From: a virus
Taxonomy: Duplodnaviria; Caudoviricetes
DNA length: 64,000 nt
Virus record (IMG/VR): IMGVR_UViG_3300032167_000048
Strand: one strand, 5' to 3'
In this document: one piece after another, positions 1 through 64,000 of the stretch
How the letters are laid out: every line of letters starts with the position of its first letter
How positions within the stretch are numbered: position 1 is the first letter of the stretch
Notes under the pieces: generated by a model
The model's input: only the letters and a program-made list of their open reading frames with translations
Databases searched by the model: none
What the model was told of the DNA's origin: nothing
Made by a program: the position numbers and the translations under genes

Positions 1-141
1 CGGATGATATCTTCCAGATGATGACGCTGGAATTGTCTGAATGCACTCTGGGCTTGCATTTAATGTGTTTGCTACAACATTTCTCATATGTTCGTTTTTA
101 ATAAGATTTAATTCTTTTTCAAATAATTCTGATGTCTTCAT
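1..141 (-). CDS. HD-domain phosphohydrolase-like protein, 5' part (runs off window)
   Basis: ATG at 141 after GAGGTGA RBS; translates MKTSELFEKEL...IPASSSGRYHP; the PASSxGxYHP motif is typical of phage HD-domain proteins. Confidence 0.55.
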   Translation of the reverse strand, partial: MKTSELFEKELNLIKNEHMRNVVANTLNASPECIQTIPASSSGRYHP

Positions 142-201
142 TTCTCACCTCTAATGTTATAGGGCATGTATTTTACACGCCCTATAATTTTATTGCTTAT
201 A

Positions 202-963
202 TTAATTTACTTTGTATACGTCTGCATGTCTTGAGCCAAACTGCAATGCTTCGCTATGACTGTTAAAATAAATGTCTACATGACCATACGGAGTTCCTCT
301 GTCCTCAACTGTATACACATGTCCATTAATTAAAAGTTTTGTGCCAAAGGCAACACCGCCCATAGCAACTGTTCTTCCAGCTGATGGCATAGTGCCACTT
401 GCTGTTGCGCCACCAGCCCATTTTCCACAACATTTAGAGCAGTTGCAATATGCTGTTAATCTAAAGTTGCCTAAGTATTCGCTTGCTTTTTCTTCTGCTG
501 CTTTAATTTTTTCATTTTTTGTTTCTTCGTCCATTAAGTATTCGTTCCAAAGATAGAAGTGACTATATCTTCCATTTTCATTTAATACTGAAATTTTTGT
601 CCAACCATTATAATCAGACATTGCTGTTACTTCTGTATATGGCTTTAACACTTTTGTAACGTTTGAAGTGATATTTGGAAATGGTCTCATATTTAAATAT
701 GTTGTAGTATATAAAGTTTTGTATTCATCATATTCATTACTGAAAAGCATATCTAAATATTCGTCTGTAATATCTAATGGAATAGCCATTTTCCAATTCT
801 TTACTTCTGTTGCTTCAATAATTTTTTCTACTTCTGGTTTTTTAGTTTCATTTGTTTTTGTTTCGCTTGTTTTTGTGCTACTCTGTGTTTCTGCTTTCGT
901 TGAACAGCAAGGAATTACCATCAACGAAAGAGCCATAAACAAAATCAATAAACCTTTTTTCAT
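202..963 (-). CDS. Exported SH3b + 3D-domain cell-wall protein (lytic transglycosylase-like)
   Basis: N-terminal signal peptide; LNMRPFP SH3b-like segment; C-terminal LTAYC...TASG...VEDRG...VDIY 3D motifs. Confidence 0.85.
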   Translation of the reverse strand: MKKGLLILFMALSLMVIPCCSTKAETQSSTKTSETKTNETKKPEVEKIIEATEVKNWKMAIPLDITDEYLDMLFSNEYDEYKTLYTTTYLNMRPFPNITSNVTKVLKPYTEVTAMSDYNGWTKISVLNENGRYSHFYLWNEYLMDEETKNEKIKAAEEKASEYLGNFRLTAYCNCSKCCGKWAGGATASGTMPSAGRTVAMGGVAFGTKLLINGHVYTVEDRGTPYGHVDIYFNSHSEALQFGSRHADVYKVN

Positions 964-975
964 TTTATATTCTCC

Positions 976-1560
976 TTATTCTCCCCAGCACTCGGCACGA
1001 TGTTCGCAATCGTCACAGTCTAAATCTGTGTCAAGACATTCATCAATTTCATCGCACTCATCACATTCATCACAATATTCACAACAATCATAACATCCGT
1101 TACAGTCGCATTCTTCTTCATATAATTCACTCTGAAGTTTATATCCTTCAAGCTCCCAAATTTTATCAATAATTTTATCCACGCAGATTTCAAATCCCAT
1201 TTCTTCATCATAATTATCTGGGCTTACGCATGCAGATGATTCTACAATAACAAATCCGTTTGGAAGTTCGCATGTTACAATAGTACACTTATCATAAATT
1301 GTCTGAATTTCAATATTTGATTTTGCAACAATACGTTTAATCATTTCTTCTGTTACTGTTGGAGCTGCTTTTGGTTCTACATATTTTTCAAAATATTCAT
1401 TATATTCATCTGTGCTCATTACTCCTTTGTGCATCATGTGTTCACCAAATGCAAATGAAATAATACCACCATCAACACCAATTACTTCTGCGATGTCTCC
1501 TTTTTTTAAGAAGCTTGTTACATCTTTTGTTACGATTAATTTGTCTCCTTTAGCTAACAT
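976..1560 (-). CDS. Phage Gp49/gp66-family domain protein (Acb4-like sponge candidate) with Cys/acidic tail
   Basis: CTIVTCELPNGFVIVESSACVSPDNYDEEMG...IWELEGY signature; tail CDCNGCYDCCEYCDECDEC. Confidence 0.7.
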   Translation of the reverse strand: MLAKGDKLIVTKDVTSFLKKGDIAEVIGVDGGIISFAFGEHMMHKGVMSTDEYNEYFEKYVEPKAAPTVTEEMIKRIVAKSNIEIQTIYDKCTIVTCELPNGFVIVESSACVSPDNYDEEMGFEICVDKIIDKIWELEGYKLQSELYEEECDCNGCYDCCEYCDECDECDEIDECLDTDLDCDDCEHRAECWGE

Positions 1561-1563
1561 AAT

Positions 1564-2727
1564 TTAGCCCTCACTTTCTTTTCTTTCATTTTTAATTTTA
1601 TTTGACCACCAAACATTCCATTTTTCTACAATCTCTTTCTGTTCTTTTGTAAGAGGATGATTGTATCTCTGTAATGCTTGGACAATCTTATCGTTTCTAA
1701 CCTCAATTGTTACGAGGCTTTCGCTTGGTGCGTCTTTATATCTTAAGAATAAAATATGACACTGACCATCAATAACTCTTTGGATATATGATGCTACACA
1801 GTTGTTCTGAGCAACGGCTTCATCTTTGATATCCTGAGTACAATTTGGATAAAAGAATCTATACTCTCCAAACGTTTTCTCCATATCTTTATTAATTCTA
1901 TCTTTGAATTTTTCTTCTTTAAACTGCTGTTTTAATCTATCATAGTTTCTACAAGCAATCTGATGTGTTGTAAGAAAATGTCTAGGGTATTTATCAAATT
2001 TATCACTAATTTGTTTCATCATAGATGCATAATCATAAATTTCACCCAATGCGCTACTTGGAATAATGGCTTCAAATGTCATCAAATAATCAAGATAATT
2101 CATTAATCCTTTTACTGTATATCCATATTCTGAAATAAGCTTATTAAATGTTGAAACACTAACCCAGTTATAATCCCATGTTCTTTCTCCGTAATATTTT
2201 TTTACAGATTTTGTATTATGTAATATGCTATTAATTTCATCATCTGTTAATGACATATATTCAAGCTTATACGCAAGTTGATATCCGTCTGGATTTTCTT
2301 TATAATTTTTTAAAAAGCTATCTGATAATTTAATACTATGTGTTTTACATAATTTAATTAATGCTTTTGGAATGTCATTGATTGTATATGAGAAATTACG
2401 AGTATTAATAATATCTTCAATTCCAGCAGAAAAAATCTGTTCGTATTTTGCATAACGTGGAATCTTATCTAAAATTGTTCCAACGTTATTAATGTCATGA
2501 AATCTGCTTGAATATGTTCTTTTAACAAATGAAAGAAACTTTGCATACTTCTCATCTTCACAACAATTAATAACATCATCCATTGTCAACCCTCTTAACT
2601 GAGAGCACAAATTAGTTACTGGTTTACCTTTTTTTCCAATACATTCTTTTGTAGCGAAATTATATTTTACTGTCTTGCCATCTTCAAAATCAAAAATTAA
2701 AAACTGTCTTTCTTTATAAACTTTCAT
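1564..2727 (-). CDS. PcfJ-domain protein
   Basis: C-terminal EAVAQNNCVASY...ILFLR...TIEV...IVQA..YN motif. Confidence 0.8.
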   Translation of the reverse strand: MKVYKERQFLIFDFEDGKTVKYNFATKECIGKKGKPVTNLCSQLRGLTMDDVINCCEDEKYAKFLSFVKRTYSSRFHDINNVGTILDKIPRYAKYEQIFSAGIEDIINTRNFSYTINDIPKALIKLCKTHSIKLSDSFLKNYKENPDGYQLAYKLEYMSLTDDEINSILHNTKSVKKYYGERTWDYNWVSVSTFNKLISEYGYTVKGLMNYLDYLMTFEAIIPSSALGEIYDYASMMKQISDKFDKYPRHFLTTHQIACRNYDRLKQQFKEEKFKDRINKDMEKTFGEYRFFYPNCTQDIKDEAVAQNNCVASYIQRVIDGQCHILFLRYKDAPSESLVTIEVRNDKIVQALQRYNHPLTKEQKEIVEKWNVWWSNKIKNERKESEG

Positions 2728-2772
2728 ACTTCTTTTTCATTCATTATTTAAAACCTTGTTAATAAGTTACAA

Positions 2773-2851
2773 TTGCAAGATAAGGATTTGAACCTTAGTT
2801 TAATCTTAGCTTTGCTATAAGATTCGTGTTATCCATTTACACTATCTTGCA
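2773..2851 (-). tRNA. tRNA-like element with no canonical anticodon loop (extended hairpin instead)
   Basis: Acceptor TGCAAGA/TCTTGCA; D-arm GTGT-AAATGGATA-ACAC; T-arm TAAGG-TTCAAAT-CCTTA; anticodon arm AATCT-TA-TAGC-AAA-GCTA-AGATT. Confidence 0.7.
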
Positions 2852-2858
2852 TTAATAT

Positions 2859-3260
2859 GTTATTCGCTATTTACCAGCCTTGCAGATGCTTATAGTCATG
2901 TACAACTAAACTAAACTGTATATCAAGGATTTTGTAAATCTTTATAACTTTACTATTTATTCTTTTAACTTTGACTCATGAAATAAACTTTGAATTTTTA
3001 ACTTTATTATTTGAGTTTTACAACTTTAAACTTTACAGTCCCACTATGTAAATATTTATCAATATTTGGCTATAAGTTTAACACACTTACCCATTTTGAT
3101 AAACAATCAAATAAAAAGATTTCCAATCTTTTCCTCTGTTGTTTTTCTAAATCTCAGCTTTTAAGAAGAAGAGGTGTTTCTTTATTGTTTTACATAAGTC
3201 TAAGCACCCCTAAAAGACTTATGAGTTGTAGTCTAAAGTTTTCAATAAACAGCGAATAAC
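2859..3260 (-). ncRNA. Putative ~400-nt structured non-coding RNA
   Basis: 15-bp closing helix 3246-3260 with 2859-2873; its single non-WC pair is G-U on the minus strand but A-C on plus; internal hairpins at 3193-3223 and 3114-3132; six AAAGTT repeats at 2946-3034; no minus-strand ORF in the track. Confidence 0.65.
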
Positions 3261-3296
3261 CAATTTATATTAACTACATAAGTAGCTTTCTACTAT

Positions 3297-3953
3297 TTAG
3301 TAGTTAACTTCAATTTCTGTAATTGCATTAGATACTGAAAGCGCAGCGTCTACTTCTGCCTTGAATGTGTTAATATGTTCTTCTAATGCGTTAATCTTAT
3401 CCAGAATCTTGATAGGGTCTACAAGTTCGTATGTATTTGCTTTAATGAACTGCATTCTAGCCTTTTCATATTCTTCTGTATTCACCTTGCCCTCTTTAGA
3501 ACCAAATGCACCAATTACATACTGTTCTGCTCTTTTTTCAAGTTCAGAGCCGTTTTCTCTAAGGATTTCAGCCTGAGCTCTGTTATACTGTTTCTGTAAT
3601 TCAAGGAGCATGTGTTCATCAAAAGTAACACCATGATTTTTCATTTCAATAGCTTCTGCCACTGTGTATTCAATACCATTAATTTTTACTTTTGTTACTG
3701 CGTTTGACAATACAACAGCTTTTTTAATAGCGTTTCTTCTCTTAATCAAATCAGATGCCTTGTCGTAGTTTCCCTGCATAACAGTTTTATATTCTTCAAC
3801 TGACACGCCTTTGATTTTATCGTTTGAATGTTTATTTGCTACACAAAATGAACCATTCATAATAGAAGAAAGAATTCTATTATCTAAAAGCTTTAATTCT
3901 GCTAATGCTTTATGAATTGTCATCTTTTCATTTGTTGCCATGATTTTCACCAT
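3297..3953 (-). CDS. Coiled-coil protein, N-terminus resembling DIP1984/DUF6847-like proteins (start may be 3941)
   Basis: MTIHKALAELKLLDNRI start; TVAEAI and VDAALSVSNAITEIEV motifs; family resemblance from memory only. Confidence 0.55.
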   Translation of the reverse strand: MVKIMATNEKMTIHKALAELKLLDNRILSSIMNGSFCVANKHSNDKIKGVSVEEYKTVMQGNYDKASDLIKRRNAIKKAVVLSNAVTKVKINGIEYTVAEAIEMKNHGVTFDEHMLLELQKQYNRAQAEILRENGSELEKRAEQYVIGAFGSKEGKVNTEEYEKARMQFIKANTYELVDPIKILDKINALEEHINTFKAEVDAALSVSNAITEIEVNY

Positions 3954-4027
3954 TTTAACCTTTCTTTTAAACTTTGAATCTTTTAAACTTTATTACACCA
4001 ACGTTTTATAGGCTAGACATTGGTAAA

Positions 4028-4097
4028 CAAGAACGGTGGGAGTCGAACCCACGTCTACGACTTAAAGTCATTGCTCTACCTACTGAGCTACATTCCC
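4028..4097 (-). tRNA. tRNA-like element with truncated anticodon arm (5-nt loop, or UUA in a 4-bp arm)
   Basis: GGGAATG...CGTTCTT acceptor with several G-U pairs; GCTC-AGTAGGTA-GAGC D-arm; GTGGG-TTCGACT-CCCAC T-arm; anticodon arm ATGAC-TTTAA-GTCGT is 2 nt short. Confidence 0.7.
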
Positions 4098-4170
4098 GAT
4101 TGTGTAGGGACTTCCTACACAGCACCTAAAAAGGAAAGGAGGATTATTTAAAAAAGATTTTCTACAACGA

Positions 4171-4243
4171 CTGCCCCTACTGGATTCGAACCAGTGTAAT
4201 GCAGGAGTCAAAGTCCTGTGCCTTACCGCTTGGCGAAGGAGCA
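4171..4243 (-). tRNA. tRNA-Gln(UUG)
   Basis: Canonical cloverleaf; CAGGA-CTTTGAC-TCCTG anticodon arm; no encoded CCA. Confidence 0.95.
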
Positions 4244-4248
4244 ATAAG

Positions 4249-4337
4249 TACACCCTCCCAGATTCGAACTGGGCTTATACCTTGCTAGGGCTTACGACTT
4301 ATAAGGTCGTGGCTCTCACCTAATGAGCTAAGGGTGC
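4249..4337 (-). tRNA. tRNA-Ile(UAU) with long variable arm
   Basis: GCACCCT/AGGGTGT acceptor, A73; ACGAC-CTTATAA-GTCGT anticodon arm; 20-nt variable region; CCCAG-TTCGAAT-CTGGG T-arm. Confidence 0.8.
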
Positions 4338-4629
4338 TGAAAGGAGTGCCGCCTTTAACGGCTTATTCATTTTAGAATAAGGTTGAGTTCCACTGCTTTA
4401 TGACAAAAAACAAAGAATCCAGAGATTCGAAATTGGCTATTTATCATTGATTGCAGATTTTGCTCTCTGCTTTTCTCCCTCAATTTCATTACTGAGTTTT
4501 CTCATAATTGAAGTCCATCTTGCATAAGCTGTATGCTTTCCTCTTTTACTGTTTACATTTGAATTCTGATTAAGATTCATATTGTTCTCCTTATAACCTT
4601 ATTTTTTATTTGCTTCATTTGATATATTT

Positions 4630-4746
4630 AGTATATCATATTTAAAGCAGTTTGTCAAGTAGTTTTTTGAACTTTTTATTTTTTTATTTCTATTTGTTCG
4701 CTTCACTTGATATATTAACTATATCATATTTACCATTATTTGTCAA
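4630..4746 (-). promoter_or_regulatory. Two tandem sigma-A promoters upstream of the tRNA locus
   Basis: TTGACA-17-TATAGT (4746-4718) and TTGACA-17-TATACT (4658-4630) within an imperfect 88-bp-period duplication. Confidence 0.85.
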
Positions 4747-4763
4747 GTAGTTTTTTAGACTTT

Positions 4764-5219
4764 TTACATTTCTTCAATGTTTTTATATTCTGACAGATTG
4801 TGGAAGTAATTAACCTTATCATCTAATTCGTATACTACTTTTCTTAATTCGGCTTCTTTTTTCTTGCTATCAGTTCTTGTATACTTCTTCCACATCTTAT
4901 CTCTTTCTTTGTGTAATTCAACGTATTTCTCGGTCACATCTTCTTCGCCAATGACGTTAATTACAATTGGTTCTCCACAGAATGGACAATGAGTTAACTT
5001 ATAATAAGTTTCTTCTTCATATTCATCTCCCCAGTCATAAAATGATTCTGTGAATCTTATAGAAATTGATGGAGTAATTGTATCTTCGCATTCATCTGTG
5101 TATTCGCAAACCAAATTAATTATAGGATTGTTTTTTAGTTTTTCACAACACCATTCAAATGGCTTATATTTATAACCATCATAACAATCAAATGTCTGTC
5201 TGATTAATTCTATATTCAT
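4764..5219 (-). CDS. Hypothetical phage protein (CPFCG motif)
   Basis: 151-aa ORF with RBS. Confidence 0.7.
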   Translation of the reverse strand: MNIELIRQTFDCYDGYKYKPFEWCCEKLKNNPIINLVCEYTDECEDTITPSISIRFTESFYDWGDEYEEETYYKLTHCPFCGEPIVINVIGEEDVTEKYVELHKERDKMWKKYTRTDSKKKEAELRKVVYELDDKVNYFHNLSEYKNIEEM

Positions 5220-5291
5220 ATACTTCCCTTTCGTTTATGTATGCATTATAGCATATAACATTATTGATTGTAAGTACTTTTTTGGGAAAAA

Positions 5292-5960
5292 TTATAAATT
5301 ATCCTTAAGATAATTTAAATATTCATCCCAGAAGCCTTTTACATAAATGTACTCTTTGCTTTGTCTAGCCAGCTTCATTTTCTTCATATCATCTTTTATA
5401 TTAAAGGATTCAGATTGCTTCTTGCCTCTCTTGCAAAGACTTTTTGACATGATATCGTCTAAGAAATCATTCGTAACTCTTGAGATGGAAAGTAGCTCGC
5501 CTTTAGGCACATCCTTGGTAATTTCTTTATATAGTGCGATTTTCTCGGCTGGTATTTCCACATTTGACTTTGGAAGATTACGGCTTGAAAATGGTGAGAT
5601 ACTAGCTCCACTTGTACGTGCTTTTAATAATTCTGCTACAATTTCAATGTCAGCAGCTTTAAATTTGAATTCTACTTCTTCGTCATTTTCAATATGGTCA
5701 ACATATTCAATACCACTTTCTTTAACTGCTTTAATAATATTATGACCACGTCCAATTGATGGTATATATGCAACCAACCACACTGGTCTCTTATTATCAA
5801 TATGACCATATGTGTAAATTCTATTTCCATTTTGACACGAAATATAAACATCTATATCTTCAATGTTCCCATCTGCGTCCCTAGGAAAATCATTTGTGTC
5901 TTGGTCTAATTCACATAGTAGTCTATATTGTCCTTTGTATCTCATCAAATAATTTGCCAT
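5292..5960 (-). CDS. Hypothetical phage protein
   Basis: 222-aa ORF, in operon with neighbours. Confidence 0.75.
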   Translation of the reverse strand: MANYLMRYKGQYRLLCELDQDTNDFPRDADGNIEDIDVYISCQNGNRIYTYGHIDNKRPVWLVAYIPSIGRGHNIIKAVKESGIEYVDHIENDEEVEFKFKAADIEIVAELLKARTSGASISPFSSRNLPKSNVEIPAEKIALYKEITKDVPKGELLSISRVTNDFLDDIMSKSLCKRGKKQSESFNIKDDMKKMKLARQSKEYIYVKGFWDEYLNYLKDNL

Positions 5961-5962
5961 AA

Positions 5963-6235
5963 CTAATACTCCTTACCTTTAAACAACTCTCTGGCTAAAA
6001 CAGTTCCACATTCAATAGTTTCAATATCAAAATCTACTGGCATAATTGCACATTCATGCATTACAACAATTGGAACTTTCATTGTTTCAGCCACTCGACC
6101 CTCTTTACCTAATTCACTCATAGAATAATTAATAAACATTTCCATGAAATTTTGTGCTTCTTGTTGAGATTCAAACAAGATAATTCTGCCTTTATTATGA
6201 AAATAAAGACCGCTCTTATGCATGATTATAAACAT
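5963..6235 (-). CDS. Hypothetical protein
   Basis: 90-aa ORF preceded by GGTGGTGA RBS and a TAAAA-N6-TTTTA site at 6254-6269. Confidence 0.7.
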   Translation of the reverse strand: MFIIMHKSGLYFHNKGRIILFESQQEAQNFMEMFINYSMSELGKEGRVAETMKVPIVVMHECAIMPVDFDIETIECGTVLARELFKGKEY

Positions 6236-6280
6236 ATTTCATTCACCACCTAATAAAATTGGGATTTTAAGTGCTATTTT

Positions 6281-6328
6281 GCACTATATATAGTGCATTA
6301 GAAAATGCTAACACACTATATATAGTAG
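6281..6328. promoter_or_regulatory. Tandem NrdR-box pair
   Basis: gcactatatatagtgc (6281) and acactatatatagtag (6313) match acaCwAtATaTwGtg; 32-bp spacing. Confidence 0.75.
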
Positions 6329-6336
6329 TTAAAAAA

Positions 6337-6576
6337 TTACATGTCTGCCAATCTGTCATTCATAGAATCAATTTTTAATTTGTCTGAATGAGTCATGCCA
6401 TGTTTACAATTGAAATCAGTCTTGCCAGCACATAACGGACAAGAGCAATGAACTTTGTTCTTAGAGTATTGATGCAGATTATCATATAATGACGCTCCAT
6501 GATTATGCTCTGCGATATTCTTTTTTCTGATTGCCTTGTTATAATCGTTTTTTCTTCTCTCTGCTCTTGTTTTCAT
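6337..6576 (-). CDS. Small basic hypothetical protein (CSCPLC)
   Basis: MKTRAERRK start with RBS, inside the 6337..6624 ORF. Confidence 0.6.
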   Translation of the reverse strand: MKTRAERRKNDYNKAIRKKNIAEHNHGASLYDNLHQYSKNKVHCSCPLCAGKTDFNCKHGMTHSDKLKIDSMNDRLADM

Positions 6577-6595
6577 AATTGTACCTCTTATAATT

Positions 6596-7054
6596 TTATT
6601 TATTTGTACTACCGAATCCACCAACTCTTACATTGTCTGTATTACCATTATCAGCAACTAAGAAGTTAAAGAATGCTCCCTGAGCAACTCTATCTCCTTT
6701 ATTAATTGTTAATACATCATTACTAATGTTTTTTAAGAAGATGCCAATGTTGCCATCATTTCCATCATTAGAGTAATAATCCGAATCAATCCATCCAGAA
6801 GTGTTGGCTAACATCCACTTACCACCCATAGAACTTCTAACATTCAGAATTAAACATTCATCTTCTTTCATATAGGCTTTTACATCAGTCCATACTTTTA
6901 CAATACCGTTTGGTGCTGCTACGTATGTATCATTAGCATAGAAATCATATGCCATTGCAGTACTAGAACCCCTAGTTGGTAATGTTACATCGTCAGTAGT
7001 TTTTCTTTTGCTATCAATTACAACTTCAAATCCTCTTGTTTTCATTTTTATCAC
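6596..7054 (-). CDS. dut: Trimeric dUTPase
   Basis: AYDF, RSS, GWIDSDYY, GDRVAQG and RVGGFGST motifs. Confidence 0.93.
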   Translation of the reverse strand: MIKMKTRGFEVVIDSKRKTTDDVTLPTRGSSTAMAYDFYANDTYVAAPNGIVKVWTDVKAYMKEDECLILNVRSSMGGKWMLANTSGWIDSDYYSNDGNDGNIGIFLKNISNDVLTINKGDRVAQGAFFNFLVADNGNTDNVRVGGFGSTNK

Positions 7055-7057
7055 CCT

Positions 7058-7345
7058 CTAATATTCTTCATAGTAAGATTCATTGCTTACTACTTTTGTT
7101 TTCTTCTTTTCTGCTTCTTGGACTACTTTTAATGCGACCTTTCTATCTTCGAAAACTGTTTTGCCAAAAGCATTATAGTTTAATAAATAAGCATGCTTGT
7201 CATGCTTGTCTATACCAACAAAATAATCGTCTGCTACAGTTCTAACCTTTAATTCGCATAAATCATAGACTCCTACGCTTGGCATTATTTTGGCGTAATA
7301 TACAATATCTTTCTTTTTTAATTTTACTACGTTGTCTTTACCCAT
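7058..7345 (-). CDS. Hypothetical protein
   Basis: 95-aa ORF coupled between nrdG and dut. Confidence 0.7.
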   Translation of the reverse strand: MGKDNVVKLKKKDIVYYAKIMPSVGVYDLCELKVRTVADDYFVGIDKHDKHAYLLNYNAFGKTVFEDRKVALKVVQEAEKKKTKVVSNESYYEEY

Positions 7346-7854
7346 ACGCCATTTTCCTTTTTCCAGATATTCTGATTGCCACTACCACGAAATTTTAATG
7401 TAACATCTCTTAATTTATCTATATATCTGCCGTCAACAAAAACATCTATATTTTCTTCTAATATAAACTTTCTATAATCGTCTGCTTGAGTCCAATTAAG
7501 AAATGTGTCAAAATCTTGATTCATTATTTCATCATATGTATATCCACTATATAACCATATCTTTTTATCTGGGAACAGATGTTTAATTCTTTTTGTTAAC
7601 AAATATACTTTTCTAACATTTAAATTAGCTAATGGCTCTCCGCCAAGAATACTAATTCTCTTAATATATGGTTTACTAATTAACTCTAAAAATTTTTCTT
7701 CAATTTCTTCTGTCCATTCTTTGCCGCCATTAAAATCCCAAGCCTCTTCATTAAAACAGCCTTTACAATGAAATTTACATCCTTGTGTGAAGAGGGAACA
7801 TCCTATTCCCTCTCCATTACATACTTCAAATGGCAAAATCTGTGCGTATCTCAC
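7327..7854 (-). CDS. nrdG: Anaerobic ribonucleotide reductase activating enzyme
   Basis: NGEGIGCSLFTQGCKFHCKGCFN; LGGEP; DGRY; FRGSGNQ; follows nrdD. Confidence 0.95.
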   Translation of the reverse strand: MRYAQILPFEVCNGEGIGCSLFTQGCKFHCKGCFNEEAWDFNGGKEWTEEIEEKFLELISKPYIKRISILGGEPLANLNVRKVYLLTKRIKHLFPDKKIWLYSGYTYDEIMNQDFDTFLNWTQADDYRKFILEENIDVFVDGRYIDKLRDVTLKFRGSGNQNIWKKENGVWVKTT

Positions 7855-10076
7855 TATAGAGTTCCTCCGTCATGTTTTACACGTAAGCCAACTTCTTCTT
7901 GTTTTCCCTCATTGAATGCACTAGTATAATCACCAGTTAAATATCCAGTAACACGTCTAAGTCTCTGAATTTCATCTCCACCACACATAGGACACATATG
8001 AGAGATTTCATCTGTATAACCACACTGCATGCAAGTATCATTAGGTACGTTTACTGCAAAGTATGGAATATCTTTGTCCATAGCATAGTTCACGATATCT
8101 TCTAATGCTTCTAAGTTGTTTTTAACAGTTGAATCCAGTTCAATATATGTAATACATCCAGCACTACTGTAGCCAGTTAACTGAGACTCAATATCAATTT
8201 TTTCAAATGGATTCATCTTTTCCCAAACTGGAACATGCATTGAGTTAGTAAAGAATTTCTTATCTGAAACTTTAGGAATTACACCGTATTTTTCTTTGAA
8301 TTTACTCATAGCTGTAAAGCAAAGATTTTCTGCTGGTGTATAATAAACACCAAAGTTTAATTTGTACTCTTCTTTAAATTCTGCACATCTATCTTTAAAT
8401 AACTGTTCAATGCGTTTAGCAAGCTCCATACCTTTTTCTGTTGTATGATTGCATCCAATAAGAATTTCAAGCGTTTCTGCAAGCCCAAGCTGTCCGATTA
8501 CAATTGTTCCATGTTTAAGAGCTGAACGAATTCCCTCTTCTGGAATATATCCCTCCATTACTCCATTTTCATACATGAATTTAGCCGAGTCTGGAGACTG
8601 TGAACAAATCCATTCAAAACGTTCAAGAAGCATGTCTTTTGCCTCGTGAATTTTCTTATCTAATAATTCCATAAATACTTCAACAATATTGTCGTCATAT
8701 TCACTCATAAAAGATTCTTTTGCCTGCATTGCTAAAGTAGGCATAATAATTGTTACTGGACAAATATTGCCACGTCCATCTTTCTGCTGTTTTAATCCAT
8801 TAATATCCCATCCATTTGCAGTACGACATCCCATTGTGCTGAAATACGTCTGAGGGTCATTAATATCATATCCAGCATTTCCAGACCAATCTACATTTGC
8901 ATAGTTAGGATACAATCTCTGTGCAGTAGATTTTAATGCTAACTGGAACAAATCATAGTTAGGGTCTTCTGGTTTTCTATTAACACCTTTCATACACTGG
9001 AAGATTCCACAAGGGAAAATGGATGTTTTATGAAGACTTCCAATACCATCGATAGATACCTCAAGTAATGCTTTTGTCACCATACGACCCTCTGGTTCTG
9101 TACAAGTACCATAGTTAATAGATGTAAATGGTAACTGATTACCAGAGCGAGACTGTAATGTGTTTAAATTGTGGTACATGGCTTCAACAGACTGACGTAC
9201 TTCTTTTTCTACCATATCCATTGCATATTTATATGCTTCTTTGTTCTGCTCTGAATTTGCTTCAAGGTCATTAAATGACAATTCTTTTGGAACAATCTTT
9301 GCGTACTCTTCATCTTTTAAAATGTATTTAACTCCATTTTTAAAATGCTTTGCAAAGCTCTTTCTAACGTATGGAATCATAGTCCAATCTAAGTGAGTTG
9401 CAGAAACACCACCGAACTGCTGCAAGCTCTGTAACTGGAAAATTACAGCAACTAACTGAAATGCTGTGCTTACAGATTGAGCTGGTCTAACATCTGTCTG
9501 TCTTGTATTAAATCCATTTGCAAGCAATTTATCAAATGGGATACTCATACAATTGTGCATTCCAACAGCGTATGAGTTAAGGTCGTGAATATAAACTTCA
9601 TTATTTAAATGATTGTTTTTGGCCATCTCAGACATACAATAATCTAATGCATACTGTTTCATTACTGCATCATTTGCTTCTCCCATACGACCACCAAACG
9701 ACTTCTCATCAACATTAGCGTTCTGATTCTGTACGTTTTTAGCCATAAGTTTTTCTGATACAGATTTGATTAATTTACTATTTCTTTCACGAGCCTTAGT
9801 TCTTTCATTGCGATATAAAATATACTGTTTTGCAACATCTTTACGATTGCTTGCCATTAATTTTGTTTCTACAATGTCTTGAATTTCTTCAACAGACATT
9901 TTCTTTTTGCCAGTTTCTGTAATCTGATTTGTAATTCTATCAATAATTACTTTTGATTCATCTGTGATATCACCATCGATATCTTTAAAAGCCTTTCCAA
10001 TTGCTATACAAATCTTATTGGGGTTATAGACATCTTCTCTTCCATCGCGTTTAACAACAATGTTAACCATAACCAC
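7854..10076 (-). CDS. nrdD: Class III anaerobic ribonucleoside-triphosphate reductase with ATP cone
   Basis: VVKRDG ATP cone; YIHDL; MGCRT; TPAE; CxxC..CPxCG; RRVTGYL glycyl-radical loop. Confidence 0.97.
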   Translation of the reverse strand: MVMVNIVVKRDGREDVYNPNKICIAIGKAFKDIDGDITDESKVIIDRITNQITETGKKKMSVEEIQDIVETKLMASNRKDVAKQYILYRNERTKARERNSKLIKSVSEKLMAKNVQNQNANVDEKSFGGRMGEANDAVMKQYALDYCMSEMAKNNHLNNEVYIHDLNSYAVGMHNCMSIPFDKLLANGFNTRQTDVRPAQSVSTAFQLVAVIFQLQSLQQFGGVSATHLDWTMIPYVRKSFAKHFKNGVKYILKDEEYAKIVPKELSFNDLEANSEQNKEAYKYAMDMVEKEVRQSVEAMYHNLNTLQSRSGNQLPFTSINYGTCTEPEGRMVTKALLEVSIDGIGSLHKTSIFPCGIFQCMKGVNRKPEDPNYDLFQLALKSTAQRLYPNYANVDWSGNAGYDINDPQTYFSTMGCRTANGWDINGLKQQKDGRGNICPVTIIMPTLAMQAKESFMSEYDDNIVEVFMELLDKKIHEAKDMLLERFEWICSQSPDSAKFMYENGVMEGYIPEEGIRSALKHGTIVIGQLGLAETLEILIGCNHTTEKGMELAKRIEQLFKDRCAEFKEEYKLNFGVYYTPAENLCFTAMSKFKEKYGVIPKVSDKKFFTNSMHVPVWEKMNPFEKIDIESQLTGYSSAGCITYIELDSTVKNNLEALEDIVNYAMDKDIPYFAVNVPNDTCMQCGYTDEISHMCPMCGGDEIQRLRRVTGYLTGDYTSAFNEGKQEEVGLRVKHDGGTL

Positions 10077-10103
10077 ATTCCTCCTTATAACTTTATTTTT
10101 TAT

Positions 10104-12074
10104 TTATTTCAACATTTCTGCAAGCTCAACTTCAGAAATGATTGTAATTCCAAGCTCTGTCGCTTTCTTATATTTTGAAGAGTTAGATGCTTCATTGCAA
10201 ACAAGATAATTTGTTTTCTTTGTTACACCGCTAACTACTTTACCACCTAAAGATTCAATTTTTTCTTTAGCTTCATCTCTATTTGAGAAATAAATTAAAG
10301 AACCAGTAATGCAAAATGTTTTACCATTTAAGCTATTTGAATTAGAAGTTGTTTTTGGTTTTTCAAATGTTAAATATTCTGCAAGTTCTGAAACCATTTT
10401 AAAATTATCCAAATAATAATTAATCATTGATGTATTTGTATTTGAACCAAAGTCATCTAACTGAGTCCAATCAAATCCATATGCAGAATCCCAAGCATCG
10501 TCAAATTTCTTATAATCATAATCAAAATATTTTGCGATTGTTTTACTTGCACTTCTACCAATAAGAGGGATGCTTAATGAATAAATAAATCTATCTAATG
10601 TTGTATGTTTACTTTCTTCAATCGCATCTAATAATTTATCAACCGATTTGTCACCAAAACCATCATATTCTTTCCAAGGTTCTCTATAATAATCAAGTTT
10701 ATAAATATCTTTAAATGAATTTACCCATCCTCTTTCAATAAGAAACTCTAATGTTGCTTCGCTCATTCCATCGATATTCATTGCGTTCTTAGAAACGAAG
10801 TGCGTTAATTTGCCCAATAACTTTCCTTTACAATGTGGATTTGTGCAAACAAGAATTTCTGTATTGTTATCTTTCTTAACTTCTGTTTTCGCTTTGCAAA
10901 TAGGACATTCTGTTGGTAAATCAATTGTTGTAATTCCACCAATATTATCTCTAATTTCTGCACTTACATTTCTTTTTACCTGAGGAATAATCATGTTGGC
11001 TTTATATACTTTAATCTTATCACCTTTCATAAGTGCTAAATCCGTTAAGATTGAAACGTTATGTACGGAGGCACGACTTACCATAGTACCATCAATTTCT
11101 ACTTCTTTAAAAACGGCAGTTGGAGTTAATACACCAGTTTTGCCCATAGTCCATTCAATATCCAATAATTCTGTTTCATACACTGCATCTTTTCTTTTAT
11201 ATGCAATACCATTTTTGAAATGATGGCTTGTAGCACCTAAAGATTTACCATATTCAATATCATCAAATTTGAACACAATACCGTCACAAGGGAATCCGTC
11301 TTCAGCGGCAAAATCAAATACATAATCTAAATTACTCTCAAGATTCTTTGGGTCTAAAGTACTTGCAAGCCAGTTTGGAACTACATCAAATCCAAGTTCT
11401 TTTGCTTCTTTTAAATTATTTCTAAGACTGTCACTGCATCCACCTTTAATGATATCCCAAGCAAAAAATTTTAATTTTCTTTTCGCTACTAAAGATGTGT
11501 CGAGCACAGACAAAGTACCACTTGCTAAGTTTCTACTATTCTTATACTCTCCATTTTTATTTACTTCTGCAAAATCTTCATCAGTAATAATAGCTTCACC
11601 ATCAACAATATACGTTCCAGTCTTATCAATTTTTAATGGTACATTTAAGAACTGTTTAACATGTTCTGTTACATCAGAACCTACATGACCATCTCCCCTT
11701 GTTTCCCCTCTTACAAGCACACCATCTTCATATAATAATGATATAGTTAGCCCATCCAGCTTAATACTTGTAACAAGATATTTATTATTTGCAAATTTAA
11801 CAATTTCATCAATTGTATGGCACTTATCTAAACTAAGCATTGGATGATTATGCTCGACTTCTTTAAGTTCTGTTAACACCTTATATCCAACATTCTGCGT
11901 TGGAGAATTAGAAAACACAAAGCCAGTTTCTTCTTCGAACTGTCTAAGGTCTTCTAATCTCATATCAAACTGTTCGTCTGTCATAATCGGTGTTTTACCA
12001 TTATAATAAGCATCGCTTGCTTCATTAAGTACGGAAACCATTCCACGCATTAAACTTAATTCACTATGATTCAC
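10104..12074 (-). CDS. ligA: NAD-dependent DNA ligase
   Basis: MLSLDK, KLDG, TRGDG, RNLASG, DGIVFK; Zn finger; HhH; C-terminal BRCT. Confidence 0.97.
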   Translation of the reverse strand: MNHSELSLMRGMVSVLNEASDAYYNGKTPIMTDEQFDMRLEDLRQFEEETGFVFSNSPTQNVGYKVLTELKEVEHNHPMLSLDKCHTIDEIVKFANNKYLVTSIKLDGLTISLLYEDGVLVRGETRGDGHVGSDVTEHVKQFLNVPLKIDKTGTYIVDGEAIITDEDFAEVNKNGEYKNSRNLASGTLSVLDTSLVAKRKLKFFAWDIIKGGCSDSLRNNLKEAKELGFDVVPNWLASTLDPKNLESNLDYVFDFAAEDGFPCDGIVFKFDDIEYGKSLGATSHHFKNGIAYKRKDAVYETELLDIEWTMGKTGVLTPTAVFKEVEIDGTMVSRASVHNVSILTDLALMKGDKIKVYKANMIIPQVKRNVSAEIRDNIGGITTIDLPTECPICKAKTEVKKDNNTEILVCTNPHCKGKLLGKLTHFVSKNAMNIDGMSEATLEFLIERGWVNSFKDIYKLDYYREPWKEYDGFGDKSVDKLLDAIEESKHTTLDRFIYSLSIPLIGRSASKTIAKYFDYDYKKFDDAWDSAYGFDWTQLDDFGSNTNTSMINYYLDNFKMVSELAEYLTFEKPKTTSNSNSLNGKTFCITGSLIYFSNRDEAKEKIESLGGKVVSGVTKKTNYLVCNEASNSSKYKKATELGITIISEVELAEMLK

Positions 12075-12087
12075 TATTTCACCTCCA

Positions 12088-12267
12088 TTAAAACATGATT
12101 AGATTTTCTCTAATTAAAAAACTGTCGCAAGTTGAAAAATCTGTATGAACCTGCTGACTACAATGGTCAATGCCTTTTTCTCTACAGAAATCGCCAATCT
12201 GATTGTAATGTTCACAAGTTTTGCATTTTAAACTACACTTGTTTTTGTTTGTTTTCTTATCGCTCAT
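12088..12267 (-). CDS. Small Cys-rich hypothetical protein (59 aa, not in ORF track)
   Basis: AAAGGAGTG RBS; MSDKKTNKNKCSLKCKTCEH... Confidence 0.55.
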   Translation of the reverse strand: MSDKKTNKNKCSLKCKTCEHYNQIGDFCREKGIDHCSQQVHTDFSTCDSFLIRENLIMF

Positions 12268-12314
12268 TTTATCACTCCTTTATAACGTTAACAGTTACGA
12301 GCTGTTATGTGAGT

Positions 12315-12343
12315 ATTATATACTATTTGTAATTATTTGTCAA
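12315..12343 (-). promoter_or_regulatory. sigma-A promoter for the ligA-nrdD-nrdG-dut unit
   Basis: TTGACA-17-TATAAT. Confidence 0.85.
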
Positions 12344-12351
12344 TAGGTTTT

Positions 12352-14610
12352 TTAGGATTTTTTCAAAAGTTCCTGCATAAATGTATGTCTAGTTAAGTTT
12401 GCTTTCTTTTTAACAGCTTGATTAACACTCTGTAAAGTTCCTAAATGATACATTCTTTCTTTCATACGTGTAAGACCTACATATAATAAGTTACTATTTA
12501 ACATAAAAATGTGACTTTGTGGCGTACATAAGATTACCTTTTTAAAACCGCCACCCTGAGATTTATGAATTGATATTGCATATCCCAACTTAACATTATT
12601 CATATCAGTTCTATAATACTTAACGTGGATTCCACCGAAATCAATGATTACATATGAATTATAAATTTCTTTAATAATACCAGTTTCACCATTGGCAACA
12701 AAAGCCGTAATTTCTTCGTCATGTTCAAACACTGTACGTTCACCATCATCATCTGGTAGGTGTCTTGTGTCAACAGTTGCATCATAATTGTTTACTGTCT
12801 GAAGTATTAGGTCGCCTTTGTAATATACTGTGTCTCCAACTTTCATATTTACTTCGCTACCATAATTAGGATTTGCAACTCTTTGAATCATATTGTTAAG
12901 TGCAATTGCTCCACAATCACCAACATTTTTCGCTGTTAAAACTTGAATATCTTCAATGCTGCTACCATTATCTAATAATTTTTTATATAACCCTACTACG
13001 CTTCTAGGAATTGATTCTGATGCCAAATCAATAAATGTGTAGTCTTGATTACCTCCGAATGTAGTTGCTTTAGCTTTCATTTCGCTTGATAAATATGGTA
13101 TACAACATCTTGTATCTGTTGCAACTTTCATTAATCCACCACTTGAATATCTGAAAATCTTATTAAGTGTTACAGTTGGGATGATATTTGCTTCCATAAA
13201 ATCATGAAGTAAGTTTCCACATGATACACTAGGTAACTGAGCATTATCACCAATTAAAAGAAGTTTTGTATGTTTAAAATCAATGGCATCAAGTAATCTT
13301 TTAAACAACCAGATATCAACCATTGAAAACTCATCGACTATAACAATATCAGATTCTAATTTATGCCAAGAATTATATGTCCAATCATATGGTGGCATAT
13401 ATCCAAGACCTCTGTGAATAGTAGATGCTGGCTCATTTGTATTTTCATGTAATACCTTTGCGGCTCTACCAGTAGGACTAAATAATCTAAATGTTTTATC
13501 ATTTTCTTTTAGCATTTTAATTAATCCTTGTGTAGAAGCAGTTTTGCCACTACCAGCAAAACCGTTTAAGATTGCAATATTATTTTTACACACAACATCA
13601 AGAATTTTAATCTGTTCATCAGATAATGTAAAGCCACCAACTTCTCTGTATCTTTCAATATTGAAATCCCAAATATTATTAGTATTACTTAAATTATTAA
13701 GAATTGTATCGGCAATATACTTTTCTGTATTGTATGTTTCAACTAAAGAAGCGCTCATATTATCTTTGTTATAATAAATGTTTTCATCTTTAATAACATC
13801 TACGAAATGATTTGCACAACTTGGTACAGTTTTTAAACACTGCTGTCTTAAGTCTGCCAAATTCATTTTGGTGTGTCCCTCATTTTCATTCTCTTCTAAA
13901 ATATACATAATACAAGCTAAACATCTATCTGGTGATGTTTTTACATCATATCCGAAATCAATAATGTCTTCTTTTTGAAGCTGTAAAATAATACTATCTG
14001 CCGTTTTAAATCCAACACGACTAATTCTTGTAAGTGTTGTATATGGATTTGTTTTTAATTTCTCTTTTAATTTGTCAATTGAAGAATACGCTTCATAAAT
14101 TCTTCTAATCATATTCATTGATAAAATGTTTTTAAATTCAATAACTAGCTCCATTAAACAGTAGTTAGTTATAATTTTTTCTTTAATAATATCGAATGTT
14201 TTCTGACCAATACCTTTTAATTTTGATAAATCAATATCATCCAAGTTATCATCTTTTACCATTTGAATGATATTAGGATAATTTTCTACCAATGTTTTTG
14301 CCTGATTTTCTGTTAAAATCTCAGATAAGAAAACATATGTTCCCTCAACTGTGGTTGGCAAATCACGTCTTATATTTAACACTTTATAACTTGTGCCATA
14401 TTTACTTTCTTGTTCCACAGTTGTAAACTCATATTCAACACCAAGAGTTAAATCTGACAACTCTCCTAAGATGGAGACGTTGCCATATTTATTTTGTTTT
14501 AACTCTGGGTATTTGTTTTTATCTGTTGCAACCGCATAGATTTTAAAATCTGGCGAGTTGTATACGCATCTTTCGATTACTCCTTTAAATTTATATTTTA
14601 CATCTACCAT
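12352..14610 (-). CDS. recD2: RecD2-like SF1B helicase
   Basis: GFAGSGKT; VDEFSM; IGDNAQLPSV; NGETG; YAISIHKSQG; YVGLTR; N-terminal OB/HhH region. Confidence 0.92.
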   Translation of the reverse strand: MVDVKYKFKGVIERCVYNSPDFKIYAVATDKNKYPELKQNKYGNVSILGELSDLTLGVEYEFTTVEQESKYGTSYKVLNIRRDLPTTVEGTYVFLSEILTENQAKTLVENYPNIIQMVKDDNLDDIDLSKLKGIGQKTFDIIKEKIITNYCLMELVIEFKNILSMNMIRRIYEAYSSIDKLKEKLKTNPYTTLTRISRVGFKTADSIILQLQKEDIIDFGYDVKTSPDRCLACIMYILEENENEGHTKMNLADLRQQCLKTVPSCANHFVDVIKDENIYYNKDNMSASLVETYNTEKYIADTILNNLSNTNNIWDFNIERYREVGGFTLSDEQIKILDVVCKNNIAILNGFAGSGKTASTQGLIKMLKENDKTFRLFSPTGRAAKVLHENTNEPASTIHRGLGYMPPYDWTYNSWHKLESDIVIVDEFSMVDIWLFKRLLDAIDFKHTKLLLIGDNAQLPSVSCGNLLHDFMEANIIPTVTLNKIFRYSSGGLMKVATDTRCCIPYLSSEMKAKATTFGGNQDYTFIDLASESIPRSVVGLYKKLLDNGSSIEDIQVLTAKNVGDCGAIALNNMIQRVANPNYGSEVNMKVGDTVYYKGDLILQTVNNYDATVDTRHLPDDDGERTVFEHDEEITAFVANGETGIIKEIYNSYVIIDFGGIHVKYYRTDMNNVKLGYAISIHKSQGGGFKKVILCTPQSHIFMLNSNLLYVGLTRMKERMYHLGTLQSVNQAVKKKANLTRHTFMQELLKKS

Positions 14611-17600
14611 TTTTTCATAACCTCATATTCTGTAACTATCGGCTCAAGTTCATCTGTTTCTACCCACTCACCACCAATATTTTTCTTTTTATGGGCATAA
14701 GTGAATCCTCTAATATCTAAAACAGCAAAATCACCAAAAGGTTCTTCTTTGTATAACTTTGACTGTTTAATTCTTGTTTTAATCTCTTCCCCAGTGCTAA
14801 CATTTCTTAGTGTGAAATGTGGTTTTGTTGGGTCTGAGAATGTTTTAAAATTAAGTACAACATAATAATGGTCTGCAAGGATTGGGTTCGCATATGTTGT
14901 ATATTCCAAATACTCCATTTCAAGTTTAATTTGGTCAATCATGTCAATTGATTCATTTGGTAATACACTACATAATTCATTAATTAAACCTTGATTATCA
15001 AGTTCTCTATATTGTGCCTTTGTTTCTTTTTTCGCATATTTTCTAATCAAATAATCTGTAACACCAAGCTCTTCCATTTTCTTTTTAGCAATAATTTTTG
15101 AATTTGCAAACTTGTCGTATACTTCAATAACATTCAGCAGGTATTTATTATTACCGAATTCACTAAAGAAATTTAAGGCGGTTAAGATATGTAACTGTCT
15201 TGAGTTAAGACTTGTTTTATCTTCAATATCTCTTAATAAGTCTACAAATGTTTTATATTTATTCTTAGATAATTCTAGTAACTCGTCTGCTATCTGAGCA
15301 TTACAATATTTAATAGAACTTATACCCTTATATATTGCATTATTTTCTTTGTCCATAGTATAAAAACTACCAGACTTACCAAATTTAATTGGTTTTAATT
15401 CAATGTTATGTTTCTTAGCATATTGTAGGATTTCTAAACATTTATCTGAATCCTCTTCATAAATATTTAATGCTGTTGTTACTGTTTCTAACTTATAATA
15501 ACATCTTAACCATCCAACAACATATCCAAGAAAGCTATATGGTGTAGCATGATTTAAAGAGAATAGATATGAGCTCGCATCAATGATTACTTGAATAAAA
15601 CTTTCAATTAATTTATTAGACTCATCTTCCTCTACATTGTACTTCTCTTTCATCGTTTTAATGAAGCCTTCTTTGATTTTTGGTATAAATTTATCAGTAC
15701 CAGTTTTCTTAGCGAAACCTCTTCGTACAATGTCTGCCTCTCCCATCGTATAACCGCAGAAGCTATGTAGGAACTCAATAATTTGCTCTTGATAAACTAG
15801 GTATCCTAATGTTGGTGCAAGGAATTTATTTAAAGCATCGTGCCCATTATCGTGATATTTACCAGTGGATAGCTCATCACGATAACTTGCACCAGCAGGT
15901 CTGATAGCTCCATTTGCCATTGACATTAAGTCTATATATGAGAAGTTTTTATTCTTCTCTTTAATCTTTGCAATTGTTCCATCACTAAAAAGCTGCTTGA
16001 TGTAGTCTCCAGCATATGAAGATTCAAACTGAAAAATCATAGTACAATCATCTCTAATTTCATCCCACACCTTTTTATCATCAAAAGAAATATTATCTGG
16101 CGTTAATCTTGGGATACCAGCTAAATCACAAGTTTCATTAATTAGACCAACACAGTCAAGACCAAGCACATCAAGCTTTACAAATGACAAGCCATCAATC
16201 TCTTTCATATTAATCTGAGAAATCATGTTTTCATTTGATTTTGTACTGCATAAACCGAACCATTCATCTACTGGATATGGAGATACTACAAGCCCAGCTG
16301 GGTGATTTCCAATTGAAACAATAGTTCCTTTTACAATGTCAACATATTTAAATAACTCTGGATATTTTTTAATGTAAAATTCATCAATACAATCCTTTTT
16401 ATTTTCATCTAAATATACAGCATCACTAATCATCTGCGTTTCTTCAACACTCATTCCCAATGCTCTACCAACATCCTTAATAGCACCCTTTAAAGCGATA
16501 GTATTGAATGTGATAATATCACAACAGTATAACCCCTCTTTATTAAATAGATATTCTCTAACCTTATATCTATCTTTTTTAGACCAGTCAGTATCAACGT
16601 CTGCAAGAGATACACGTTCTTTATTCATAAAACGCTCAAAGTTAAGGTTATATTTAATTGAGTCAACCTCTGTAATGCCTAATAGATACGCAATCTCACT
16701 TCCACTAACAGAGCCTCTTGAATACCCACAGCTTACACCCTGCTTCTTTAATGCTGATTTGTAGTCCTCTTCAAGTAATAAAAAGTCAATCGCACCATTA
16801 TGTTTATATGTTTCTAATTCATACTGAATTTTTTCTTTGTACTCGTTAAAGTTATCGTATTTGTCAACGCCTCTATTTTTAATTCCCTCTAAGATTTTTT
16901 CTCTTAAAACTTTTTCTGAATCTTTATATAACTTAGGATATTTTTTACCATAATCCAGTTTAAATTCTTCTACAGAATCTGCCATTCTATTTGTATTTTC
17001 AATCGCTTCTAAATAAACATCTTCTGGCAAAGCTCTTTGATTCTTATATGCATTTACTAATTCATCATATGTTTTAAAAGTTAAATCCCATGACTCTTCG
17101 TCTGAGAAAAATACGTTTTTCCCTTTCTGAAGAATTCCCCTACCATCTACATGAATATCGTTTAAACAATGTGTATCAGTACCAGCAATTAATGGTATTC
17201 CAGTTTTTTGATGGACTGCATAAAGAATTTTATTATATACAGCCTGAGCTTCACAATTATGATGTTGAACTTCAAGATAACATCTGTGTTTATTTTTAAT
17301 TAAGAACTTTAAAAATTCTGTCTTAATATCGTTATTGCCTTTGCCCAATACACCGCCTAAACATGCAGTAGTAATAAGAATATTGTCTGATGTTGCATAT
17401 AATTCATCAAAACCAATTCTTGGTGCATAATAATAATGATAGTCGTCTCTATTGAAAGATTTAGAAACCAACTTGTTTAGTTCTTTAACACCGTCATAGT
17501 TTTTGGCAATTAAAACACAATGGTAATTATCTCTATGTTTATCTTCTGAATTTGTATCTTTTGTTAAATATGCTTCTGTAGCGTGAATATATTTCATTCC

Positions 17601-17783
17601 TGCTGCTTCGATTGATTCTTTTTTGTGAACCCATTCAAAAATGTTACCATGTTCTGCAAATGCTAATGCAGTCATTCCTAACTCTTTTGCATATTCTACG
17701 TATTGTTTATATTTCGTAACAGAGTCAATGTTTGTTACTCCATTCGATAAATCACTATGTAAATGATAAACTGTATAATTCAT
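14604..17783 (-). CDS. dnaE: DNA polymerase III alpha subunit (DnaE-type, PHP domain)
   Basis: HLHS PHP motif; SRGSVSGS; FERF; ADVDTD; HPAG; KLDVLGL; YQEQI. Confidence 0.96.
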   Translation of the reverse strand: MNYTVYHLHSDLSNGVTNIDSVTKYKQYVEYAKELGMTALAFAEHGNIFEWVHKKESIEAAGMKYIHATEAYLTKDTNSEDKHRDNYHCVLIAKNYDGVKELNKLVSKSFNRDDYHYYYAPRIGFDELYATSDNILITTACLGGVLGKGNNDIKTEFLKFLIKNKHRCYLEVQHHNCEAQAVYNKILYAVHQKTGIPLIAGTDTHCLNDIHVDGRGILQKGKNVFFSDEESWDLTFKTYDELVNAYKNQRALPEDVYLEAIENTNRMADSVEEFKLDYGKKYPKLYKDSEKVLREKILEGIKNRGVDKYDNFNEYKEKIQYELETYKHNGAIDFLLLEEDYKSALKKQGVSCGYSRGSVSGSEIAYLLGITEVDSIKYNLNFERFMNKERVSLADVDTDWSKKDRYKVREYLFNKEGLYCCDIITFNTIALKGAIKDVGRALGMSVEETQMISDAVYLDENKKDCIDEFYIKKYPELFKYVDIVKGTIVSIGNHPAGLVVSPYPVDEWFGLCSTKSNENMISQINMKEIDGLSFVKLDVLGLDCVGLINETCDLAGIPRLTPDNISFDDKKVWDEIRDDCTMIFQFESSYAGDYIKQLFSDGTIAKIKEKNKNFSYIDLMSMANGAIRPAGASYRDELSTGKYHDNGHDALNKFLAPTLGYLVYQEQIIEFLHSFCGYTMGEADIVRRGFAKKTGTDKFIPKIKEGFIKTMKEKYNVEEDESNKLIESFIQVIIDASSYLFSLNHATPYSFLGYVVGWLRCYYKLETVTTALNIYEEDSDKCLEILQYAKKHNIELKPIKFGKSGSFYTMDKENNAIYKGISSIKYCNAQIADELLELSKNKYKTFVDLLRDIEDKTSLNSRQLHILTALNFFSEFGNNKYLLNVIEVYDKFANSKIIAKKKMEELGVTDYLIRKYAKKETKAQYRELDNQGLINELCSVLPNESIDMIDQIKLEMEYLEYTTYANPILADHYYVVLNFKTFSDPTKPHFTLRNVSTGEEIKTRIKQSKLYKEEPFGDFAVLDIRGFTYAHKKKNIGGEWVETDELEPIVTEYEVMKKW

Positions 17784-17824
17784 TTATTTAAACCTTTCTT
17801 TATAACATTATTTATTACAATGAT

Positions 17825-17853
17825 ATAGTAACATATTTTACCATGTTTGTCAA
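17825..17853 (-). promoter_or_regulatory. sigma-A promoter upstream of dnaE
   Basis: TTGACA-17-TACTAT. Confidence 0.7.
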
Positions 17854-17866
17854 TATGTTTTTTGGA

Positions 17867-18148
17867 TTAATTTGAAAATCTATATATAATTATTGGTGCA
17901 TCGCTACCCATATATGGCAGTGCTCTAAGAGTATTAAACTCAATCCATTCTATAGCATCCTCATATCCAAAGTCATGTTCGGTCATTAGCCATTCAATCA
18001 TTAAATCAAAATCATAAACCGCTCTGTCATCATGAGTAACACCAATTAGCGCTGTATCATAACTATAATCTGTAAGATATTTAATCCCATCATAATCATA
18101 TTCTAATAATAATTCCTCTGCTGTTATTTTATATTCGTTCATACACAC
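17867..18148 (-). CDS. Conserved small phage protein
   Basis: YDTALIG...AVYD...AIEWIEFN...PII pattern common in phage hypotheticals. Confidence 0.7.
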   Translation of the reverse strand: MCMNEYKITAEELLLEYDYDGIKYLTDYSYDTALIGVTHDDRAVYDFDLMIEWLMTEHDFGYEDAIEWIEFNTLRALPYMGSDAPIIIYRFSN

Positions 18149-18163
18149 TTTTAGGGTGAGAAA

Positions 18164-18361
18164 CTATTCCCACCCCATCTCCTCATTATATTCTTTTATT
18201 CTTTCATTCATACTGTCTATTCGTTTATTATTCTTATATAAACGAGCCCCCTTGCACCATTCACAAGTTCCGTGATTACGACAAGAACAATCTATGGCTT
18301 TAGAACCATAGTACATCTTTCTATATTCTTTGCCGTGTTCTATTGCTTTATCTAATGGCAT
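18164..18361 (-). CDS. Small conserved phage protein
   Basis: KAIDCSCRNHGTCEWC motif; RBS. Confidence 0.7.
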   Translation of the reverse strand: MPLDKAIEHGKEYRKMYYGSKAIDCSCRNHGTCEWCKGARLYKNNKRIDSMNERIKEYNEEMGWE

Positions 18362-19586
18362 AACTACTCCTTTTCTGATAGCTCAGTTGCAACCTTTTCA
18401 ATTATCATATCTTTTAATTTTTGAGCTATTAATTTATCTGTTTCGTTTTCTAATACATTTTCACGTAACAACTGGACAATCAATAATGCTTCAACCGTGC
18501 TAATTTCTATGTTGTGTTTCATTATATAACCACCTTTAAAACTTTCATTTTATTATGCAAGCATTGAATCTTCTTTTGCACAACATCCATTTAGTAATTC
18601 ATTTTTGGCTAACATCGCATCTGTCATAGCCACGACACCATCTACAAACATACCGTAATCTTTTTCAGTAACTCCCCAATCAGTAGATTCTTTAATAACT
18701 TCATACATCGCTTCTAAAATCATACTTCTACTCATTCTTATCACCTCTTAAAAACGAAATTTTATTGCCTATAATCTCCACATGTATTCTCTAATAATAT
18801 CTTTTATTTCTTCATCGCTATATTCTCTGCCTAATAATTCTTCACTATCTAACTGATTAGTAAAATAATCATATATTAAAGCCATGAGGTCATTATGTTC
18901 TGCAATTTTTCTATATTTTAATTCTGGTGCTCCAACATATTCCAAACAATCATTAATAAAGAAATTATTTGATATTTTATATAACTTTTGGAATATAGAA
19001 CATCCACCAATTTTATCACAACTATAACAAAGCATTTTGTTACCTCTTAAAACTCTTATTTTATTCATCGTCATCTACTAATCTTCTAGTAGACGATATT
19101 ACTTGTTCTAATACTTGCTTTAATTCAATTACTTGTGTTCCACATTCTCTACATCTATGCCAATAGAATCTAACACCGTCAGTTCCTTTGGCAACTTGAA
19201 ATCTATTTTTAACCTTTTTACAATGTGGACAATAAAACTTCCAATTCATATATTATCACCTCTTAAAACTCAGATTTTATTATCTAATTTCAATTTCACC
19301 ATATTCTAAATCATTGTTTATAAAAATTTTATGTCCAGTATACTCGGCTATTCTACCATTTGGCTCGTGTTCGTCTTTGTATTTTGATGTTATACGCAAA
19401 AATAAGTTTAATGGAGATATGGTAAAATCAACGCTCTTTGCTGTATTTTCACTCATAAAAATATATGGATTAGATTTATTTGTAATATTTACATATTCAT
19501 CAATCTTTCTATTTAATTTATCTAAATCCATTTTTATAATAGAAAAAGTATCTCTCATATTATCACCTCTTAAAACAACAATTTTA

Positions 19587-19730
19587 TTAGTAATCAATTT
19601 CTTTTCCACAACGAGGACAATATTCAAAATCGTCCACATCAAAGTCACTCATTGCATTACTTGATACTACATAACCACAATGTTCGCATTCAAATCTTCT
19701 TCCTTTGTATTCTTCTGTATCTGTCACCAT
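19587..19730 (-). CDS. 47-aa zinc-ribbon protein (not in ORF track)
   Basis: MVTDTEEYKGRRFECEHCG...YCPRCGKEIDY; AAAGAGG RBS; stop abuts the junction site. Confidence 0.7.
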   Translation of the reverse strand: MVTDTEEYKGRRFECEHCGYVVSSNAMSDFDVDDFEYCPRCGKEIDY

Positions 19731-19745
19731 ATAAATTTTACCTCT

Positions 19746-20105
19746 TTATTTACCTTTATACGACTCTGGAAGTGGTTGCCACGCTACAACATTATGAGCT
19801 TCATAATATCCCCACTCTGAATCAAAATCATAAAAGCCTGCTCTATTTATATCACAAAAATCATATTCATCCACTTCGTAAAGATTTGTACTGAATGACA
19901 ACACTTCAAATAATTCGTGATTGCCAAAGTTGCTCTGACACAAATATTCTCCATCTTCTTTTGGCAGACCTTCGCTTGTTGGATTCCATTTATTCCAATC
20001 TTCATCCACCCAAACACCCTTTAACTCATGAATATATTCATATAAAATATCTGAAGGTAGACCTAATAATTCTAATACATCAGATTTTTTAATCCATTCT
20101 TCCAT
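19746..20105 (-). CDS. DUF551-like phage protein
   Basis: WNPTSEGLP...VVAWQPLPE motifs. Confidence 0.7.
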   Translation of the reverse strand: MEEWIKKSDVLELLGLPSDILYEYIHELKGVWVDEDWNKWNPTSEGLPKEDGEYLCQSNFGNHELFEVLSFSTNLYEVDEYDFCDINRAGFYDFDSEWGYYEAHNVVAWQPLPESYKGK

Positions 20106-20357
20106 AACTTACCTCATAAAACCTTTATTTTATCACCTTAAAATTCATAAGTTACTTTAACTTTTAAAATATGAAACTCTTCAGGTTCGTCATATGTGCT
20201 TAATTCATATTCACAACTTTCTTTACTCATCAACAAATCATGTTCCATAACATCAGTTTCATTTCCACAACGATAAAACTTTAGGGGAAATTCTTTTGAT
20301 GCGATGCAATATTTTTCTTCTGATATAATCATTTTAATACCTCTTAAAATCTTTGTT

Positions 20358-20864
20358 TTATAACTTTGTTTCATTATTAGCAGATGTAACATCCCAATAC
20401 TTAGTAGTTGATAAAGAATCTGATAATTCACTAATAGTATTACTAATCGTGTTGAAATTATTTGCACAATCTTGAATTGCTTTATCATAATGTTTTAATT
20501 TTTCTACATTCCATGATACATGTCTATTAGATGACGTATATCTATTATTGTCTGCAATATCTGTTATACTCATTGCTTTAATCTTACTATGTAATCCAAT
20601 GTTATATAACATCTGTTGTAACACAGATTCTGTATCGTCTACCAAAATACCATTGTCAAGACTTCTATTTCCTCTAATTTTATCTGAAAACACATCGCCA
20701 ACACATAATGGCTCTGGAATATTTAAATGTAATTCTTTTGCCATATGTAATAAAACATTTTTTTGCGCTAAGCTACTACACAAAATTGGTGCATCATTAA
20801 ATTCACTTGCATAAAGCAATCTTGTTGTTTTGCCTTGACCTCTACCTAAGTTAATAATCTTCAT
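20358..20864 (-). CDS. Small P-loop-containing protein
   Basis: GRGQGKTT at the N-terminus; ILVDD Walker-B-like motif. Confidence 0.6.
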   Translation of the reverse strand: MKIINLGRGQGKTTRLLYASEFNDAPILCSSLAQKNVLLHMAKELHLNIPEPLCVGDVFSDKIRGNRSLDNGILVDDTESVLQQMLYNIGLHSKIKAMSITDIADNNRYTSSNRHVSWNVEKLKHYDKAIQDCANNFNTISNTISELSDSLSTTKYWDVTSANNETKL

Positions 20865-23031
20865 AATTTACTCCTTATTGACCTAATAACTCTTTGCTTA
20901 GTTTTACAAAATTACTTCCAGAAGAATACAATCCATCATATCTATCATTTCTTTCTGCTTTTCTTAATTCATATTCAAGAGCTTCTGAATCTTCTTTCTT
21001 GCAACTTAACATCATTTGCCAAGTTAAACCATCTACATAATCATGCTGATGTTTATTTTTAACATGATTATATGGTGGGTGTATTTTTAATGATGGAGTT
21101 ACTAATTTAAAAATTTTTAATCTCATATCATATGAGACATAATCTATGTTTGCTAAATAATAATTTCTATTTCTATAATCCATATTAACCTCTTATTCTA
21201 CGCTCTTAATGACACAAACATTGTGAACAATAATTGTTTCGCCATAAATTGTTTCTATCCTTATCCAATTTGAAACCTGATTTGTTCTAAATTCAAAAGA
21301 TAATACATCACAAAATGTTTCTTCTTTTCCATTATATTTAATTGTTTTTAATTTCATCACTTAAAATCCTCGTTTTATAACTCTCTAACCTTAAACAAAT
21401 TATATGTCATAGTTTCTTCATATGCTTTTGCCATTTTGTCAAATGCTTCTTTATCTCTAAAAATAAATTTGTTCTCAAAATATATTACGTCAGTTCCTTC
21501 TGGCATAGTCGATTCATATTCGTAACCATACATTTTTTTATAAAACCAATTTATAATTTTATATTTGCTATATTTCTTTTGCTTCTTTATTTGTTGAGCA
21601 ATAATACATGGTATACCAAATAATAATTCATTCATTTTTTACCTCTTAAAACTAATCTTTTATAACCTTATTAAAATGTTCTCATTTCCATTTCTTCATC
21701 TGAAATACAATCACATTCTATCTGTGCATCAAAGTGTTCGCTTAAAAGACCAAGCCAATCATGTTCTGTAATGCTATGACCAGAAGCCCATTCAACACCA
21801 TTTACTTCAAGAATCTGCCAATCTCCAGATTCACAATTTGTTACTTTTACATGTTTCATATTATTCACCTCTATTAGAAATTTCTTCAACACAAACATAT
21901 GCATAATGTGTATACTCTTTATCATAAGCAACTGTAAATTCTGCATCTTCAAGTGCTTTTACAATTTTCTTTAAACTTTCTGTATCAGAAGCCTTTATCT
22001 CTGCAATCTTCATAATTTTTAACATATGCTTTACCTCTTAAAATGTTAGTTTTAACATGTGCAACGCCATTGCCAATGTCCGTCCCAGAACACTTTCTCA
22101 TAGTACTTGCACCCTTTACAACCAATTGTCTTTCTTTTTGATTTACTTACTTTTCTTTTACAAAAGAAAGCCATATCTTTTACCCCATAAAATTAAACTT
22201 TTATAATACTCTTATCCATGTGTTGTTGTGAAACACATAATCTTTATCCAAACATTCTTCTATACAAATGTCTCCGTTTTTAACCTTATCTGAATCAACA
22301 CAAGAAATATTTTCTGTGTGGATAATACCATCTTTATCTCTGTACCATCCACCACAATAACCATCATATTTCTTTTTTAATTCTCGATATTCTTTAACAA
22401 AAAGCTCTTTGAACCATAATTTATAAAATTCAAATGTATTTTTTGCATTAAGAAACTGCATATAATAATTTTCTCTATCTGTTTCATATGCAATCATTTC
22501 TTCTTTTGAATTAAATTCTATAAATTTCATATTACCTCTTAAAATTCAGCTTTTACGTTCCCATATTCCAATAGCAATATGATAATGCAACCACCATACA
22601 TCGATAACACTACAATTAATATATCTATAAATCCAAGGTTGCCATACAATTGTTGGAACAAATGAAAATATATAATTATCATTACCAACACAAAATTTAA
22701 TTGTCGGTTTAATTCTATATTCTTTTCTATTTTCTTTTAATCTAATTGAATCTTTAATTAACTTCATTTTTCTCAACCAATCTAAATGTAAATCTAGTAT
22801 TTTCAGTTTTTACGATAATCATATCATTCACATATTCCACACTCTGAATCACACTTGTATGAATTCTATGTGCAAGTTCTCTAAAACAACCATCTTCAAT
22901 CCAAAGAAACCAGCCGCGCTCCCCAACATTAAAATATGCTGGGTAAGCGATTCTGCCCAATACTCCTTCATAAATTGGATTATGGTCATTAAACTCTTCA
23001 ATTTCTTCAATAATATATTTTTTATTATACA

Positions 23032-23367
23032 TTATTCATCTTCCCCTACTTCAAATAACTTATTTCTATTGTTCCAAACATAATCTGCAAATACATCAAA
23101 ATTCATCATTACTTGATTATATACATCAATTTTAACCGCATCTTTCTCTCTGTCTCCACCACACCAAGAAGTGATAACCACTTCCCATTCGGCTTTTGAC
23201 CAGAAATAATAGAATAATTCTGACTTAAGCTGTTCTATAAAATCTTCTTTAATAAAACATTCTCTTGCAGCCTTTTTTACATTTTTGCAAAAACTATAAT
23301 GGTCAAAAATATTATAAGCTTCAATTTTTTTCTTATTAATATTATGGTGATATACATTCCATTCCAT
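23032..23367 (-). CDS. Hypothetical phage protein
   Basis: MEWNVY start after GAGGT RBS; YYFWSKAEWE...KIDVY. Confidence 0.7.
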   Translation of the reverse strand: MEWNVYHHNINKKKIEAYNIFDHYSFCKNVKKAARECFIKEDFIEQLKSELFYYFWSKAEWEVVITSWCGGDREKDAVKIDVYNQVMMNFDVFADYVWNNRNKLFEVGEDE

Positions 23368-23380
23368 ATTAATTACCTCA

Positions 23381-24562
23381 TTAAATATTATCAAGCCAGC
23401 TTAAATCAACATCTTTATTATCTATAACGTTGCTACTTGTAGGAACACTATTGCCTAAAAGCCCACCAAACATATCATTGTTGTTTTGAGATGCTTCAAG
23501 TCTATTACAATATTCATCATATGGTTTATGAAGACTTCTACTATAACCACATAAGTTTGCGAAGTAATAACTCTGTTCTTTTACAGATTCATCAGTATCC
23601 CAGAAACATCTATCACTATGAGCCTCTCTATAATCGGCTTCTCTAAGTTCAATATCTTTAATAGTTGTTGATACATGAGTAGTCCATTTCTCAATCAGCT
23701 TCTCTACTAAATCAACATAAACATAACAATCTGAAATCACGTATTTTGCTCTTACTTCTTCTGGAAGACAAGTAATATCATTTGTATCAAGTAGTTCTTT
23801 TAGATATTTATCTGGTTCATATCCAAAATGTTTCAACCAAGTTTTTGCATTACTCTGTAGACTTTCTCCAATTTTACAACGTTCTGATTCTCTTGTTTTA
23901 ATAGCACCATTTTTCTGCTCATACTGAATAGTTACATATTTTAAGAAGTTCCAACAGATTTTAATCTTATCCATTGGTATACCCTGCTGATGCAATCCAA
24001 TTGCATATAATACCAACTGACCACATTCATTCTCTGCTTTTGCACCCTTATAAATACTAGATGTTTTAAAGTCCACGATATTAATACAATCATCTTCGTC
24101 TCTAAAAGCACAGTCGATATATCCTTGAAATAAGTTGCCATCAATCATGATTTTTACAAACTGTTCAATAATTGGTTTCTGCTTTAATACCGTATGATTA
24201 TTAAAGAAGTGAACTAAATTTTCATAATACTTATCTTTAATTTTCGTATTTTTTTCTTCATCTGTTCTATCAAATTTTAAGTCAGCGATATTAACAGCAA
24301 CTGTCCAACCATCTTCAAACTGACCAATCATGTCGCTATATTCAATTTGATTTGTATAAAACTTTTCTAAGATATCATGTGCCAAACCACCAGTTGTCGT
24401 ATAAATAGAGTTTGCTCTATCTTCTTTTGCTTTTTTAATATATTTTAAATAATATTCATACGGACTTGTATGAAAACAATTAATTTTAGACCATGACCAA
24501 ATACGGTCAACGCCTTCTTTTTTCATAAGAGCCTGTAACTGCTCACTCGTTAATCTAGCCAT
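23381..24562 (-). CDS. PD-(D/E)XK (RecB/Cas4-like) nuclease
   Basis: WSWS; G..AHDILE; GYID...IVDFKT; QLVLYA. Confidence 0.88.
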   Translation of the reverse strand: MARLTSEQLQALMKKEGVDRIWSWSKINCFHTSPYEYYLKYIKKAKEDRANSIYTTTGGLAHDILEKFYTNQIEYSDMIGQFEDGWTVAVNIADLKFDRTDEEKNTKIKDKYYENLVHFFNNHTVLKQKPIIEQFVKIMIDGNLFQGYIDCAFRDEDDCINIVDFKTSSIYKGAKAENECGQLVLYAIGLHQQGIPMDKIKICWNFLKYVTIQYEQKNGAIKTRESERCKIGESLQSNAKTWLKHFGYEPDKYLKELLDTNDITCLPEEVRAKYVISDCYVYVDLVEKLIEKWTTHVSTTIKDIELREADYREAHSDRCFWDTDESVKEQSYYFANLCGYSRSLHKPYDEYCNRLEASQNNNDMFGGLLGNSVPTSSNVIDNKDVDLSWLDNI

Positions 24563-24590
24563 TCATTTACCTCTTTTATTTATTTGTTTT

Positions 24591-24619
24591 ATTATAACAT
24601 TATTAGTTATATTTGTCAA
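24591..24619 (-). promoter_or_regulatory. sigma-A promoter that would drive the nuclease gene and array A
   Basis: TTGACA-17-TATAAT. Confidence 0.85.
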
Positions 24620-24637
24620 TATGTTTTTTGGAAAAAA

Positions 24638-25012
24638 TTACATTTCCAACGCTAATACGTTATCTTTATCATAGTCACTATATATTTTATTAACGCCAAG
24701 ATTATTGTAAATCTCACTGATTTCTCTGCCGTCACGCATAATAACTTTTACGAGCCATCTGCCAAAACTATCTGTATCGGCTGCCTCGTCATTTTTCTCT
24801 GATTTAATAATAACATCTTTATATAAGAAATTTTCTTCTGCATATTTTTTTACTATTAAACCAAGAATTTTTTCTTCACCAAATTTTTCTGGTGTATCAA
24901 CATCTAATAATCTAACTCTTTCATGGACATGAATATTAAAACCTAAATCAATATCCATATCAAATGTATCGCCATCAACAATATTTGTTATTGTAGCTTG
25001 GTATTCGTACAT
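24638..25012 (-). CDS. Thermonuclease (SNase) family protein
   Basis: IVDGDT...IDLGF...RLLDVDTPE...DSFGRWL. Confidence 0.88.
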   Translation of the reverse strand: MYEYQATITNIVDGDTFDMDIDLGFNIHVHERVRLLDVDTPEKFGEEKILGLIVKKYAEENFLYKDVIIKSEKNDEAADTDSFGRWLVKVIMRDGREISEIYNNLGVNKIYSDYDKDNVLALEM

Positions 25013-25017
25013 AATAC

Positions 25018-25287
25018 TTACTCCATAATTTTTTCAAATCTCATTTTCTGTTTTACATCTGGATATTTTTCATGGTCTACTTCTGACATGAACATATCCA
25101 ATGGTCTACACCATACACAATCTGGATTGTCAACACTTTTATAAATAATCATTGGTTCTGCTGTTTCACTATGCACAGCAATATTCATAACAAAATAAAT
25201 ATTTCCTTTAAAATGTCTGTATTTATAACCAACAACATGGTCTTTCATATTGTTTACTTTTGCTTGTACATTCATTCTATTATCCAT
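25018..25287 (-). CDS. DUF1653 protein
   Basis: YRHFKG..Y...AVHSET...WCRPLDMFMSEVD...RF; start taken after the RBS at the 25300 site. Confidence 0.85.
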   Translation of the reverse strand: MDNRMNVQAKVNNMKDHVVGYKYRHFKGNIYFVMNIAVHSETAEPMIIYKSVDNPDCVWCRPLDMFMSEVDHEKYPDVKQKMRFEKIME

Positions 25288-25326
25288 AATATCACCCCTT
25301 AAAATCACCATTTTATTGCCTTTTAA

Positions 25327-25374
25327 ACACAATATATTGTGTCGTTATTTTTAATAATACACTATATATAGTAT
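25327..25374. promoter_or_regulatory. Tandem NrdR-box pair
   Basis: acacaatatattgtgt (25327, perfect palindromic consensus) and acactatatatagtat (25359); 32-bp spacing. Confidence 0.8.
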
Positions 25375-25571
25375 TAAATATCTTTATATTCACACATATC
25401 TGTAAAATCATCTGGTGAATTTTTAAATCCAACTCTTGAATAATCCAAACCACCATCTACATATACAGTTCCACATTTGCATTCTACAAAATCGTGTCTA
25501 TGTTTGGACTCAATTACTTCTACACAATGATTACACTTAATTGCATTTCTAATTAATTTCTTTTCATTCAT
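25374..25571 (-). CDS. Small Zn-binding phage protein
   Basis: IRNAIKCNHC..IES.HRHDF..CKCG...VDGG.DY.R motif. Confidence 0.8.
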   Translation of the reverse strand: MNEKKLIRNAIKCNHCVEVIESKHRHDFVECKCGTVYVDGGLDYSRVGFKNSPDDFTDMCEYKDI

Positions 25572-25574
25572 TTT

Positions 25575-26648
25575 TTAAAACCTCTTTTTTAAACTCTTCT
25601 CATATTTTTCATGTTGCGTTGTATCATAAACAATTCTGTTATCAAACAGATATTGGAAATCTTTATCACGCGCATCTGCTGGACTATCTTTAGCAGATAA
25701 GATATCCCATTTATCTTTAATGTAGCTTACTTTTCTGCCTCTCCAAAATTTTTCGCACATATGCCATACTTCTTCGTCTCTAATGTCTTTATCCATAGCT
25801 ATCACTATTTCTACATTTAAGCCCCAAAGAATATTTATCTGTTCGTCACTCAACGTGTGACCAGATAATGCCACGCCAGTTTCATCAAACAAACTATCTC
25901 TTTTTAAAACGCTTTTTTCTGCTTCATATACAACCACATAACCAGCCTTTTTAATTGATTCGCTGTTTTCATATAATCCGTATAAATTTAATAGCTTTGG
26001 ATATGTTGGTGTAATAAAATATTTTTTAATCCCAAATTCATTATAGTTTTCTACCGTAGTTCTCTGATTAAAACCAAGCAGCTCACCAGTAAGCCAATAT
26101 TTCATAGGAATAATTACACGTTTATATTTATAACTATAAGCCAGAGCAAATTTCTTTCTGGTCTTTTCTGTTATACCCTCTCTTAACCAGTCAATATGCA
26201 ACATTGGAATATAATCATTCATTAGTTTATCATCTAAAATATGAATATCATCAACATCTATTGTTCTTTTTTTACCACAAGCACGCTTAAATACTTCAAG
26301 AGGGTCGAATTTTTTCTTGGGCTTTTCCGCTCTTTTATATTCATATTTAATCCCAAGAATATTATGTATATATTTAATTGCCTCAATAATAGACATATTT
26401 TTATTATATTGGACTAGAGTTACAATGTCAGAACCTTCGCCAAACTCTTTTTCTCTAGTCCAATTTGTTACGCTCAAATACTCGTTATTTCTTACATTAA
26501 TAGCGCCTTTGTTATCGCCATTAAAATTACCACATGAATAAAATTCTTTTTTAGGATGATAAACTATACTGTGACAACCAATTTCCTCTAAGATATATTC
26601 TATTTTTTTATTTTTCCAAATATACTCTTTTAATTCACCAATTGTCAT
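25575..26648 (-). CDS. DNA primase (TOPRIM)
   Basis: LYGL; VYEAEKSV; AMDKD; KDSPAD; adjacent to the helicase. Confidence 0.85.
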   Translation of the reverse strand: MTIGELKEYIWKNKKIEYILEEIGCHSIVYHPKKEFYSCGNFNGDNKGAINVRNNEYLSVTNWTREKEFGEGSDIVTLVQYNKNMSIIEAIKYIHNILGIKYEYKRAEKPKKKFDPLEVFKRACGKKRTIDVDDIHILDDKLMNDYIPMLHIDWLREGITEKTRKKFALAYSYKYKRVIIPMKYWLTGELLGFNQRTTVENYNEFGIKKYFITPTYPKLLNLYGLYENSESIKKAGYVVVYEAEKSVLKRDSLFDETGVALSGHTLSDEQINILWGLNVEIVIAMDKDIRDEEVWHMCEKFWRGRKVSYIKDKWDILSAKDSPADARDKDFQYLFDNRIVYDTTQHEKYEKSLKKRF

Positions 26649-26672
26649 AATCTTCTACCCTACATCCTTATT

Positions 26673-28154
26673 TTAATAATCTTGAATTACGTTACAATAA
26701 CCTAAGTCTTCGTATTTATTTATTGAAAAATCTGCCTCGCTAATAATCTGAACATCACTCATACCATGTCTGTTTTTGCTTATAAAGCCAATCATATAAT
26801 GTTTATCTTTTTTCAGTCTAAACTCAACGTTACTACTACTGTTTTTGATTGGGTTATAGCAATACAGCTCATCTTTGCCACCCTCATACTCTGTTTGGAG
26901 CGGTCTTCTAAAAAATACATTAACACTAAATACGTCTAATATACCTTTAGAAACACCAATATCTGAATTTGTAAGGTATTTACTTTTATTTTTTACAAGC
27001 TGATATGTAATAACCATACAAGTATCTGTATGTTTGATACAATCATAAAAATCTACGCAATCTGTCATAAGAGATTTCCAAGACTCTTTATCACGAGAAT
27101 CGTAACTTTCTTTTAATGTATCCAATACTATAACATCAACTCCCATTTTAGAATATTTTTTAATTAACTTTACAACAGTTTTTGCGGTATACTGTTCTAA
27201 TGGGATAATTGTTATATTTTTTCTTTCTTTTAAGCTTTCAAACCATTCAGCTGCTTTATATAAAACCTCTTTAGTCTCCTTATCAAATCCGCCATCTCTA
27301 AGGATTCTTTTAGGTATTGGATGTTTTAAAATATTTGAACAATACCAAACAATCGCTTCTTTTTTAAACTTATTTTGGTCTTCTTCATTGATAATAAATA
27401 AAGCTCTTAGGTCTTTATCCATTATTGTTGGGAATATATAGTTAATGCTTAAAGTAGATTTACCAACACCGCTCGATGCTCCAAATCCTATAATGTTACC
27501 ACCTAACATACCACCAGTTTCAGCATTTAATATTTTGCAATTTTTAAATGGGATTCCAACATTCTTACCAGCGTCTAACTCTTCGATTAAATTTTTCATG
27601 CCATCAAAACCATTATATGATTTGATGTTGTTGTCTACATTGGCAAAAATATCATTTAAATAAACTGTATATTCGTCATACAGTTCTTCTGTTGACATAT
27701 CACAAATTTCACTAAGTCTCTTTTTATCACAAGGAAATCCATATTTAATTAATTTAGCAACTGTATTCCACTTTCTTAAATCTGTTACATAACTTTCAAA
27801 GTTTTCTTCTTGAATATAAGCGGTTGCATTTTCAATGGTCTGATATCCGCCATATTCATTATAATACTTGTCTGCTAACTGAGAATGCTTATCTAAATAC
27901 AAGCCGATATCTACTTCAGATAACGTTACCTTTTTCTCGTTAATAATCATATCTCTTGCTATTTCAAAGTATACCTTCCAACAATTGTGGTGAAAGTCAT
28001 TTATAGTTAAATTTGTTTCTCTTAACAAATCTGGATTTTTATATATCATTGAAACAATAGATGCTTCGTCACCTAATTTGTATTCAAGAATTTGTTTCGC
28101 AGCTTCCGCCTGCTGTTTTTCAAATGGAGTCGGTTTATTATTTTTTTCTGCCAT
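26673..28154 (-). CDS. DnaB-like replicative helicase
   Basis: GASSGVGKST Walker A; VLDTLK Walker B; TYQL; KNRHG. Confidence 0.9.
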   Translation of the reverse strand: MAEKNNKPTPFEKQQAEAAKQILEYKLGDEASIVSMIYKNPDLLRETNLTINDFHHNCWKVYFEIARDMIINEKKVTLSEVDIGLYLDKHSQLADKYYNEYGGYQTIENATAYIQEENFESYVTDLRKWNTVAKLIKYGFPCDKKRLSEICDMSTEELYDEYTVYLNDIFANVDNNIKSYNGFDGMKNLIEELDAGKNVGIPFKNCKILNAETGGMLGGNIIGFGASSGVGKSTLSINYIFPTIMDKDLRALFIINEEDQNKFKKEAIVWYCSNILKHPIPKRILRDGGFDKETKEVLYKAAEWFESLKERKNITIIPLEQYTAKTVVKLIKKYSKMGVDVIVLDTLKESYDSRDKESWKSLMTDCVDFYDCIKHTDTCMVITYQLVKNKSKYLTNSDIGVSKGILDVFSVNVFFRRPLQTEYEGGKDELYCYNPIKNSSSNVEFRLKKDKHYMIGFISKNRHGMSDVQIISEADFSINKYEDLGYCNVIQDY

Positions 28155-28163
28155 TATTCTCTC

Positions 28164-28838
28164 CTACCATAAATTCGAAAATCTATCTTTCTTCTTTTCT
28201 TTTGGTTTATATTCAACCCCAACATGATTCACAATTTCTACTGTTGTATTTTTTGCTTCTTCTTTTGCCTTTTCAACATTTTTCATTCTGATGTATATAT
28301 CATTAATATTTTGTTCTACAATTTTTAAGGCAACATTAAATCTATGCATTTCATCATTAAATCTGCTTGTTCTAAAAACATTATGAATAGTTGGAGAGCA
28401 AAATTTAAAAGTGTTCAGAATAGTCTGATATGAATAATCGGCAGTAGATTTAGTATTATTATTCTCCATAAACTTATTGGTTAATAATCCTTTTAATCTA
28501 AGAGCCATTTTTTGAGATAATGCTTGTTTAGGGTCATATCCCATAATATTAACCTTTACATATTGATAAAGCTCATCCCAATCTTTATTATCTTTATCAG
28601 ACATCTTTTTTACTTTTTTCTCTGGTTTAACATCTTCTTCTTTTTTGCATCCACAAGACTTAACACGTTTTTGATTTAGGTCGCTACCACGAACAGCGAA
28701 GTCTTTTGTGCCACATTCGCAGTCACAATACCAAACAACATGCCTTTTATCGTTTGGCGCTCTTCCAGTTACCGTGAGCAAACCAAATTTTTTACCAGTC
28801 AAATCATTAGGTTTTGCCATGTTCTCACTCCTATCCAT
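28164..28838 (-). CDS. Replication-module protein with N-terminal DLTG.KFG.L / CDCECG / SCGC domain
   Basis: N-terminal motif usually found in HNH/AP2-associated proteins; no HNH catalytic motif seen. Confidence 0.6.
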   Translation of the reverse strand: MDRSENMAKPNDLTGKKFGLLTVTGRAPNDKRHVVWYCDCECGTKDFAVRGSDLNQKRVKSCGCKKEEDVKPEKKVKKMSDKDNKDWDELYQYVKVNIMGYDPKQALSQKMALRLKGLLTNKFMENNNTKSTADYSYQTILNTFKFCSPTIHNVFRTSRFNDEMHRFNVALKIVEQNINDIYIRMKNVEKAKEEAKNTTVEIVNHVGVEYKPKEKKKDRFSNLW

Positions 28839-28851
28839 TATTTATTTTATA

Positions 28852-28877
28852 ACCCTGCGACTATATGGTCGCAGGGT
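28852..28877 (-). terminator. Stem-loop after the AAA ATPase gene
   Basis: accctgcgac-tatatg-gtcgcagggt inverted repeat. Confidence 0.55.
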
Positions 28878-28886
28878 GTATGTTTA

Positions 28887-29975
28887 TTATTTACAAACAG
28901 CTAATACTTCTTTCGCTACATTTAAATCATCGATTTCATTTGGATTTCCAAATCCTTTTTCTTTATAAATCGCCATTGCTGGTTTAATGGCATCCATATT
29001 TGATTTATTTGCAACAAAGAATTCAACAATTTTAGCTTTAACTTCTTCTAATTCTTTTTCTGCCTTTGCTTTTGATTCAGCTTCTGCAAGACGTTTCATA
29101 TTTTCTACTTCTTCTTTTTCATTTTCTTTTTTGCGGTCTTCTACAGACTTTCCACCTTTTTTCACTTCGGCTTCTAAAGCATTCTTCATTGCTTCAATAA
29201 ATTCATCTGCATCAAAGTTAATTTCATTAGTAATCTGACTCATACGGCTTCCGCTATCTACTGTATAGTTGTCATCTCTAAACTTAATTTTTCTTGTTTC
29301 AGATTTTACATTAACAACTTCCTTACCATTAACTTTTCCTTTTACAAGTTCTCTATCAATGTATGCAATACCAACTAAGTCAATATTCTTTTTAAGCTGA
29401 TTGAAGTATCTCTGAGATACATCTGAAGTAATCTGCTGATATGATTCATTTGTAATTGGGTCTGTAATAGTTGTCTGACGGACATGACCGATTACACTAA
29501 ATGCAACTCCAACATTTCTCAGTCTAAAGAGCTGTTCCTGAAGAAGTTCCATAGCTTTGTCCTGACCTTTCATATAACCGCCCCAAGCAGCATTGATTGC
29601 AGTTGTTCTCTTAGCTGGATTTTCTTTGTTCCATAATCTAATAGATTCCTGCTCTGCAAGCTGAAGTGCATTATCAAGTGTATCTAAGAATACAACTTTT
29701 AAATCAGCATAGTCAGTTGTTCTATTATCAACAATATCATCAATGATTTCTACAAATGTTTCCCAATCTGGAACATCTTCATAAATGATATCTTCGATAT
29801 ATTTTGCACCATTTTCACGATACATTTCTAAAAAGATATAATTATCTCCTACTAATTTTTCTGCAACTTCTTTCATGATTGTTGTCTTACCAATCTTAGG
29901 AAGACCTAATAAACAGATGTTTGCATCAAGTGGATTAAGTGATACGTGATTTTTCTTACCAAATTTTCTTGCCAT
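28887..29975 (-). CDS. AAA_24 / Sak4-like ATPase
   Basis: GLPKIGKTT; VFLDT; VIGH. Confidence 0.85.
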   Translation of the reverse strand: MARKFGKKNHVSLNPLDANICLLGLPKIGKTTIMKEVAEKLVGDNYIFLEMYRENGAKYIEDIIYEDVPDWETFVEIIDDIVDNRTTDYADLKVVFLDTLDNALQLAEQESIRLWNKENPAKRTTAINAAWGGYMKGQDKAMELLQEQLFRLRNVGVAFSVIGHVRQTTITDPITNESYQQITSDVSQRYFNQLKKNIDLVGIAYIDRELVKGKVNGKEVVNVKSETRKIKFRDDNYTVDSGSRMSQITNEINFDADEFIEAMKNALEAEVKKGGKSVEDRKKENEKEEVENMKRLAEAESKAKAEKELEEVKAKIVEFFVANKSNMDAIKPAMAIYKEKGFGNPNEIDDLNVAKEVLAVCK

Positions 29976-30052
29976 TTCATATACCTCTTTTCATTCTTTT
30001 AATTGTTAGAGGGATAAATTAATATCCCTCTTATAAGTTTATTTGTTATGTA

Positions 30053-31216
30053 TTATAATTTTGAAAGCCAATCCATGCTATCGTCTGATTCTGTATCCTC
30101 ATTAAATGGAACTTCTTCATCTTTTGCTTCATTAAAGTCATACAGATAATCAAGAATTAAATCTTCTTCTGTATATTTTTCTTCAAACTTCTGTACAACT
30201 GGTACTTTATCTTCTCCTACAAGTTTAATAGTAGGTTTTTTAAGAATCATTCTACGTTCTTTGCTTCCATTTGCAGTACATCTAGCAAGAGCTTCATCTT
30301 TATCATATAATCCCATTTCTACCAAGCCTTTGATATCATCTGGAATGTCGTCCCATGTAGCAGTCACAACAGCTCCACCCTCAACAAATTCACCGTCAAA
30401 TGTAATCTGTGTAACATCTTTTTTAACTTTGAATAATTTATCTAAAATTGTTTTACAAAGCTTTTCATTTTCAAGGTTGAGTTCGAATTCAAACTGTTTA
30501 GGGAATGGATACTGACCTTTTACTTCAATACCGTTAACCTCTTTAACATAATCAAGAACTCTTGTGTCTACATACATAACACCTTTATCTTTATCGATAT
30601 TCTTAAGGCTTGCAGAGTCTTTATCAATTAAAACAGTCTGAGTAAACTTAGCTGTATATTTAGATGGGTCATCAACTTTACTAAGTACAATGCTTGTAAT
30701 TGTTTTTCTAACCTGAGTAACATCGTTATATGTAGAGTATTTTAAATTACCACGGACATTTACAACCATGTCTTCTGTTAAGTGTTCTTTGATGTATGCG
30801 ATGGCATCATATTCGCTAAGAAACTTATTATAGAAAGTTTTGCCCTTATCTGTAGTTTCAAGACCAACTGTGATAAATGAAAGGTCTCCAATTTCTTCAA
30901 GAACATTTTCATTAAGTCTGTCTTCCCAATCTACAACAATCTGCTTTTCGAAATCGTCAGAACCGTCATCTTTCTTGCCATGTTTGTAAAGTTTATTTTC
31001 TCTATCTTCTCCATAGCCACCCATCATTTCTGCGTAAATTACACCATGACGTTCTCCACAATCAATACCAAGGTTCATGCTGTTATATACCCACTGGCTT
31101 TTTTCACTGTGCTCATCGATTTTAAATGTGTACTCTTCATTAATTTTTGGCGTTCCAATAAGTGTAAAATTTGATACCCAATCTGTTCTTTTAATTACTT
31201 TCTTATCCATGTTCAT
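30053..31216 (-). CDS. Putative single-stranded DNA-binding protein
   Basis: Beta-rich, acidic C-terminal tail (EEVPFNEDTESDDSMDW); upstream of the Sak4-like ATPase. Confidence 0.55.
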   Translation of the reverse strand: MNMDKKVIKRTDWVSNFTLIGTPKINEEYTFKIDEHSEKSQWVYNSMNLGIDCGERHGVIYAEMMGGYGEDRENKLYKHGKKDDGSDDFEKQIVVDWEDRLNENVLEEIGDLSFITVGLETTDKGKTFYNKFLSEYDAIAYIKEHLTEDMVVNVRGNLKYSTYNDVTQVRKTITSIVLSKVDDPSKYTAKFTQTVLIDKDSASLKNIDKDKGVMYVDTRVLDYVKEVNGIEVKGQYPFPKQFEFELNLENEKLCKTILDKLFKVKKDVTQITFDGEFVEGGAVVTATWDDIPDDIKGLVEMGLYDKDEALARCTANGSKERRMILKKPTIKLVGEDKVPVVQKFEEKYTEEDLILDYLYDFNEAKDEEVPFNEDTESDDSMDWLSKL

Positions 31217-31229
31217 TCCTCCGTTTTAA

Positions 31230-31517
31230 TTAACATACTTTTTCTCTTACTGCGCTTGATTTGTTAGTTTTCATGTTTTCAACCATTGATTTCCATGCTT
31301 TTAAATAATTTGTGTAATTTTTACCATTGTCAAAATGTCTCTTCTTTTTCTTTTCGACTTTTTCTTTTTTAGCAACAACTACATTTCCATCATCATCAAG
31401 TACATCTTCTCCATAATGGAATTTCTCCCATTCGTGTTTAAAAGATTTCTTGTTGTGATTCTTTTTGTAACACTGATTTCTAATTACTTCTCTTTCAAGT
31501 TTTCTTAGTGTACTCAT
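31230..31517 (-). CDS. Basic hypothetical protein
   Basis: MSTLRKLERE start after AAAGGA. Confidence 0.65.
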   Translation of the reverse strand: MSTLRKLEREVIRNQCYKKNHNKKSFKHEWEKFHYGEDVLDDDGNVVVAKKEKVEKKKKRHFDNGKNYTNYLKAWKSMVENMKTNKSSAVREKVC

Positions 31518-31640
31518 TTTCTTGTTTCCTTTCTTTTCATTTATTATAACCTTATCTCTTAAGATTACAAAATCATTATACAACTTTTTCCAGTTTTATG
31601 CAAGTACTTTTTTTGAAAAAATTATTTTTTTATAACTTTT

Positions 31641-32066
31641 TTAATTAAGATAAAAATCTACTACATATTCAACAGCTTCACGAATGTCCGAGCACATTCT
31701 ACAAACAAATTCATTAAGCCAAGGATGCAGCTCTTTTTCATTATTAATACCAATTACTGGAATTCTATTTTCATAAGCAATAGCTAGCTCTGCACAAGTA
31801 CCAATACTTTTTGGGTCATTAAAATTCACAATCACCAAATCAGAATTTCTCAATTTATTTAATTCAAATTCCATTACTTCACGTTCTGTTTTATGATGCT
31901 TTTCTTCATAATTATAATATTCTACTGGATTGAAAAACATAGGTTTTTTATCATAATCATAGTCACCATATTTAATTGCATTAATAACTTTGCTTCTCCA
32001 TTTTAACTGCTCTTTAAAGCTTACAGATGACATTCCACCACTAAGATATATGCTAACTGTTTCCAC
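31641..32066 (-). CDS. Nucleoside 2-deoxyribosyltransferase-family protein
   Basis: IYLSGGM...W...FNP...SDLVIV...SIGTCAELAIA. Confidence 0.85.
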   Translation of the reverse strand: METVSIYLSGGMSSVSFKEQLKWRSKVINAIKYGDYDYDKKPMFFNPVEYYNYEEKHHKTEREVMEFELNKLRNSDLVIVNFNDPKSIGTCAELAIAYENRIPVIGINNEKELHPWLNEFVCRMCSDIREAVEYVVDFYLN

Positions 32067-32079
32067 TTAATCACCATCC

Positions 32080-32874
32080 TTAATTATAATATTCATATAA
32101 TTTAACTACGTTTTCCATTAAGCAAGCCACTGTTAACAATCCAACTCCTCCAACATTTTTAGTAATATAAGAAGCTTTGCGTTTAACATTATCAAAATCG
32201 ATATCGCCAACAAGTTTTCCATCATCATTTTTTGTCAACCCTACATTAATTACTACAGCACCGTCTTTCACATGGTCAACCGTAATTAAATTTTCTTTTC
32301 CAACACAAGAAACAATAACGTCACACTTATTTGTTATGTCTGCTAAGTTTTGTGTTTTACTGTGACAAATAGTAACAGTTGCATTTTTATCAAGCATCAT
32401 ATCAACTAACGGCTTTGCACAAGTTTTTCCTCTGCCTACAATACATACATGTTTCCCAGTTAAATCATATTTGATTTCTTCAAAGATTCTCATTACACCA
32501 TTTGCGGTTGCTGGTTTAACGAATGAGTCTACTGCAAAACCATCGCAATCTAACCACTTATTATTCATAATATCATTAGCAATATATTCTTTAACACTGC
32601 TTAATTTATCACAAATAGGTAATTGAACGATTGTAGGTATATTTGATTCAGCAATATCAAGTAATCTATCTACTTCCGTATTTTCATCTAATACAATTTC
32701 ATTAAATTTAATACCACAATATTCAGATGCAATTTTTTTATTTCTAACATATGCCCTACTTGGTTCATCATAAGGATTAGTTAATACATTAATCTCATAA
32801 CCTTTTCCATCGGCAACAGCTTTTACATCATCTTTAATCTTTTGTGCAATTTCTCTACAATCTATAACATTCAT
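32080..32874 (-). CDS. folD: Methylene-THF dehydrogenase/cyclohydrolase
   Basis: YVRNK; VQLP; GKHVCIVGRG; NATVTICHSKT; GDIDF; GGVGLLTVACLMEN. Confidence 0.92.
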   Translation of the reverse strand: MNVIDCREIAQKIKDDVKAVADGKGYEINVLTNPYDEPSRAYVRNKKIASEYCGIKFNEIVLDENTEVDRLLDIAESNIPTIVQLPICDKLSSVKEYIANDIMNNKWLDCDGFAVDSFVKPATANGVMRIFEEIKYDLTGKHVCIVGRGKTCAKPLVDMMLDKNATVTICHSKTQNLADITNKCDVIVSCVGKENLITVDHVKDGAVVINVGLTKNDDGKLVGDIDFDNVKRKASYITKNVGGVGLLTVACLMENVVKLYEYYN

Positions 32875-32885
32875 TTTATCACCAC

Positions 32886-33251
32886 CTAACGCTCATCAAA
32901 TACATTCCCAACTACTTTAATATATTCTTTTACTTCAGAACCAAGCGTATAAAATTCATCGCTATCAACACATAAAATTACATAACTAGATAATTCATGT
33001 GCATATGCAACAAGACCAATTACTGTTTTGTCTTCAGAAACTTTAGCCTCAATATAATCTCCCTCATAAACCAAGGTATTGCTTTTATCGTATAAATCAA
33101 TGCTGTTATGGTATACATATTCACCCTCTAATAATTCTAATTTTGCACCACTAAAAATAGAAGTTTTTAAAATATATAAATCACAATTTGAAGACATATA
33201 AACATTGTCTGTAATCCACTTTTTATTTTTTACATCATATACTCTATACAT
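32886..33251 (-). CDS. YopX-family protein
   Basis: YRVYD...LYDKSNTLVYEGD...VVGNVFD. Confidence 0.8.
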   Translation of the reverse strand: MYRVYDVKNKKWITDNVYMSSNCDLYILKTSIFSGAKLELLEGEYVYHNSIDLYDKSNTLVYEGDYIEAKVSEDKTVIGLVAYAHELSSYVILCVDSDEFYTLGSEVKEYIKVVGNVFDER

Positions 33252-34403
33252 TTAATCACCACACATTTCAATTAATTTAATCGCCTTATCTATTTCATTT
33301 ATAACATTATCTATATCATCATATGTAATATCATCTGGAAGACTAATTCTTACTGTTCTTATTGCTTCGCTATCTGTTAGTCCAATTTCTTTTAATACAT
33401 GACTTGGATTTATTGATTTGGAATTACATGCACTTCCAACAGAACAGTATATTTCAGATGTTTCCAATGTATATACAAGAGCTTCTCCAGTTATCTTCTG
33501 TGGGAATGTAACATTAATATTATTAGGAAGTCTATAATATGGATGACCATTCAATTTACATCCAAATCTTTTTTCAAGCATGTTGATAAAATAAAATCTT
33601 TTATCTATTAATGTTTCAATAGCTTCCATATTAACGTTGCAATAATCTATAGCCTTGCTAAGTCCAATAATACCATATGTATTCTCTGTGCCACCACGAA
33701 GTCCACTTTCTTGAGCTCCATAAATAAGCGGATTAATGCTAATACCATTTTTCTTATATAAGAAGCCAACACCTCTTAATACTGGAGAAATTTTATGACC
33801 ACTGCAACTCATCATATCAATACCCATTTTTTCTACATCAATAGAAATATGTCCAAATGCTTGAGTTGCATCAACGTGTAGTACTCCACCATGTTTATGT
33901 ACAATATCTGAAATTATTGGTATATGCTGAACAGTCCCAATCTCATTATTAGCCATACACACGCTAACCAACACTGGCTCATTATAACATTCTGCTAATA
34001 ACTTTTCTAATTTATTTAAATCTACCAATCCATATTCATCCACATCGCAATATCTTACAACAGCACCAAGGCTTTCGTTTCTAACTGCACTTATAATAGA
34101 CTTGTGTTCAATTCTTGTAGTAATTACATATGGATTATCATATAAATTATCCCACATTTTATCTGAAAATCCTCTAATTGCCCAATTATTACTTTCAGAA
34201 GCTCCACTTGTAAAATAAATTTCATTTGGTTTTGCTCTAATAAAATTAGCAATGTTATCTCTGCATTTATCAATTTCTTTTTTAACATCAAAAGCATATA
34301 GACTGGATGGGTTCATCCAATGTTCTTTCATGGCATATACCATCTCATTGATAATTATATCGTCAACTTCATTTTTAGCTGTTGCTGCTACATCTAAATA
34401 CAT
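33252..34403 (-). CDS. iscS: Cysteine desulfurase (IscS/NifS group I)
   Basis: YLDVAAT; NPSS; FTSGASESNN; EH; NNEIG; HVDATQ; SGHK; RGGTEN; GSAC. Confidence 0.93.
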   Translation of the reverse strand: MYLDVAATAKNEVDDIIINEMVYAMKEHWMNPSSLYAFDVKKEIDKCRDNIANFIRAKPNEIYFTSGASESNNWAIRGFSDKMWDNLYDNPYVITTRIEHKSIISAVRNESLGAVVRYCDVDEYGLVDLNKLEKLLAECYNEPVLVSVCMANNEIGTVQHIPIISDIVHKHGGVLHVDATQAFGHISIDVEKMGIDMMSCSGHKISPVLRGVGFLYKKNGISINPLIYGAQESGLRGGTENTYGIIGLSKAIDYCNVNMEAIETLIDKRFYFINMLEKRFGCKLNGHPYYRLPNNINVTFPQKITGEALVYTLETSEIYCSVGSACNSKSINPSHVLKEIGLTDSEAIRTVRISLPDDITYDDIDNVINEIDKAIKLIEMCGD

Positions 34404-34865
34404 TTATTCACCCCTTTGTGCATATTTCATACCAGAGCATTCCCATTTAACAATATCCATTGCTTCTATTGTTATTACATCTGGAACAATCTCTTCAAAT
34501 TCATTAGGTGTTATACCGTGAATATTATATAATTCATTTAAAACTGTGTCTTGAACCATACTCATTGCATAGTCTGTATACATTTCTGATGAATCTTTTT
34601 CTCTTGCTTTGTTTAATGTGACAAGAATTGTATACACTCTATCTTCAAGGCTTCCGCCTTTATATTGTGCAATCTTCATAAGATATGATTCATCAAGAAA
34701 GCTAATATTAATTTTTGTTTTTTCTTCTGTTTCAATTATCAATGTAGTTGTTTTAGTTTCATTTTCTATAACTTCTACAACTTCTAATTCTTCTTGTTTA
34801 TCACTGCATCCAGTCATCATCATACAAATACAAAATAGTACAGATATAAATATTTTCCTTTTCAT
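34404..34865 (-). CDS. Putative lipoprotein
   Basis: MKRKIFISVLFCICMMMTGC lipobox. Confidence 0.65.
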   Translation of the reverse strand: MKRKIFISVLFCICMMMTGCSDKQEELEVVEVIENETKTTTLIIETEEKTKINISFLDESYLMKIAQYKGGSLEDRVYTILVTLNKAREKDSSEMYTDYAMSMVQDTVLNELYNIHGITPNEFEEIVPDVITIEAMDIVKWECSGMKYAQRGE

Positions 34866-35665
34866 ATTATTAACCATTTGCCTTTCTATAATCTTTCATT
34901 TCTTTGACAGCCTTTTTAAATAATTTTCTGTAATTATAACATTCATCTACTATCTCAATATTTTTATATGTGTGATATGGTCTAATAGTTAATTTTAATT
35001 TTAAATACGTACTAAGCATATAAGTAAAATCATATTTTTTACACATCCTTACAAATCTTAAAAATGACATTTCATTCTCCTTTCTATATAACGTTAATAT
35101 TTATATATAATAAATTCTCACGCCCACCCAACCCATCTAACATTTTTATATGTAATTTATCAGCCAAAAACTGTAATTTTGTAATAGATATTTTTAACAT
35201 TTAATATAAGTTCAGAATAATATTCATCTGCAATTTTAACAAAACATTCAGTTATGTCCGATAATAATATATTCATAATATAAGTATTAAATATATTATT
35301 CATTCTAAACGCAAGCCTACGTCCGTCATTTAGAACAATTATGTTTTTTTCAATTACTCTAAGTAGTAATACAAAAGGAATCGAGGATTCAATAGGATTA
35401 TCTGCATACATATCTATATGTATTTCTTTTAATTTGTTATTATTTTTTAATATCTTATTTAGTTGTAGATTATCATTGTCTTTAATAAAACCAAAATTAA
35501 TATTGTTTCCCATATGCATATTCCTTTCTAATTATATTACAAATATCATTGTGTACCACGAAGTGCATTGTTAACACCTCGTGGTTTATTTACTGATATT
35601 ATATTAGCATAATTATTAGAAAATTGCAATACCTTTTTTAGATTTTTTTGTAAAATTTTTACATT

Positions 35666-36619
35666 TTAAAAGCTGTCTAAATGTCCTTTTACTAACTCTC
35701 TAAAGTTACTAACTTCTATATTACTGTTACATCTCATTAATTCTTTTGATATAATTAAATGCGCCATTTTATTTCTATTATTTTGAGAAAATGCTTCATT
35801 CAAAGAGATGTTGTTTTTATTTAACTCAATTTTAATTCTGTTCATTATACCACTAGCATATAATTGTAATGGCAATAAAGAGTATTCTAAATATTCTTTT
35901 GATATTTTACGAAGCTTTGAATAGAATGTAAATTTATAGCTTTCATCTGATGCTGTAGACCTATTTTCTACTTTGAACACACTATCTGGATAAACTCCAC
36001 GCATTTCTACATTGCATACAGAAAAACGATTTGGACGTTGCCATGTATTTATATCTGCAAGCTTCTTTAAATCTCCTGCCAATCTCTCTGGTATTTTAAT
36101 TTTATAACTATGACCATTATCTTCTCTTAATGTTATAGTCCCATTATCTTCTATATCTGATTTTCTCATATTTTTGATTACGCTTAAATCATCATTATAA
36201 ACACCATAATATAAACAACTGAATAATGATGTATAATATAAAGAATTATACTCTTCATACATTTCTATATCATGTATTGTTCTTTTATATTGCTCATATG
36301 ATATAAATTTCTTTTTTGCACTTGGCTTACATTTCTTCCATAAAAGATTTTTGTCAATACTTTGAACAATTTGATATGCATTATCATTATTAACTACACC
36401 TTTTTCTTGTAAATATTTAAAGTAAGATGATAAAATATAAACTATAGTAATGATTTCTTTACTACTATTTGGGTGCATATTTAATATCAAATTTTCCATT
36501 TGTAATGAATTATAATTCTCTATGTTGTTTTCATTGATTCTTTTGAATACATATTTAATTACTTTTTGAGTATTGTTTGATTCCATAGAATCAATAAACT
36601 CCTGCATATGCTTATTCAT
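35666..36619 (-). CDS. Tyrosine-recombinase-fold protein lacking catalytic residues, MrpR(YopR)-like repressor candidate
   Basis: 317 aa; LFSCLYYGV..DDL..IKNMRKSDI and LYASGI segments recall SPbeta MrpR-family proteins; no HxxR tetrad. Confidence 0.55.
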   Translation of the reverse strand: MNKHMQEFIDSMESNNTQKVIKYVFKRINENNIENYNSLQMENLILNMHPNSSKEIITIVYILSSYFKYLQEKGVVNNDNAYQIVQSIDKNLLWKKCKPSAKKKFISYEQYKRTIHDIEMYEEYNSLYYTSLFSCLYYGVYNDDLSVIKNMRKSDIEDNGTITLREDNGHSYKIKIPERLAGDLKKLADINTWQRPNRFSVCNVEMRGVYPDSVFKVENRSTASDESYKFTFYSKLRKISKEYLEYSLLPLQLYASGIMNRIKIELNKNNISLNEAFSQNNRNKMAHLIISKELMRCNSNIEVSNFRELVKGHLDSF

Positions 36620-36715
36620 TATGCCATCTCCTTATAAGATATATATTTATTTTATTTAATAATATCATTTTTATAAGGAGTTATCAAATTTTAACACTTA
36701 AGGATATAAATGATT

Positions 36716-37117
36716 TTAATTTTTAATATATTCTTTTAACTTCGCAATTCGTTGTCTAATATCATTTCTATTCATTTCAATTTCTTCTTGGTCATCCCAT
36801 ATAAAGAACATAGACCAAGCATTTAAATCCTTTTCAATATCATTAATTAACTCTTTTGCCAATTTTTCAACTTTCATTTCTGAAAAATCATGTAAAACTG
36901 ATTTTCCTTTTTCTTCTATAATATATAATGAATATGGGTTAATCACCAATGTAAATTCAGTTCCTTCTTCGTCAAACCATGCCATGCCCATTCCGTTTGC
37001 GAAATAATCAATAAATGCATCTAATAAATCTACTGGAACATTTGTTAAATAGCTTGGACTTCCATAGAACGTTCTTAGTTTAAAATCACACCAACCAAAC
37101 TTTGGATTACTAATCAT
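36716..37117 (-). CDS. Hypothetical protein
   Basis: 133-aa ORF; SYLTNVPVDLL..FDEEG. Confidence 0.7.
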   Translation of the reverse strand: MISNPKFGWCDFKLRTFYGSPSYLTNVPVDLLDAFIDYFANGMGMAWFDEEGTEFTLVINPYSLYIIEEKGKSVLHDFSEMKVEKLAKELINDIEKDLNAWSMFFIWDDQEEIEMNRNDIRQRIAKLKEYIKN

Positions 37118-39968
37118 TTCTATTCACCTACCTACGCAAGTCTTCGTACATATATTTATACTCAACAAGTTTCATATAATCATCCAACGACATATAAATA
37201 CAATCACTATATTCGTCTCTTAATTCATATATAACACTCAACGCTTCGTCTAAATTTACAATTTCTCCATAGTCATCATATTCACTTATATTTTCTAATC
37301 TTGCAATAATTCTATCAAAAATTCCTCTCATACTGCTTCCTTTCAAATTGTTCACACACTTCATCAAATCCGTTAGCACTACAATTATAATAATTTTTCT
37401 CGCAACTCAAACCCCAGTCTCCACCACCATGCCAATATTTACAATTAAAACATATATTTGCATTCTCAATATGTTCATAACTTTCTGCGTTGCAAGATTT
37501 CGTGTTGCATAAATGAGTAATTTCACACATACGATTTGTATACTTTTTACCATTAAAAGTGAAACTATCTACTTTATAATATTTACAATCTTTACATTCC
37601 ATCTAAAGTATCCTTTATTTCTTTTTCTGTTTCTCTTCTATATTTCTTTTTAAACAATCTTCTGTTTTTCTTTTTCATTTTAGACCATCCATTATGATTA
37701 TTCGCCCAACAAGCACAATTCTTACTGAACCAAGATTGGCAATTCTCAGAAAATTGTCTACGAGTTATTTCTGATTTTTTCATAATTCACTCCCAATAAA
37801 ATTAAGTTTTTATTAGTCAACAAATGAATACTGACATTCAGTTCCAAGCACATATCTACCGTTCTCTAATGCAATAATCGTCTGAAATGGCTCTTCTCTG
37901 TCGTCTCTAACAATAATTCCCCTATGTTTCTTGCTTGTATCATAGTGATAACAAACTTCTACAACTTTTCCAAGATGGGGATATTTATAGCTACTATCCG
38001 CTTGTTTAGGAAAATTATAATAACTAATTGTACTTACGCATCCCATATATTCTTACCTCTTACATATATCTTTCAACAATTTTTTCTGGTATAAATTCTG
38101 TTTCTACAATAATACGAGGAGCTCTATCTTTTTCTGTAGGATAACAAGTGATAGTTAAATCTGTATGATATTTAAAATCATTTGCAATCTTTTCTGCATT
38201 ATCAATTAACGACTGACCACAATCTTTAATATTCTGAATAATTTCTTCTCTACAATTCATATATATTTCCCCTTATTTTAGTATATCTCCTATGGTTTTA
38301 TGACTATCATTAGAATAATACGCTTTAAACAAATTTTCATTCGTATGCCAATGACAGTATTTTTCTTTTTTTATAAGTTTATTAATAATAGGAATTTCTA
38401 ACAAACAATTATGCCATGCTAGACTTAATCTATTTGTAAGACAACACACAAGCTTATCATTAAAATGTCTATTTATACAATGTTTACATTCTTCAAAATA
38501 ACAATCTAATTTCATATTACTCATCACTATAATCTTCTACTTTTACTCCAAAACACCATTTCCACATTAGTTTCTGAAACCAATTAAAATGTTGGTCTAA
38601 CATTAAATTTAATTGTGAAACCTTTCCACCAGCAATAAACTTGCTACCATTTTTAATCTTATATTTACCTACAGCAAGATTACAATTTTCATTTTCATAT
38701 TCTTCTAAATACATGTTGTTACCCCATAAAATATAATTTTTATTATACACGTCTCCAAGAAATTTCTGCATTACCATAATAATTATAGAGCCATCTATAT
38801 TTACCATCTTTTGTCTGCATTAATTGGTCTAAATAATATCTTTCTTCGCCATCTACAACAATTTTAACTTCAACTAACTCATTAAGTTTAGGAAGTCTAT
38901 CTTTAAAAAGATACCATTTTTTAGAAACTTCATTTTCTTCATAAGCATCAAACCAAATTTCATCTTTGAAATGATAGCCTTCAAATTTACTAACTCTATA
39001 TTTTCTTTTCTCTTTATCGTAATCTACGACCCAATCATCTGTTTCTAAAATTCTAACAAATTTATCTTCCCAGCTTGCCATAATCCACCCCTTAAAAGTA
39101 TATTTTTATTTGCTTCTATAACTACACTCTCCACCGAATACACAGCCATCATTATGACAAAATACACAATGAGTCCATGAAAACTTTGGAATTGGAAGAC
39201 CGTCTTTTAAATACTCTTCAACTATACCTCTTTTATCTGGATGGTTACATTGACCTTTTACAACAACCTTTGTATTTATTCCATAAGCAACACTCATATC
39301 TGCAACCTCTTAAAACTCTATTTTTATTACCACATAATACCCCTAGTATTATTATGAAATCTCTCCCAATCTTCATCCGTAGCATAATGTATATTTAAAC
39401 CATTTTTATTCTTATAACCGCATTCGCATTCAAACACACCTAATGAACCAGCAATATTACCTTCAATATAAAACGACATTTCTTTTCCACATTTAGGACA
39501 CTTCTTTTTATTTTCCATATAATCACCTCTTAAAATTTTATTTTTATCTACTCAATAGAAACTCTAAATCCCATGTGTGTCCTAGTTTTTTCATTCTGTC
39601 GCACGAAAGTTTAAAATCGTGATAACTTCTATCAAGTTCTCTTAATTCTCTATAAGAAGACACATAAGATTCTGTGAACATTTCTATTTTCTTTTTATAT
39701 TTTTTTCGCTGTCTTTTATTCATTGTTAACCACCACTTAAAATTCGTATTTTATTCTCTAGTTAAAAGTCAAATGCTTCTTCCGAACAAACAGCTCTATC
39801 TTCTGCTTTAACGCTTACAACCATTTTATAATCATTATAATATTCATCAAATAATGCTTTTACCAATATTGTTGCTGTCTTTAAATCCATTCTCTCTGCA
39901 ACAACCATATTATCAATTAAAACTTTGTATCTTCTTTCTTCCATTTTCTACCCCATAAAATATGTTTT

Positions 39969-40232
39969 TTATTCTGCTGATTTTCCTCCAAATAATACAT
40001 GCTTATGGTCTTCAAAAAAGTCTAAGAATTTATATTCATCGCTTTTATATTCACAAAAGATTTCAAGCTCATCACCACGTTCTCCAAGCAATGCGCCAAG
40101 AGCAATATATCTGCTCATATAACTCTTTAAACAAAACTTGTCCCCATACTGACTAGTTAAATATACTTCTCCTTCACAGCTTTCTACAACATTTAAAAAA
40201 TCATTTACATCATTAATATTTCTAAGTTTCAT
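39969..40232 (-). CDS. HPr-fold-like small protein
   Basis: F..VV..CEGEVYL.S..GD...LKS pattern of Clostridia HPr-like small proteins. Confidence 0.5.
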   Translation of the reverse strand: MKLRNINDVNDFLNVVESCEGEVYLTSQYGDKFCLKSYMSRYIALGALLGERGDELEIFCEYKSDEYKFLDFFEDHKHVLFGGKSAE

Positions 40233-41003
40233 ATAATTTACCTCCTAAAATTTAATACATTAAAATAATCATTTTATTCTATATATTGTTTCATTATTAT
40301 ATTTATATGGACAAGAAAGAATATAAACACTATAAACATCATCACTACATTCCATTTTAAAACCAGCTTCTTTTAACTTATTTTTTTCTTCATAATATGA
40401 AGTTGCATTATTAAAATAAATTGTCATTCCTTCTGTAATAGGAACGGTTCTTATAATGTTATCTTTTTCCAATCTTTTCATATAATTTTCAGCTTGCCAT
40501 CCATCCATTATCATATTGCTATCCTCTTTAAAATGTTCATTTTATTCTTCTACTATCTTTTCTTTTCCACAAATATTACATCTATAACGTTTTATCCCAG
40601 TATTTAAATTAGTAGAAACCCAATCATAATCATGTGGACAAAGTTCTGGATGTTGTCTGCACATTTCAAAAACAATCATCGCTGCTCTTTCTAACATTCT
40701 CAAATCCATATATTACACCTCTTAAAACAGTCCTTTTATTACTACATATTCCTAATACTATCCATCCATATTTCACGATAAATCTCATACTTCTGAATGA
40801 TATCTTTCTGATAATCCAATGACTCTTTATAACCATCTAATAACTTTTGCGAACCACATAATTGATTTATTAAATCATCTCTGCGTTTATATTCTCTTCT
40901 AATTGCATCATCCAAATATTTTTTACTCTCTAACGCTTCTTCATATTCTTCTCTTGTTGGCATCGCCATGTTAATCACCTCTTAAAATTACCGTTTTATA
41001 AAT

Positions 41004-41273
41004 TTAGTCTCCTGTAATTTCTCTTTTACAATCATACCATCCTCTATGATATGACAAGTAATCTACTGATTCTGGAACATAAGCATCTATTCCCATTGGA
41101 ACTTCTTTTAATGGACACCAATATGGTCTATCATGCATTAAATCATGTAATCCTAATTCATTATTTTCATATAAACAATTGCATACATCTTTATCCAAAA
41201 GATTTTTTGTTCTACATGGACACTCTATGCAACAGCTAGGCATTTCATTTAATACCAATATCGCTTTATTCAT
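41004..41273 (-). CDS. Cys-rich small phage protein, paralogue 1
   Basis: AILVL.EMP..C..CP...RP.WCPL.E.P. Confidence 0.75.
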   Translation of the reverse strand: MNKAILVLNEMPSCCIECPCRTKNLLDKDVCNCLYENNELGLHDLMHDRPYWCPLKEVPMGIDAYVPESVDYLSYHRGWYDCKREITGD

Positions 41274-41276
41274 AAT

Positions 41277-41534
41277 CTATTCTCCCAAAATCTCATTAAT
41301 ACAAGCATCCCAACCATCATCATATCCAGTAACATATCTATCATACTCTGGATAGTCTCTTACTGAATACTTTGGTAATTCTACTAATGGACACCAATCT
41401 GGTTTTCTATACATAGAATCAATGCGTTTGTTTTCTTTGTTACAAATTGGTTCTCCACGATTATTAAAATCAAACAATGGACAATTTCTACACATGTCTG
41501 GCATATATTTTAATACTAAAATTGCACTTGTCAT
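41277..41534 (-). CDS. Cys-rich small phage protein, paralogue 2
   Basis: AILVL..MP..C..CP...KP.WCPL.E.P. Confidence 0.75.
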   Translation of the reverse strand: MTSAILVLKYMPDMCRNCPLFDFNNRGEPICNKENKRIDSMYRKPDWCPLVELPKYSVRDYPEYDRYVTGYDDGWDACINEILGE

Positions 41535-41936
41535 ATCATCACCTACTCAATCACTTCTACTTCTTCAATACTATAAGAACTATCGCCATAAATATCATAA
41601 TAATAGTTAGCACATTTTTCATCATCACTTGACTCATAGTATTCACAACGTCTTTTTGCCTCCTCGATTGCACGTTTCTGACATTTATCATGTTCAGACA
41701 AACAATCAAGCTGACAATCTTGTGGACAATAATATAACGGACACTCATTGCATTTTATTTTTTCTGCTTGCTCTTTTTCAAGTCTCTCTTTTTCTGCAAT
41801 TGCCTTTTCTTCTGAAAGATAACTAGATACTATATAGTCATAATAATCTTCCCATTCGCCACCACGTTCATGTATCTGATATATTTTCATATAACCTTAT
41901 CTCCTATAACTTTACTATTTCTTTGTTTCTATACAT

Positions 41937-41965
41937 ATTATAACAAATAAGGTTATATTTGTCAA
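41937..41965 (-). promoter_or_regulatory. sigma-A promoter inside array B
   Basis: TTGACA-17-TATAAT just downstream (minus sense) of the 41992 site. Confidence 0.85.
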
Positions 41966-43041
41966 TAGCTTTTTTGCAAAATTTTTCCACTTAAAACTTC
42001 TCTTTTATGTGCTTAAAAAATTTCTCATATCCCATTCCTCGCCATCACAAGCCATTATAATCCATTTGTTTTTATAATCAATTGTTACTGGTATTCCCAT
42101 AAATTCAACAACACCATAATCAGTTGCTTCATAAATATGACAAGTTGAGTTATGAAGAATTTTTACGATTTCTGTTCCAAGGATAATTCTAGTTGGCTCG
42201 ATATTACGAGCACGCCAATCATAAATCTGGTTCATTAAATTAATAAAAATTTTTTCATAGTCTTTCATCACTTAAATCTCCATTTGTAAAATCAATTTTA
42301 TCTCTATCAAGTTCAATACATTCAATTACCTTTTTACAATTTGGACAAATATTTGGCTCAATAAAATACATTGGATATTCAATATCGCCTACTTTATGAT
42401 ACATCATACTGCAAACCACACCATCTTTAAATACATATCCACAATCACATACTGGCAACATTTTTAATCTAGTTGTATATTCATCTATACATTTAATTTC
42501 AACCATCACTTAAAATCCTTCTTTTATAACTTTAGCTCTTTACTTATAAACACGTCTTTTACCTTTTCCGTCTCAAACATTGCAACGTAAAAGATGCCAA
42601 TATTTATAATTGGAACAAAACAAGCAATAATCACTCTTGCCCATGCAAACATTCTTTCCAAAATATTTCTTTTATGATTCTTAAGATATTCTTCTACTGC
42701 ATCTGGATATTCTCTTTTAATTTCCTTATATAATACATAACTCTGCATTACAACAACTAGAAATGTTAAAATACAAAATGCTGCATAAATTTTTAAAAAT
42801 AACATAATCAATCACCACTTAAAACCTTTCTTTTAATTGTTTATTTAACTTATCTGCTTTACGTTTTGCCTGCTTTTCAAATAAATAACACCACTTTAAT
42901 CCTTCGATTCCATACCATTTAAAACAACATTCTAAATGTCCTTTTAAATCATATGGTAAAATTACATATGCAATTTCTGATACATTATTATCATAATTAA
43001 AATAACATTTCTTAACTTTCCATAACGTCATTGTTCGTACC

Positions 43042-43926
43042 TTATCTTTCATTTAAAATCTTCTGGAACATATCATCGATATTATCCATGATTGAATATC
43101 TGTCTGTTGCAAGAGAATTTCTTCCAAAGTTTCCATCCACTAAGTCTAAGTAGAAAGTAAATCCGCCATCATCTCCCATGTAAAACTCATTCCATTCTTC
43201 TTCGCTCATAAGTCTTTTAACTTCAAGCTGTTCGATTGCAAGATTGTCAAAACTAATTACTTTAAAATGATTAAGCATATCTTCAAGATTTTCTTTGAGC
43301 CAATACTGTAAAGAATCAATATTGTTATGCTCTGTTGTATAATGGGTAACACCACGTCTTAACAGTTTATACCCAAGAATAAGAATCTTCAAATCGTTAT
43401 CTGCAAGCATTCCAACATCTGACGGACTTAAAATTCCATTGATAACATGAATAACTGCATTTGGATATGTTTTAACAAGTTCAATAAATTTTTCAGTTGG
43501 ATTATTTAATGAAATTCCAAGACCATGAATCAATCCTTTATCTACTAGGTCACGAATCATGTCTTGATATCTTTCAAAGTGAATCTGATTTACTGTCATG
43601 TTTGCAATAACTTTCTTTTCTTTTAGTTTTTCAAGAAATGGAATTAAGTCTGGATGGCTCATATCGTTTCCATTAATAGCAAGTTCGGTATATGGATGTA
43701 ATGTATCCAAGAATTTATAGTTTAAAATGTCTCCATGTTTGCCATTAGGAGTACACCCCTCATAGCAAAATGGACAACCACCATCACATTTATCTGTAAT
43801 TTTGCAATCACAGTTTTCAGCAAAAGATGGAATAAATTCATCTTCATTTGTCTCTCTGATTTTTGTTCCGTCATCCATAATGATTACTCTATAATTTCCG
43901 TTTTTGTATACTCCTAATGTTTTCAT
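43042..43926 (-). CDS. Radical SAM protein
   Basis: CDGGCPFC (CxxxCxxC); ELAINGN; NMTVN. Confidence 0.9.
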   Translation of the reverse strand: MKTLGVYKNGNYRVIIMDDGTKIRETNEDEFIPSFAENCDCKITDKCDGGCPFCYEGCTPNGKHGDILNYKFLDTLHPYTELAINGNDMSHPDLIPFLEKLKEKKVIANMTVNQIHFERYQDMIRDLVDKGLIHGLGISLNNPTEKFIELVKTYPNAVIHVINGILSPSDVGMLADNDLKILILGYKLLRRGVTHYTTEHNNIDSLQYWLKENLEDMLNHFKVISFDNLAIEQLEVKRLMSEEEWNEFYMGDDGGFTFYLDLVDGNFGRNSLATDRYSIMDNIDDMFQKILNER

Positions 43927-43943
43927 TTAATTATCTCCTTTTA

Positions 43944-44252
43944 TTAACAATATCCATAATATCCAAATGCAACAATCTTTTCATTATTTGGTGTTTCGAA
44001 TGTCTGTTCAAATGTTTCATAATCCATATATTCCCAGTCATTAAACTGTTCATATGTTAAATATTCACAACCAATTTCATCTTCCATAGATTCTTTTACT
44101 TTGTTTGTAATAGGAACAAGTTCTTCACTCCATCTGCTCCAAACAAGTTCTCCATCCACCCACTTTTCAAAATCTGACTTTGTACACATTGTCAACGCAT
44201 GTGTACTACTACTATTAGTTTCAAACACTCCACATCTAACCTGTCTTTTCAT
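43944..44252 (-). CDS. FETNSSSTH-motif protein (short paralogue)
   Basis: MKRQVRCGVFETNSSSTHALTMC; AAGGAG RBS. Confidence 0.8.
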   Translation of the reverse strand: MKRQVRCGVFETNSSSTHALTMCTKSDFEKWVDGELVWSRWSEELVPITNKVKESMEDEIGCEYLTYEQFNDWEYMDYETFEQTFETPNNEKIVAFGYYGYC

Positions 44253-44265
44253 ACTGTTAATCTCC

Positions 44266-44835
44266 TTAATTCCATTTTTCATAAATTTCATAGTTATCAA
44301 ATTCTGGTTTTAGTCCACCATATTCAGTATATGTATAGGTGCTATTACCCCATTTCTCTGTTTTTTCACCCTCATTAACATACATTCTGTCTCTATAGCC
44401 GTCACCATTATCATTTCCAGTTACTACAAGACTATCTCCAAATAAATATCTAAGAAGTTTATCTTCGTCTTCAAGAACAGCACTTACAAAATCAATAGTG
44501 TCACCACCGTGGTCAATATAACCATCTCCCCATTCACTTTTATCTGGTTCAAAGCTACAAGTGATTCCATATTTACCCAATGTTTCTTCAATTTTGTATA
44601 ACATTTCTTTTTTCGCATCATCTCTGTCATAACAGCAATCACAAATCGCCTGATATAAATAAGATGCCTTAGAATGCAATCCGTGATATTCTGCTACTTC
44701 CCAACCAAATTCTCCATGTTCAAACTCTACATAGTTTGGAAGATTTGCTTTGTCCACATCTGATTTTGTGATACAAATTGCATGTGTGCTACTACTGTTT
44801 GTTTCAAATGTTCCTCTTCTAATCTGTCTTTTCAT
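44266..44835 (-). CDS. FETNSSSTH-motif protein (long paralogue)
   Basis: MKRQIRRGTFETNSSSTHAICI; GEFGWE, GYIDH and TGNDN motifs. Confidence 0.8.
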   Translation of the reverse strand: MKRQIRRGTFETNSSSTHAICITKSDVDKANLPNYVEFEHGEFGWEVAEYHGLHSKASYLYQAICDCCYDRDDAKKEMLYKIEETLGKYGITCSFEPDKSEWGDGYIDHGGDTIDFVSAVLEDEDKLLRYLFGDSLVVTGNDNGDGYRDRMYVNEGEKTEKWGNSTYTYTEYGGLKPEFDNYEIYEKWN

Positions 44836-45540
44836 ATTTATTTCCTTTCTTTGAATATTCTGATAATTTAATTTAAAAATTAATAATCTTCTGACAGTTC
44901 CTTTCCCATCATTTCACAGAATTCTAAAATCCATTCTTCAAGACCGTCAATTCTATCTTCTAAATATCTAGTCCCCACACTTTCGAAATCGAACCATCCC
45001 TCTTTTTTATCCCACGTTAGCTGTGCAATACTATAGCAATATTTGTCAGACATAACCTTTTTTCCAGTTGTTAAATCTGTCACCTCGGTAGGAATATCAC
45101 GATTAACCCATCTAACTAAGTCATATTTATATGGTTCAAAGTGTCCGTCTAAATAGCATGGTGCTCTAAACTGAAAGTTATTCCATATATCTGTGTATAC
45201 TCTAACCACCATATATTACCTCCTCTTTTTATTTACATATATTATAAAATATATTTATGAACTCCGTATGTACAAATTGTAAACAAATTGTAAACAAATA
45301 AAAGTCTTATTTTATTACCAATCCCAATCGTTTTTGTCTTCGCAATTAATTCCATTAACAATTGCATTACATTGTTCAATTAAATTTCTTGTATTGTCAT
45401 CATTATATCCCCAATCAGAATCATATCTTGTAATACCAATATGCCTCATGATGTTTTTCTGATTTTCCATAATCTGAGATAATGATTCAAATAATATTCT
45501 CTTTTCAAATAATTCGTTATTCATATACACCTCTTAAATT

Positions 45541-46200
45541 TTATAACCCCAATCCCTTTAATTCTGCTACAAGTTCTGCCAACTTAGGATTATCTGAATA
45601 TTTTTCTGCCATTGCTTCATAATATTCTACGGACTTTCTCTTGTTGATTTCTTTTTCTAATTCTTTTTCAATAGCCAATTTTTTCTTTTCAAGTTCTTTA
45701 ATTCTTTGTTCTTCTTCAACACGAGCAATGTATCCGTCCATATTTACCACTCCAACAACTTGTGCTGTAATAGCAATTTTTTCATTATACATTTCTACTG
45801 GCATAATTTCCTTTACAACAGCAAGAACACGATTATCTTTACTTCTTGCATTTACAACTACTAATTGATTTTCTCTTGTAATCAACTTTTCTTCTTCATC
45901 AAACAATGCAAATGCATAGTCCTTTTTATTATAATCTTCTAAAAAATTTACAATTGCTACATTCTTATAACCTTTCATATTATCATCCTCCATAATTCTT
46001 AATTCATCTTTTTTAAACCAAAATACACCATAACTACTTGCTTCATTTCTCAAACCGTCTAAAACAACACCAATATCTTCAGATGATATTCTTTCTACCG
46101 TACCAATCATATGTAATAATTTATGATATTTTTGTTTTGACGTGTGAATAATTTCTACTTTTTTATTTAAGTAATCATCATAATCTAATACTTCACCCAT
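45541..46200 (-). CDS. Hypothetical phage protein with C-terminal coiled coil
   Basis: 219-aa ORF with RBS. Confidence 0.7.
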   Translation of the reverse strand: MGEVLDYDDYLNKKVEIIHTSKQKYHKLLHMIGTVERISSEDIGVVLDGLRNEASSYGVFWFKKDELRIMEDDNMKGYKNVAIVNFLEDYNKKDYAFALFDEEEKLITRENQLVVVNARSKDNRVLAVVKEIMPVEMYNEKIAITAQVVGVVNMDGYIARVEEEQRIKELEKKKLAIEKELEKEINKRKSVEYYEAMAEKYSDNPKLAELVAELKGLGL

Positions 46201-46977
46201 AATTTCACCTCCACTTATCCACTTAAAAATACTGTTTTATCTGACCCATAATTTTTCTGCTGGAGCAATCCATTCAATCCATGCTTCTGGAATTACAACA
46301 AAAGCACCACTATGATATAATTCAAACCATACAACACCCCATGCTTCATGATGATATTTTCCACAAAAATCCTTTTTAATTGTTGTATGTGCCAATTGAT
46401 TTCTATAAATCTCTTTAATATTTACAATATAATAAATATCTCTATCTCTATTCATTTTACACTCCTTAAAAACATTCTTTTATGTGCTAGTTATCAATCT
46501 CCTCAAATAAGATACTATTAAACTGCACATTTGGAAACTCTTCTAATTCAACTATTGTATGCCATCCATGAACATCCACATCAACCAAAGTGTATTCTGT
46601 TCCAACAGTTAACAAATGCCCAGTTCCACTAAAACCCCAAGCACCAGCATCATCGTTATCAATACATATAATTTTTCTTGTTTCATTGTTAAAAATGTTC
46701 ATATTCTATACCTCTTAAAACTTTGATTTTATAACTCAACCTCTTTTATTTCTTCATCTGCATTGATTCCGTGATTTTCACATACTTTAACTAATTTTCT
46801 AATAATATCTAAATTTTCTTTTTCTTCAGCCAAAGTTTTTAAATGTCCATCAATCAAATCAATCGATTCTTGAAGATGCTTATTATCTCTATTTAATAAT
46901 TTAAAATAATGTTCTATATCATCAGTACCAAATAACCATCTTAAAATTAATTTTCTCATAAAATCCTCCTAATAAAA

Positions 46978-47490
46978 CTATTCTAAATCTACATTAAATT
47001 CATTTGTTACAGTTCCCTCTGGGCAATAAACAATATATCTATCATTGTACATTGGAAATCCCCAAATGTATGATTTTTTATTTTTAAAATCTCCGACATA
47101 CCTTTCAATATGGGTTTCCTTATCTGTATGTTTAATATAAGAATTACTAGCTTTTATCTTTTCTATACCATAACCAAATTCTGTTTCTGTAGCATAATAA
47201 TAATACAAGTCTTCGTCTACATAACCACCCATAATATAAAAATCTCCATTTACATTCTGATTATCTTTTAATGCTACAATTTTTTCATCTGAAATCATTT
47301 TATATTCAACTTCTGAACATTCACTTGTGATAATACTTGGAACAAGCAAAACTACAAAAACAACAAAGATAGTTGCTATCATCGACAATATTGAATATAA
47401 AATCTTCTCTAACCAACTATTACTCCAGTCTTTAACAATTCCTACTATTACTGCAATACATACAATTAATCCAATAATAATCCAAATCAT
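46978..47490 (-). CDS. Two-TM membrane protein
   Basis: MIWIIIGLIVCIAVIVGIV start after GGAGGT; second hydrophobic segment. Confidence 0.7.
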   Translation of the reverse strand: MIWIIIGLIVCIAVIVGIVKDWSNSWLEKILYSILSMIATIFVVFVVLLVPSIITSECSEVEYKMISDEKIVALKDNQNVNGDFYIMGGYVDEDLYYYYATETEFGYGIEKIKASNSYIKHTDKETHIERYVGDFKNKKSYIWGFPMYNDRYIVYCPEGTVTNEFNVDLE

Positions 47491-47516
47491 TTTTACCTCC
47501 CACTTAAAACTCTGCT

Positions 47517-47885
47517 TTATTGCCATTGTTTCTTCCATTCGTCATATTTTAATGACGCTTTACATTTCTTATTACAATAATCTTTCTTTCTACAAAACTC
47601 ACATTTGCCATTATGTAGCCATTGTTCTTTATAATCTACTAATTCAGTTTCTCCATCCCAATTCTCAAGTTGAACGTCAAATCCGTGTTCTTGTAATAAT
47701 ATTGTAGAATCTTTATAATTCAATCCATAAAATGTATGCGTACTTAAATATGGATGAAACCAGTTATCTTCCGTTTGCACCTTTGGAACAATGTGTCCAC
47801 AACCATTATCTAGTTCAATATCCAAATAATAATCTTTTGATTCTAATCCAACTAAGTCTTCCCATCTACTAATTAACTTCTTCAT
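47517..47885 (-). CDS. Hypothetical protein flanked by 19-bp direct repeats
   Basis: ccacttaaaactctgcttt on both sides. Confidence 0.75.
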   Translation of the reverse strand: MKKLISRWEDLVGLESKDYYLDIELDNGCGHIVPKVQTEDNWFHPYLSTHTFYGLNYKDSTILLQEHGFDVQLENWDGETELVDYKEQWLHNGKCEFCRKKDYCNKKCKASLKYDEWKKQWQ

Positions 47886-48430
47886 AATTTTCTACCACTT
47901 AAAACTCTGCTTTTGTGTGCTATAATCTAATAATTTTTCCGTTTGAGTTATGCAAACTTCCAATGCTTTTCGCACATAGTTCACTCTTCTTACAAGTTCT
48001 ATAATAGTCCCAACCATCTCTCTTATTCTCTTCTTTAATATCTTCATTCATTGGAACAATATATTTTTCCCAAACTTGCTGAATTGCATCTTTTGCGTCT
48101 TTCGCAAGAACAATCCACATATTATCGTACTGTCCATAATCACTTGTAACTAAATAATCTTTCATAATAATCTCCACTTAAAACTTTACTTTTATTGTAA
48201 TTTTTATTCTATAAAATCATTGAATAAAATAAATCTAATGTCTGTAAGTTTGTCAATTATTATATCAAATTCTTTTCTACAATCATCACACACTTCTATA
48301 GACATTGTGCTAAAATTTCCACCACTTAACTTTTCTTTTGGGATTTTTATTTGTATTGTTCTTTTCACTTCTTTACCACATCGGTCACAAAAATATTTTG
48401 TCATATTTTTCACCTCTTAAGATGTTTCTT

Positions 48431-48727
48431 TTATGCCCATTTAAAACTTCCACAAGTTGTTTTTGCTGGAATCCATGCTTTATCACTTGGAATTGGTTTC
48501 CAAACATCTTCTGGAAATTCCATATCACAACAATCACTATATCTACAACAACTACAACAGTTTATTTTATGTAACTCTACCCTTTTTTCTTTGCTAGTAT
48601 TTTCGTATTCTTGCATCATATAATCATATAAAAGTTCAGACATTCTTTGTTTGTCTTTTGATGCACATTCATACATCCTTTTATATTCTTTTAACTCATT
48701 AATTTCTTTTAATAATTCTTCTAACAT
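48431..48727 (-). CDS. Cys-rich hypothetical protein flanked by 20-bp near-identical direct repeats
   Basis: cttaa(g/a)atgtttcttttatg on both sides. Confidence 0.75.
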   Translation of the reverse strand: MLEELLKEINELKEYKRMYECASKDKQRMSELLYDYMMQEYENTSKEKRVELHKINCCSCCRYSDCCDMEFPEDVWKPIPSDKAWIPAKTTCGSFKWA

Positions 48728-49453
48728 ATTTTCACCCCTTAATCACTTAAAATGTTTCTTTTATGTTAATTTTCTTCCGCATACTGGACAATAACCAATT
48801 GGCATCAAGATTCCATTATAATAATGGTCACCACATGTTGCATACAGCCAAGGTTCATCTTTAAACATAATAATAGCATCTTCTTCGCTCCAAGGGTGTG
48901 AAAAATGTTTTTTATATTCTTCTTCGCTACTCCATATTGTTTTACAAAAATCACAACTCATATTCTTACCCCCTTAAAATCTGTCTTTTATAATGTTACT
49001 TCTAATCTCAATCTATCAATCTCAATATCTACTTCACATAATGTATCGCTTCCACAATAACATCCACCTTCATCACGATATTGAATACGAATATCATAAT
49101 CTTCGACATTGTTTTTAATAGCCCATTCATATAGCTCTTTAATCGTCATATTTTTACCTCGTAACAACTTAAAATCTTCCTTTTATTCCCATTCAGATGT
49201 TTCAACAATGATATTTACATCTAATCTAGCATTGCAAATATCCAATCCAGACAATCCACTTCTAATCACTTCTAATAAATCTTCATCATATTCACATAAA
49301 GATTCTACAATATTTCTTTCTGCTTCAAACAAAATTTTTCTTGCATTATACAATGTTAATGCTTCTTCGTCTGTTAGTTCGATGTTGTTTATTATTTTTT
49401 TAAATCCAAATTTCATATTTTCCACCTCTCAACCACTTAAAATTCACATTTTA

Positions 49454-49756
49454 TTATCCGTTTATCGCATAATCAATATAAACTTCTTCCATATCCTCTC
49501 TAAGTTCTGTTACTTTTGGTGGCTTAAGCTCTGGTCTTCTTTCAAAAACTTTTCTTCTTGCTCTAGTTACAGATGCAAAGTTAGGACAGTTCATTTTATT
49601 TCTAGATTTAAGAAACGCTTTTAACGTCATTGATGATGCTCCTCTATGAAAATATTCACATACACACAGATAAAGGATATCATCGTTCTCTCTTGTATCT
49701 TTTCTCATATCGAGAATCTTTTCAACAACCTCTTCTGTTTTCTTTAAACTTCTCAT
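49454..49756 (-). CDS. Hypothetical phage protein
   Basis: TRENDDILY...SVTRARRKV...PEL motif; GGAGG RBS. Confidence 0.7.
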   Translation of the reverse strand: MRSLKKTEEVVEKILDMRKDTRENDDILYLCVCEYFHRGASSMTLKAFLKSRNKMNCPNFASVTRARRKVFERRPELKPPKVTELREDMEEVYIDYAING

Positions 49757-50054
49757 AAGCACCTCCGTTACTCGTATCTTTCACTTTTACGAATCTTATC
49801 CAACTTCTGCTTCTTCTTGTTTAAGTGTCTTACTTTTGCTCTAGGTCTATATTTGTCGCATCTCTGACAATATTTGGTGTGTTCTGCATCTCTACCCTTT
49901 TCACATTGTCCTGCACAAATATAATATAAACATGGTGTTTCTCTTGTCTTTGCCATAATAATTACTCCTATTCTACTTATAACCTTATTTCTTATGTATT
50001 GGAGGAATGGAATTATCTTCCATCCTCCGTTTCTGATTGTATTATACTACATCC

Positions 50055-51137
50055 TTATTCGTTTGTCAATACGTTTTCTGAATTTTCTTTAAAAAATTCT
50101 TCATAGCTTTCATTTAAAGCATTGTGTCTAGCAACGATAGAGCCATTTCTAGCCACTCCATTAGATGTAGCTTCCATATATCTAGCATACACATCTGAAT
50201 CGTTTTCTGTTTTGAAGAATGATGTTAAAAATTCTCCAAACATAGCTTCTGTAATATCATTATCAATAGACTGCTTTACGAATGGTACAAGTGAAACTAA
50301 ATGTGTTTCTGTATATAATTTTCTAGCAACGTCCTTTTCATGGTTGCTTGCTAATTCTTCATGTACATTTACAATATAGTTAAATACTTTGTTTAATTCA
50401 ACTTTATCATCTTCTGTTACTTCCATTGCTTCAATCTGTGGATTAAAGTCTTTACTTGCAAATGAAACATTATCTACATCATTGTTTAACATTGTTAATA
50501 CTTTTGTTACAATTACTGCATGATTCTTATTTGCTCTTGATTTTTCCGTCAGCATATCTTCAAATAACTTATGTGAGCCAATATCAAGTAATTCACCAAT
50601 GTTCTTAGCAGATGCAAGTGTTCTTGATTTAGTTGATAATGGTTTTCCATTATTTAATCTTCTGAACATTTCTGCTTTCTGAGTCTGGTCAAGATTGTCA
50701 TAATACTTAACTGTAATAGTTGCATCTTTAATTGCATCCTGTAATTCTTCTTCCAATTCAGAAAACTTCTTGCCAGAAATATCAATAGTACATTCATTTC
50801 CGTCTTCGTCTAAGTATGGAATAGGTTTTAATTTTGTTAATTCAAATTCATCTTTCATATACTTATAAATAGAAGTATTTCTCTGCTGACCATCCATTAC
50901 ATCATAAATTTTAACCTTATCACTATCACTTTCACCACGTTCTGCATATACTGGTGGAATAGGATATCCCATGATAATGCTCCAAATTAATTCACTCATT
51001 CTATGTTTTTCCCAAACAAAACTTCTCTGTACTACGTTCTTAAAACTAATTGTTTTCTTATCCATCATTTTTACAATCTGTTTGCATGTCCATGTAATGC
51101 TAGAACCTTCAATCTTTAAAATTTTGTCAATTGCCAT
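50055..51137 (-). CDS. DUF262 (ParB/Srx-superfamily, GmrS-like) protein
   Basis: QRSFVW; SIIMGYPIPP; DGQQR; FRRLNNGKPL. Confidence 0.88.
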   Translation of the reverse strand: MAIDKILKIEGSSITWTCKQIVKMMDKKTISFKNVVQRSFVWEKHRMSELIWSIIMGYPIPPVYAERGESDSDKVKIYDVMDGQQRNTSIYKYMKDEFELTKLKPIPYLDEDGNECTIDISGKKFSELEEELQDAIKDATITVKYYDNLDQTQKAEMFRRLNNGKPLSTKSRTLASAKNIGELLDIGSHKLFEDMLTEKSRANKNHAVIVTKVLTMLNNDVDNVSFASKDFNPQIEAMEVTEDDKVELNKVFNYIVNVHEELASNHEKDVARKLYTETHLVSLVPFVKQSIDNDITEAMFGEFLTSFFKTENDSDVYARYMEATSNGVARNGSIVARHNALNESYEEFFKENSENVLTNE

Positions 51138-51157
51138 AATATAATCCTCTCTTTCGT

Positions 51158-51940
51158 TTAAATATAATCCAATCCTAATTCAATGCTTTTATACATATCT
51201 TTTTTCTTTTCATCCATAATAGCTATATATCGAAGTGTTGTAAGCGAATCAGAATGTCTTAAACATTCTTGTAACATTACTAATGCATCGCTTTTATCTT
51301 CTGCGTTATCATAGATATTTCTTGCCCATGTTTTACGAAGTGAATGTGAGCCTACATTCTTATCAATACCAGCTTCTTCTGATACATCAACAATAATTTT
51401 CCACAATCCAGCTTCTGTAATTGGCTTGCTTCCTTTTCTTGACTTAAACATATAATCGTTTAAATCTTCAATTGGGTATTTGCTTGTATAATTTTCAATA
51501 GCCTTTTTAACAGTCTGATTAAAAAATATCTTTACAAATTTACCAGTTCTTCTAGTCTTTTTAGGTTGTAGCACATAAGATTCTTTAAATGTCATATCAT
51601 TCTTGTAAAAATATGACCAACGTAATTGTATTAAATCACTTGCTCTTAGTCCAACATTTATTCCAATCAAGAACAACATTTTATTCCTATGTGCAATTTG
51701 TTTTTTGTTTTTACTTGTTGCGTTTTTGATACGATAATTTAGTACATCGATTATACTTCTTACTTCGTCTACATCAAATGGATAAACTGTTGAGCTTATA
51801 CCACTAACTCTGTTACAATGACGCTTATCAATTGTACCATCCTTATTATATCTAACCTTTGGTTTTTTAGCTAATTTCCCATTTACAATAGAAAGAGTTA
51901 TAACATTATCATTTTGTTGATACTTATTCATTGTTGCCAC
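51158..51940 (-). CDS. Tyrosine recombinase/integrase, catalytically intact
   Basis: GLRASD (R), KKT (K), HSLRKT (HxxR), LRHS (H), TTLRY (Y). Confidence 0.93.
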   Translation of the reverse strand: MATMNKYQQNDNVITLSIVNGKLAKKPKVRYNKDGTIDKRHCNRVSGISSTVYPFDVDEVRSIIDVLNYRIKNATSKNKKQIAHRNKMLFLIGINVGLRASDLIQLRWSYFYKNDMTFKESYVLQPKKTRRTGKFVKIFFNQTVKKAIENYTSKYPIEDLNDYMFKSRKGSKPITEAGLWKIIVDVSEEAGIDKNVGSHSLRKTWARNIYDNAEDKSDALVMLQECLRHSDSLTTLRYIAIMDEKKKDMYKSIELGLDYI

Positions 51941-52211
51941 TCTCCCATCCCAATTGTGTTATAAGCTATATCTACCTTTCACTAAAGGAATACCATTGTT
52001 TTTAATTTTACCCGATTGTCCTTTTTTAAGTTTATATTTTCCATCTTTAGCATTTCTTATACGTTGTTCTTCTGAAACACCTTTCATAATATCCTCATGA
52101 TATAATTGTTTATTAGCCCAATTTTCAGCAGGAATTTCTTCCTCATATGTTTCTTTAAATGCATGTACACAAGTGCCAATTAAAGAAATAATAAATAGTG
52201 GGTCAAACATG

Positions 52212-52601
52212 TTAATTACCACCTCCATATTCTTCTACTTTTTTAAGCTCTAAAACATAGTCATTACTTGCATAATCCTCAATAAAAGCAGATATAACAT
52301 GTTTAACGAATAGCTTATTTTCTTTTACCTTGTTTTTAAATTGATTATAAACCTCTTTATTAACTGGAGTGTTTAGTGTGGATACATCTCCGTTATCATT
52401 CTTCCATTTGATAATATCTTCTTCATTCAAATGATATCCATCATTTGCATATTGTCTTACAAAAGCCTCGATAACAGTACACATTTGTAGGTTTCTAATT
52501 TTACATTTTCTTTGAAAACCCTCAAAAATTTCTGCGTTAATCTTTAAATTAATTTGTTGTGTTTCCAACTTCTCTACTTCTAGCTTGATATATCCAGCCA
52601 T
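52212..52601 (-). CDS. Putative tandem ribbon-helix-helix-like regulator
   Basis: Two similar halves: IN.KI.AEIF..F..KC....VIEAFV..YA and LN.PV.KEVY..F..KV....VISAFI..YA. Confidence 0.5.
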   Translation of the reverse strand: MAGYIKLEVEKLETQQINLKINAEIFEGFQRKCKIRNLQMCTVIEAFVRQYANDGYHLNEEDIIKWKNDNGDVSTLNTPVNKEVYNQFKNKVKENKLFVKHVISAFIEDYASNDYVLELKKVEEYGGGN

Positions 52602-53061
52602 TGTTAACACTTCCATTCTGATTAGTTTTATTTAATTTTATAAATCGAAGAATTTGATTAATGCTTCGCACATTGCATTTTCCAGTTTGTCAATCCAATC
52701 TACATCATTGAAATCAATATCATATTCAACAAATGTATCATAATCTGTTTCCATATTCTCTGTTTCATTATTAAATTCCATTTTGTAGATTGCACAAGCT
52801 GTGTATTTTTCATTGTTATAGGTTTCAACAGCGAAGTTATATTCTACACCAATGTCACCATACCATGCAAATGCACAACCCCATTCATCAATATTTTCAT
52901 AGTTTTTATACCAATCTGACATATTGCATTCAAAACTATAATCATGATTTGCTTTCATTTCTTTAATTGTCATTGTTTATACCTCCTTTTATATTATCCT
53001 TTCCTTTGATTATATTATATCAGCTAATAAACTATTTGTCAACATATTTTTTATTTTTTTA

Positions 53062-53484
53062 TTAACTTTCTTTTATCCAGTAGTTTCCAATACATCCATC
53101 TGTACTATCCCAAATATCATGCACTTTACCATTCTTAATACATACTACATGGTGTCCACCAATATTTGCTACACATACACCTTTAAACATCTTGCAAAAC
53201 TCTTTGCCAGTATACTTTGTATTGTCTGATTTTCTAGGTTGTTTCATTTTTGTCCAACCCTTTAACTTCATATATCTTTCAATGCCTTTTGTATCATTGA
53301 TTGCATATCCAGTTTCACAACTTAACTGTGCCATCTCCATTACTGTCTGCTCCCAAGTTTGTCCAAGTGCAGTACTAATTGCTCTGAATGTACAATCACC
53401 AGTAATTCTATTCTTTGGATTTGCATTGTAATAAGTGAATGTACTTGTGTTCTTATAAATCTCTTCTCTGCTTCTTCTTGCCAT
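53062..53484 (-). CDS. Conserved phage protein (NANP...GDC..RAI...H...D.WD; papain-like Cys/His pattern)
   Basis: YYNANPK...GDCTFRAIS; HVVCI; DIWDS. Confidence 0.65.
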   Translation of the reverse strand: MARRSREEIYKNTSTFTYYNANPKNRITGDCTFRAISTALGQTWEQTVMEMAQLSCETGYAINDTKGIERYMKLKGWTKMKQPRKSDNTKYTGKEFCKMFKGVCVANIGGHHVVCIKNGKVHDIWDSTDGCIGNYWIKES

Positions 53485-53723
53485 AATTATTACCTCTTTT
53501 CTTGTTGTCTTATTTTTATCTATAACTTATTATATCATGTATAAATCTACTTGTCAAGATAATTTTATATATTTAACGAAACTTTTTTATTAACATCTAT
53601 TTAAAGTTTTTAAAAATTAAATTTTTCTGCTGCGAAATATATCTATTTAAAGTTTTTAAAAAATAAACTTTTTTGTTTCTTTAGAAATAACTTTTGTTTC
53701 TTTGTAAATAAAAAAGTTGAAGC

Positions 53724-54077
53724 CTAAGCCTCAACTTTATTAATATTATTTACTTCCTCTAATGTTAATACTTTATTAATCTTCATTCTCTGTGCAAGAA
53801 CCCATGCTCCACCTTGTGATTCTGGTCTATCGTAGCTTTCAAAATCTTCTACTTCACATTCAACCCATACGCGTTTTTCTCCAGTTTTAAGCTCTAATTT
53901 TAAGTGTGGTGCTATTGGTTTAAAGCAACAATGCCAACCTTGTCTAATGGCAAATCCTTTCGTTGGATGGCACTCTGCAACCATCCATTCTCCAATAGGT
54001 GTTTCAACTGTTTTATTAATAAATAACGGATATAATTTGCCATCTTTCTTTGTTCTTAATAATTTATATGCTTTCAT
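53724..54077 (-). CDS. Conserved phage protein
   Basis: AYKL...LYPLFI...HPTKGFA.R.GWH...RPESQGG.W.LA. Confidence 0.75.
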   Translation of the reverse strand: MKAYKLLRTKKDGKLYPLFINKTVETPIGEWMVAECHPTKGFAIRQGWHCCFKPIAPHLKLELKTGEKRVWVECEVEDFESYDRPESQGGAWVLAQRMKINKVLTLEEVNNINKVEA

Positions 54078-54103
54078 ATTTATTCTCCTTATAACCTTAT
54101 ATA

Positions 54104-54970
54104 TTATACTTCTCCTAAGATATACTTCATAGCCTTTTCTGCTTTTCCACTTGCACTTACAATAAACTTATTATCGTTTCTTAATACCTTTAACCAACTC
54201 TGAATGTATGCAGTAGAGTTCTTGAATGTTTTATTGCTTTCAATTCCAATATGATTCATTAAGAATGCTGAACCAATCTCTGCAATTAACTCTTCTTTTG
54301 AATAATCTTCTGAACCAAAACTAGCAAACTGAGAAGCACAATCTAATCTTTTAAGTCTATCTTTGTGACCAGTACTGTGAATCATTTCATGGAATAACGT
54401 GCTATAAAACTCTAATACATCCTTATACTGTTCTTTACATGGTACTTGAATATAATCTCTTACTGGACTATAAAATGCTCTATCAGATACAGTTTCATTA
54501 ATACAAATGTTTTCTCTATTCATATAGTTGTTTTTAATATCTTCTGCTTCTTTAATAGGCTCATGTTCCATTGCTTTAATTTCCTTTGGCTCTACTCCAT
54601 CGACCTGAGATACATGAAATACATTGATATATTTAAGTAATGGGATACATTTCTTTTCTACTCTATTAGTATTATTATCCTTTTCTTCTACTTCTAAAAT
54701 CTTCCAAAATACTACAATCTCAGACTTTTCACCTTTTCTAACAGTTCCACCTAATTCACTCCATTGTTTATATGTAGCATATTCTCCATCATGTTTTAAC
54801 AACATCTGATTAAGTAATGAATAAGGCTTTTTGCTTACTCTATTATATGCACCATTTGTGATGCCACTCCAAGGCTTATGCCAAGGGATGTTGCCATCTT
54901 CTAACTGTTCAATAATTCGGTTTGTGATTTCTTCATAGATATTAAATTTTTCTTTTGCCATAACATTCAA
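54104..54970 (-). CDS. ardC: ArdC-family antirestriction/ssDNA-binding protein with zincin domain
   Basis: IPWHKPW; YSLLN; ATYKQW..LGG.VRKGEK; VF...Q; HEMIHSTGH..RL.R; Y..EELIAE. Confidence 0.9.
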   Translation of the reverse strand: MNVMAKEKFNIYEEITNRIIEQLEDGNIPWHKPWSGITNGAYNRVSKKPYSLLNQMLLKHDGEYATYKQWSELGGTVRKGEKSEIVVFWKILEVEEKDNNTNRVEKKCIPLLKYINVFHVSQVDGVEPKEIKAMEHEPIKEAEDIKNNYMNRENICINETVSDRAFYSPVRDYIQVPCKEQYKDVLEFYSTLFHEMIHSTGHKDRLKRLDCASQFASFGSEDYSKEELIAEIGSAFLMNHIGIESNKTFKNSTAYIQSWLKVLRNDNKFIVSASGKAEKAMKYILGEV

Positions 54971-55170
54971 TCCTTTCCTTTAAATATGTTATCGTTATCT
55001 TTTATCTATATTCATTATACTACTATAATGACTACTTGTCAAGCTATTTTTATAATATTTTTTAAATTATTTTTTCGAATCATATATGTAAAGTTTTTAA
55101 AAATTCAAAAAAATTGTACAACAAATCCAAAAAAATCTAATTTTTAAAAACTTTATATATATACACAAAG

Positions 55171-55198
55171 AAAAAGCACGGAGATTAATTCTCCGTGC
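55171..55198 (-). terminator. Intrinsic terminator
   Basis: gcacggaga-ttaat-tctccgtgc followed by a T-run on the minus strand. Confidence 0.8.
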
Positions 55199-55582
55199 GT
55201 AGATTTGGTAATTGATTACACCATTCTAATAATGATTCAAGATTCTTTTTCTTTAATTCTTCAAACTCTTCTCTTGTTAGTTTGCTTGAATAAGAATGGT
55301 TTACAATTGTTCTATTCTTTTTATATACAAAGTGTTTTGGTGGTTTAATATCTTTAAAATAATCCATTATAAATGCAATATATGTGTTAGAGCCAGATTC
55401 ATGACATTCACAACAATACATTGTTCTATAACCTTTATCATTTAAGATTCTTACATGCTCTTGAATATTTTTATCAATATGGATTAGATTATGTGGTGGA
55501 AACAGTTTGCAAATACAATTGTCTAATGTGTGCATACAATATGGACAAACGTAATTAATATAATACTCTTTATTTCTATTCA

Positions 55583-56047
55583 CTAAACCATCTCCCTAGT
55601 TGTATACTGATTATACATTGTTTTATTTGCATATGAATACTCTAACGCATCATATAAATATCCTGCATCAATCCTATTGCTAATACAACCTTTGATAATT
55701 CCATCAAAATAACTATCTTCTGGTGGACAGATTCCTTTTCTATTGTCTGCCATTACATATACAATTGCTTTTTCTTTTGCTCCATCATCCATTAAAACAT
55801 TCACAAACTCTTTTACGTAATAGTTTGGATACCCTTCGTACATATCAAGTCTAGCCCAATCGTCATCATCAATATCCCATACAACAACTGGTACTTCGTC
55901 ATAGTCATCACCACTAATAATATCAGCATGACAATTAAATACTAATTTCCATCCTAACAACTTACCAGTTCCTATAACCTTAGATTTTGGACATCTAAAA
56001 GCCATTTGTTTTAAATTCATATTACTTCCATAAGCTACATATAACAT
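55583..56047 (-). CDS. Gamma-glutamylcyclotransferase (AIG2-like) family protein
   Basis: YVAYGSNMN..QM..RCP; LDMYEGYP..Y. Confidence 0.88.
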   Translation of the reverse strand: MLYVAYGSNMNLKQMAFRCPKSKVIGTGKLLGWKLVFNCHADIISGDDYDEVPVVVWDIDDDDWARLDMYEGYPNYYVKEFVNVLMDDGAKEKAIVYVMADNRKGICPPEDSYFDGIIKGCISNRIDAGYLYDALEYSYANKTMYNQYTTREMV

Positions 56048-56342
56048 AAATATCAACCTCCTTTATTATATTATATACTATATTTATTTATTTGTCAAGT
56101 AGTAATTCGCTATGTGGTATAATAAAGACCATAAATATGTTCTTTACTTCTTAAATATAAACATCCAGTTATCATATACAAGTTTTCATTATTTAAATCA
56201 TCTTTTTCAATTGATTTAATTCTTCCAACTTCGTATTCGTTTTTGTGATTCAGATAATAAACTTTATCCCCTACACAATATTCATCTTTAATCATCTTTT
56301 CTTTAAAATAGTACTCTTTGTTAAACTCAAACATAATGCCTC

Positions 56343-56528
56343 CTAAACAACCATATTATACTGTTTCATTAATCTCTCCATGATTAGTCTATTACATCTG
56401 CTAGGAACAATAGATAAATGTTCATTCTTGTCATTTCTATAAATCTCATGACTTCCTTTGCAATGATGTAACTTCCAACCATTCTTTTTAAGAATCCGTT
56501 TTACATCTCTCTTGCTATATTCACACAT
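56343..56528 (-). CDS. hicA: HicA-family toxin (no adjacent HicB)
   Basis: RILKKNGW.....KGSHEIY; 61 aa. Confidence 0.75.
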   Translation of the reverse strand: MCEYSKRDVKRILKKNGWKLHHCKGSHEIYRNDKNEHLSIVPSRCNRLIMERLMKQYNMVV

Positions 56529-57473
56529 ATAGTCACCTCCTTTATAACCTTATCTTTTATCTACTTATATTATACTACTATATATACTACTTGTCAAGTA
56601 TTATTTATACTTCAATTAGCTTTATTTTGCCTTTGTACTGTGGATATGTATTATAAATAGCTTTTGTTCCAAACTGAATTTCTTTTTTATTTGTAATACT
56701 ATTATAGAATGCATCAATAATTAATTTACTGTTGCCATGAACAAGTTTCTTACATTCTGCAAAAGTAGGCTTCTTATTCATTCCAACCCATTCATATCCA
56801 TGATTGAATAGTAATTCAACTACTTTATTGAATTTATCTTCTGTACTTGCATTATAAAATCCGTTCATAATAAACCTCCTTATACATCTTCTACTTCCAG
56901 TATTTCATACATACAATCTTTATTATCAAGACCATAAAACTTAATGCATTCTTCTACACTACTCACGATACAATGTTGCATTCTCCATTCCCAATTTGAC
57001 AACTTGTCTGCATATATAAATGTAATCTTCTTCATATAATTATCTCCTTATCTTTTATCTATTTATATTATACTACATTATATACTACTTGTCAAATACT
57101 TTTTTAAAAATCAATAGATTTTTTACTTCTAATAGTAGCAATGATAGATATTCATCACTTCTTTCTTCATTGCCTTTACAATTATAGTATTCATATCTGT
57201 CTTTATATGTTGCTATATTGTTTAATAAAATATCTTCCATTGCCATATCTACAACTCCTTATCTATTATCTGATGTTTCATTGTCTCCCCAAGTACACTC
57301 CTCTGGCAATGCTCCACCACATTTAAAATTATGTAAGCTACCTACTAAAGTAAGTTGCATACCCTCCCTATAGTTATCAAATCCAAGTTCTCTTGCTTTT
57401 TCTTCTGTCATTTTGCCGTCTCTTAACGCAATATAATCATCATATAATAATGCCATATATGTACACCTCTATT

Positions 57474-58936
57474 TAAAATCATTATTTTATTTGCCTAACA
57501 AACTACCACAACCATATTATTATTAGGTAACTGATAAACAAACTGTGTTTCTTTATCTCCCATAACATACTCTTTAAAAATTTCTTCACTTACAAAAATC
57601 TGTTCTGCAACTTCTGTATCGTATTCAAAGTATTCATTTTCTTTTTCATATTCAAAACATTCTGTAAAGTTATTTTCTCTATGCCAATGATTTTCCCATT
57701 CTCTGATATATTCATCCACATCATTCAAAGGCATTAATACTCTCCAATGATTGATTGGATTTTCCATTTTAAGATTATAAAATAAATTTGTAATATCTTT
57801 TGCTTCGCTTTCTGTAAATGCTAAAGCATCAGCAAACTGTTTTACTTCTTCTGTATTTAATCTCTTCATACTAATCTTCCCCTTTTAAAATCACTCTTTT
57901 ATGTGCTTATTCTTTGTTAAAAAATCCATGTTCTTCTAAAAATCCACTTTCATATACATCGTATATATAACTATAAAAACTATCAATATAATCTTCAATA
58001 TTATTTTCAATCAATTCTTCCCAAGTTTCTTTTGGACAATTCTTTTCATACATTCCAAACATATATGACTTCATACCATAATTATTCATACATAATACAA
58101 ATTCAATTAATTCTCCGTTTGGACTAACTTCTACATAAAAATCATCATTTACATCAAATCTTGTTGTTGTATATGTAGTTTTTTTCATATCTCCACCACC
58201 TAAAATCGTCATTTTATTTACTCAAAATATTTTGATAATTCATTTCTAACATCGGTATATGTGAAGCCAAGATTCCCAATTTTGCAATCCCCATCTTCAA
58301 GCCATTCATCAACCATATTAATTGCATTATCATCATATCCAAAGATTAACAAACCACATTCATCTGTAATATTTTTGATATAATCAAAGTTGTCAACGAT
58401 AGACCATCCCTCAATAAAATCTCCGTTTGCAGAATCTCCTCCAAGATTATCATTTTCTTTATGATAATTCTGTTCCCAAACTTTATACAATTCTTTGCCT
58501 TTTTCATTAAGTTTCATATCATTACCTCCATATAAAATTATCCTTTTAATTGTTGTATAATTCTTTTGCCAAACATTCAATTAGCATGAACATTACATTT
58601 CTTTCTTCCTCTGTTGTCATAGGCAACTCATACCAAACTTCATCATCTTTTTCTCCGTAATTACATACGGCTTGAATACTAACTTCCTTTTCCTTTGTAT
58701 TGAACATAAGATAAAAATTATAGTAAACATTGTTATCATAATCAACACCAACTAAATCTTCATTCCCTTGTTCTTTTCTAATGTTATTAGTTAATCTAAT
58801 TAATTCATCTGTTGCACATAAAACAATATTTCCCTCATATTCATCATTTGTAAAATCTAAAAAATCTCTATCAACAAAATCAATATATAATTTTTCATAT
58901 CTCATATCAAATCCTCCACTTAAAATTACATTTTTA
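57474..58936. repeat. Array C: 5 TAAAA-N6-TTTTA junction sites
   Basis: Starts at 57474, 57886, 58201, 58533, 58921. Confidence 0.9.
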
Positions 58937-59288
58937 ACATCCACATATCGCTGCGAAACCAATTGCAGTTACTCTGCCTTTCGTATCTGTTAGACAATTC
59001 ACTTCGTATTCTGTATAATATCCATCGTTTTCCATCCACTCTTCAAAAAATGCTTTTACACACTCTTCATCATTTTCAATATCTTCTATGATATTAAGAA
59101 CATATTCTAAGTTGCTTTCAAAACCATTTTCCAATGCTTCTTCCCAAGTATAATCTTCTCCATTATCTCCATTAAAATCCATATCAAAGTCTGCGATATT
59201 TCTTAATACACAAAGTAAATTTTCTCTATCTCCAACTTTTACTTTTTCTAAATTTGTATGTAATGTCATGTTTAATACCTCCAAACTA

Positions 59289-59747
59289 TTATTTATTTGT
59301 AATACTATCTACATATTTATAAAATTCAGTTTCAAATTCATCAAAATCTTCTATAAAATATCTCAGCACACTCTCAACACTTCCAGTAACATCAATGTTT
59401 ACACCATCCGTTATTAAATTCCAATCACAAGCACCACCACCAATTTTCCCAACTCTAGAAAATGGTTTATTCTTTCCCTCGCTTATAAATCCAACTAAGT
59501 GTGACCAACTGTTTGAAATAAACTGATGTGTATCATATCCCTCATGACCACCCCATCTGCTACCAGTTAAAGGAATACCATGTTCTAAACACGCATTTCC
59601 TACTTCAAGTAATTCATCAATTCTAGGCTTTAATGTTTTGATGTGAGCCTTATATTCCTCAATCTTATTTAAAGACCGTTCTTTTTCTCGTGTTAATTCA
59701 GCTTCTCTTTTGTTTGCAAAATTTTTAATGTTATCAACTCTACTCAT
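59289..59747 (-). CDS. Hypothetical early protein
   Basis: 152-aa ORF with AAAGGAG RBS and its own promoter. Confidence 0.75.
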   Translation of the reverse strand: MSRVDNIKNFANKREAELTREKERSLNKIEEYKAHIKTLKPRIDELLEVGNACLEHGIPLTGSRWGGHEGYDTHQFISNSWSHLVGFISEGKNKPFSRVGKIGGGACDWNLITDGVNIDVTGSVESVLRYFIEDFDEFETEFYKYVDSITNK

Positions 59748-61014
59748 ATCTAGTTCTCCTTTTTTATAACTTTATTTGTTCCTTATCTTTAATTATATTA
59801 TACATTAGGTTTAATCGTTTGTCAAGTAGTTTTTCATATTTCAATGAAACTTTTTAATTGTTTACATATTCTAAAAAATCTTTTGGTTCAATCCAATTTT
59901 TAATATATTCAACAAATTCATTTTCTCCCACTCTTAATTTAAACAATGCCCAATCATTATTCTTTGTTTCTAAGCAAAGCACTTTATAATATTCATTTTT
60001 TCCAAACCATACATAATCCCAATATAATCTCATAATTAGTCCTCCTATATATTTATCTCTTATTAAAAGTTCCAATTCTTACAATTTCATCTGTATCAAT
60101 ACTATCTATTTCCATACATAAATCTAGTATTTTGTTTGCAATTTCATATCTTCCAATTGCTTCCAGACCTTTATACAGATGTGCTATTTCATTTGTAACA
60201 TCTACTCTAGTATTTACTTTATGATATTTGCTTCGCATTGCATTTACCATTGTATCTAATTCTTTTGCAGTCATTGAAATATCCTCCTTATAAATCGTAT
60301 CTGTATTCTGTGTAATATTTGTAGATTGATATGCTAATAAATACTTCTAATACAAATAATACAATTGTATCAACTACTGGAATTGGGTTTCCACAGATTG
60401 CCATGATTAAAAATGCAATCAGCAACATCCAACAGAAGATTGTGAATACTGTTACAGTTGTCATCATTCCCTTTAAAAATTTTTCTCGTGTCATAATTGT
60501 TACCTCCATGTGTTGTTTCCTTTATCTTGATTTCATTATACTACTATAATAACTACTTGTCAATAGTTTTTGTAAAATTATTCCAAACAATTTTTAATTT
60601 CATCATATGTGTATTCTGATATTGGTTCATCAGCTTGCACTCTATATAATGAATTGTCAGTTCCAAAGATATAATCTCCATCTACGTCTGCCAAGCTACA
60701 ATCTGTTGTTTTAATAACTTCTACACTTCCGTCATCTTTAATAGATAACATAAAACCAAAGTATGTATCTCCATTACAATGTTCAATTTCAAATGATACT
60801 CTATTAATTTCTTTTGCCATGATAAGCACTCCCTTTCTTTATTTGTCTTTATTATACCACCACCACAACTACTTGTCAACTACTATTTATTATTTTCCTA
60901 TAATTATTTTTCTTTCAGCAGCGAATTAAAGTTTTTAAAAATTGAATAAAATTGTCCATCATGAACAAAAAAAGTTAATTTTTAAAAACTTCTATTGTTT
61001 GATTAGCACAAAAT

Positions 61015-61042
61015 AAAAAAGGTTGAGAAAAAATTCTCAACC
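61015..61042 (-). terminator. Intrinsic terminator
   Basis: ggttgagaa-aaaa-ttctcaacc followed by a T-run on the minus strand. Confidence 0.75.
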
Positions 61043-61281
61043 CATGAATTACCAGTTTACTTTATCCAGTATCGCGTTATGTTTCATTGCATAGTTATAA
61101 AAATCTTGTGTATCATCAGCACAGTATTCTTTTAAAAACTCTTCAAAATCATCCCAATCATCCGTTTTAAGTTCGTTAAAATACTGTTCAAAGAAATCCC
61201 TTTCAACTAATACATCTGTTAAATTCCAATCATCATCATGTTGCTTTATTGTATCACGATATACACATACCCAAACTCTCA

Positions 61282-61620
61282 TTACATTTCATTCCTTTCA
61301 TCTGCCCATACAATAGAGTGATAAGATAATCCCTCATTATCTGTATGCACGTTTCTATAAATTGTAGCCTTGCTAAAATCTTCCACTTGTTCGATTACAA
61401 GTTCTGCAACAGTTTTTAATCCAAGTTCTCTGATGTGGTCTTTTAAATAATAGTTGTCAAGCACATCTTTTGTTCCATTGTAAATCAAGATTGAATTAAT
61501 CATATCAATACAATATACTTTATCTCTTAGTACTTTCTGTTCATATGTATATACTGGAGGTTTTCCATTCTCCCATTTTGGTAAACTCTTTTTTGCTCTC
61601 TCTAATTCTTTTCTTGTCAT
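61282..61620 (-). CDS. Hypothetical early protein
   Basis: 112-aa ORF with AAAGGAG RBS. Confidence 0.7.
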   Translation of the reverse strand: MTRKELERAKKSLPKWENGKPPVYTYEQKVLRDKVYCIDMINSILIYNGTKDVLDNYYLKDHIRELGLKTVAELVIEQVEDFSKATIYRNVHTDNEGLSYHSIVWADERNEM

Positions 61621-62068
61621 TGTTATATTCTCCTTTTAATAATTGTTAAAACCTAAAATATGATGCCATTTTGCTGACCTTATAACATTATCATATTCAA
61701 CTGGCTTTTCTCTTCCAGTAGCTTCATAATATCGTTCTATCTGATGTGGTCTAGCAATTAACTTTGTAACCAATTCTCCAGAATTTAAGTTGTGAATGAT
61801 AATAACTCCATTGTCTGTAATACTATGTACTTCAAGACCATTCTTGTGTTTATTATCCACTACAAAACCATCAATGATGTGGCTTTCTCCTAAATCATTA
61901 ATGAGCTGTTCTCGTTTGTTTCTTTCGTATGTGTAGTGTTTTGTAGCCATATTAGTTCTCCTTTCATGTATATATTGTTCTTGTTGTTGATTATAGTATA
62001 TCATGTGATTTGCTACTTGTCAAGCATTTTTTATATATTTACTTAAAAAATTTTCCACTTAATCAGCA

Positions 62069-62132
62069 TGACCACCGTACAAAATGTACGGTGCTAGTGT
62101 CAAAAACTGCGTTGACCACCGTACAAAATGTA
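62069..62132. repeat. 20-bp direct repeat with palindrome
   Basis: tgaccaccgtacaaaatgta at 62069 and 62113; caccgtaca-aaa-tgtacggtg at 62073-62093. Confidence 0.8.
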
Positions 62133-63639
62133 TGTAATTTTTCCGTTCAAACATATAAGAATACCATACATATAAGAATACTAGTGACTACGTCACACAT
62201 TTAACTCTCTGTGCTTTTATGGTTCGTATACCTTTCCAGTTTTTTCATCATAAATAAGAGTGATAGTTTTTCCATCACGTTCAAATTTCCATGTATACTG
62301 GTTAGGATTTATATACCATTCATCTGTATATTCTTCCCCATAGTACTTCTTATAGTATTTGTCTAGTCTATTGTGTATTTGCTTTTCTGTTAGTTTTAGT
62401 TTCATAGCACACATTCTCCTTTGGCTTATATTGTTGTATCTTTGAGTATATTGTATCATCATAATGATAGTTTGTCAAGTAGTTAATGATATATTTTTTA
62501 AATTTTTTCCGTCTGCGTTAGCATTTAAAGTTTTTAAAAATTAAAGATTTTTGATTGCAAAAAATATAGGACTTAGTTTCCTAAGTCCCAAGATTCTGCG
62601 TAGTATTCATCTATATGTCCAAAGATTTCAAGATATACTGTTCCACGTTCTACTATGTATGGTTTGATATGAGCCATTATAAAACGATATTCTGCGAACA
62701 TTAGCGATAAGATACATATGGCTATAATAATTACTTTCTTCATTTTTTCCGTCCTCCTTATAGGCTTATTTCCATATCCATATACTCAAATGTTTGTCCA
62801 GTTGATTTATACCATTCTTCTGCAAATTCAAATGCTTCACAGTTTGGCATTTCTCCATCCACTATAAGATATTTAATACTTTCATATCCACTTCCAATAA
62901 AGTGTACTCTTTTTGTATATTTTGTAGTTGGATTACTCATTTTTCCGTCCTCCTTAGATTTCCATATCAATGTTAAGTGTAATTCCTTTCATATCTCCAT
63001 ATACGTTATCAATACTTGTTACTGTTGCATATTCCAGTTCATCACTTAAATCAAATAAATATCCACTATATACAACTTCTTCTTTGTCTACATCCCATAA
63101 TTCAAAATACTGGTCATCTCCATCAATAAACATATTTAAAATATCTCTTACTGTCATAATTAAAATCCTCCGTCTATAATGTTGTTTCTTTAATTTCGCA
63201 AATCTTCATGTATCTGCATTGTTTGTAGCGATTAAAAATATTTTTTGCTTCTGTCCTACTGTCTGCAACAATGAGTTCGTTTGCTCTTTTCATTGGGTTA
63301 TCACCACATTTTGCGTTCTTGCAATGTGGACAAGTATAATGTACGATATATACCATTTTTCGTCCTCCTATACTTCGTATAATCCGTTTTCATTATATGA
63401 GTATTCTTTTTCCGTCAAGATTGCGAGCATATCTATACTCGATTCAATCCGTGCAATTCTAACATCATATGTTTTATCCCATCCACATTTGTTAAAATAT
63501 CTTTCTGCACTTCTGATTAGATAGTTGATTCTATCTTCCATACGTTTGATTTTGTTTTCAATATCCATATTTTTTCTCCTTTCTTTGTTGTTTTCTGATT
63601 ACATTATACATCATGTTTAGTAGCTTGTCAAGTAGTAAA

Positions 63640-64000
63640 GTGAAAGTTTTTTTATTTTTTTATTGATTTTCCGTTGTCGATTTTTTGTATTATTTTTATT
63701 TTTTCCGTGGTGGTTTTCGATATTTTCCGTTGCATTTTATTTTGTTTATTCGTTGTTTGATTTTTGGTGGTTTTAAGGTGGTTTTAAGGTGGTTTTTAAA
63801 TACTGATTTTTTCTGATTTTGGTGTTTAAAGTGGGAGAAAGTTTTTAAAAATTAGGGATTTTTGGGGTCAAAGTGGGGGATGAATGTGGTTGAATGTGGG
63901 TTGTGGAGTGGGGATAGAATGCTTTAAAAGTAGGGATTTTTAGTGGTAAGTGGGAGAGTGGTGGGGGTGTAGTGGGGGTGTAGTGAGGGTGTAGTGGGAG
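63640..64000. repeat. G/T-skewed non-coding tract with ~11-bp tandem repeats
   Basis: ggtggttttaa about 3 times near 63766-63800; gtgggggtgta-like 3+ times at 63961-64000. Confidence 0.8.

Follow-up and report, generated by a model that had tools for sequence, protein, structure and literature searches.

A gene for a 218-aa protein and, behind it, a 402-nt RNA that is a conserved, pseudoknotted molecule lie on the minus strand of the 64,000-nt phage sequence analysed here (the window), and the RNA travels with the gene from phage to phage. We propose that protein and RNA are a pair that forms a ribonucleoprotein, encoded by one minus-strand transcription unit within the phage tRNA cluster and excised by two tRNA-like elements; as a joint explanation, read from sequence, this is given an even chance of being right. 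The features on which the argument draws are, in transcript order:

4630–4746, minus strand: two tandem sigma-70-like promoters upstream of the tRNA cluster
4248–4337, minus strand: tRNA with anticodon UAU, 90 nt, long variable arm
4169–4244, minus strand: tRNA-Gln(UUG)
4028–4097, minus strand: upstream tRNA-like element with acceptor, D and T arms intact (Rfam tRNA, 57 bits)
3997–4024, minus strand: leader hairpin of 7 bp, 3 nt past the discriminator of the upstream tRNA-like element
3959–3995, minus strand: leader repeat units UAAAG, UAAAAG, UCAAAG and UAAAAG, running into the ribosome-binding site AAAGG
3297–3953, minus strand: 218-aa protein, phrog_1491, predicted DIP1984-like fold, modelled as a homodimer
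2859–3260, minus strand: the whole non-coding RNA, 402 nt, from P1 5' strand to P1 3' strand
3244–3260, minus strand: closing helix P1, 5' strand (15 of 17 pairs changed on both sides; pairing in 91.7% of cells)
3171–3256, minus strand: 5' domain of the RNA, matching Rfam RAGATH-27, RF03100 (88 bits, gathering score 76.1)
3193–3223, minus strand: pseudoknot, 3223–3215 with 3201–3193 (9 pairs, 8 changed on both sides)
3039–3170, minus strand: variable region of lineage-specific hairpins, about 35 to 190 nt long among relatives
2940–3038, minus strand: 7-nt repeat array (NNYAAAG), about 13 units including six AAAGUU
2878–2928, minus strand: 3' core, with P3 (2928–2924/2882–2878), P5 (2918–2916/2885–2883) and P4 (2913–2910/2896–2893)
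2859–2875, minus strand: closing helix P1, 3' strand, pairing with 3260–3244
2773–2851, minus strand: downstream tRNA-like element (Rfam tRNA, 48.9 bits)

Along the minus strand the unit runs from the promoters through a small ORF, tRNA(UAU), tRNA-Gln, the upstream tRNA-like element, the leader and the 218-aa gene to the 402-nt RNA, the second tRNA-like element and a PcfJ-family gene. Both promoters consist of TTGACA, 17 nt and then TATAGT or TATACT, with an extended TG in each, and between them and position 2727 no terminator-like site was found except the T arm of the tRNA-like element itself. The RNA occurs only once, both in the window and in the 110-kb record. Phage regions of this kind hold numerous tRNAs whose anticodon loops are odd, and also tRNA-repair genes (RtcB in locus L001; Thg1 and RlaP in L088).

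The preliminary description had taken the ORF-free gap of about 400 nt to be a structured RNA, and this was borne out by strong covariation in the helices, the pseudoknot and the 3' core. The 15-bp closing helix that it had drawn (3260–3246 with 2873–2859) is present, with one G-U pairing on the minus strand only, and extends to 17 bp (3260–3244 with 2875–2859); P1 was predicted in both the MFE and the centroid fold, with a z-score of −3.5. Across 30 lineages, standard pairs occupied 86.4% of cells as against 67.5% in shuffles, 35 of the 40 pairs had changed on both sides, and the covariation score was 0.552 as against 0.222 for shuffles, none of the 500 shuffles reaching 0.552; a control with slid partners gave at most 0.145. 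The pseudoknot crosses hairpin P2 (3210–3205 with 3176–3171), and the P4 hairpin, judged by eye only because MAFFT slipped there, carries a conserved 13-nt loop. Conserved covarying structure downstream of homologues, the lack of which would have told against the preliminary description, was looked for and found. The same data bear on the very improbable possibility that the region is a DNA-level element, either a mobile one bounded by terminal inverted repeats or an iteron-bearing replication origin. An imperfect inverted repeat of 23 nt does flank 372 nt, the short direct repeats resemble iterons and TnpB insertions lie nearby in relatives; however, pairing by way of G-U works on the strand of the gene only, the helices and the pseudoknot covary, the orientation behind one gene is fixed and there is no target-site duplication at the flanks.

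At its 5' end the RNA belongs to RAGATH-27 by covariance-model score, the match covering positions 1–86 of the 86 in the model, and relatives carry RAGATH-27 at the same place with 77–97 bits. The 7-bp hairpin of this motif, with its 26-nt conserved loop, is present (3210–3205 with 3176–3171), and its stem sequences differ among lineages yet still pair; a column count gave pairing of only 47.8% at this hairpin because MAFFT misaligned the helix. RAGATH-27 is an orphan motif, entered in Rfam as a candidate sRNA, and its model consists of one hairpin and 46 'unpaired' conserved bases. Here those bases make up the 5' side of P1 and an arm of the pseudoknot, and the RNA, unlike the model, runs on for a further 316 nt or so; in more distant lineages its score drops below the RAGATH-27 threshold. 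When the region and the T5-like, Vibrio, Bacillus and Lactococcus loci were searched against Rfam at a permissive E-value, RAGATH-27 alone covered the RNA, and no ribozyme, RNase P, Y RNA or tmRNA match fell inside it. The RNA is not wholly new, its first 86 nt being RAGATH-27. A match to a characterised Rfam family had been named as a ground for giving up the proposal; what was found is such a match only formally, because RAGATH-27 is uncharacterised and covers one fifth of the RNA. Within the literature library that was searched, no description of RAGATH-27, of DUF6847/DIP1984 or of a T5 non-coding RNA was found.

One possible contact within the RNA was discarded: pairing of a conserved GAAAACUUUAAACUA with the AAAGUUUAAAGUU units amounts to an 11-nt complement in the L003 clade that is not kept in other clades. 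A helix within the repeat tract and a UGUAAA–UUUACA pairing are further possible contacts. The RNA begins 37 nt past the stop codon. Because nothing separates it from the gene, it may act in cis as a 3' UTR rather than as a free molecule.

Association of the RNA with the gene upstream of it was evident whether loci were fetched by the protein or by the RNA pattern. In each of the 82 viral loci retrieved with the protein the 3' domain of the RNA comes immediately behind the gene, as it does in five close relatives. Matches to it behind the gene were also obtained in a T5-like phage at E 4e-7, in a Bacillus phage at 1.6e-5 and, with less strength, in Lactococcus phage 949 at 0.0075; in these three and in Vibrio phage AG74 the P3 helix covaries. 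Of 43 testable loci sampled by the RNA pattern, 41 had the gene 304–474 nt upstream on the same strand; the other two belong to a single phage whose RNA has had its 5' end cut off by a TnpB insertion. Adjacency and orientation are strict down to 27% protein identity, among phages of Proteobacteria and Firmicutes, and after the RNA most lineages have either a tRNA within 5–60 nt or an intrinsic terminator.

It is conceivable, although we think it unlikely, that the RNA works alone or with host factors, the gene being a mere co-transcribed neighbour and the repeats being structural or a sponge for some protein or nuclease of the host. No known RNA-binding family matches the protein, many host RNA-binding proteins accept A-rich single strands like the repeats, and ROOL and GOLLD need no protein to assemble. 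There are also large phage RNAs that lie near tRNAs and lack a dedicated protein (PMC5737381), ROOL and GOLLD being large, ornate RNAs of phages and prophages that often lie beside tRNA genes (PMC5737381). The RNA described here is likewise large, ornate and tRNA-adjacent; it has no sequence or model match to ROOL or GOLLD and is set apart from them by its array of 7-nt repeats and by the protein gene that is its obligate neighbour. Against independence of the protein stand the strict adjacency and orientation of gene and RNA, together with the similar units in the leader of the gene itself.

The six AAAGTT repeats are exactly where the preliminary description had placed them, within 99 nt, where 0.11 would be expected from the window-wide rate (Poisson 3e-9; about 2e-6 after correction for the number of windows). 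Several of their spacings had been given as multiples of 7, and AAA autocorrelation peaks at lags of 7 and 14. A looser 10-mer was not enriched across the window (36 matches against 35 expected), and the repeat signal is therefore one of local clustering.

A hairpin and repeats had also been described ahead of the start codon, and both were found, the hairpin at 4024–3997 and AAAG-type units at 3995–3959. Relatives have hairpins of other sequence at the same place in the leader, and in six of the nine lineages with a tRNA or tRNA-like element in front the hairpin starts 2–4 nt after it. Sharing of repeats between leader and RNA extends to many lineages: over 27 lineages, which are not fully independent, the leader was closer to its own RNA repeat tract than were dinucleotide shuffles (Fisher p 5e-5). 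No single lineage gives more than a weak signal, with p 0.13 in this window alone, the most distant lineages show none, and A-rich leaders are common, 2 of the 47 leaders in the window scoring as high. The conserved layout of hairpin, repeat units and ribosome-binding site suggests feedback control.

The protein is, as first described, an ORF of 218 aa (3953–3297) that is mostly helical; the label 'tail fiber' attached to phrog_1491 is probably wrong. Its predicted structure (pLDDT 95.5) has as its best structural match 3KDQ, of the DIP1984 family/DUF6847, with Z 10.9, a score to be read in the light of the ease with which helical folds reach middling Z-scores; 151 of 152 residues were aligned at an rmsd of 6.9, and the next match scored 7.4. 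The phage protein is about 65 residues longer than the 3KDQ protein. Foldseek paired the two with probability 0.91 and E 0.14, and none of its PDB matches reached E 0.001; among PDB sequences a profile search did not recover 3KDQ and returned only designed helical bundles at E 0.03 or weaker. No family in Pfam, NCBIfam or PADLOC matched the protein, hits to NTPase_1 (E 0.051) and AbiEi (E 0.035) being dismissed as noise. Pfam PF20935 (DUF6847) did not match it either, and matched one of 69 homologues (E 0.0075), among 21 other chance-level families in the homologues. The fold search supports the likeness to DIP1984/DUF6847 proposed in the preliminary description, so that the fold may be shared, whereas the Pfam and NCBIfam family models do not match; nor does any sequence family connect the protein with an RNA-binding fold. 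A homodimer model of the protein scored 0.65 and the best of three controls 0.00, with contacts agreeing by at least 95% between runs and partner pLDDT of at least 87; the mark applied is reached by 20 of 30 proteins solved as one-chain pairs and, among those solved as single chains, by 1 of 23. As 3KDQ is a multi-chain crystal, this outcome may stem from resemblance to a structure already solved.

The two flanking elements match the Rfam tRNA cloverleaf (RF00005) with 57 and 48.9 bits against a threshold of 29. Neither has the anticodon arm of a decoding tRNA, with a 5-bp stem, a 7-nt loop, U33 and a 3-nt anticodon, and because of this both are filed as tRNA-like only. The upstream element (4097–4028) does have the shortened anticodon arm ascribed to it, with a 5-nt loop, UUUAA; the downstream element (2851–2773), which begins 7 nt after P1, has a 7-bp anticodon stem and a 9-nt loop and, as had been claimed, no usable anticodon. 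At these elements relatives have either a 17-nt anticodon loop or an insertion of 60–75 nt, the latter in the upstream element of L090 and L093 on a 9–10-bp extended anticodon stem. The insertion was considered as an intron and rejected: it extends the anticodon stem by 9–10 bp, does not allow a normal loop to be rebuilt and lacks the length of a group I intron. L088, L090 and L093 share the downstream element, whose acceptor and T stems show compensatory changes; between the type in the window and L090 and that in L088 and L093, three acceptor pairs and one T-stem pair have changed on both sides and the anticodon region is wholly different. In the upstream element the T and D stems covary among relatives. 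These comparisons support the view that the acceptor, D and T arms of both elements are under selection and the anticodon arms are not, a pattern consistent with processing signals rather than with decoding tRNAs.

The tRNA bracket does not belong to the conserved module: the viral loci next closest by protein (L003–L026, 75–76% identity) have no flanking tRNA, and in other lineages ordinary tRNAs or intrinsic terminators occupy the bracket positions. That the module exists without the elements is one reason to ask whether they are processing signals at all, rather than decaying tRNA genes, decoys of host nucleases directed at tRNA or substrates of phage tRNA-repair enzymes, a reading that we regard as distinctly unlikely. 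It would also suit the odd-anticodon-loop tRNAs and the tRNA-repair genes (RtcB, Thg1, RlaP) of these regions, and since any co-transcribed cloverleaf is cut by RNase P and RNase Z anyway, processing could be a by-product. However, tRNA genes in plain decay would not be expected to show the compensatory changes seen in acceptor, D and T stems, and relatives keep the exact spacing, the hairpin following the upstream element by 2–4 nt and P1 preceding the downstream element by 7 nt. ARAGORN forces the upstream element into a 'tRNA-Stop(tta)', and opening of the innermost stem pair allows a 7-nt loop, CUUUAAG, to be drawn; the element could on this basis be a working ochre-suppressor tRNA (UUA), with the downstream element decoding through an expanded loop. 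This is hardly credible, as 33 of 40 long genes end in TAA, frames are complete under the standard code and reading any stop as sense brings no meaningful gain in frame length, relatives have the 60–75-nt insertion or a different loop there, and Rfam aligns a 5-bp stem and a 5-nt loop.

Under the processing model that we prefer, RNase Z would cut after the upstream tRNA-like element, leaving the mRNA with a 5' end 3 nt from a protective hairpin, and RNase P would cut before the downstream element, so that the RNA would end 7 nt after P1; in this lineage both flanking tRNA genes would have given up decoding and been kept only as processing signals, a role that ordinary tRNAs or terminators would fill in other lineages. 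A homodimer of the DIP1984 fold would bind the single-stranded 7-nt units of the RNA to form a ribonucleoprotein particle, and surplus protein would bind the few similar units by its own ribosome-binding site and so lower its own translation. Because of the constant home in tRNA arrays and the tRNA-repair neighbours, our guess is that the particle would most likely act on tRNA or the translation apparatus during infection. A bolder and improbable version can be framed, in which this would be an undescribed class of phage ribonucleoprotein, with dimers on the 7-nt array of a doubly knotted RNA scaffold, self-limited through the leader repeats and cut out by anticodon-less tRNA mimics, its row of mock anticodon loops soaking up a host tRNA-directed nuclease or modification enzyme. 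The sponge idea arises because the NN-(U/C)AA-A-G units read like the 7-nt anticodon loops of Leu(UAA/CAA)-type tRNAs.

Parts of this arrangement have counterparts elsewhere. In MALAT1/mascRNA and MEN-beta a tRNA-shaped element whose anticodon arm does not work lets RNase P and RNase Z set the end of a long non-coding RNA, and in the tRNA cluster of phage T4 the ends of the stable RNAs 1 and 2 are set by neighbouring tRNAs. As in these systems, the RNA described here is bordered by a tRNA-shaped element or tRNA, at which it would be cut. MALAT1/mascRNA is eukaryotic and nuclear, unlike the phage system, and its Rfam model gave 23 bits against a threshold of 42.5, chance level, on the element of a relative; the T4 RNAs are unrelated to the present RNA in sequence. 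Two further parallels are TRAP, acting on the trp leader, and CsrA with CsrB: in both, an oligomeric protein recognises numerous short, evenly spaced single-stranded units, and similar units near a ribosome-binding site bring about translational control. Their folds are unrelated to that of the 218-aa protein, and the period here is 7 nt, with NNYAAAG as the unit that the protein would bind.

The window adds tRNA genes that have lost the anticodon arm and retain covarying acceptor, D and T arms; if these are processing signals, they would be a bacterial-virus counterpart of the way in which the MALAT1/mascRNA end is made. The Rfam model of RAGATH-27 can be corrected, its 'unpaired' bases being a closing helix and a pseudoknot. 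The conserved pair of gene and RNA, of which only an 86-nt orphan fragment had been catalogued, is present in hundreds of large phages, including relatives of T5, and as its carriers include cultivable phages, among them T5 or its relative SuperGirl, Bacillus phage BCP01 and Lactococcus phage 949, its function is open to direct testing.

The 218-aa gene and the ORF-free stretch behind it lie in a 110 kb IMG/VR phage record of 30% G+C, in which the minus strand holds nearly all genes. The preliminary description placed a helical ORF and a structured RNA between two anticodon-defective tRNA-like elements, and each of its features was found where it had located them. No terminator-like sites were found within the unit from the promoters to a PcfJ-family gene. 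A direct repeat of ~88 nt makes up the promoter region and supplies two promoters of almost the same sequence.

Features of the unit, in transcript order
4746-4630, minus: two tandem sigma-70-like promoters
4580-4437, minus: 47-codon ORF with a good ribosome-binding site, between promoters and tRNAs
4337-4248, minus: tRNA, anticodon UAU, 90 nt, long variable arm
4244-4169, minus: tRNA-Gln
4097-4028, minus: upstream tRNA-like element
4024-3997, minus: leader hairpin, 7 bp
3995-3959, minus: AAAG-type units leading into the ribosome-binding site
3953-3297, minus: 218-aa ORF
3260-2859, minus: ORF-free 402 nt
3260-3244 with 2875-2859, minus: closing helix P1; 17 pairs, 15 changed on both sides, 91.7% of cells paired
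3223-3215 with 3201-3193, minus: pseudoknot; 9 pairs, 8 changed on both sides, 91.9% of cells paired
3170-3039, minus: variable region between the 5' and 3' domains
3038-2940, minus: array of 7-nt repeats NNYAAAG, ~13 units
2928-2924 with 2882-2878, minus: core helix P3; 5 pairs, 3 changed on both sides, 100% of cells paired
2918-2916 with 2885-2883, minus: helix P5; 3 pairs, 3 changed on both sides, 94.4% of cells paired
2851-2773, minus: downstream tRNA-like element, 7 nt past the 402-nt stretch
2727-1564, minus: PcfJ-family gene

An Rfam search of the ORF-free stretch matched RAGATH-27, an uncharacterised orphan motif, at 3256-3171 (88 bits; gathering score 76.1) and no other family. Pairs were counted on an alignment of 30 lineages, and the overall covariation score of 0.552, compared with 0.222 in shuffles (0 of 500 reached the observed value) and at most 0.145 for slid partners, bore out the proposed structured RNA. 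The G-U pairs that sustain P1 exist on the gene's strand only, which excludes a DNA-level inverted repeat. The RAGATH-27 bases that Rfam leaves 'unpaired' therefore belong to the P1 5' strand and to one pseudoknot arm, and what has been catalogued amounts to the first fifth of a larger RNA. In the repeat array AAAGUU occurs six times within 99 nt against 0.11 expected, and AAA autocorrelation has maxima at lags 7 and 14. We note that two loci of related phages, L057 and L071, carry T-arm-like hairpins (GGUUCAAAUCC, GGUUCAACUCC) inside the variable region, the window having none. Just 3' of P1, many lineages have a short UAUAUA-type motif (window 2858-2852; L003 3619-3630) that may serve in processing or form a 3' tail; in L064 and L071 a GC-rich hairpin comes next, ahead of a tRNA.

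The preliminary description had called for a comparison of the sequence downstream of homologues, and a conserved 3' domain of ~180 nt follows the gene on the same strand in all 80 viral loci collected via the protein and in two annotated phages; in most of these loci a RAGATH-27-like 5' domain lies 20-54 nt past the stop codon. The protein occurs in 739 phage records (tblastn). An unannotated gap lies behind the gene in Escherichia phage SuperGirl (T5-like), Vibrio phage AG74, Bacillus phage BCP01 and Lactococcus phage 949 (360-500 nt) and in Clostridium phage D-1873 (~1.2 kb). The 3' domain profile matched D-1873 (E 9e-12), SuperGirl (4e-7), BCP01 (1.6e-5) and, more weakly, 949 (0.0075), with no clear match in the AG74 gap. 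By eye, the core helix in AAAUCC-NNNG...C-NNN-GGCUG covaries throughout (CCUAG/CUAGG, CCACU/AGUGG, CCCUG/CAGGG, CUAUG/CAUAG). Reverse sampling by the RNA-core pattern yielded 48 viral contigs. In 41 of them the same strand carries the gene 304-474 nt upstream, five are cut by the locus edge and so not assessable, and the other two represent a single phage whose RNA lost its 5' end to a TnpB insertion and in which the gene was not found. In L093 (1791-2900) an IS605-type TnpB element separates gene and RNA; in L122 and L139 such elements have entered the RNA 5' domain (upstream of 7438 and 7490), and the P1 strand and the gene have been lost. Of the preliminary interpretation, which is supported in part, the RNA and its link to the gene are firmly established.

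The protein matched no Pfam or NCBIfam family; it belongs to PHROG 1491, whose label 'tail fiber' is unsupported by any result here. Its AlphaFold model (pLDDT 95.5) has long helical hairpins with short strands at the ends. The suggested likeness to DIP1984/DUF6847 proteins held at the level of fold, as the DIP1984-family structure 3KDQ came first in an exhaustive structural search (Z 10.9, 151 residues aligned, rmsd 6.9; next row 7.4), with weak Foldseek agreement (E 0.14, probability 0.91), but did not extend to family membership; sequence models did not reach the family, and the modelled resemblance is therefore a fold-level lead only. A two-copy model passed its controls (score 0.65; best of three controls 0.00) at a mark that 20 of 30 solved one-chain pairs attained, as did 1 of 23 single chains, with contacts agreeing at least 95% between runs and partner pLDDT of at least 87; the resemblance to 3KDQ, a multi-chain crystal, may have contributed to this pass.

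Related phages encode tmRNA (88.5 and 114.9 bits), RtcB ligase and a type II hammerhead ribozyme, and have a Thg1-like enzyme and RlaP immediately behind the RNA (jointly L088 1797-2166 and 3701-5657; L071 469-878; L001 96-160 and 6693-7898). Functions in tRNA repair and translation rescue are thus abundant around the module. The window's UAU-anticodon tRNA recurs at 90-96 nt in L093 (424-513), L060 and L071, with a long variable arm as in Leu, Ser and Tyr tRNAs; a normal 74-nt tRNA-Ile(UAU) is found in other lineages. Related phages also have further orphan Rfam motifs at most 2.5 kb from the module: RAGATH-36 (L064, L073, L075), RAGATH-18 (L057), skipping-rope (L062), FuFi-1 (L030, L033) and drum (L002 3102-3209).

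Close relatives (84-87% protein identity) were compared for the tRNA-like elements. The downstream element directly follows P1 in all of them (Rfam tRNA 45-48 bits). Between the window/L090 and L088/L093 types, three acceptor pairs and one T-stem pair are changed on both sides, and the anticodon regions are unrelated (9-nt loop on 7 bp versus 17-nt loop on 5 bp). In the upstream element the T and D stems covary; its anticodon arm has a 5-nt loop in the window and a 9-10-bp stem with a 60-75-nt insertion in L090 and L093, and in L088 tRNA-Gln occupies its position. Selection has therefore kept the cloverleaf parts read by RNase P and RNase Z and left the decoding part free. An ochre suppressor tRNA, as called by ARAGORN, is implausible because TAA ends 33 of 40 long genes. 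A hairpin of varying sequence starts 2-4 nt past the tRNA or tRNA-like element in six of the nine lineages having one before the gene, where a protective 5' stem-loop would stand after RNase Z cleavage. In many lineages a tRNA lies 5-60 nt past the RNA 3' end; the Vibrio, Bacillus and Lactococcus phages have an intrinsic terminator there. This spacing fits processing at the tRNA-like elements, and tRNA-style punctuation of the unit may reasonably be proposed. The L003-L026 clade has no flanking tRNAs, which counts against an essential role for the bracket.

Most RAGATH-27-clade lineages carry two to four RNA-type units between hairpin and ribosome-binding site, and the T5-like leader has them in weaker form. 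Likeness of leader to own repeat tract exceeds dinucleotide shuffles when lineages, which are related, are combined (Fisher p 5e-5), and is weak in single lineages (window p 0.13). We note that the spacer separating tRNA-Gln from the upstream tRNA-like element contains AUCCUCCUUUCCUUUUU (4144-4128, minus), a sequence also kept in L090 and L093 that resembles the 16S rRNA 3' tail (anti-Shine-Dalgarno); until processing removes it, this sequence could base-pair with the ribosome-binding site of the gene (3968-3959). The leader units are consistent with, and do not demonstrate, feedback control by the protein; it is reasonable to suppose that protein and RNA would form a ribonucleoprotein and that its expression would be autoregulated.

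Follow-up and report, generated by a model that had tools for sequence, protein, structure and literature searches.

What are the short palindromes that separate small ORFs along the operons of a phage genome? The window (the whole stretch of 64,000 nucleotides analysed here, IMG/VR record IMGVR_UViG_3300032167_000048) belongs to an SPbeta-like phage from gut or rumen, and the motif TAAAA-N6-TTTTA in it was originally predicted to mark an integron-like gene-cassette system. Our comparisons lean, by somewhat better than an even chance, towards these palindromes being DNA-level in-register crossover joints for the exchange of accessory genes in operons of SPbeta-like phages.

Palindromes at gene junctions

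The exact scan found 43 copies plus three decayed ones, a slight correction to the 42 perfect and three one-mismatch copies counted originally; dinucleotide shuffles gave 1.58 ± 1.19 sites (maximum 5). Enrichment is confined to the six-base spacing, as had been claimed: spacers of 4, 5, 7, 8 and 9 nt occur 2, 1, 2, 5 and 0 times in the window. The three predicted arrays were found with the same boundaries, at 18.5–22.6 kb (12 sites), 37.8–49.5 kb (23 exact sites and the decayed copies at 47505, 47900 and 48418) and 57.5–58.9 kb (5 sites), and single sites lie at 6254, 25300 and 25576. According to heuristic gene calls, 43 of 43 sites with n = 6 are junctional or intergenic, in a window that is 87% coding. 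AAGAGG (25576..25591), already suspected of being a chance match, overlaps the following gene's SD/start, does not recur in other contigs and is probably a chance copy.

All sites are given here on the minus strand, which is their coding strand. On it, W-TAAAA-N6-TTTTA runs directly into A-G-W-G-G-T (the SD), with an ATG about 6 nt further on. Of 41 oriented sites, 22 terminate the upstream ORF with the TAA of the arm itself and 7 more have a TAA immediately before the arm, so the stereotyped layout in the original prediction (upstream stop in or near the left arm, SD abutting the right arm) stands. The outer arm positions are asymmetric in the window genome because their right side is the SD. 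TCCCAA (6254..6269) is exact, is followed by SD and ATG, and has a centre absent from other contigs; this site is preceded by a 16-bp palindrome that is also present in genome G001. At CAGTAT (46224..46239; exact) the arm runs into AGTGG, with the real SD another 10 nt downstream. Two sites have no ORF start after them: GAGAAG (41992..42007), at an operon end, is followed by AGTGG and, just downstream, by a perfect sigma-70-type promoter (TTGACA-17-TATAAT), and TAAGAC (45299..45314), which has no SD, precedes two directly repeated copies of an 11-mer (a flipped copy of the site occurs in G036).

An SD abutting the right arm, a stop codon supplied by the left arm at about half of the sites, and the location of sites inside polycistronic operons would all suit a motif that works at the mRNA level, where a hairpin or a bound protein would couple the translation of adjacent cistrons, or process or stabilise the transcript between them. 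We consider this very improbable. As an RNA hairpin the 5-bp stem would cost +0.7 to +1.8 kcal/mol, the 22-nt site contexts have a mean MFE of −0.5 kcal/mol, and no compensatory lengthening of the stem was seen. A stable RNA hairpin, one of the alternatives raised originally, was rejected on the positive folding energy of its five A-U pairs. Action on mRNA would also have to accommodate the sites at 41992 and 45299 and those in SPbeta, where the SD lies 10–25 nt from the site rather than adjoining it, and it leaves unaccounted for the conservation of centres regardless of the downstream gene. Considering the fold energies, the ORF-less sites and the symmetry and SD distance in SPbeta, the best reading is that the sites would work as DNA and not via RNA or translation.

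Six-base centres as ordered addresses

The centres are indeed almost always different within the genome, as noted originally; between genomes the statement fails, since each centre is conserved there. Among 32 other contigs, at least 26 of the 43 16-mers are found again, each in 1–15 of them. The window and G037 have 19 addresses in common with a longest common subsequence of 19 (permutation maximum 11), 30 of 30 addresses are colinear between G003 and G037, and every close relative keeps the addresses colinear. Between G000 and G001 the core genes have a DNA identity of only about 74%, yet the centres that the two share are identical at all six bases. Variants are few and differ by 1–2 nt at the same ladder position; for example, GCTGAA (22540..22555; three other contigs) is TCTGAA in G001. 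Same-centre pairs with non-homologous flanks number 186 as compared to about 23 expected. Palindromic centres are marginally avoided at most (0 observed vs 3.0 expected, P about 0.04). Because a centre is unique within a genome and conserved between genomes in fixed order, it acts as an address. Judged from these alignments, the six-base centres are conserved, position-specific addresses and not free coupling sequences, which overturns the proposed Tn916-type heterologous coupling. We found no publication describing the element.

In the first array, recurring addresses include TAAAGG (20117..20132; 16-mer in six other contigs, identical in 6/6 genomes compared while flanks differ or have diverged), CAAAGA (20345..20360) and GTTTAA (22188..22203), both in six other contigs with six different downstream families, GATTAG (21647..21662; two other contigs) and CTAACA (22039..22054; three other contigs), where a 38-bp island with 92% identity to G001 lies between unrelated ORFs. 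The single site TGGTGA (25300..25315) is found in five other contigs with differing flanks. Exact sites private to the window genome are TGAAAG (18537..18552), TTTCGT (18749..18764), TAAGAG (19048..19063), TCTGAG (19264..19279), TTGTTG (19571..19586) and CGAGGA (21362..21377) in this array, and TGAACA (40529..40544), GGACTG (40723..40738), GAATGT (46467..46482), GGAAGA (49170..49185) and TGTGAA (49438..49453) in the second.

The second array contains the most widespread addresses, ATAAAA (39531..39546) and TACGAA (39738..39753), each in 15 other contigs, the latter on six MAG contigs too. ACTTAA (37797..37812; six other contigs) is the last rung of the A-block. ATATAC (39093..39108; five other contigs) precedes an ORF homologous to that of G001 over its first ~47 aa only, and ATAGAG (39311..39326; eight other contigs) sits in 24 bp 100% identical to G001 with unrelated ORFs on either side. 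GAAAGG (42820..42835; four other contigs) lies in 29 bp 96.6% identical to G001, and the SD variant AGTGGT stays with this address. TGATTA (40261..40276), with its SD 15 nt away, has its 16-mer flipped in relatives (at this rung of the ladder G003 and G037 have TAATCA). GAAGGA (42511..42526) occurs in six other contigs with differing flanks and TCAAAG (46716..46731) in one. For the exact site CGGTAA (40983..40998), matches in G001, G002 and G039 fall within a helicase gene, are not oriented and are probably coincidence. In the third array, TAATGA (57474..57489; two other contigs) is duplicated in G004, and one of the two other contigs with GGATAA (58533..58548) is the distant 170-kb phage G015.

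Gene turnover at the sites and candidate enzymes

Behind these fixed addresses the cargo changes. ATAAAA is followed by 11 downstream families across 11 genomes, TACGAA by nine across nine, and ACAAAC by seven across seven. Five families in five genomes were seen behind each of GAGTGA (57886..57901; seven other contigs), TGACGA (58201..58216; six) and ATGTAA (58921..58936; five), four in four behind GACAGA (48975..48990; three other contigs), five behind GTAAAG (48179..48194; five other contigs), and five in six genomes behind ATTATA (38727..38742; six other contigs). Among cross-genome pairs, the downstream ORF is homologous in 33 and the upstream ORF in 26, and both are homologous in only 1. 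Identity between genomes is limited to the 16-mer plus SD, with unrelated flanks. Direct breakpoints are seen at AACATA (39956..39971; 12 other contigs), where L103/L139 and L145/L154 are alike in the upstream flank only and L159 and L103 in the downstream flank only. Gene-content breakpoints of related genomes thus coincide with the sites, which supports this part of the original prediction. Any homology-dependent exchange would break at the sole conserved sequence, so the breakpoints are no proof of a dedicated function. No replaced cargo was seen among near-identical strains from several samples (some lack one 83-aa gene call), which indicates that exchanges are infrequent over short periods; a cargo family can also turn up behind more than one address, so register is not strictly kept.

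Some single ORFs are bounded by duplicates of one address. GAAACA (48748..48763; exact) and its decayed duplicate (48418..48433; right arm TCTTA) flank ORF 48431–48727, and two decayed copies of GCAGAG (47505..47519, left arm short of one A; 47900..47915, left arm CAAAA) form a 19-bp direct repeat around ORF 47517–47825; in G001 and G037, GCAGAG belongs to the address ladder. Three more such cases are found in other contigs. A single crossover with a circle carrying one gene would produce such duplicates around an ORF.

Since relatives keep each centre in order while the genes between differ, the copies resemble crossover joints that are numbered and fixed in place. A slot consists of a stop codon (often the arm's TAA), TAAAA, the six-base centre, TTTTA, a ribosome-binding site and one small ORF. 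The arms, common to all sites, would most likely be the recognition sequence of a protein with two-fold symmetry. If one cell comes to contain related phages, through co-infection or infection of a lysogen, strand exchange between sites of the same address would swap the genes on either side in register, leaving order, stop codons and translation starts undisturbed, and the non-identical centres of neighbouring sites would suppress deletions between them. Exchange through centre pairing and the choice of enzyme are the parts of this model that we infer.

For the enzyme we are split about evenly between a tyrosine-recombinase type and short-homology annealing. The reason for the first option is geometry, since tyrosine recombinases use sites with inverted arms flanking a 6-bp centre; arms of five to six bases are short for that class. 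In the second, a Sak4-like ssDNA-annealing protein (28887..29975, minus strand; AAA_24 2e-23, phrog_124 2e-26) and its likely partner, a PD-(D/E)XK exonuclease (23381..24562, minus strand; PF12705 1.7e-15, phrog_1218 3e-47), would act on ~22–27 bp of identity. The window encodes both of these proteins and a small Xer-like tyrosine recombinase of 260 aa (51158..51940, minus strand; PF00589 1e-18), a candidate reader of the sites, with an XerH match of 1.8e-8 and aligned R, HxxR, H and Y motifs.

This catalytically intact-looking enzyme, located between arrays 2 and 3, is central to the integron-like reading, in which it would capture circular one-ORF cassettes and move them between any sites, with centres as free coupling sequences. 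The ORFs bounded by address duplicates, the cargo families behind different addresses and the match to the enzyme family's site geometry fit it. We nevertheless hold it to be quite improbable: the centres are conserved and stand in a fixed order, no close relative departs from colinear arrays, and neither an attI/Pc platform nor an attC-type structure was seen. Nor does the recombinase track the motif, contrary to its proposed role as the system's enzyme. Its close homologues are in sister phages with 7–9 sites only; complete phages that bear the motif lack them and share no protein with the window phage at blastp E<1e-5, and BLAST of the enzyme against SPbeta YopP gave no significant similarity (best E 1.5). 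What survives of the original reading is that the n = 6 sites at ORF junctions are real DNA sites with breakpoints at them; free centres, the integron layout and the recombinase link do not. That the distribution fails to tie the candidate recombinase to the sites counts against the crossover joints as well.

Operators, related phages and known systems

The sites might instead be operators, bound by a dimeric DNA-binding protein of the phage that acts as repressor, roadblock or early shut-off factor and silences or times the accessory operons gene by gene, recombination being a by-product of the sole conserved sequence. Arms are strict, two-fold symmetric and at fixed spacing, and sites are limited to one gene class, in operons with consensus sigma-70-type promoters: a perfect one (50041..50069, minus strand; 12/12 consensus) heads the 49.9–42 kb operon, between whose junctions no terminator-like site was found, and another, with TG (41937..41965, minus strand), heads the 41.9–37 kb operon. 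We rate operators as rather unlikely, since such a protein would not need to read the centre, whereas centres are conserved (6/6) in fixed order before any following gene. The motif also occurs in phages without a common protein at blastp E<1e-5, an observation that weighs against crossover joints too; G007, for instance, has 20 sites and shares no protein with the window phage at that threshold. Crossover joints face a further objection: their centres would be held by selection for future recombination, which acts only at second order and may not be enough.

The motif is not a host-genome signal: in four MAGs, 68 of 69 motif-plus-SD matches are on a phage-like contig. It is not an assembly artefact either, being present in the isolate genomes SPbeta (34 sites) and phi3T (at least 30), which have about 24 centres in common, in order, when site lists are compared by eye.

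SPbeta-like phages carry MrpR, a tyrosine-recombinase-fold repressor (PMC10516654), and the window encodes a 317-aa protein (35666..36619, minus strand) that is weakly MrpR-like (MrpR_N_CB E=0.005, below cut-off; MrpR belongs to a family of dead tyrosine-recombinase-fold repressors), which would favour operators. This protein adjoins a tyrosine recombinase in sister phage G028 and has no sequence match in PDB. Its suggested role as motif binder is not borne out: the MrpR resemblance is weak at best, and the target of MrpR in SPbeta is another element, SPBRE (PMC10516654). ChAP-seq of MrpR in SPbeta placed about 10 peaks, each in a promoter region, at the 15-bp SPBRE, and the 34 junction sites are not among them (PMC10516654). 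As operators, the sites would resemble the stoperators of mycobacteriophage L5. The two-fold symmetric half-sites of SPbeta are longer, reaching 11 bp (11-6-11), and this length too would suit operators.

Junction sites in the window and their layout

The window covers bases 30811–94810 of the 109,892-bp virus record and carries all of its genes on the minus strand, including those for a PolIII-alpha DNA polymerase (DnaE; 14604–17783), NrdD (7854–10076), a RecD2-like helicase, an NAD ligase, a DnaB-like helicase, a GmrSD-like protein, a PD-(D/E)XK exonuclease (23381–24562), a Sak4-like annealing protein (28887–29975) and a small tyrosine recombinase of 260 aa (51158–51940). A cluster in the replication module (31641–34403) encodes FolD-like dehydrogenase/cyclohydrolase, class-V aminotransferase, nucleoside 2-deoxyribosyltransferase-like and YopX-like proteins, and could have a role in nucleotide supply or possibly in DNA base modification. 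By BLAST, counterparts in SPbeta were found only for the YorL-like polymerase, a YorJ-region protein and a SprA-like large serine recombinase (the last one outside the window). The precomputed annotation of identical-strain contigs assigns PF26927 (Phage_SPbeta_YorH) to a 218-aa YorH-like product (28164–28820), whose N-terminal 74 residues match an HNH-endonuclease PHROG. Based on the few BLAST matches and the YorH family, we consider the window's phage a distant SPbeta-like phage; the markers found are the PolIII-alpha polymerase, the YorH-like protein and the large serine integrase, plus a weak MrpR_N_CB match in a 317-aa protein (35666–36619). Contigs that encode an identical 317-aa protein reach up to 153 kb, so the 109,892-bp record is probably partial. 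Relatives are 134–225-kb contigs binned with MAGs of Acutalibacteraceae, Lachnospiraceae and other Clostridia, from faecal and yak-caecum samples, and a megablast search with the replication module found no match among cultured phages.

The palindrome TAAAA-N6-TTTTA occurs 43 times in the window, as compared to 1.58 ± 1.19 copies in dinucleotide shuffles, which bears out the site array of the original prediction. Its suggested check of spacings from 4 to 9 gave enrichment at six only (2, 1, 2, 5 and 0 copies for spacings of 4, 5, 7, 8 and 9, respectively), and the placement that it had claimed, at gene junctions, holds for 43 of 43 sites in a window that is 87% coding according to heuristic gene calls. 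Read on the coding strand, the sites follow the consensus W-TAAAA-N6-TTTTA-A-G-W-G-G-T, with perfect arms of 5 bp (conserved arm length only 5–6 bp each) and a ribosome-binding site (SD) directly after the right arm. The stop codon of the upstream ORF is the TAA of the arm at 22 of the 41 oriented sites, and a TAA immediately precedes the arm at 7 more. Palindromic centres are absent (0/146, where 3.0 would be expected; strand-aware null, P about 0.04), a deficit too weak to use.

At 4027–4098 (-) ARAGORN reports a tRNA whose anticodon, TTA, would decode the stop codon TAA; it adjoins tRNA-Gln(TTG) at 4169–4244, tRNA-Ile(TAT) at 4248–4337 and an odd tRNA-like call at 2773–2851. This candidate ochre suppressor is of interest since the TAA of the arm is a stop codon at half of the junctions.

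Several simple roles for the sites were considered. A promoter function is not supported: the sites lack a -35/-10 architecture, and the operons with arrays are headed by two perfect sigma-70-type promoters (50069–50041 and 41965–41937). No junction has a terminator-like site either, and the RNA hairpin that had been offered as an alternative was rejected, as its folding energy is positive. In four MAGs, 68 of 69 motif-plus-SD matches fall on the phage contig, by which a host-genome signal is rejected for the motif-plus-SD form; a general host signal is unlikely.

Other repeated words were seen near the sites and elsewhere in the window. A different stereotyped word, (A)GGTTATAA or GTTATAA, immediately precedes the SD of genes outside the arrays (e.g. 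genes starting at 4580, 10070, 12267, 17783, 24562, 54077, 56528 and 59747); it may be a -10-like element of promoters of another temporal class. Perfect palindromes of 14–16 bp, of types CACAATATATTGTG and GCACTATATATAGTGC, lie at about 25318–25345 and 6272–6300 (-), just upstream of the sites at 25300 and 6254, and similar ones are present in two other motif-bearing contigs (G001 and G037); they are candidate operators, possibly the counterpart of the SPBRE element for the MrpR-like protein. Two direct repeats of the 11-mer TTTGTTTACAA (45255–45298, -) follow the SD-less site at 45299, and may be a regulator-binding site ahead of the gene at 45212.

A conserved, ordered set of addresses with turnover of the genes between them

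The nearest IMG/VR relative (G001; 109,934 bp, 44 sites) shares 82% protein identity in the polymerase and ~74% DNA identity in core genes with the window's phage (G000). In the arrays, BLASTN between the two gives only 24–50-bp islands centred on the sites, and most ORFs have no BLASTP match; corresponding sites have the same six-base centre (hereafter address), and the ORFs on either side are unrelated in sequence and length. We collected further contigs from other samples by scanning for the motif plus SD and for one single address. Out of 127 distinct centres (53 sources), 47 are shared, and 186 same-centre pairs without homologous flanks were found, as compared to about 23 expected from position-wise base frequencies. 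In the alignments, a comparison that the original prediction had proposed, identity stops at the edges of the 16-mer plus SD, and ORFans that are inserted, deleted or replaced between related phages are delimited by the sites. For example, at the AACATA site contigs L103/L139 and L145/L154 have the upstream but not the downstream flank in common, and L159 and L103 the downstream but not the upstream one.

The addresses form one ordered series (a ladder) of ~60, subsets of which are found in G000, G001, G003, G013, G036, G037:C55 and G039:C33. All 19 addresses common to G000 and G037 are colinear (longest common subsequence 19, permutation maximum 11), as are 30/30 common to G003 and G037, and at least 26 of the 43 window 16-mers recur elsewhere, each in up to 15 other contigs. 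Variants of 1–2 nt are seen at a few positions of the ladder (CTAACA/TTAACA; TAGAAA/TAGGAA/TAGCGA). Being the same at matching positions, the centres show much stronger conservation than the polymerase gene, a conservation somewhat overstated since ladder positions are themselves recognised by centre identity. Where flanks are homologous, centres are either identical or unrelated; most pairs with homologous flanks and different centres, which we examined for crossovers limited to the 5-bp arm, are not positional orthologues. The relatives are mostly metagenomic contigs, and chimeric assembly at 25-bp repeats seems an unlikely source of the pattern; isolate genomes give the same one.

As a side observation, the 16-mer is flipped at the same ladder position between the window (TGATTA, 40261–40276) and G003 and G037 (TAATCA), and likewise between SPbeta (TGATAA, 99498) and phi3T (TTATCA, 89340).

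The bases of the centre would not be needed by a simple protein that reads the arms, and are either under selection or subject to recombination-driven homogenisation. This bears on the main rival explanation, in which the sites would act as operators or roadblocks, comparable to the stoperators of cluster A mycobacteriophages (bound by L5 gp71), dozens of short repressor sites in short intergenic gaps. Stoperators are asymmetric 13-mers with a single consensus in fixed orientation; they are not known to have a variable-but-conserved centre or a ladder, and the junction sites have both. An operator or roadblock function leaves the conservation of the centres unexplained, and we regard it as rather unlikely.

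The genes between the sites turn over almost completely. Using a BLAST cut-off of E<1e-3 for short-ORF homology, 11 downstream families were found in 11 genomes for address ATAAAA, 9 in 9 for TACGAA and 7 in 7 for ACAAAC. Among cross-genome pairs, the downstream ORF is homologous in 33 and the upstream ORF in 26, and both in only 1; neighbouring slots are therefore unlinked. There was no recent exchange to map, as the contigs with an identical 317-aa protein keep the same gene order.

Two ORFs in the window lie between two copies of one address (48431–48727 between copies of GAAACA, 47517–47825 between copies of GCAGAG), with at least one arm damaged in each pair, and G004, G012 and G021 have one such address duplicate each. 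Insertion of a one-gene circle by a single crossover with a site would leave exactly this footprint of a duplicated address flanking one ORF, and later divergence of the twin addresses would make neighbouring centres alike. Along the whole ladder the first base of the centre is block-structured (runs starting with A, then G, T and C), which suggests that new slots arise from local duplication of a site.

The element in other phages and candidate proteins that read it

SPbeta contains 34 sites (vs a control of 2), only at a spacing of six, and phi3T at least 30, with ~24 centres common to SPbeta in order according to a by-eye reading of both site lists. We found no paper describing the palindrome. 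The SPbeta site is not adjacent to the SD, and its half-site, T-Y-T-R-R-W-TAAAA on both sides, gives a two-fold symmetric 11-6-11 site, which is the geometry of Xer-type recombinase sites. The window and SPbeta have 3–4 addresses in common, about chance level, so a common set of addresses between these two was discarded. In SPbeta, ChAP-seq peaks of MrpR mark a 15-bp SPBRE in about 10 promoter regions (PMC10516654). The 34 junction sites lie at other places, away from these peaks, and do not fit the MrpR operator; the 12-mers that SPbeta repeats most often belong to another, A/T-rich word. The motif is also found in an unrelated small phage (G007; IMG/VR, 42,273 bp, terminal repeats) that shares zero proteins with the window's phage at blastp E<1e-5, with 20 copies, 14 of them at junctions, including those of large late genes; most have a T before and an A after the arms.

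The 260-aa recombinase, named in the original prediction as a candidate enzyme for the sites, looks catalytically intact and Xer-like. Its homologues (48–50% identity) are found in a sister clade of motif-poor relatives with only 7–9 sites, and none was found in the complete motif-bearing phages G007, G015 and G024. SPbeta yopP, a tyrosine-recombinase gene, is counted among five conserved (core) genes of SPbeta-like phages with transcription in the lysogen, and the 260-aa recombinase has no significant BLAST similarity to YopP (best E 1.5). A distribution that does not follow the motif, together with the lack of YopP similarity, weakens the 260-aa recombinase as the putative cognate enzyme. 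Of 10 motif-bearing records, 9 encode a PF00589 protein, which is unremarkable for temperate phages. By-eye comparison of the arms with dif sequences gave no convincing match.

The distribution of the recombinase also bears on the model of the original prediction, an integron-like system of gene acquisition: that model fails here, as well as on the fixed order and the conserved centres, and we now hold it to be improbable.

The 317-aa protein, also considered as a reader of the sites, was set aside, as its MrpR_N_CB match is sub-threshold and the MrpR of SPbeta binds SPBRE instead; searches with its sequence and profile found no matching PDB sequence. Genes of ladder-rich genomes that are missing from the sister clade (NAD ligase, the GmrSD-like protein and small ORFs) gave no convincing candidate; the motif is also present in phages with no shared protein (blastp E<1e-5).

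We note that homologues of the 260-aa recombinase and the 317-aa MrpR-like protein are encoded by adjacent genes in a phage of the motif-poor sister clade (G028, 7530–9584). The genes yopP and yopR are nearly adjacent in SPbeta, and the 260-aa and 317-aa genes are 15 kb apart in the window.

Interpretation and comparison with known systems

The best explanation, which we favour by a modest degree, is that the sites are in-register crossover joints. Strand exchange across the 6-bp centre by a tyrosine-recombinase-type enzyme would be one option, and annealing over ~22–27 bp of identity by the Sak4-like protein and exonuclease of the phage the other. The idea of crossover joints is directly testable by standard genetics, since the Bacillus subtilis phages SPbeta and phi3T have the motif.

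Phage genomes are mosaics, and it has long been argued whether these arise through special linker sequences, as in early modular-evolution theory, or through random illegitimate events filtered by selection. In the window's phage such linkers can be seen outright: each is 16 bp long, of strict build and with its own address, and the addresses are kept in order across phages of different gut and rumen samples, with nearly every gene between them different. If an enzyme reads the sites, this would be a new natural site-specific gene-exchange system, and might supply mutually orthogonal recombination sites as a set ready for use. As the ladder shows where these phages keep their fastest-changing genes, it is a good starting point in a search for new functions in anti-defence and host takeover.

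Among known systems, the pdif sites read by XerC/XerD have an 11-6-11 geometry, which matches the symmetric consensus of the junction site in SPbeta. In Acinetobacter plasmids, dif modules are flanked by pdif sites (Mindlin et al. 2019, PMC6449649), and, as with the junction sites, the accessory regions contain many short sites that delimit discrete modules, which recur in different replicons (PMC6449649). The arms of pdif are dif-like and read by the host XerC/XerD, whereas those of the junction sites are TAAAA/TTTTA; the junction sites further differ in their conserved, position-specific centres in fixed order, and in that a slot is usually one small ORF inside an operon on a phage replicon.

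The promoter-early stem-loop (PeSL) cassettes of T4-type phages, for which mini-circles were shown (Arbiol et al. 2010, PMC2839356), have been proposed as linker sequences for modular shuffling (PMC2839356). They are likewise repeated intergenic elements in ORFan-rich hyperplastic early regions (PMC2839356), and, like the junction sites, they delimit the ORFan insertions, deletions and replacements seen between related phages. PeSLs are ~100 bp, with a sigma-70 promoter and a G/C stem-loop terminator, while the junction element is 16 bp plus SD and has neither. Within a genome, PeSL copies resemble one another and recombine among themselves; junction copies differ in centre, and their arms are strict and at a fixed spacing.

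Like integrons, the arrays consist of promoterless single-ORF units with palindromic sites between them. An attC site is an imperfect palindrome of roughly 57–141 bp that has R''/L''...L'/R' boxes and moves together with its cassette; IntI recombines it at attI in the form of a folded single strand, and the order of the cassettes is free. The junction site, by contrast, is 16 bp with perfect 5-bp arms, and its centre stays in place while the cargo changes. Instead of an IntI/attI/Pc platform, the arrays are headed by sigma-70-type promoters without an adjacent integrase, and site order is colinear among relatives.

The junction sites do have the layout of a generic tyrosine-recombinase core site (inverted arms around a 6–8-bp overlap), with a spacing of exactly 6 and, in SPbeta, half-sites of 11 bp. 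They part from Tn916-type coupling sequences, to which they had been likened: those centres are heterologous and change with each event, and for a junction site up to 15 other contigs have exactly the same centre at the corresponding step of the ladder.

We know of no described natural counterpart, with dozens of ordered centres, of the heterospecific lox/FRT sites engineered for cassette exchange. Taken as a whole, the reading of the junction sites as such a counterpart is a tentative one. A tyrosine-recombinase-type enzyme, either phage-encoded or of the host Xer type, would act at dozens of 16–28-bp sites, with the six-base overlap region as the conserved address, so that single accessory (probably anti-host) genes would be swapped in register between phages; new slots would come about when a one-gene circle inserts and the duplicated address then diverges. 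The lox/FRT sites were designed in the laboratory, with arms of 13 bp around a centre of 8 bp, and recombination at the junction sites is putative. The likeness lies in symmetric arms around an asymmetric centre that must match between partners: lox/FRT sites with different centres do not recombine, which gives in-register replacement between two sites.

Follow-up and report, generated by a model that had tools for sequence, protein, structure and literature searches.

The window, i.e., the whole 64-kb stretch of DNA analysed here, comes from a temperate SPbeta-like gut phage. It carries three arrays of palindromic sites and several isolated copies, as well as genes encoding a short tyrosine recombinase, a GmrSD_N protein, a recombinase-fold repressor, and an AAA_24 protein (Table 1).

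Table 1. Positions of sites, modules, and genes in the window (empty cells, no strand given).
Feature	Position	Strand	Description
Array 1	18537-22555		12 addressed sites, flanked by the genes for the exonuclease and DNA polymerase III alpha
Array 2	37797-49453		23 perfect sites and damaged ones, flanked by the GmrSD_N and MrpR-like genes
Array 3	57474-58936		5 addressed sites
Single addressed site	25300-25315		downstream of the primase gene
Perfect match	25576-25591		at the primase stop
Single site	6254-6269		at a gene junction
Exchanged single-gene module	47902-48192	-	site 48179, 85-aa ORF 47920-48177, damaged site 47900
Twin pair 1, same spacer	48418-48763	-	48748 perfect, 48418 arm-damaged; flank a 98-aa ORF
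Twin pair 2, same spacer	47505-47915	-	both arm-damaged; flank the 122-aa ORF 47517-47885
Short tyrosine recombinase	51158-51940	-	257 aa from ATG, intact R-K-HxxR-H-Y, PF00589
GmrSD_N protein	50055-51137	-	PF03235; at the yopQ position
MrpR/YopR-like recombinase-fold repressor	35666-36619	-	lacks HxxR
AAA_24 protein	28887-29975	-	at the SPbeta yorG position (Sak4-like annealase)

Frequency and anatomy of the sites

An earlier, sequence-only reading of this DNA had described many copies of the palindrome TAAAA-N6-TTTTA, and this observation is confirmed: the window contains 43 perfect copies, compared with about two (at most six) expected under Markov models of order 1, 4, and 5, in agreement with its estimate of only few chance copies per 64 kb. 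Its tallies are also correct, given the way in which it treated the match at 25576 and the one-mismatch sites. Enrichment had been anticipated for the 6-bp spacer only, among lengths of 4–9 bp; in our scan of the window with arms spaced by 0–15 bp, every other length yields zero to five copies. The match at 25576, already considered chance-like, has a spacer absent from the relatives compared, and is probably a chance match; the spacer of the site at 6254 has no match in these relatives either. A literature search, covering mainly papers available without subscription, turned up no phage study that describes the motif.

The arms are identical inverted repeats. A/T flanks are present on both sides of the 16-bp core in 96–98% of cases, hence the site is longer than 16 bp: the inner 5 bp of each arm are strict, a weaker symmetric consensus extends out to position ~11, and no conserved flank was found beyond ~11 bp. 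This anatomy suggests a layout of approximately 11-6-11, with a constant inner 5 bp and a lineage-specific outer arm, whose downstream copy may double as a ribosome-binding site (RBS). An RBS and a start codon follow within 40 nt of 39 of the 43 sites. Ten ORFs from the cassettes gave no significant Pfam match.

Since the sites are placed between a stop codon and an RBS, they could be thought to form a hairpin in the RNA, involved in its processing or in translational coupling. However, folding of five 18-nt sites yields 0 to -1.0 kcal/mol (RNA parameters), and a loop needs neither exactly 6 nt nor an ordered conserved sequence, which leaves this explanation hardly credible.

Spacers in related phages

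The spacers, said to be almost always different, are indeed unique within a genome (all 54 sites in the 110-kb record of this phage), but they are not free to vary, being conserved between phages. The genomes compared are kin rather than independent samples; among them, 18 spacers are shared with G005 (2.3 expected), all of them collinear, and collinear spacers constitute 17 out of 18 shared with G023, 16 out of 17 with each of G043 and G049, 19 out of 19 with G054, and 12 out of 12 with G058. The array 1 spacers at 22540, 22188, 22039, 21647, 20345, and 20117 retain the same order in relatives, those of array 3 are kept in order in L082, L089, L121, G053, and G054, and the spacer at 25300 occupies the same place in G005, G023, G043, G049, and G054. 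SPbeta itself carries 34 sites, and the count is 29–37 in ten kin records. No inversions were seen, and clonal copies of the window phage showed neither variation nor reordering. Since a centre is unique in each genome, yet shared in order across the population, recombination at these sites would proceed only in register.

Exact spacer matches (12–35 per genome pair) greatly outnumber one-mismatch ones (0–9), while four-fold codon sites in the compared pairs are 42–55% identical. Drift predicts the reverse ratio; conservation of the centres thus far exceeds that of synonymous sites. This bears on the possibility that the palindromes are operators or architectural sites of a dimeric protein, e.g., the MrpR-like repressor, kept by selection amid gene replacement. 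A dyad with a variable centre is operator-like, an identical consensus has been predicted for RbkR in Thermofilum (PMC5397151), and the gene of a recombinase-fold repressor flanks array 2. On the other hand, an unread centre should drift; MrpR has been reported to bind SPBRE (9 peaks), and monomeric SroF to bind a long operator; the published descriptions of both differ from the palindrome. Given also the laboratory crossovers inside the sites (see below), we regard this explanation as improbable.

Genes around the shared spacers are usually unrelated: among 610 same-spacer site pairs, flank homology is absent in 564, confined to the left in 24 and to the right in 17, and present on both sides in five, so that a spacer stays put while the sequences on either side of it differ. 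Homologous genes are mostly found in the same slot, with about 20–30% in a different one (ordering is approximate). Neighbouring spacers are more alike than expected by chance within the clade of the window phage; the effect is weak or absent outside it. Among same-spacer twins, perfect pairs are rare (1 vs. 9.6) and damaged ones common (16 vs. 7.2); counted over six independent lineages, the depletion of twins is not significant (P = 0.13). New slots would probably originate from insertions that duplicate a site, followed by mutation of one twin, either in its centre or in an arm.

Breakpoints in natural and laboratory recombinants

The module at 47902-48192 is 98.3% identical to its counterpart in L123 over 291 bp, with both ends of the alignment within the two sites and the flanks unrelated; judging by this alignment, it is a recently exchanged single-gene unit. 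In seven natural Bacillus Spbetaviruses, 36 out of 109 unique sharp homology breaks (left and right ends) fall at sites, which make up about 14% of ORF junctions in that comparison. Thus, the expectation that breakpoints coincide with the sites holds for these breaks and for the window module, but not for the remaining 73 out of 109 breaks, nor for 13 out of 18 ends of recent gut-clade blocks, which lie away from perfect and one-mismatch sites. Some breaks coincide with RBS sequences or with short repeats of other kinds.

Junctions of SPbeta × phi3Ts laboratory recombinants are available from bioRxiv 10.1101/2020.05.06.055103 (Suppl. Table 1, Dataset S4). Only two of them, junction 7 and N1 (the latter labelled “non-homologous” there), have short homology, and both are crossovers at same-spacer sites, in which the left flank comes from phi3Ts and the right one from SPbeta, with the site between them; the parents share 21 bp at junction 7 and 18 bp at N1. 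Same-spacer sites of 18–23 bp in SPbeta and phi3T(s) lie at SPbeta positions 69424, 88400, 116415, 117535, and 118470. The chance of both hitting a site is 0.003–0.02 if all isolated short matches are considered, and 0.10–0.16 for roughly collinear ones. The remaining 15 junctions, as well as the crossovers in four hybrid genomes, lie inside long tracts common to both parents, consistent with ordinary homologous recombination; in these complete hybrids (Hyb1-3 and PP526179) the tracts are identical over 1.4–18 kb, and the crossovers are uninformative on sites.

The same breakpoint patterns and 18–21 bp laboratory crossovers would be seen if the sites were short homology linkers for the Sak4-like annealing protein, perhaps after the action of a palindrome-recognising nuclease, with no tyrosine recombinase involved. 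The Sak4-like gene is a core gene both in the clade of the window phage and in SPbeta, and the breaks that coincide with RBS sequences or other short repeats agree with annealing as well. Yet homology alone requires no two-fold symmetry, strict 6-bp centre, or arms common to all addresses, and the anatomy matches Xer-type cores; we therefore consider annealing unlikely.

The reading that we find probable is that the palindromes are dif-like 11-6-11 core sites, spacer-matched, which swap modules in register between co-resident phages. We infer tyrosine-recombinase chemistry, the need for spacer identity, and the birth of sites by duplication. A single tyrosine recombinase would bind both arms, and exchange would require an identical 6-bp centre in both partners, likely a prophage and a superinfecting phage. 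One crossover would lead to an arm swap or a cointegrate, two crossovers would replace the module between two addresses, and different centres would suppress deletions inside one genome.

Known systems and candidate recombinases

The closest parallels are pdif/dif modules of Acinetobacter Rep_3 plasmids, recombined by the host XerC/XerD (PMC13141974, PMC11705084, PMC6449649). In both cases, many 11-6-11 type sites bound accessory modules; pdif recombination relies on identical or near-identical 6-bp spacers, and a single module can be replaced through a cointegrate, in two crossovers. The phage sites share the two ~11-bp arms around a 6-bp centre and, as the alignments suggest, exchange between identical-spacer sites. 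Unlike pdif, they have symmetric arms with a different core, which are not XerC/XerD arms and show no C/D alternation, an outer arm overlapping the RBS, and 30–60 copies per genome of a large temperate phage, in one fixed order with no inversions seen. Single-recombinase Xer systems are known as well, namely, XerS/difSL and XerH/difH (PMC2965235, PMC5357621). The inner A4-N6-T4 core of difSL is the same as in the phage sites (PMC2965235), one enzyme acts on both arms, as may be the case in the phages, and xerS adjoins its site, like many yomM-like genes. However, these are single chromosomal dimer-resolution sites, and the phage recombinases considered here remain far short of the XerS cut-off. 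PeSL of T4-type phages (PMC2839356) similarly are repeated intergenic elements where relatives gain, lose, or replace accessory genes, but they consist of promoter and terminator repeats; the phage sites are short dyads, each with its own centre, for which RNA folding gave no stable stem-loop.

As in integrons, small unrelated ORFs, each with an RBS, form arrays parted by recombination sites. In contrast to integrons, there is no IntI and no attC hairpin, the order is fixed by addresses rather than shuffled towards one attI, and the site does not travel with the cassette, the spacer staying put. At the ends of Tn916/Tn1549, A/T tracts surround ~6 bp as well; these coupling sequences are heterologous and the tracts are oriented the opposite way, whereas in the phage sites the centres match between partners. 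Hence, of the proposed cassette system unrelated to attC, the part that stands is that the palindromes resemble crossover sites of the tyrosine-recombinase type, delimiting exchangeable units and coinciding with breakpoints between related phages; its Tn916/integron reading does not.

That reading invoked heterologous 6-bp coupling, shuffled order, and the recombinase encoded at 51158-51940, which is intact and adjoins array 2; the genes that change slot and the twin sites flanking single genes would suit it. It is contradicted by centres that are identical and collinear across phages, by genes mostly keeping their slot, by the unshuffled clonal copies, and by the recombinase itself. Its gene occupies the position of SPbeta yopP and phi3T sroD, in the yopP-yopQ-yopR row of genes transcribed in lysogeny, and no site adjoins it. 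The family has no match in the site-rich, near-complete G013, G016, and G019, and is found in the site-poor G024-G026. The cassette model thus appears very improbable, and this recombinase, a doubtful candidate for the enzyme. Its catalytic residues are invariant among 38 homologs; it scores below the XerC/D/S and IntI cut-offs (21 bits for TIGR02249 (IntI), cut-off 265), and its AlphaFold model was poor (pLDDT 55) and left out.

Compared directly with YopP, YopQ, and YopR, the three window proteins show no significant similarity; accordingly, the GmrSD_N protein is a counterpart of YopQ by gene order only. The repressor encoded at 35666-36619 resembles YopR weakly, and its homologs at 70–75% identity carry PF22823/PF22822.

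A YomM-like recombinase is encoded by all complete members of the clade and by most site-rich phages, and a site often lies 1–50 bp past the stop codon of its gene. Exceptions are G033, with a YomM-like protein and one site, and G019, with 24 sites and no close YomM-like protein. The 110-kb record of the window phage lacks ~43 kb, including the region where yomM lies, and its own YomM-like protein was not among the top 120 matches in the homolog search. Site-poor phages that encode YomM-like or window-type recombinases yielded no alternative palindrome. A YomM-like enzyme fits better than the window recombinase and is our tentative candidate; a host enzyme, or some other one, seems in either case rather unlikely.

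Why the joints of mosaic phage genomes coincide with gene boundaries has long been asked, and the usual answer invokes illegitimate or homologous recombination, together with selection. Ordered addresses for crossover appear to be present in a large group of phages, among them the long-studied model SPbeta. It is quite possible that SPbeta-like phages of Bacillus, Clostridia, and gut Lachnospiraceae possess a dedicated phage-encoded exchange system with one YomM-like recombinase and dozens of population-wide addresses. The idea can be tested directly in B. subtilis, using SPbeta and phi3T, whose published recombinants already hold two such crossovers. Such a system might also supply a recombinase for ordered DNA assembly, one with many orthogonal 6-bp addresses. 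If true, the genome would consist of modules swappable in register, with a built-in cause of gene-boundary mosaicism, which would account for the fast turnover of accessory genes in SPbeta-like phages.

Architecture of the sites and their phages

The window contains 43 perfect copies of the palindrome TAAAA-N6-TTTTA versus about two expected, confirming the enrichment claimed by the sequence-only reading, and a check of spacer lengths restricts it to 6 bp. The 110-kb virus record that includes the window has 54 copies, no two with the same spacer (hereafter, centre). A ribosome-binding site (RBS) and a start codon lie downstream of 39 of the 43 window sites. Beyond the inner 5 bp, each half continues with A/T at position 6, followed as far as position 11 by an outer arm that is lineage-specific. 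The previously noted stop–site–RBS layout is explained in this clade by overlap of the downstream outer arm with the Shine–Dalgarno sequence; the outer-arm signal is also significant in the upstream half, where the RBS plays no part. This 11-6-11 dyad has the architecture of dif, and the inner core is identical to that of difSL. RNA folding of the sites is negligible.

The phage is recognisable as SPbeta-like and temperate from its genes, which include those for Pol III alpha, a RecD-like helicase, NAD ligase, NrdD, DnaB, members of the YorH and YopX families, and an MrpR-like protein. Its full-length relatives are found in MAGs that carry the labels Clostridia, Lachnospiraceae, and Bacilli. 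The core genes are mosaic as well, with 44–87% identity for DnaB and 34–82% for Pol III alpha, depending on the relative (window 14604–30000 versus G005, G012, G023, and G043).

Features of the window
Feature	Coordinates	Strand	Comment
RAGATH-27 RNA match	3171-3256	-	Directly after 218-aa ORF 3297-3953, within tRNA cluster
tRNA gene, UUA anticodon (ochre suppressor-like)	4028-4097	-	ARAGORN; may be a slipped tRNA-Lys
Array 1	18537-22555
MrpR-like protein	35666-36619	-
Array 2	37797-49453
Tyrosine recombinase	51158-51940	-
ArdC-like anti-restriction gene	54104-54970		Between array 3 and recombinase
Array 3	57474-58936

Centres as ordered addresses

The phage and G005 have 18 centres in common where 2.3 would be expected, and every one of them is collinear; the collinear fraction is 17 of 18 for G023, 16 of 17 for G043, and 16/17, 19/19, and 12/12 for three complete relatives. 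Exact address matches far exceed one-mismatch matches, despite only 42–55% identity at four-fold degenerate sites of the common core genes. Among 610 same-centre site pairs from different genomes, both flanks are unrelated in 564, and homology is confined to the left flank in 24 and to the right flank in 17, so that the site with its centre is the persistent unit, while the genes on either side are replaced. Such behavior is the opposite of that of the Tn916 coupling sequences, to which the centres had initially been likened, and of integrons, where attC travels with the cassette. Homologous genes with at least 80% identity occupy the corresponding slot (interval between sites) in 20 out of 25 cases (8% by chance); some homologous genes shift slot, often into the neighboring one. 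In one relative, an addressed slot is filled by a Tad4-family anti-defence gene (L120:5185-5532).

Site-poor phages (L025 of G018, L027 of G020, L028 of G021, L005 of G004, and L030 of G022) contain local blocks of addresses known from this clade, with the order mostly preserved, which suggests the transfer of entire array blocks from one phage group to another. One perfect twin (same-centre site in one genome) is seen in L027. Outside the window, at 99218-103157 of the 110-kb record, three sites with different centres lie inside a longer repeated element, beside terminator-like hairpins.

Perfect twins are scarce, one versus 9.6 expected (P 0.002; P 0.13 over six independent lineages), and damaged-arm twins are in excess (16 versus 7.2), mostly flanking one gene, e.g., 48418/48748. 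In this clade, neighboring centres have their first two bases in common in 22% of cases versus 8% by chance; the likeness is unclear in other clades. We infer that new slots may be born by insertion, which would duplicate the site, one twin then mutating.

Crossovers at sites

Among 17 SPbeta/phi3Ts junctions listed by Dragos et al. (bioRxiv 10.1101/2020.05.06.055103), 15 have at least 400 bp of homology and are uninformative, several of these tracts starting or stopping at a site. The remaining two, reported as 7 (“30 bp”) and N1 (“non-homologous”), coincide with SPbeta sites 69424 and 116415, whose centres are those of phi3Ts sites 62423 and 107397, respectively. The deposited sequences consist of the phi3Ts left flank, the site, and the SPbeta right flank, with parental identity of only 21 and 18 bp, and thus show that crossovers inside sites do happen in living cells. 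For this small sample of two short-homology events, the probability that both fall at a site by chance is 0.003–0.02 over all isolated short matches, and 0.10–0.16 over roughly collinear ones.

SPbeta has 34 sites, and its kin, 29–37. In seven natural Spbetaviruses, 36 out of 109 unique sharp breaks coincide with a site, and they include left as well as right block ends, although sites mark only about 14% of ORF junctions. Since many of the breaks fall elsewhere, exchange at sites is not the sole exchange route. In the window, module 47902-48192 matches one in locus L123 at 98.3% identity, the identity beginning in site 48179 and stopping in damaged site 47900; a module common to G005 and L120 ends 2 bp past a site.

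Candidate enzymes and classification

The window recombinase, initially proposed as the enzyme, retains every catalytic residue, but G013 (60 sites), G016 (30), and G019 (24), all rich in sites, contain no match to it, its family is present in site-poor phages, and no site adjoins its gene. By position only, it corresponds to SPbeta yopP, which is among the genes transcribed in the lysogen. A YomM-like recombinase is present in all complete clade members, and its family, in G013, G016, G017, G025, G003, and Bacillus phages; in many cases a site lies just past the stop codon. The family is also found in G033, a phage with one site, and G019 has no close member. In the window's phage, a YomM-like gene would lie outside the 110-kb record. 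These co-occurrences are only indicative, since the genome panel was partly chosen by the motif itself. HxxK replaces HxxR in SPbeta YopP (L193:18691-19767) and YomM (L207:301-1335); in phi3Ts, the protein corresponding to YopP retains HxxR. The MrpR-like protein has no HxxR, and its characterised relatives bind a different operator.

The sites match neither integrons nor Tn916 ends, and are probably not PeSL. In pdif/dif modules, identical 6-bp spacers control cointegration and single-module replacement; the phage system works alike, but lies outside that class, because its arms are symmetric and non-XerCD, it is located on a phage, and its sites number in the dozens and keep a fixed order. 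The best classification is spacer-matched Xer-like module exchange, and we consider site-specific, spacer-matched exchange at these sites quite probable. No description of the motif in phages was found in the literature searched; the addressed-crossover system is real and apparently undescribed. Thereby, the origin of gene-boundary mosaicism becomes testable in a model phage.
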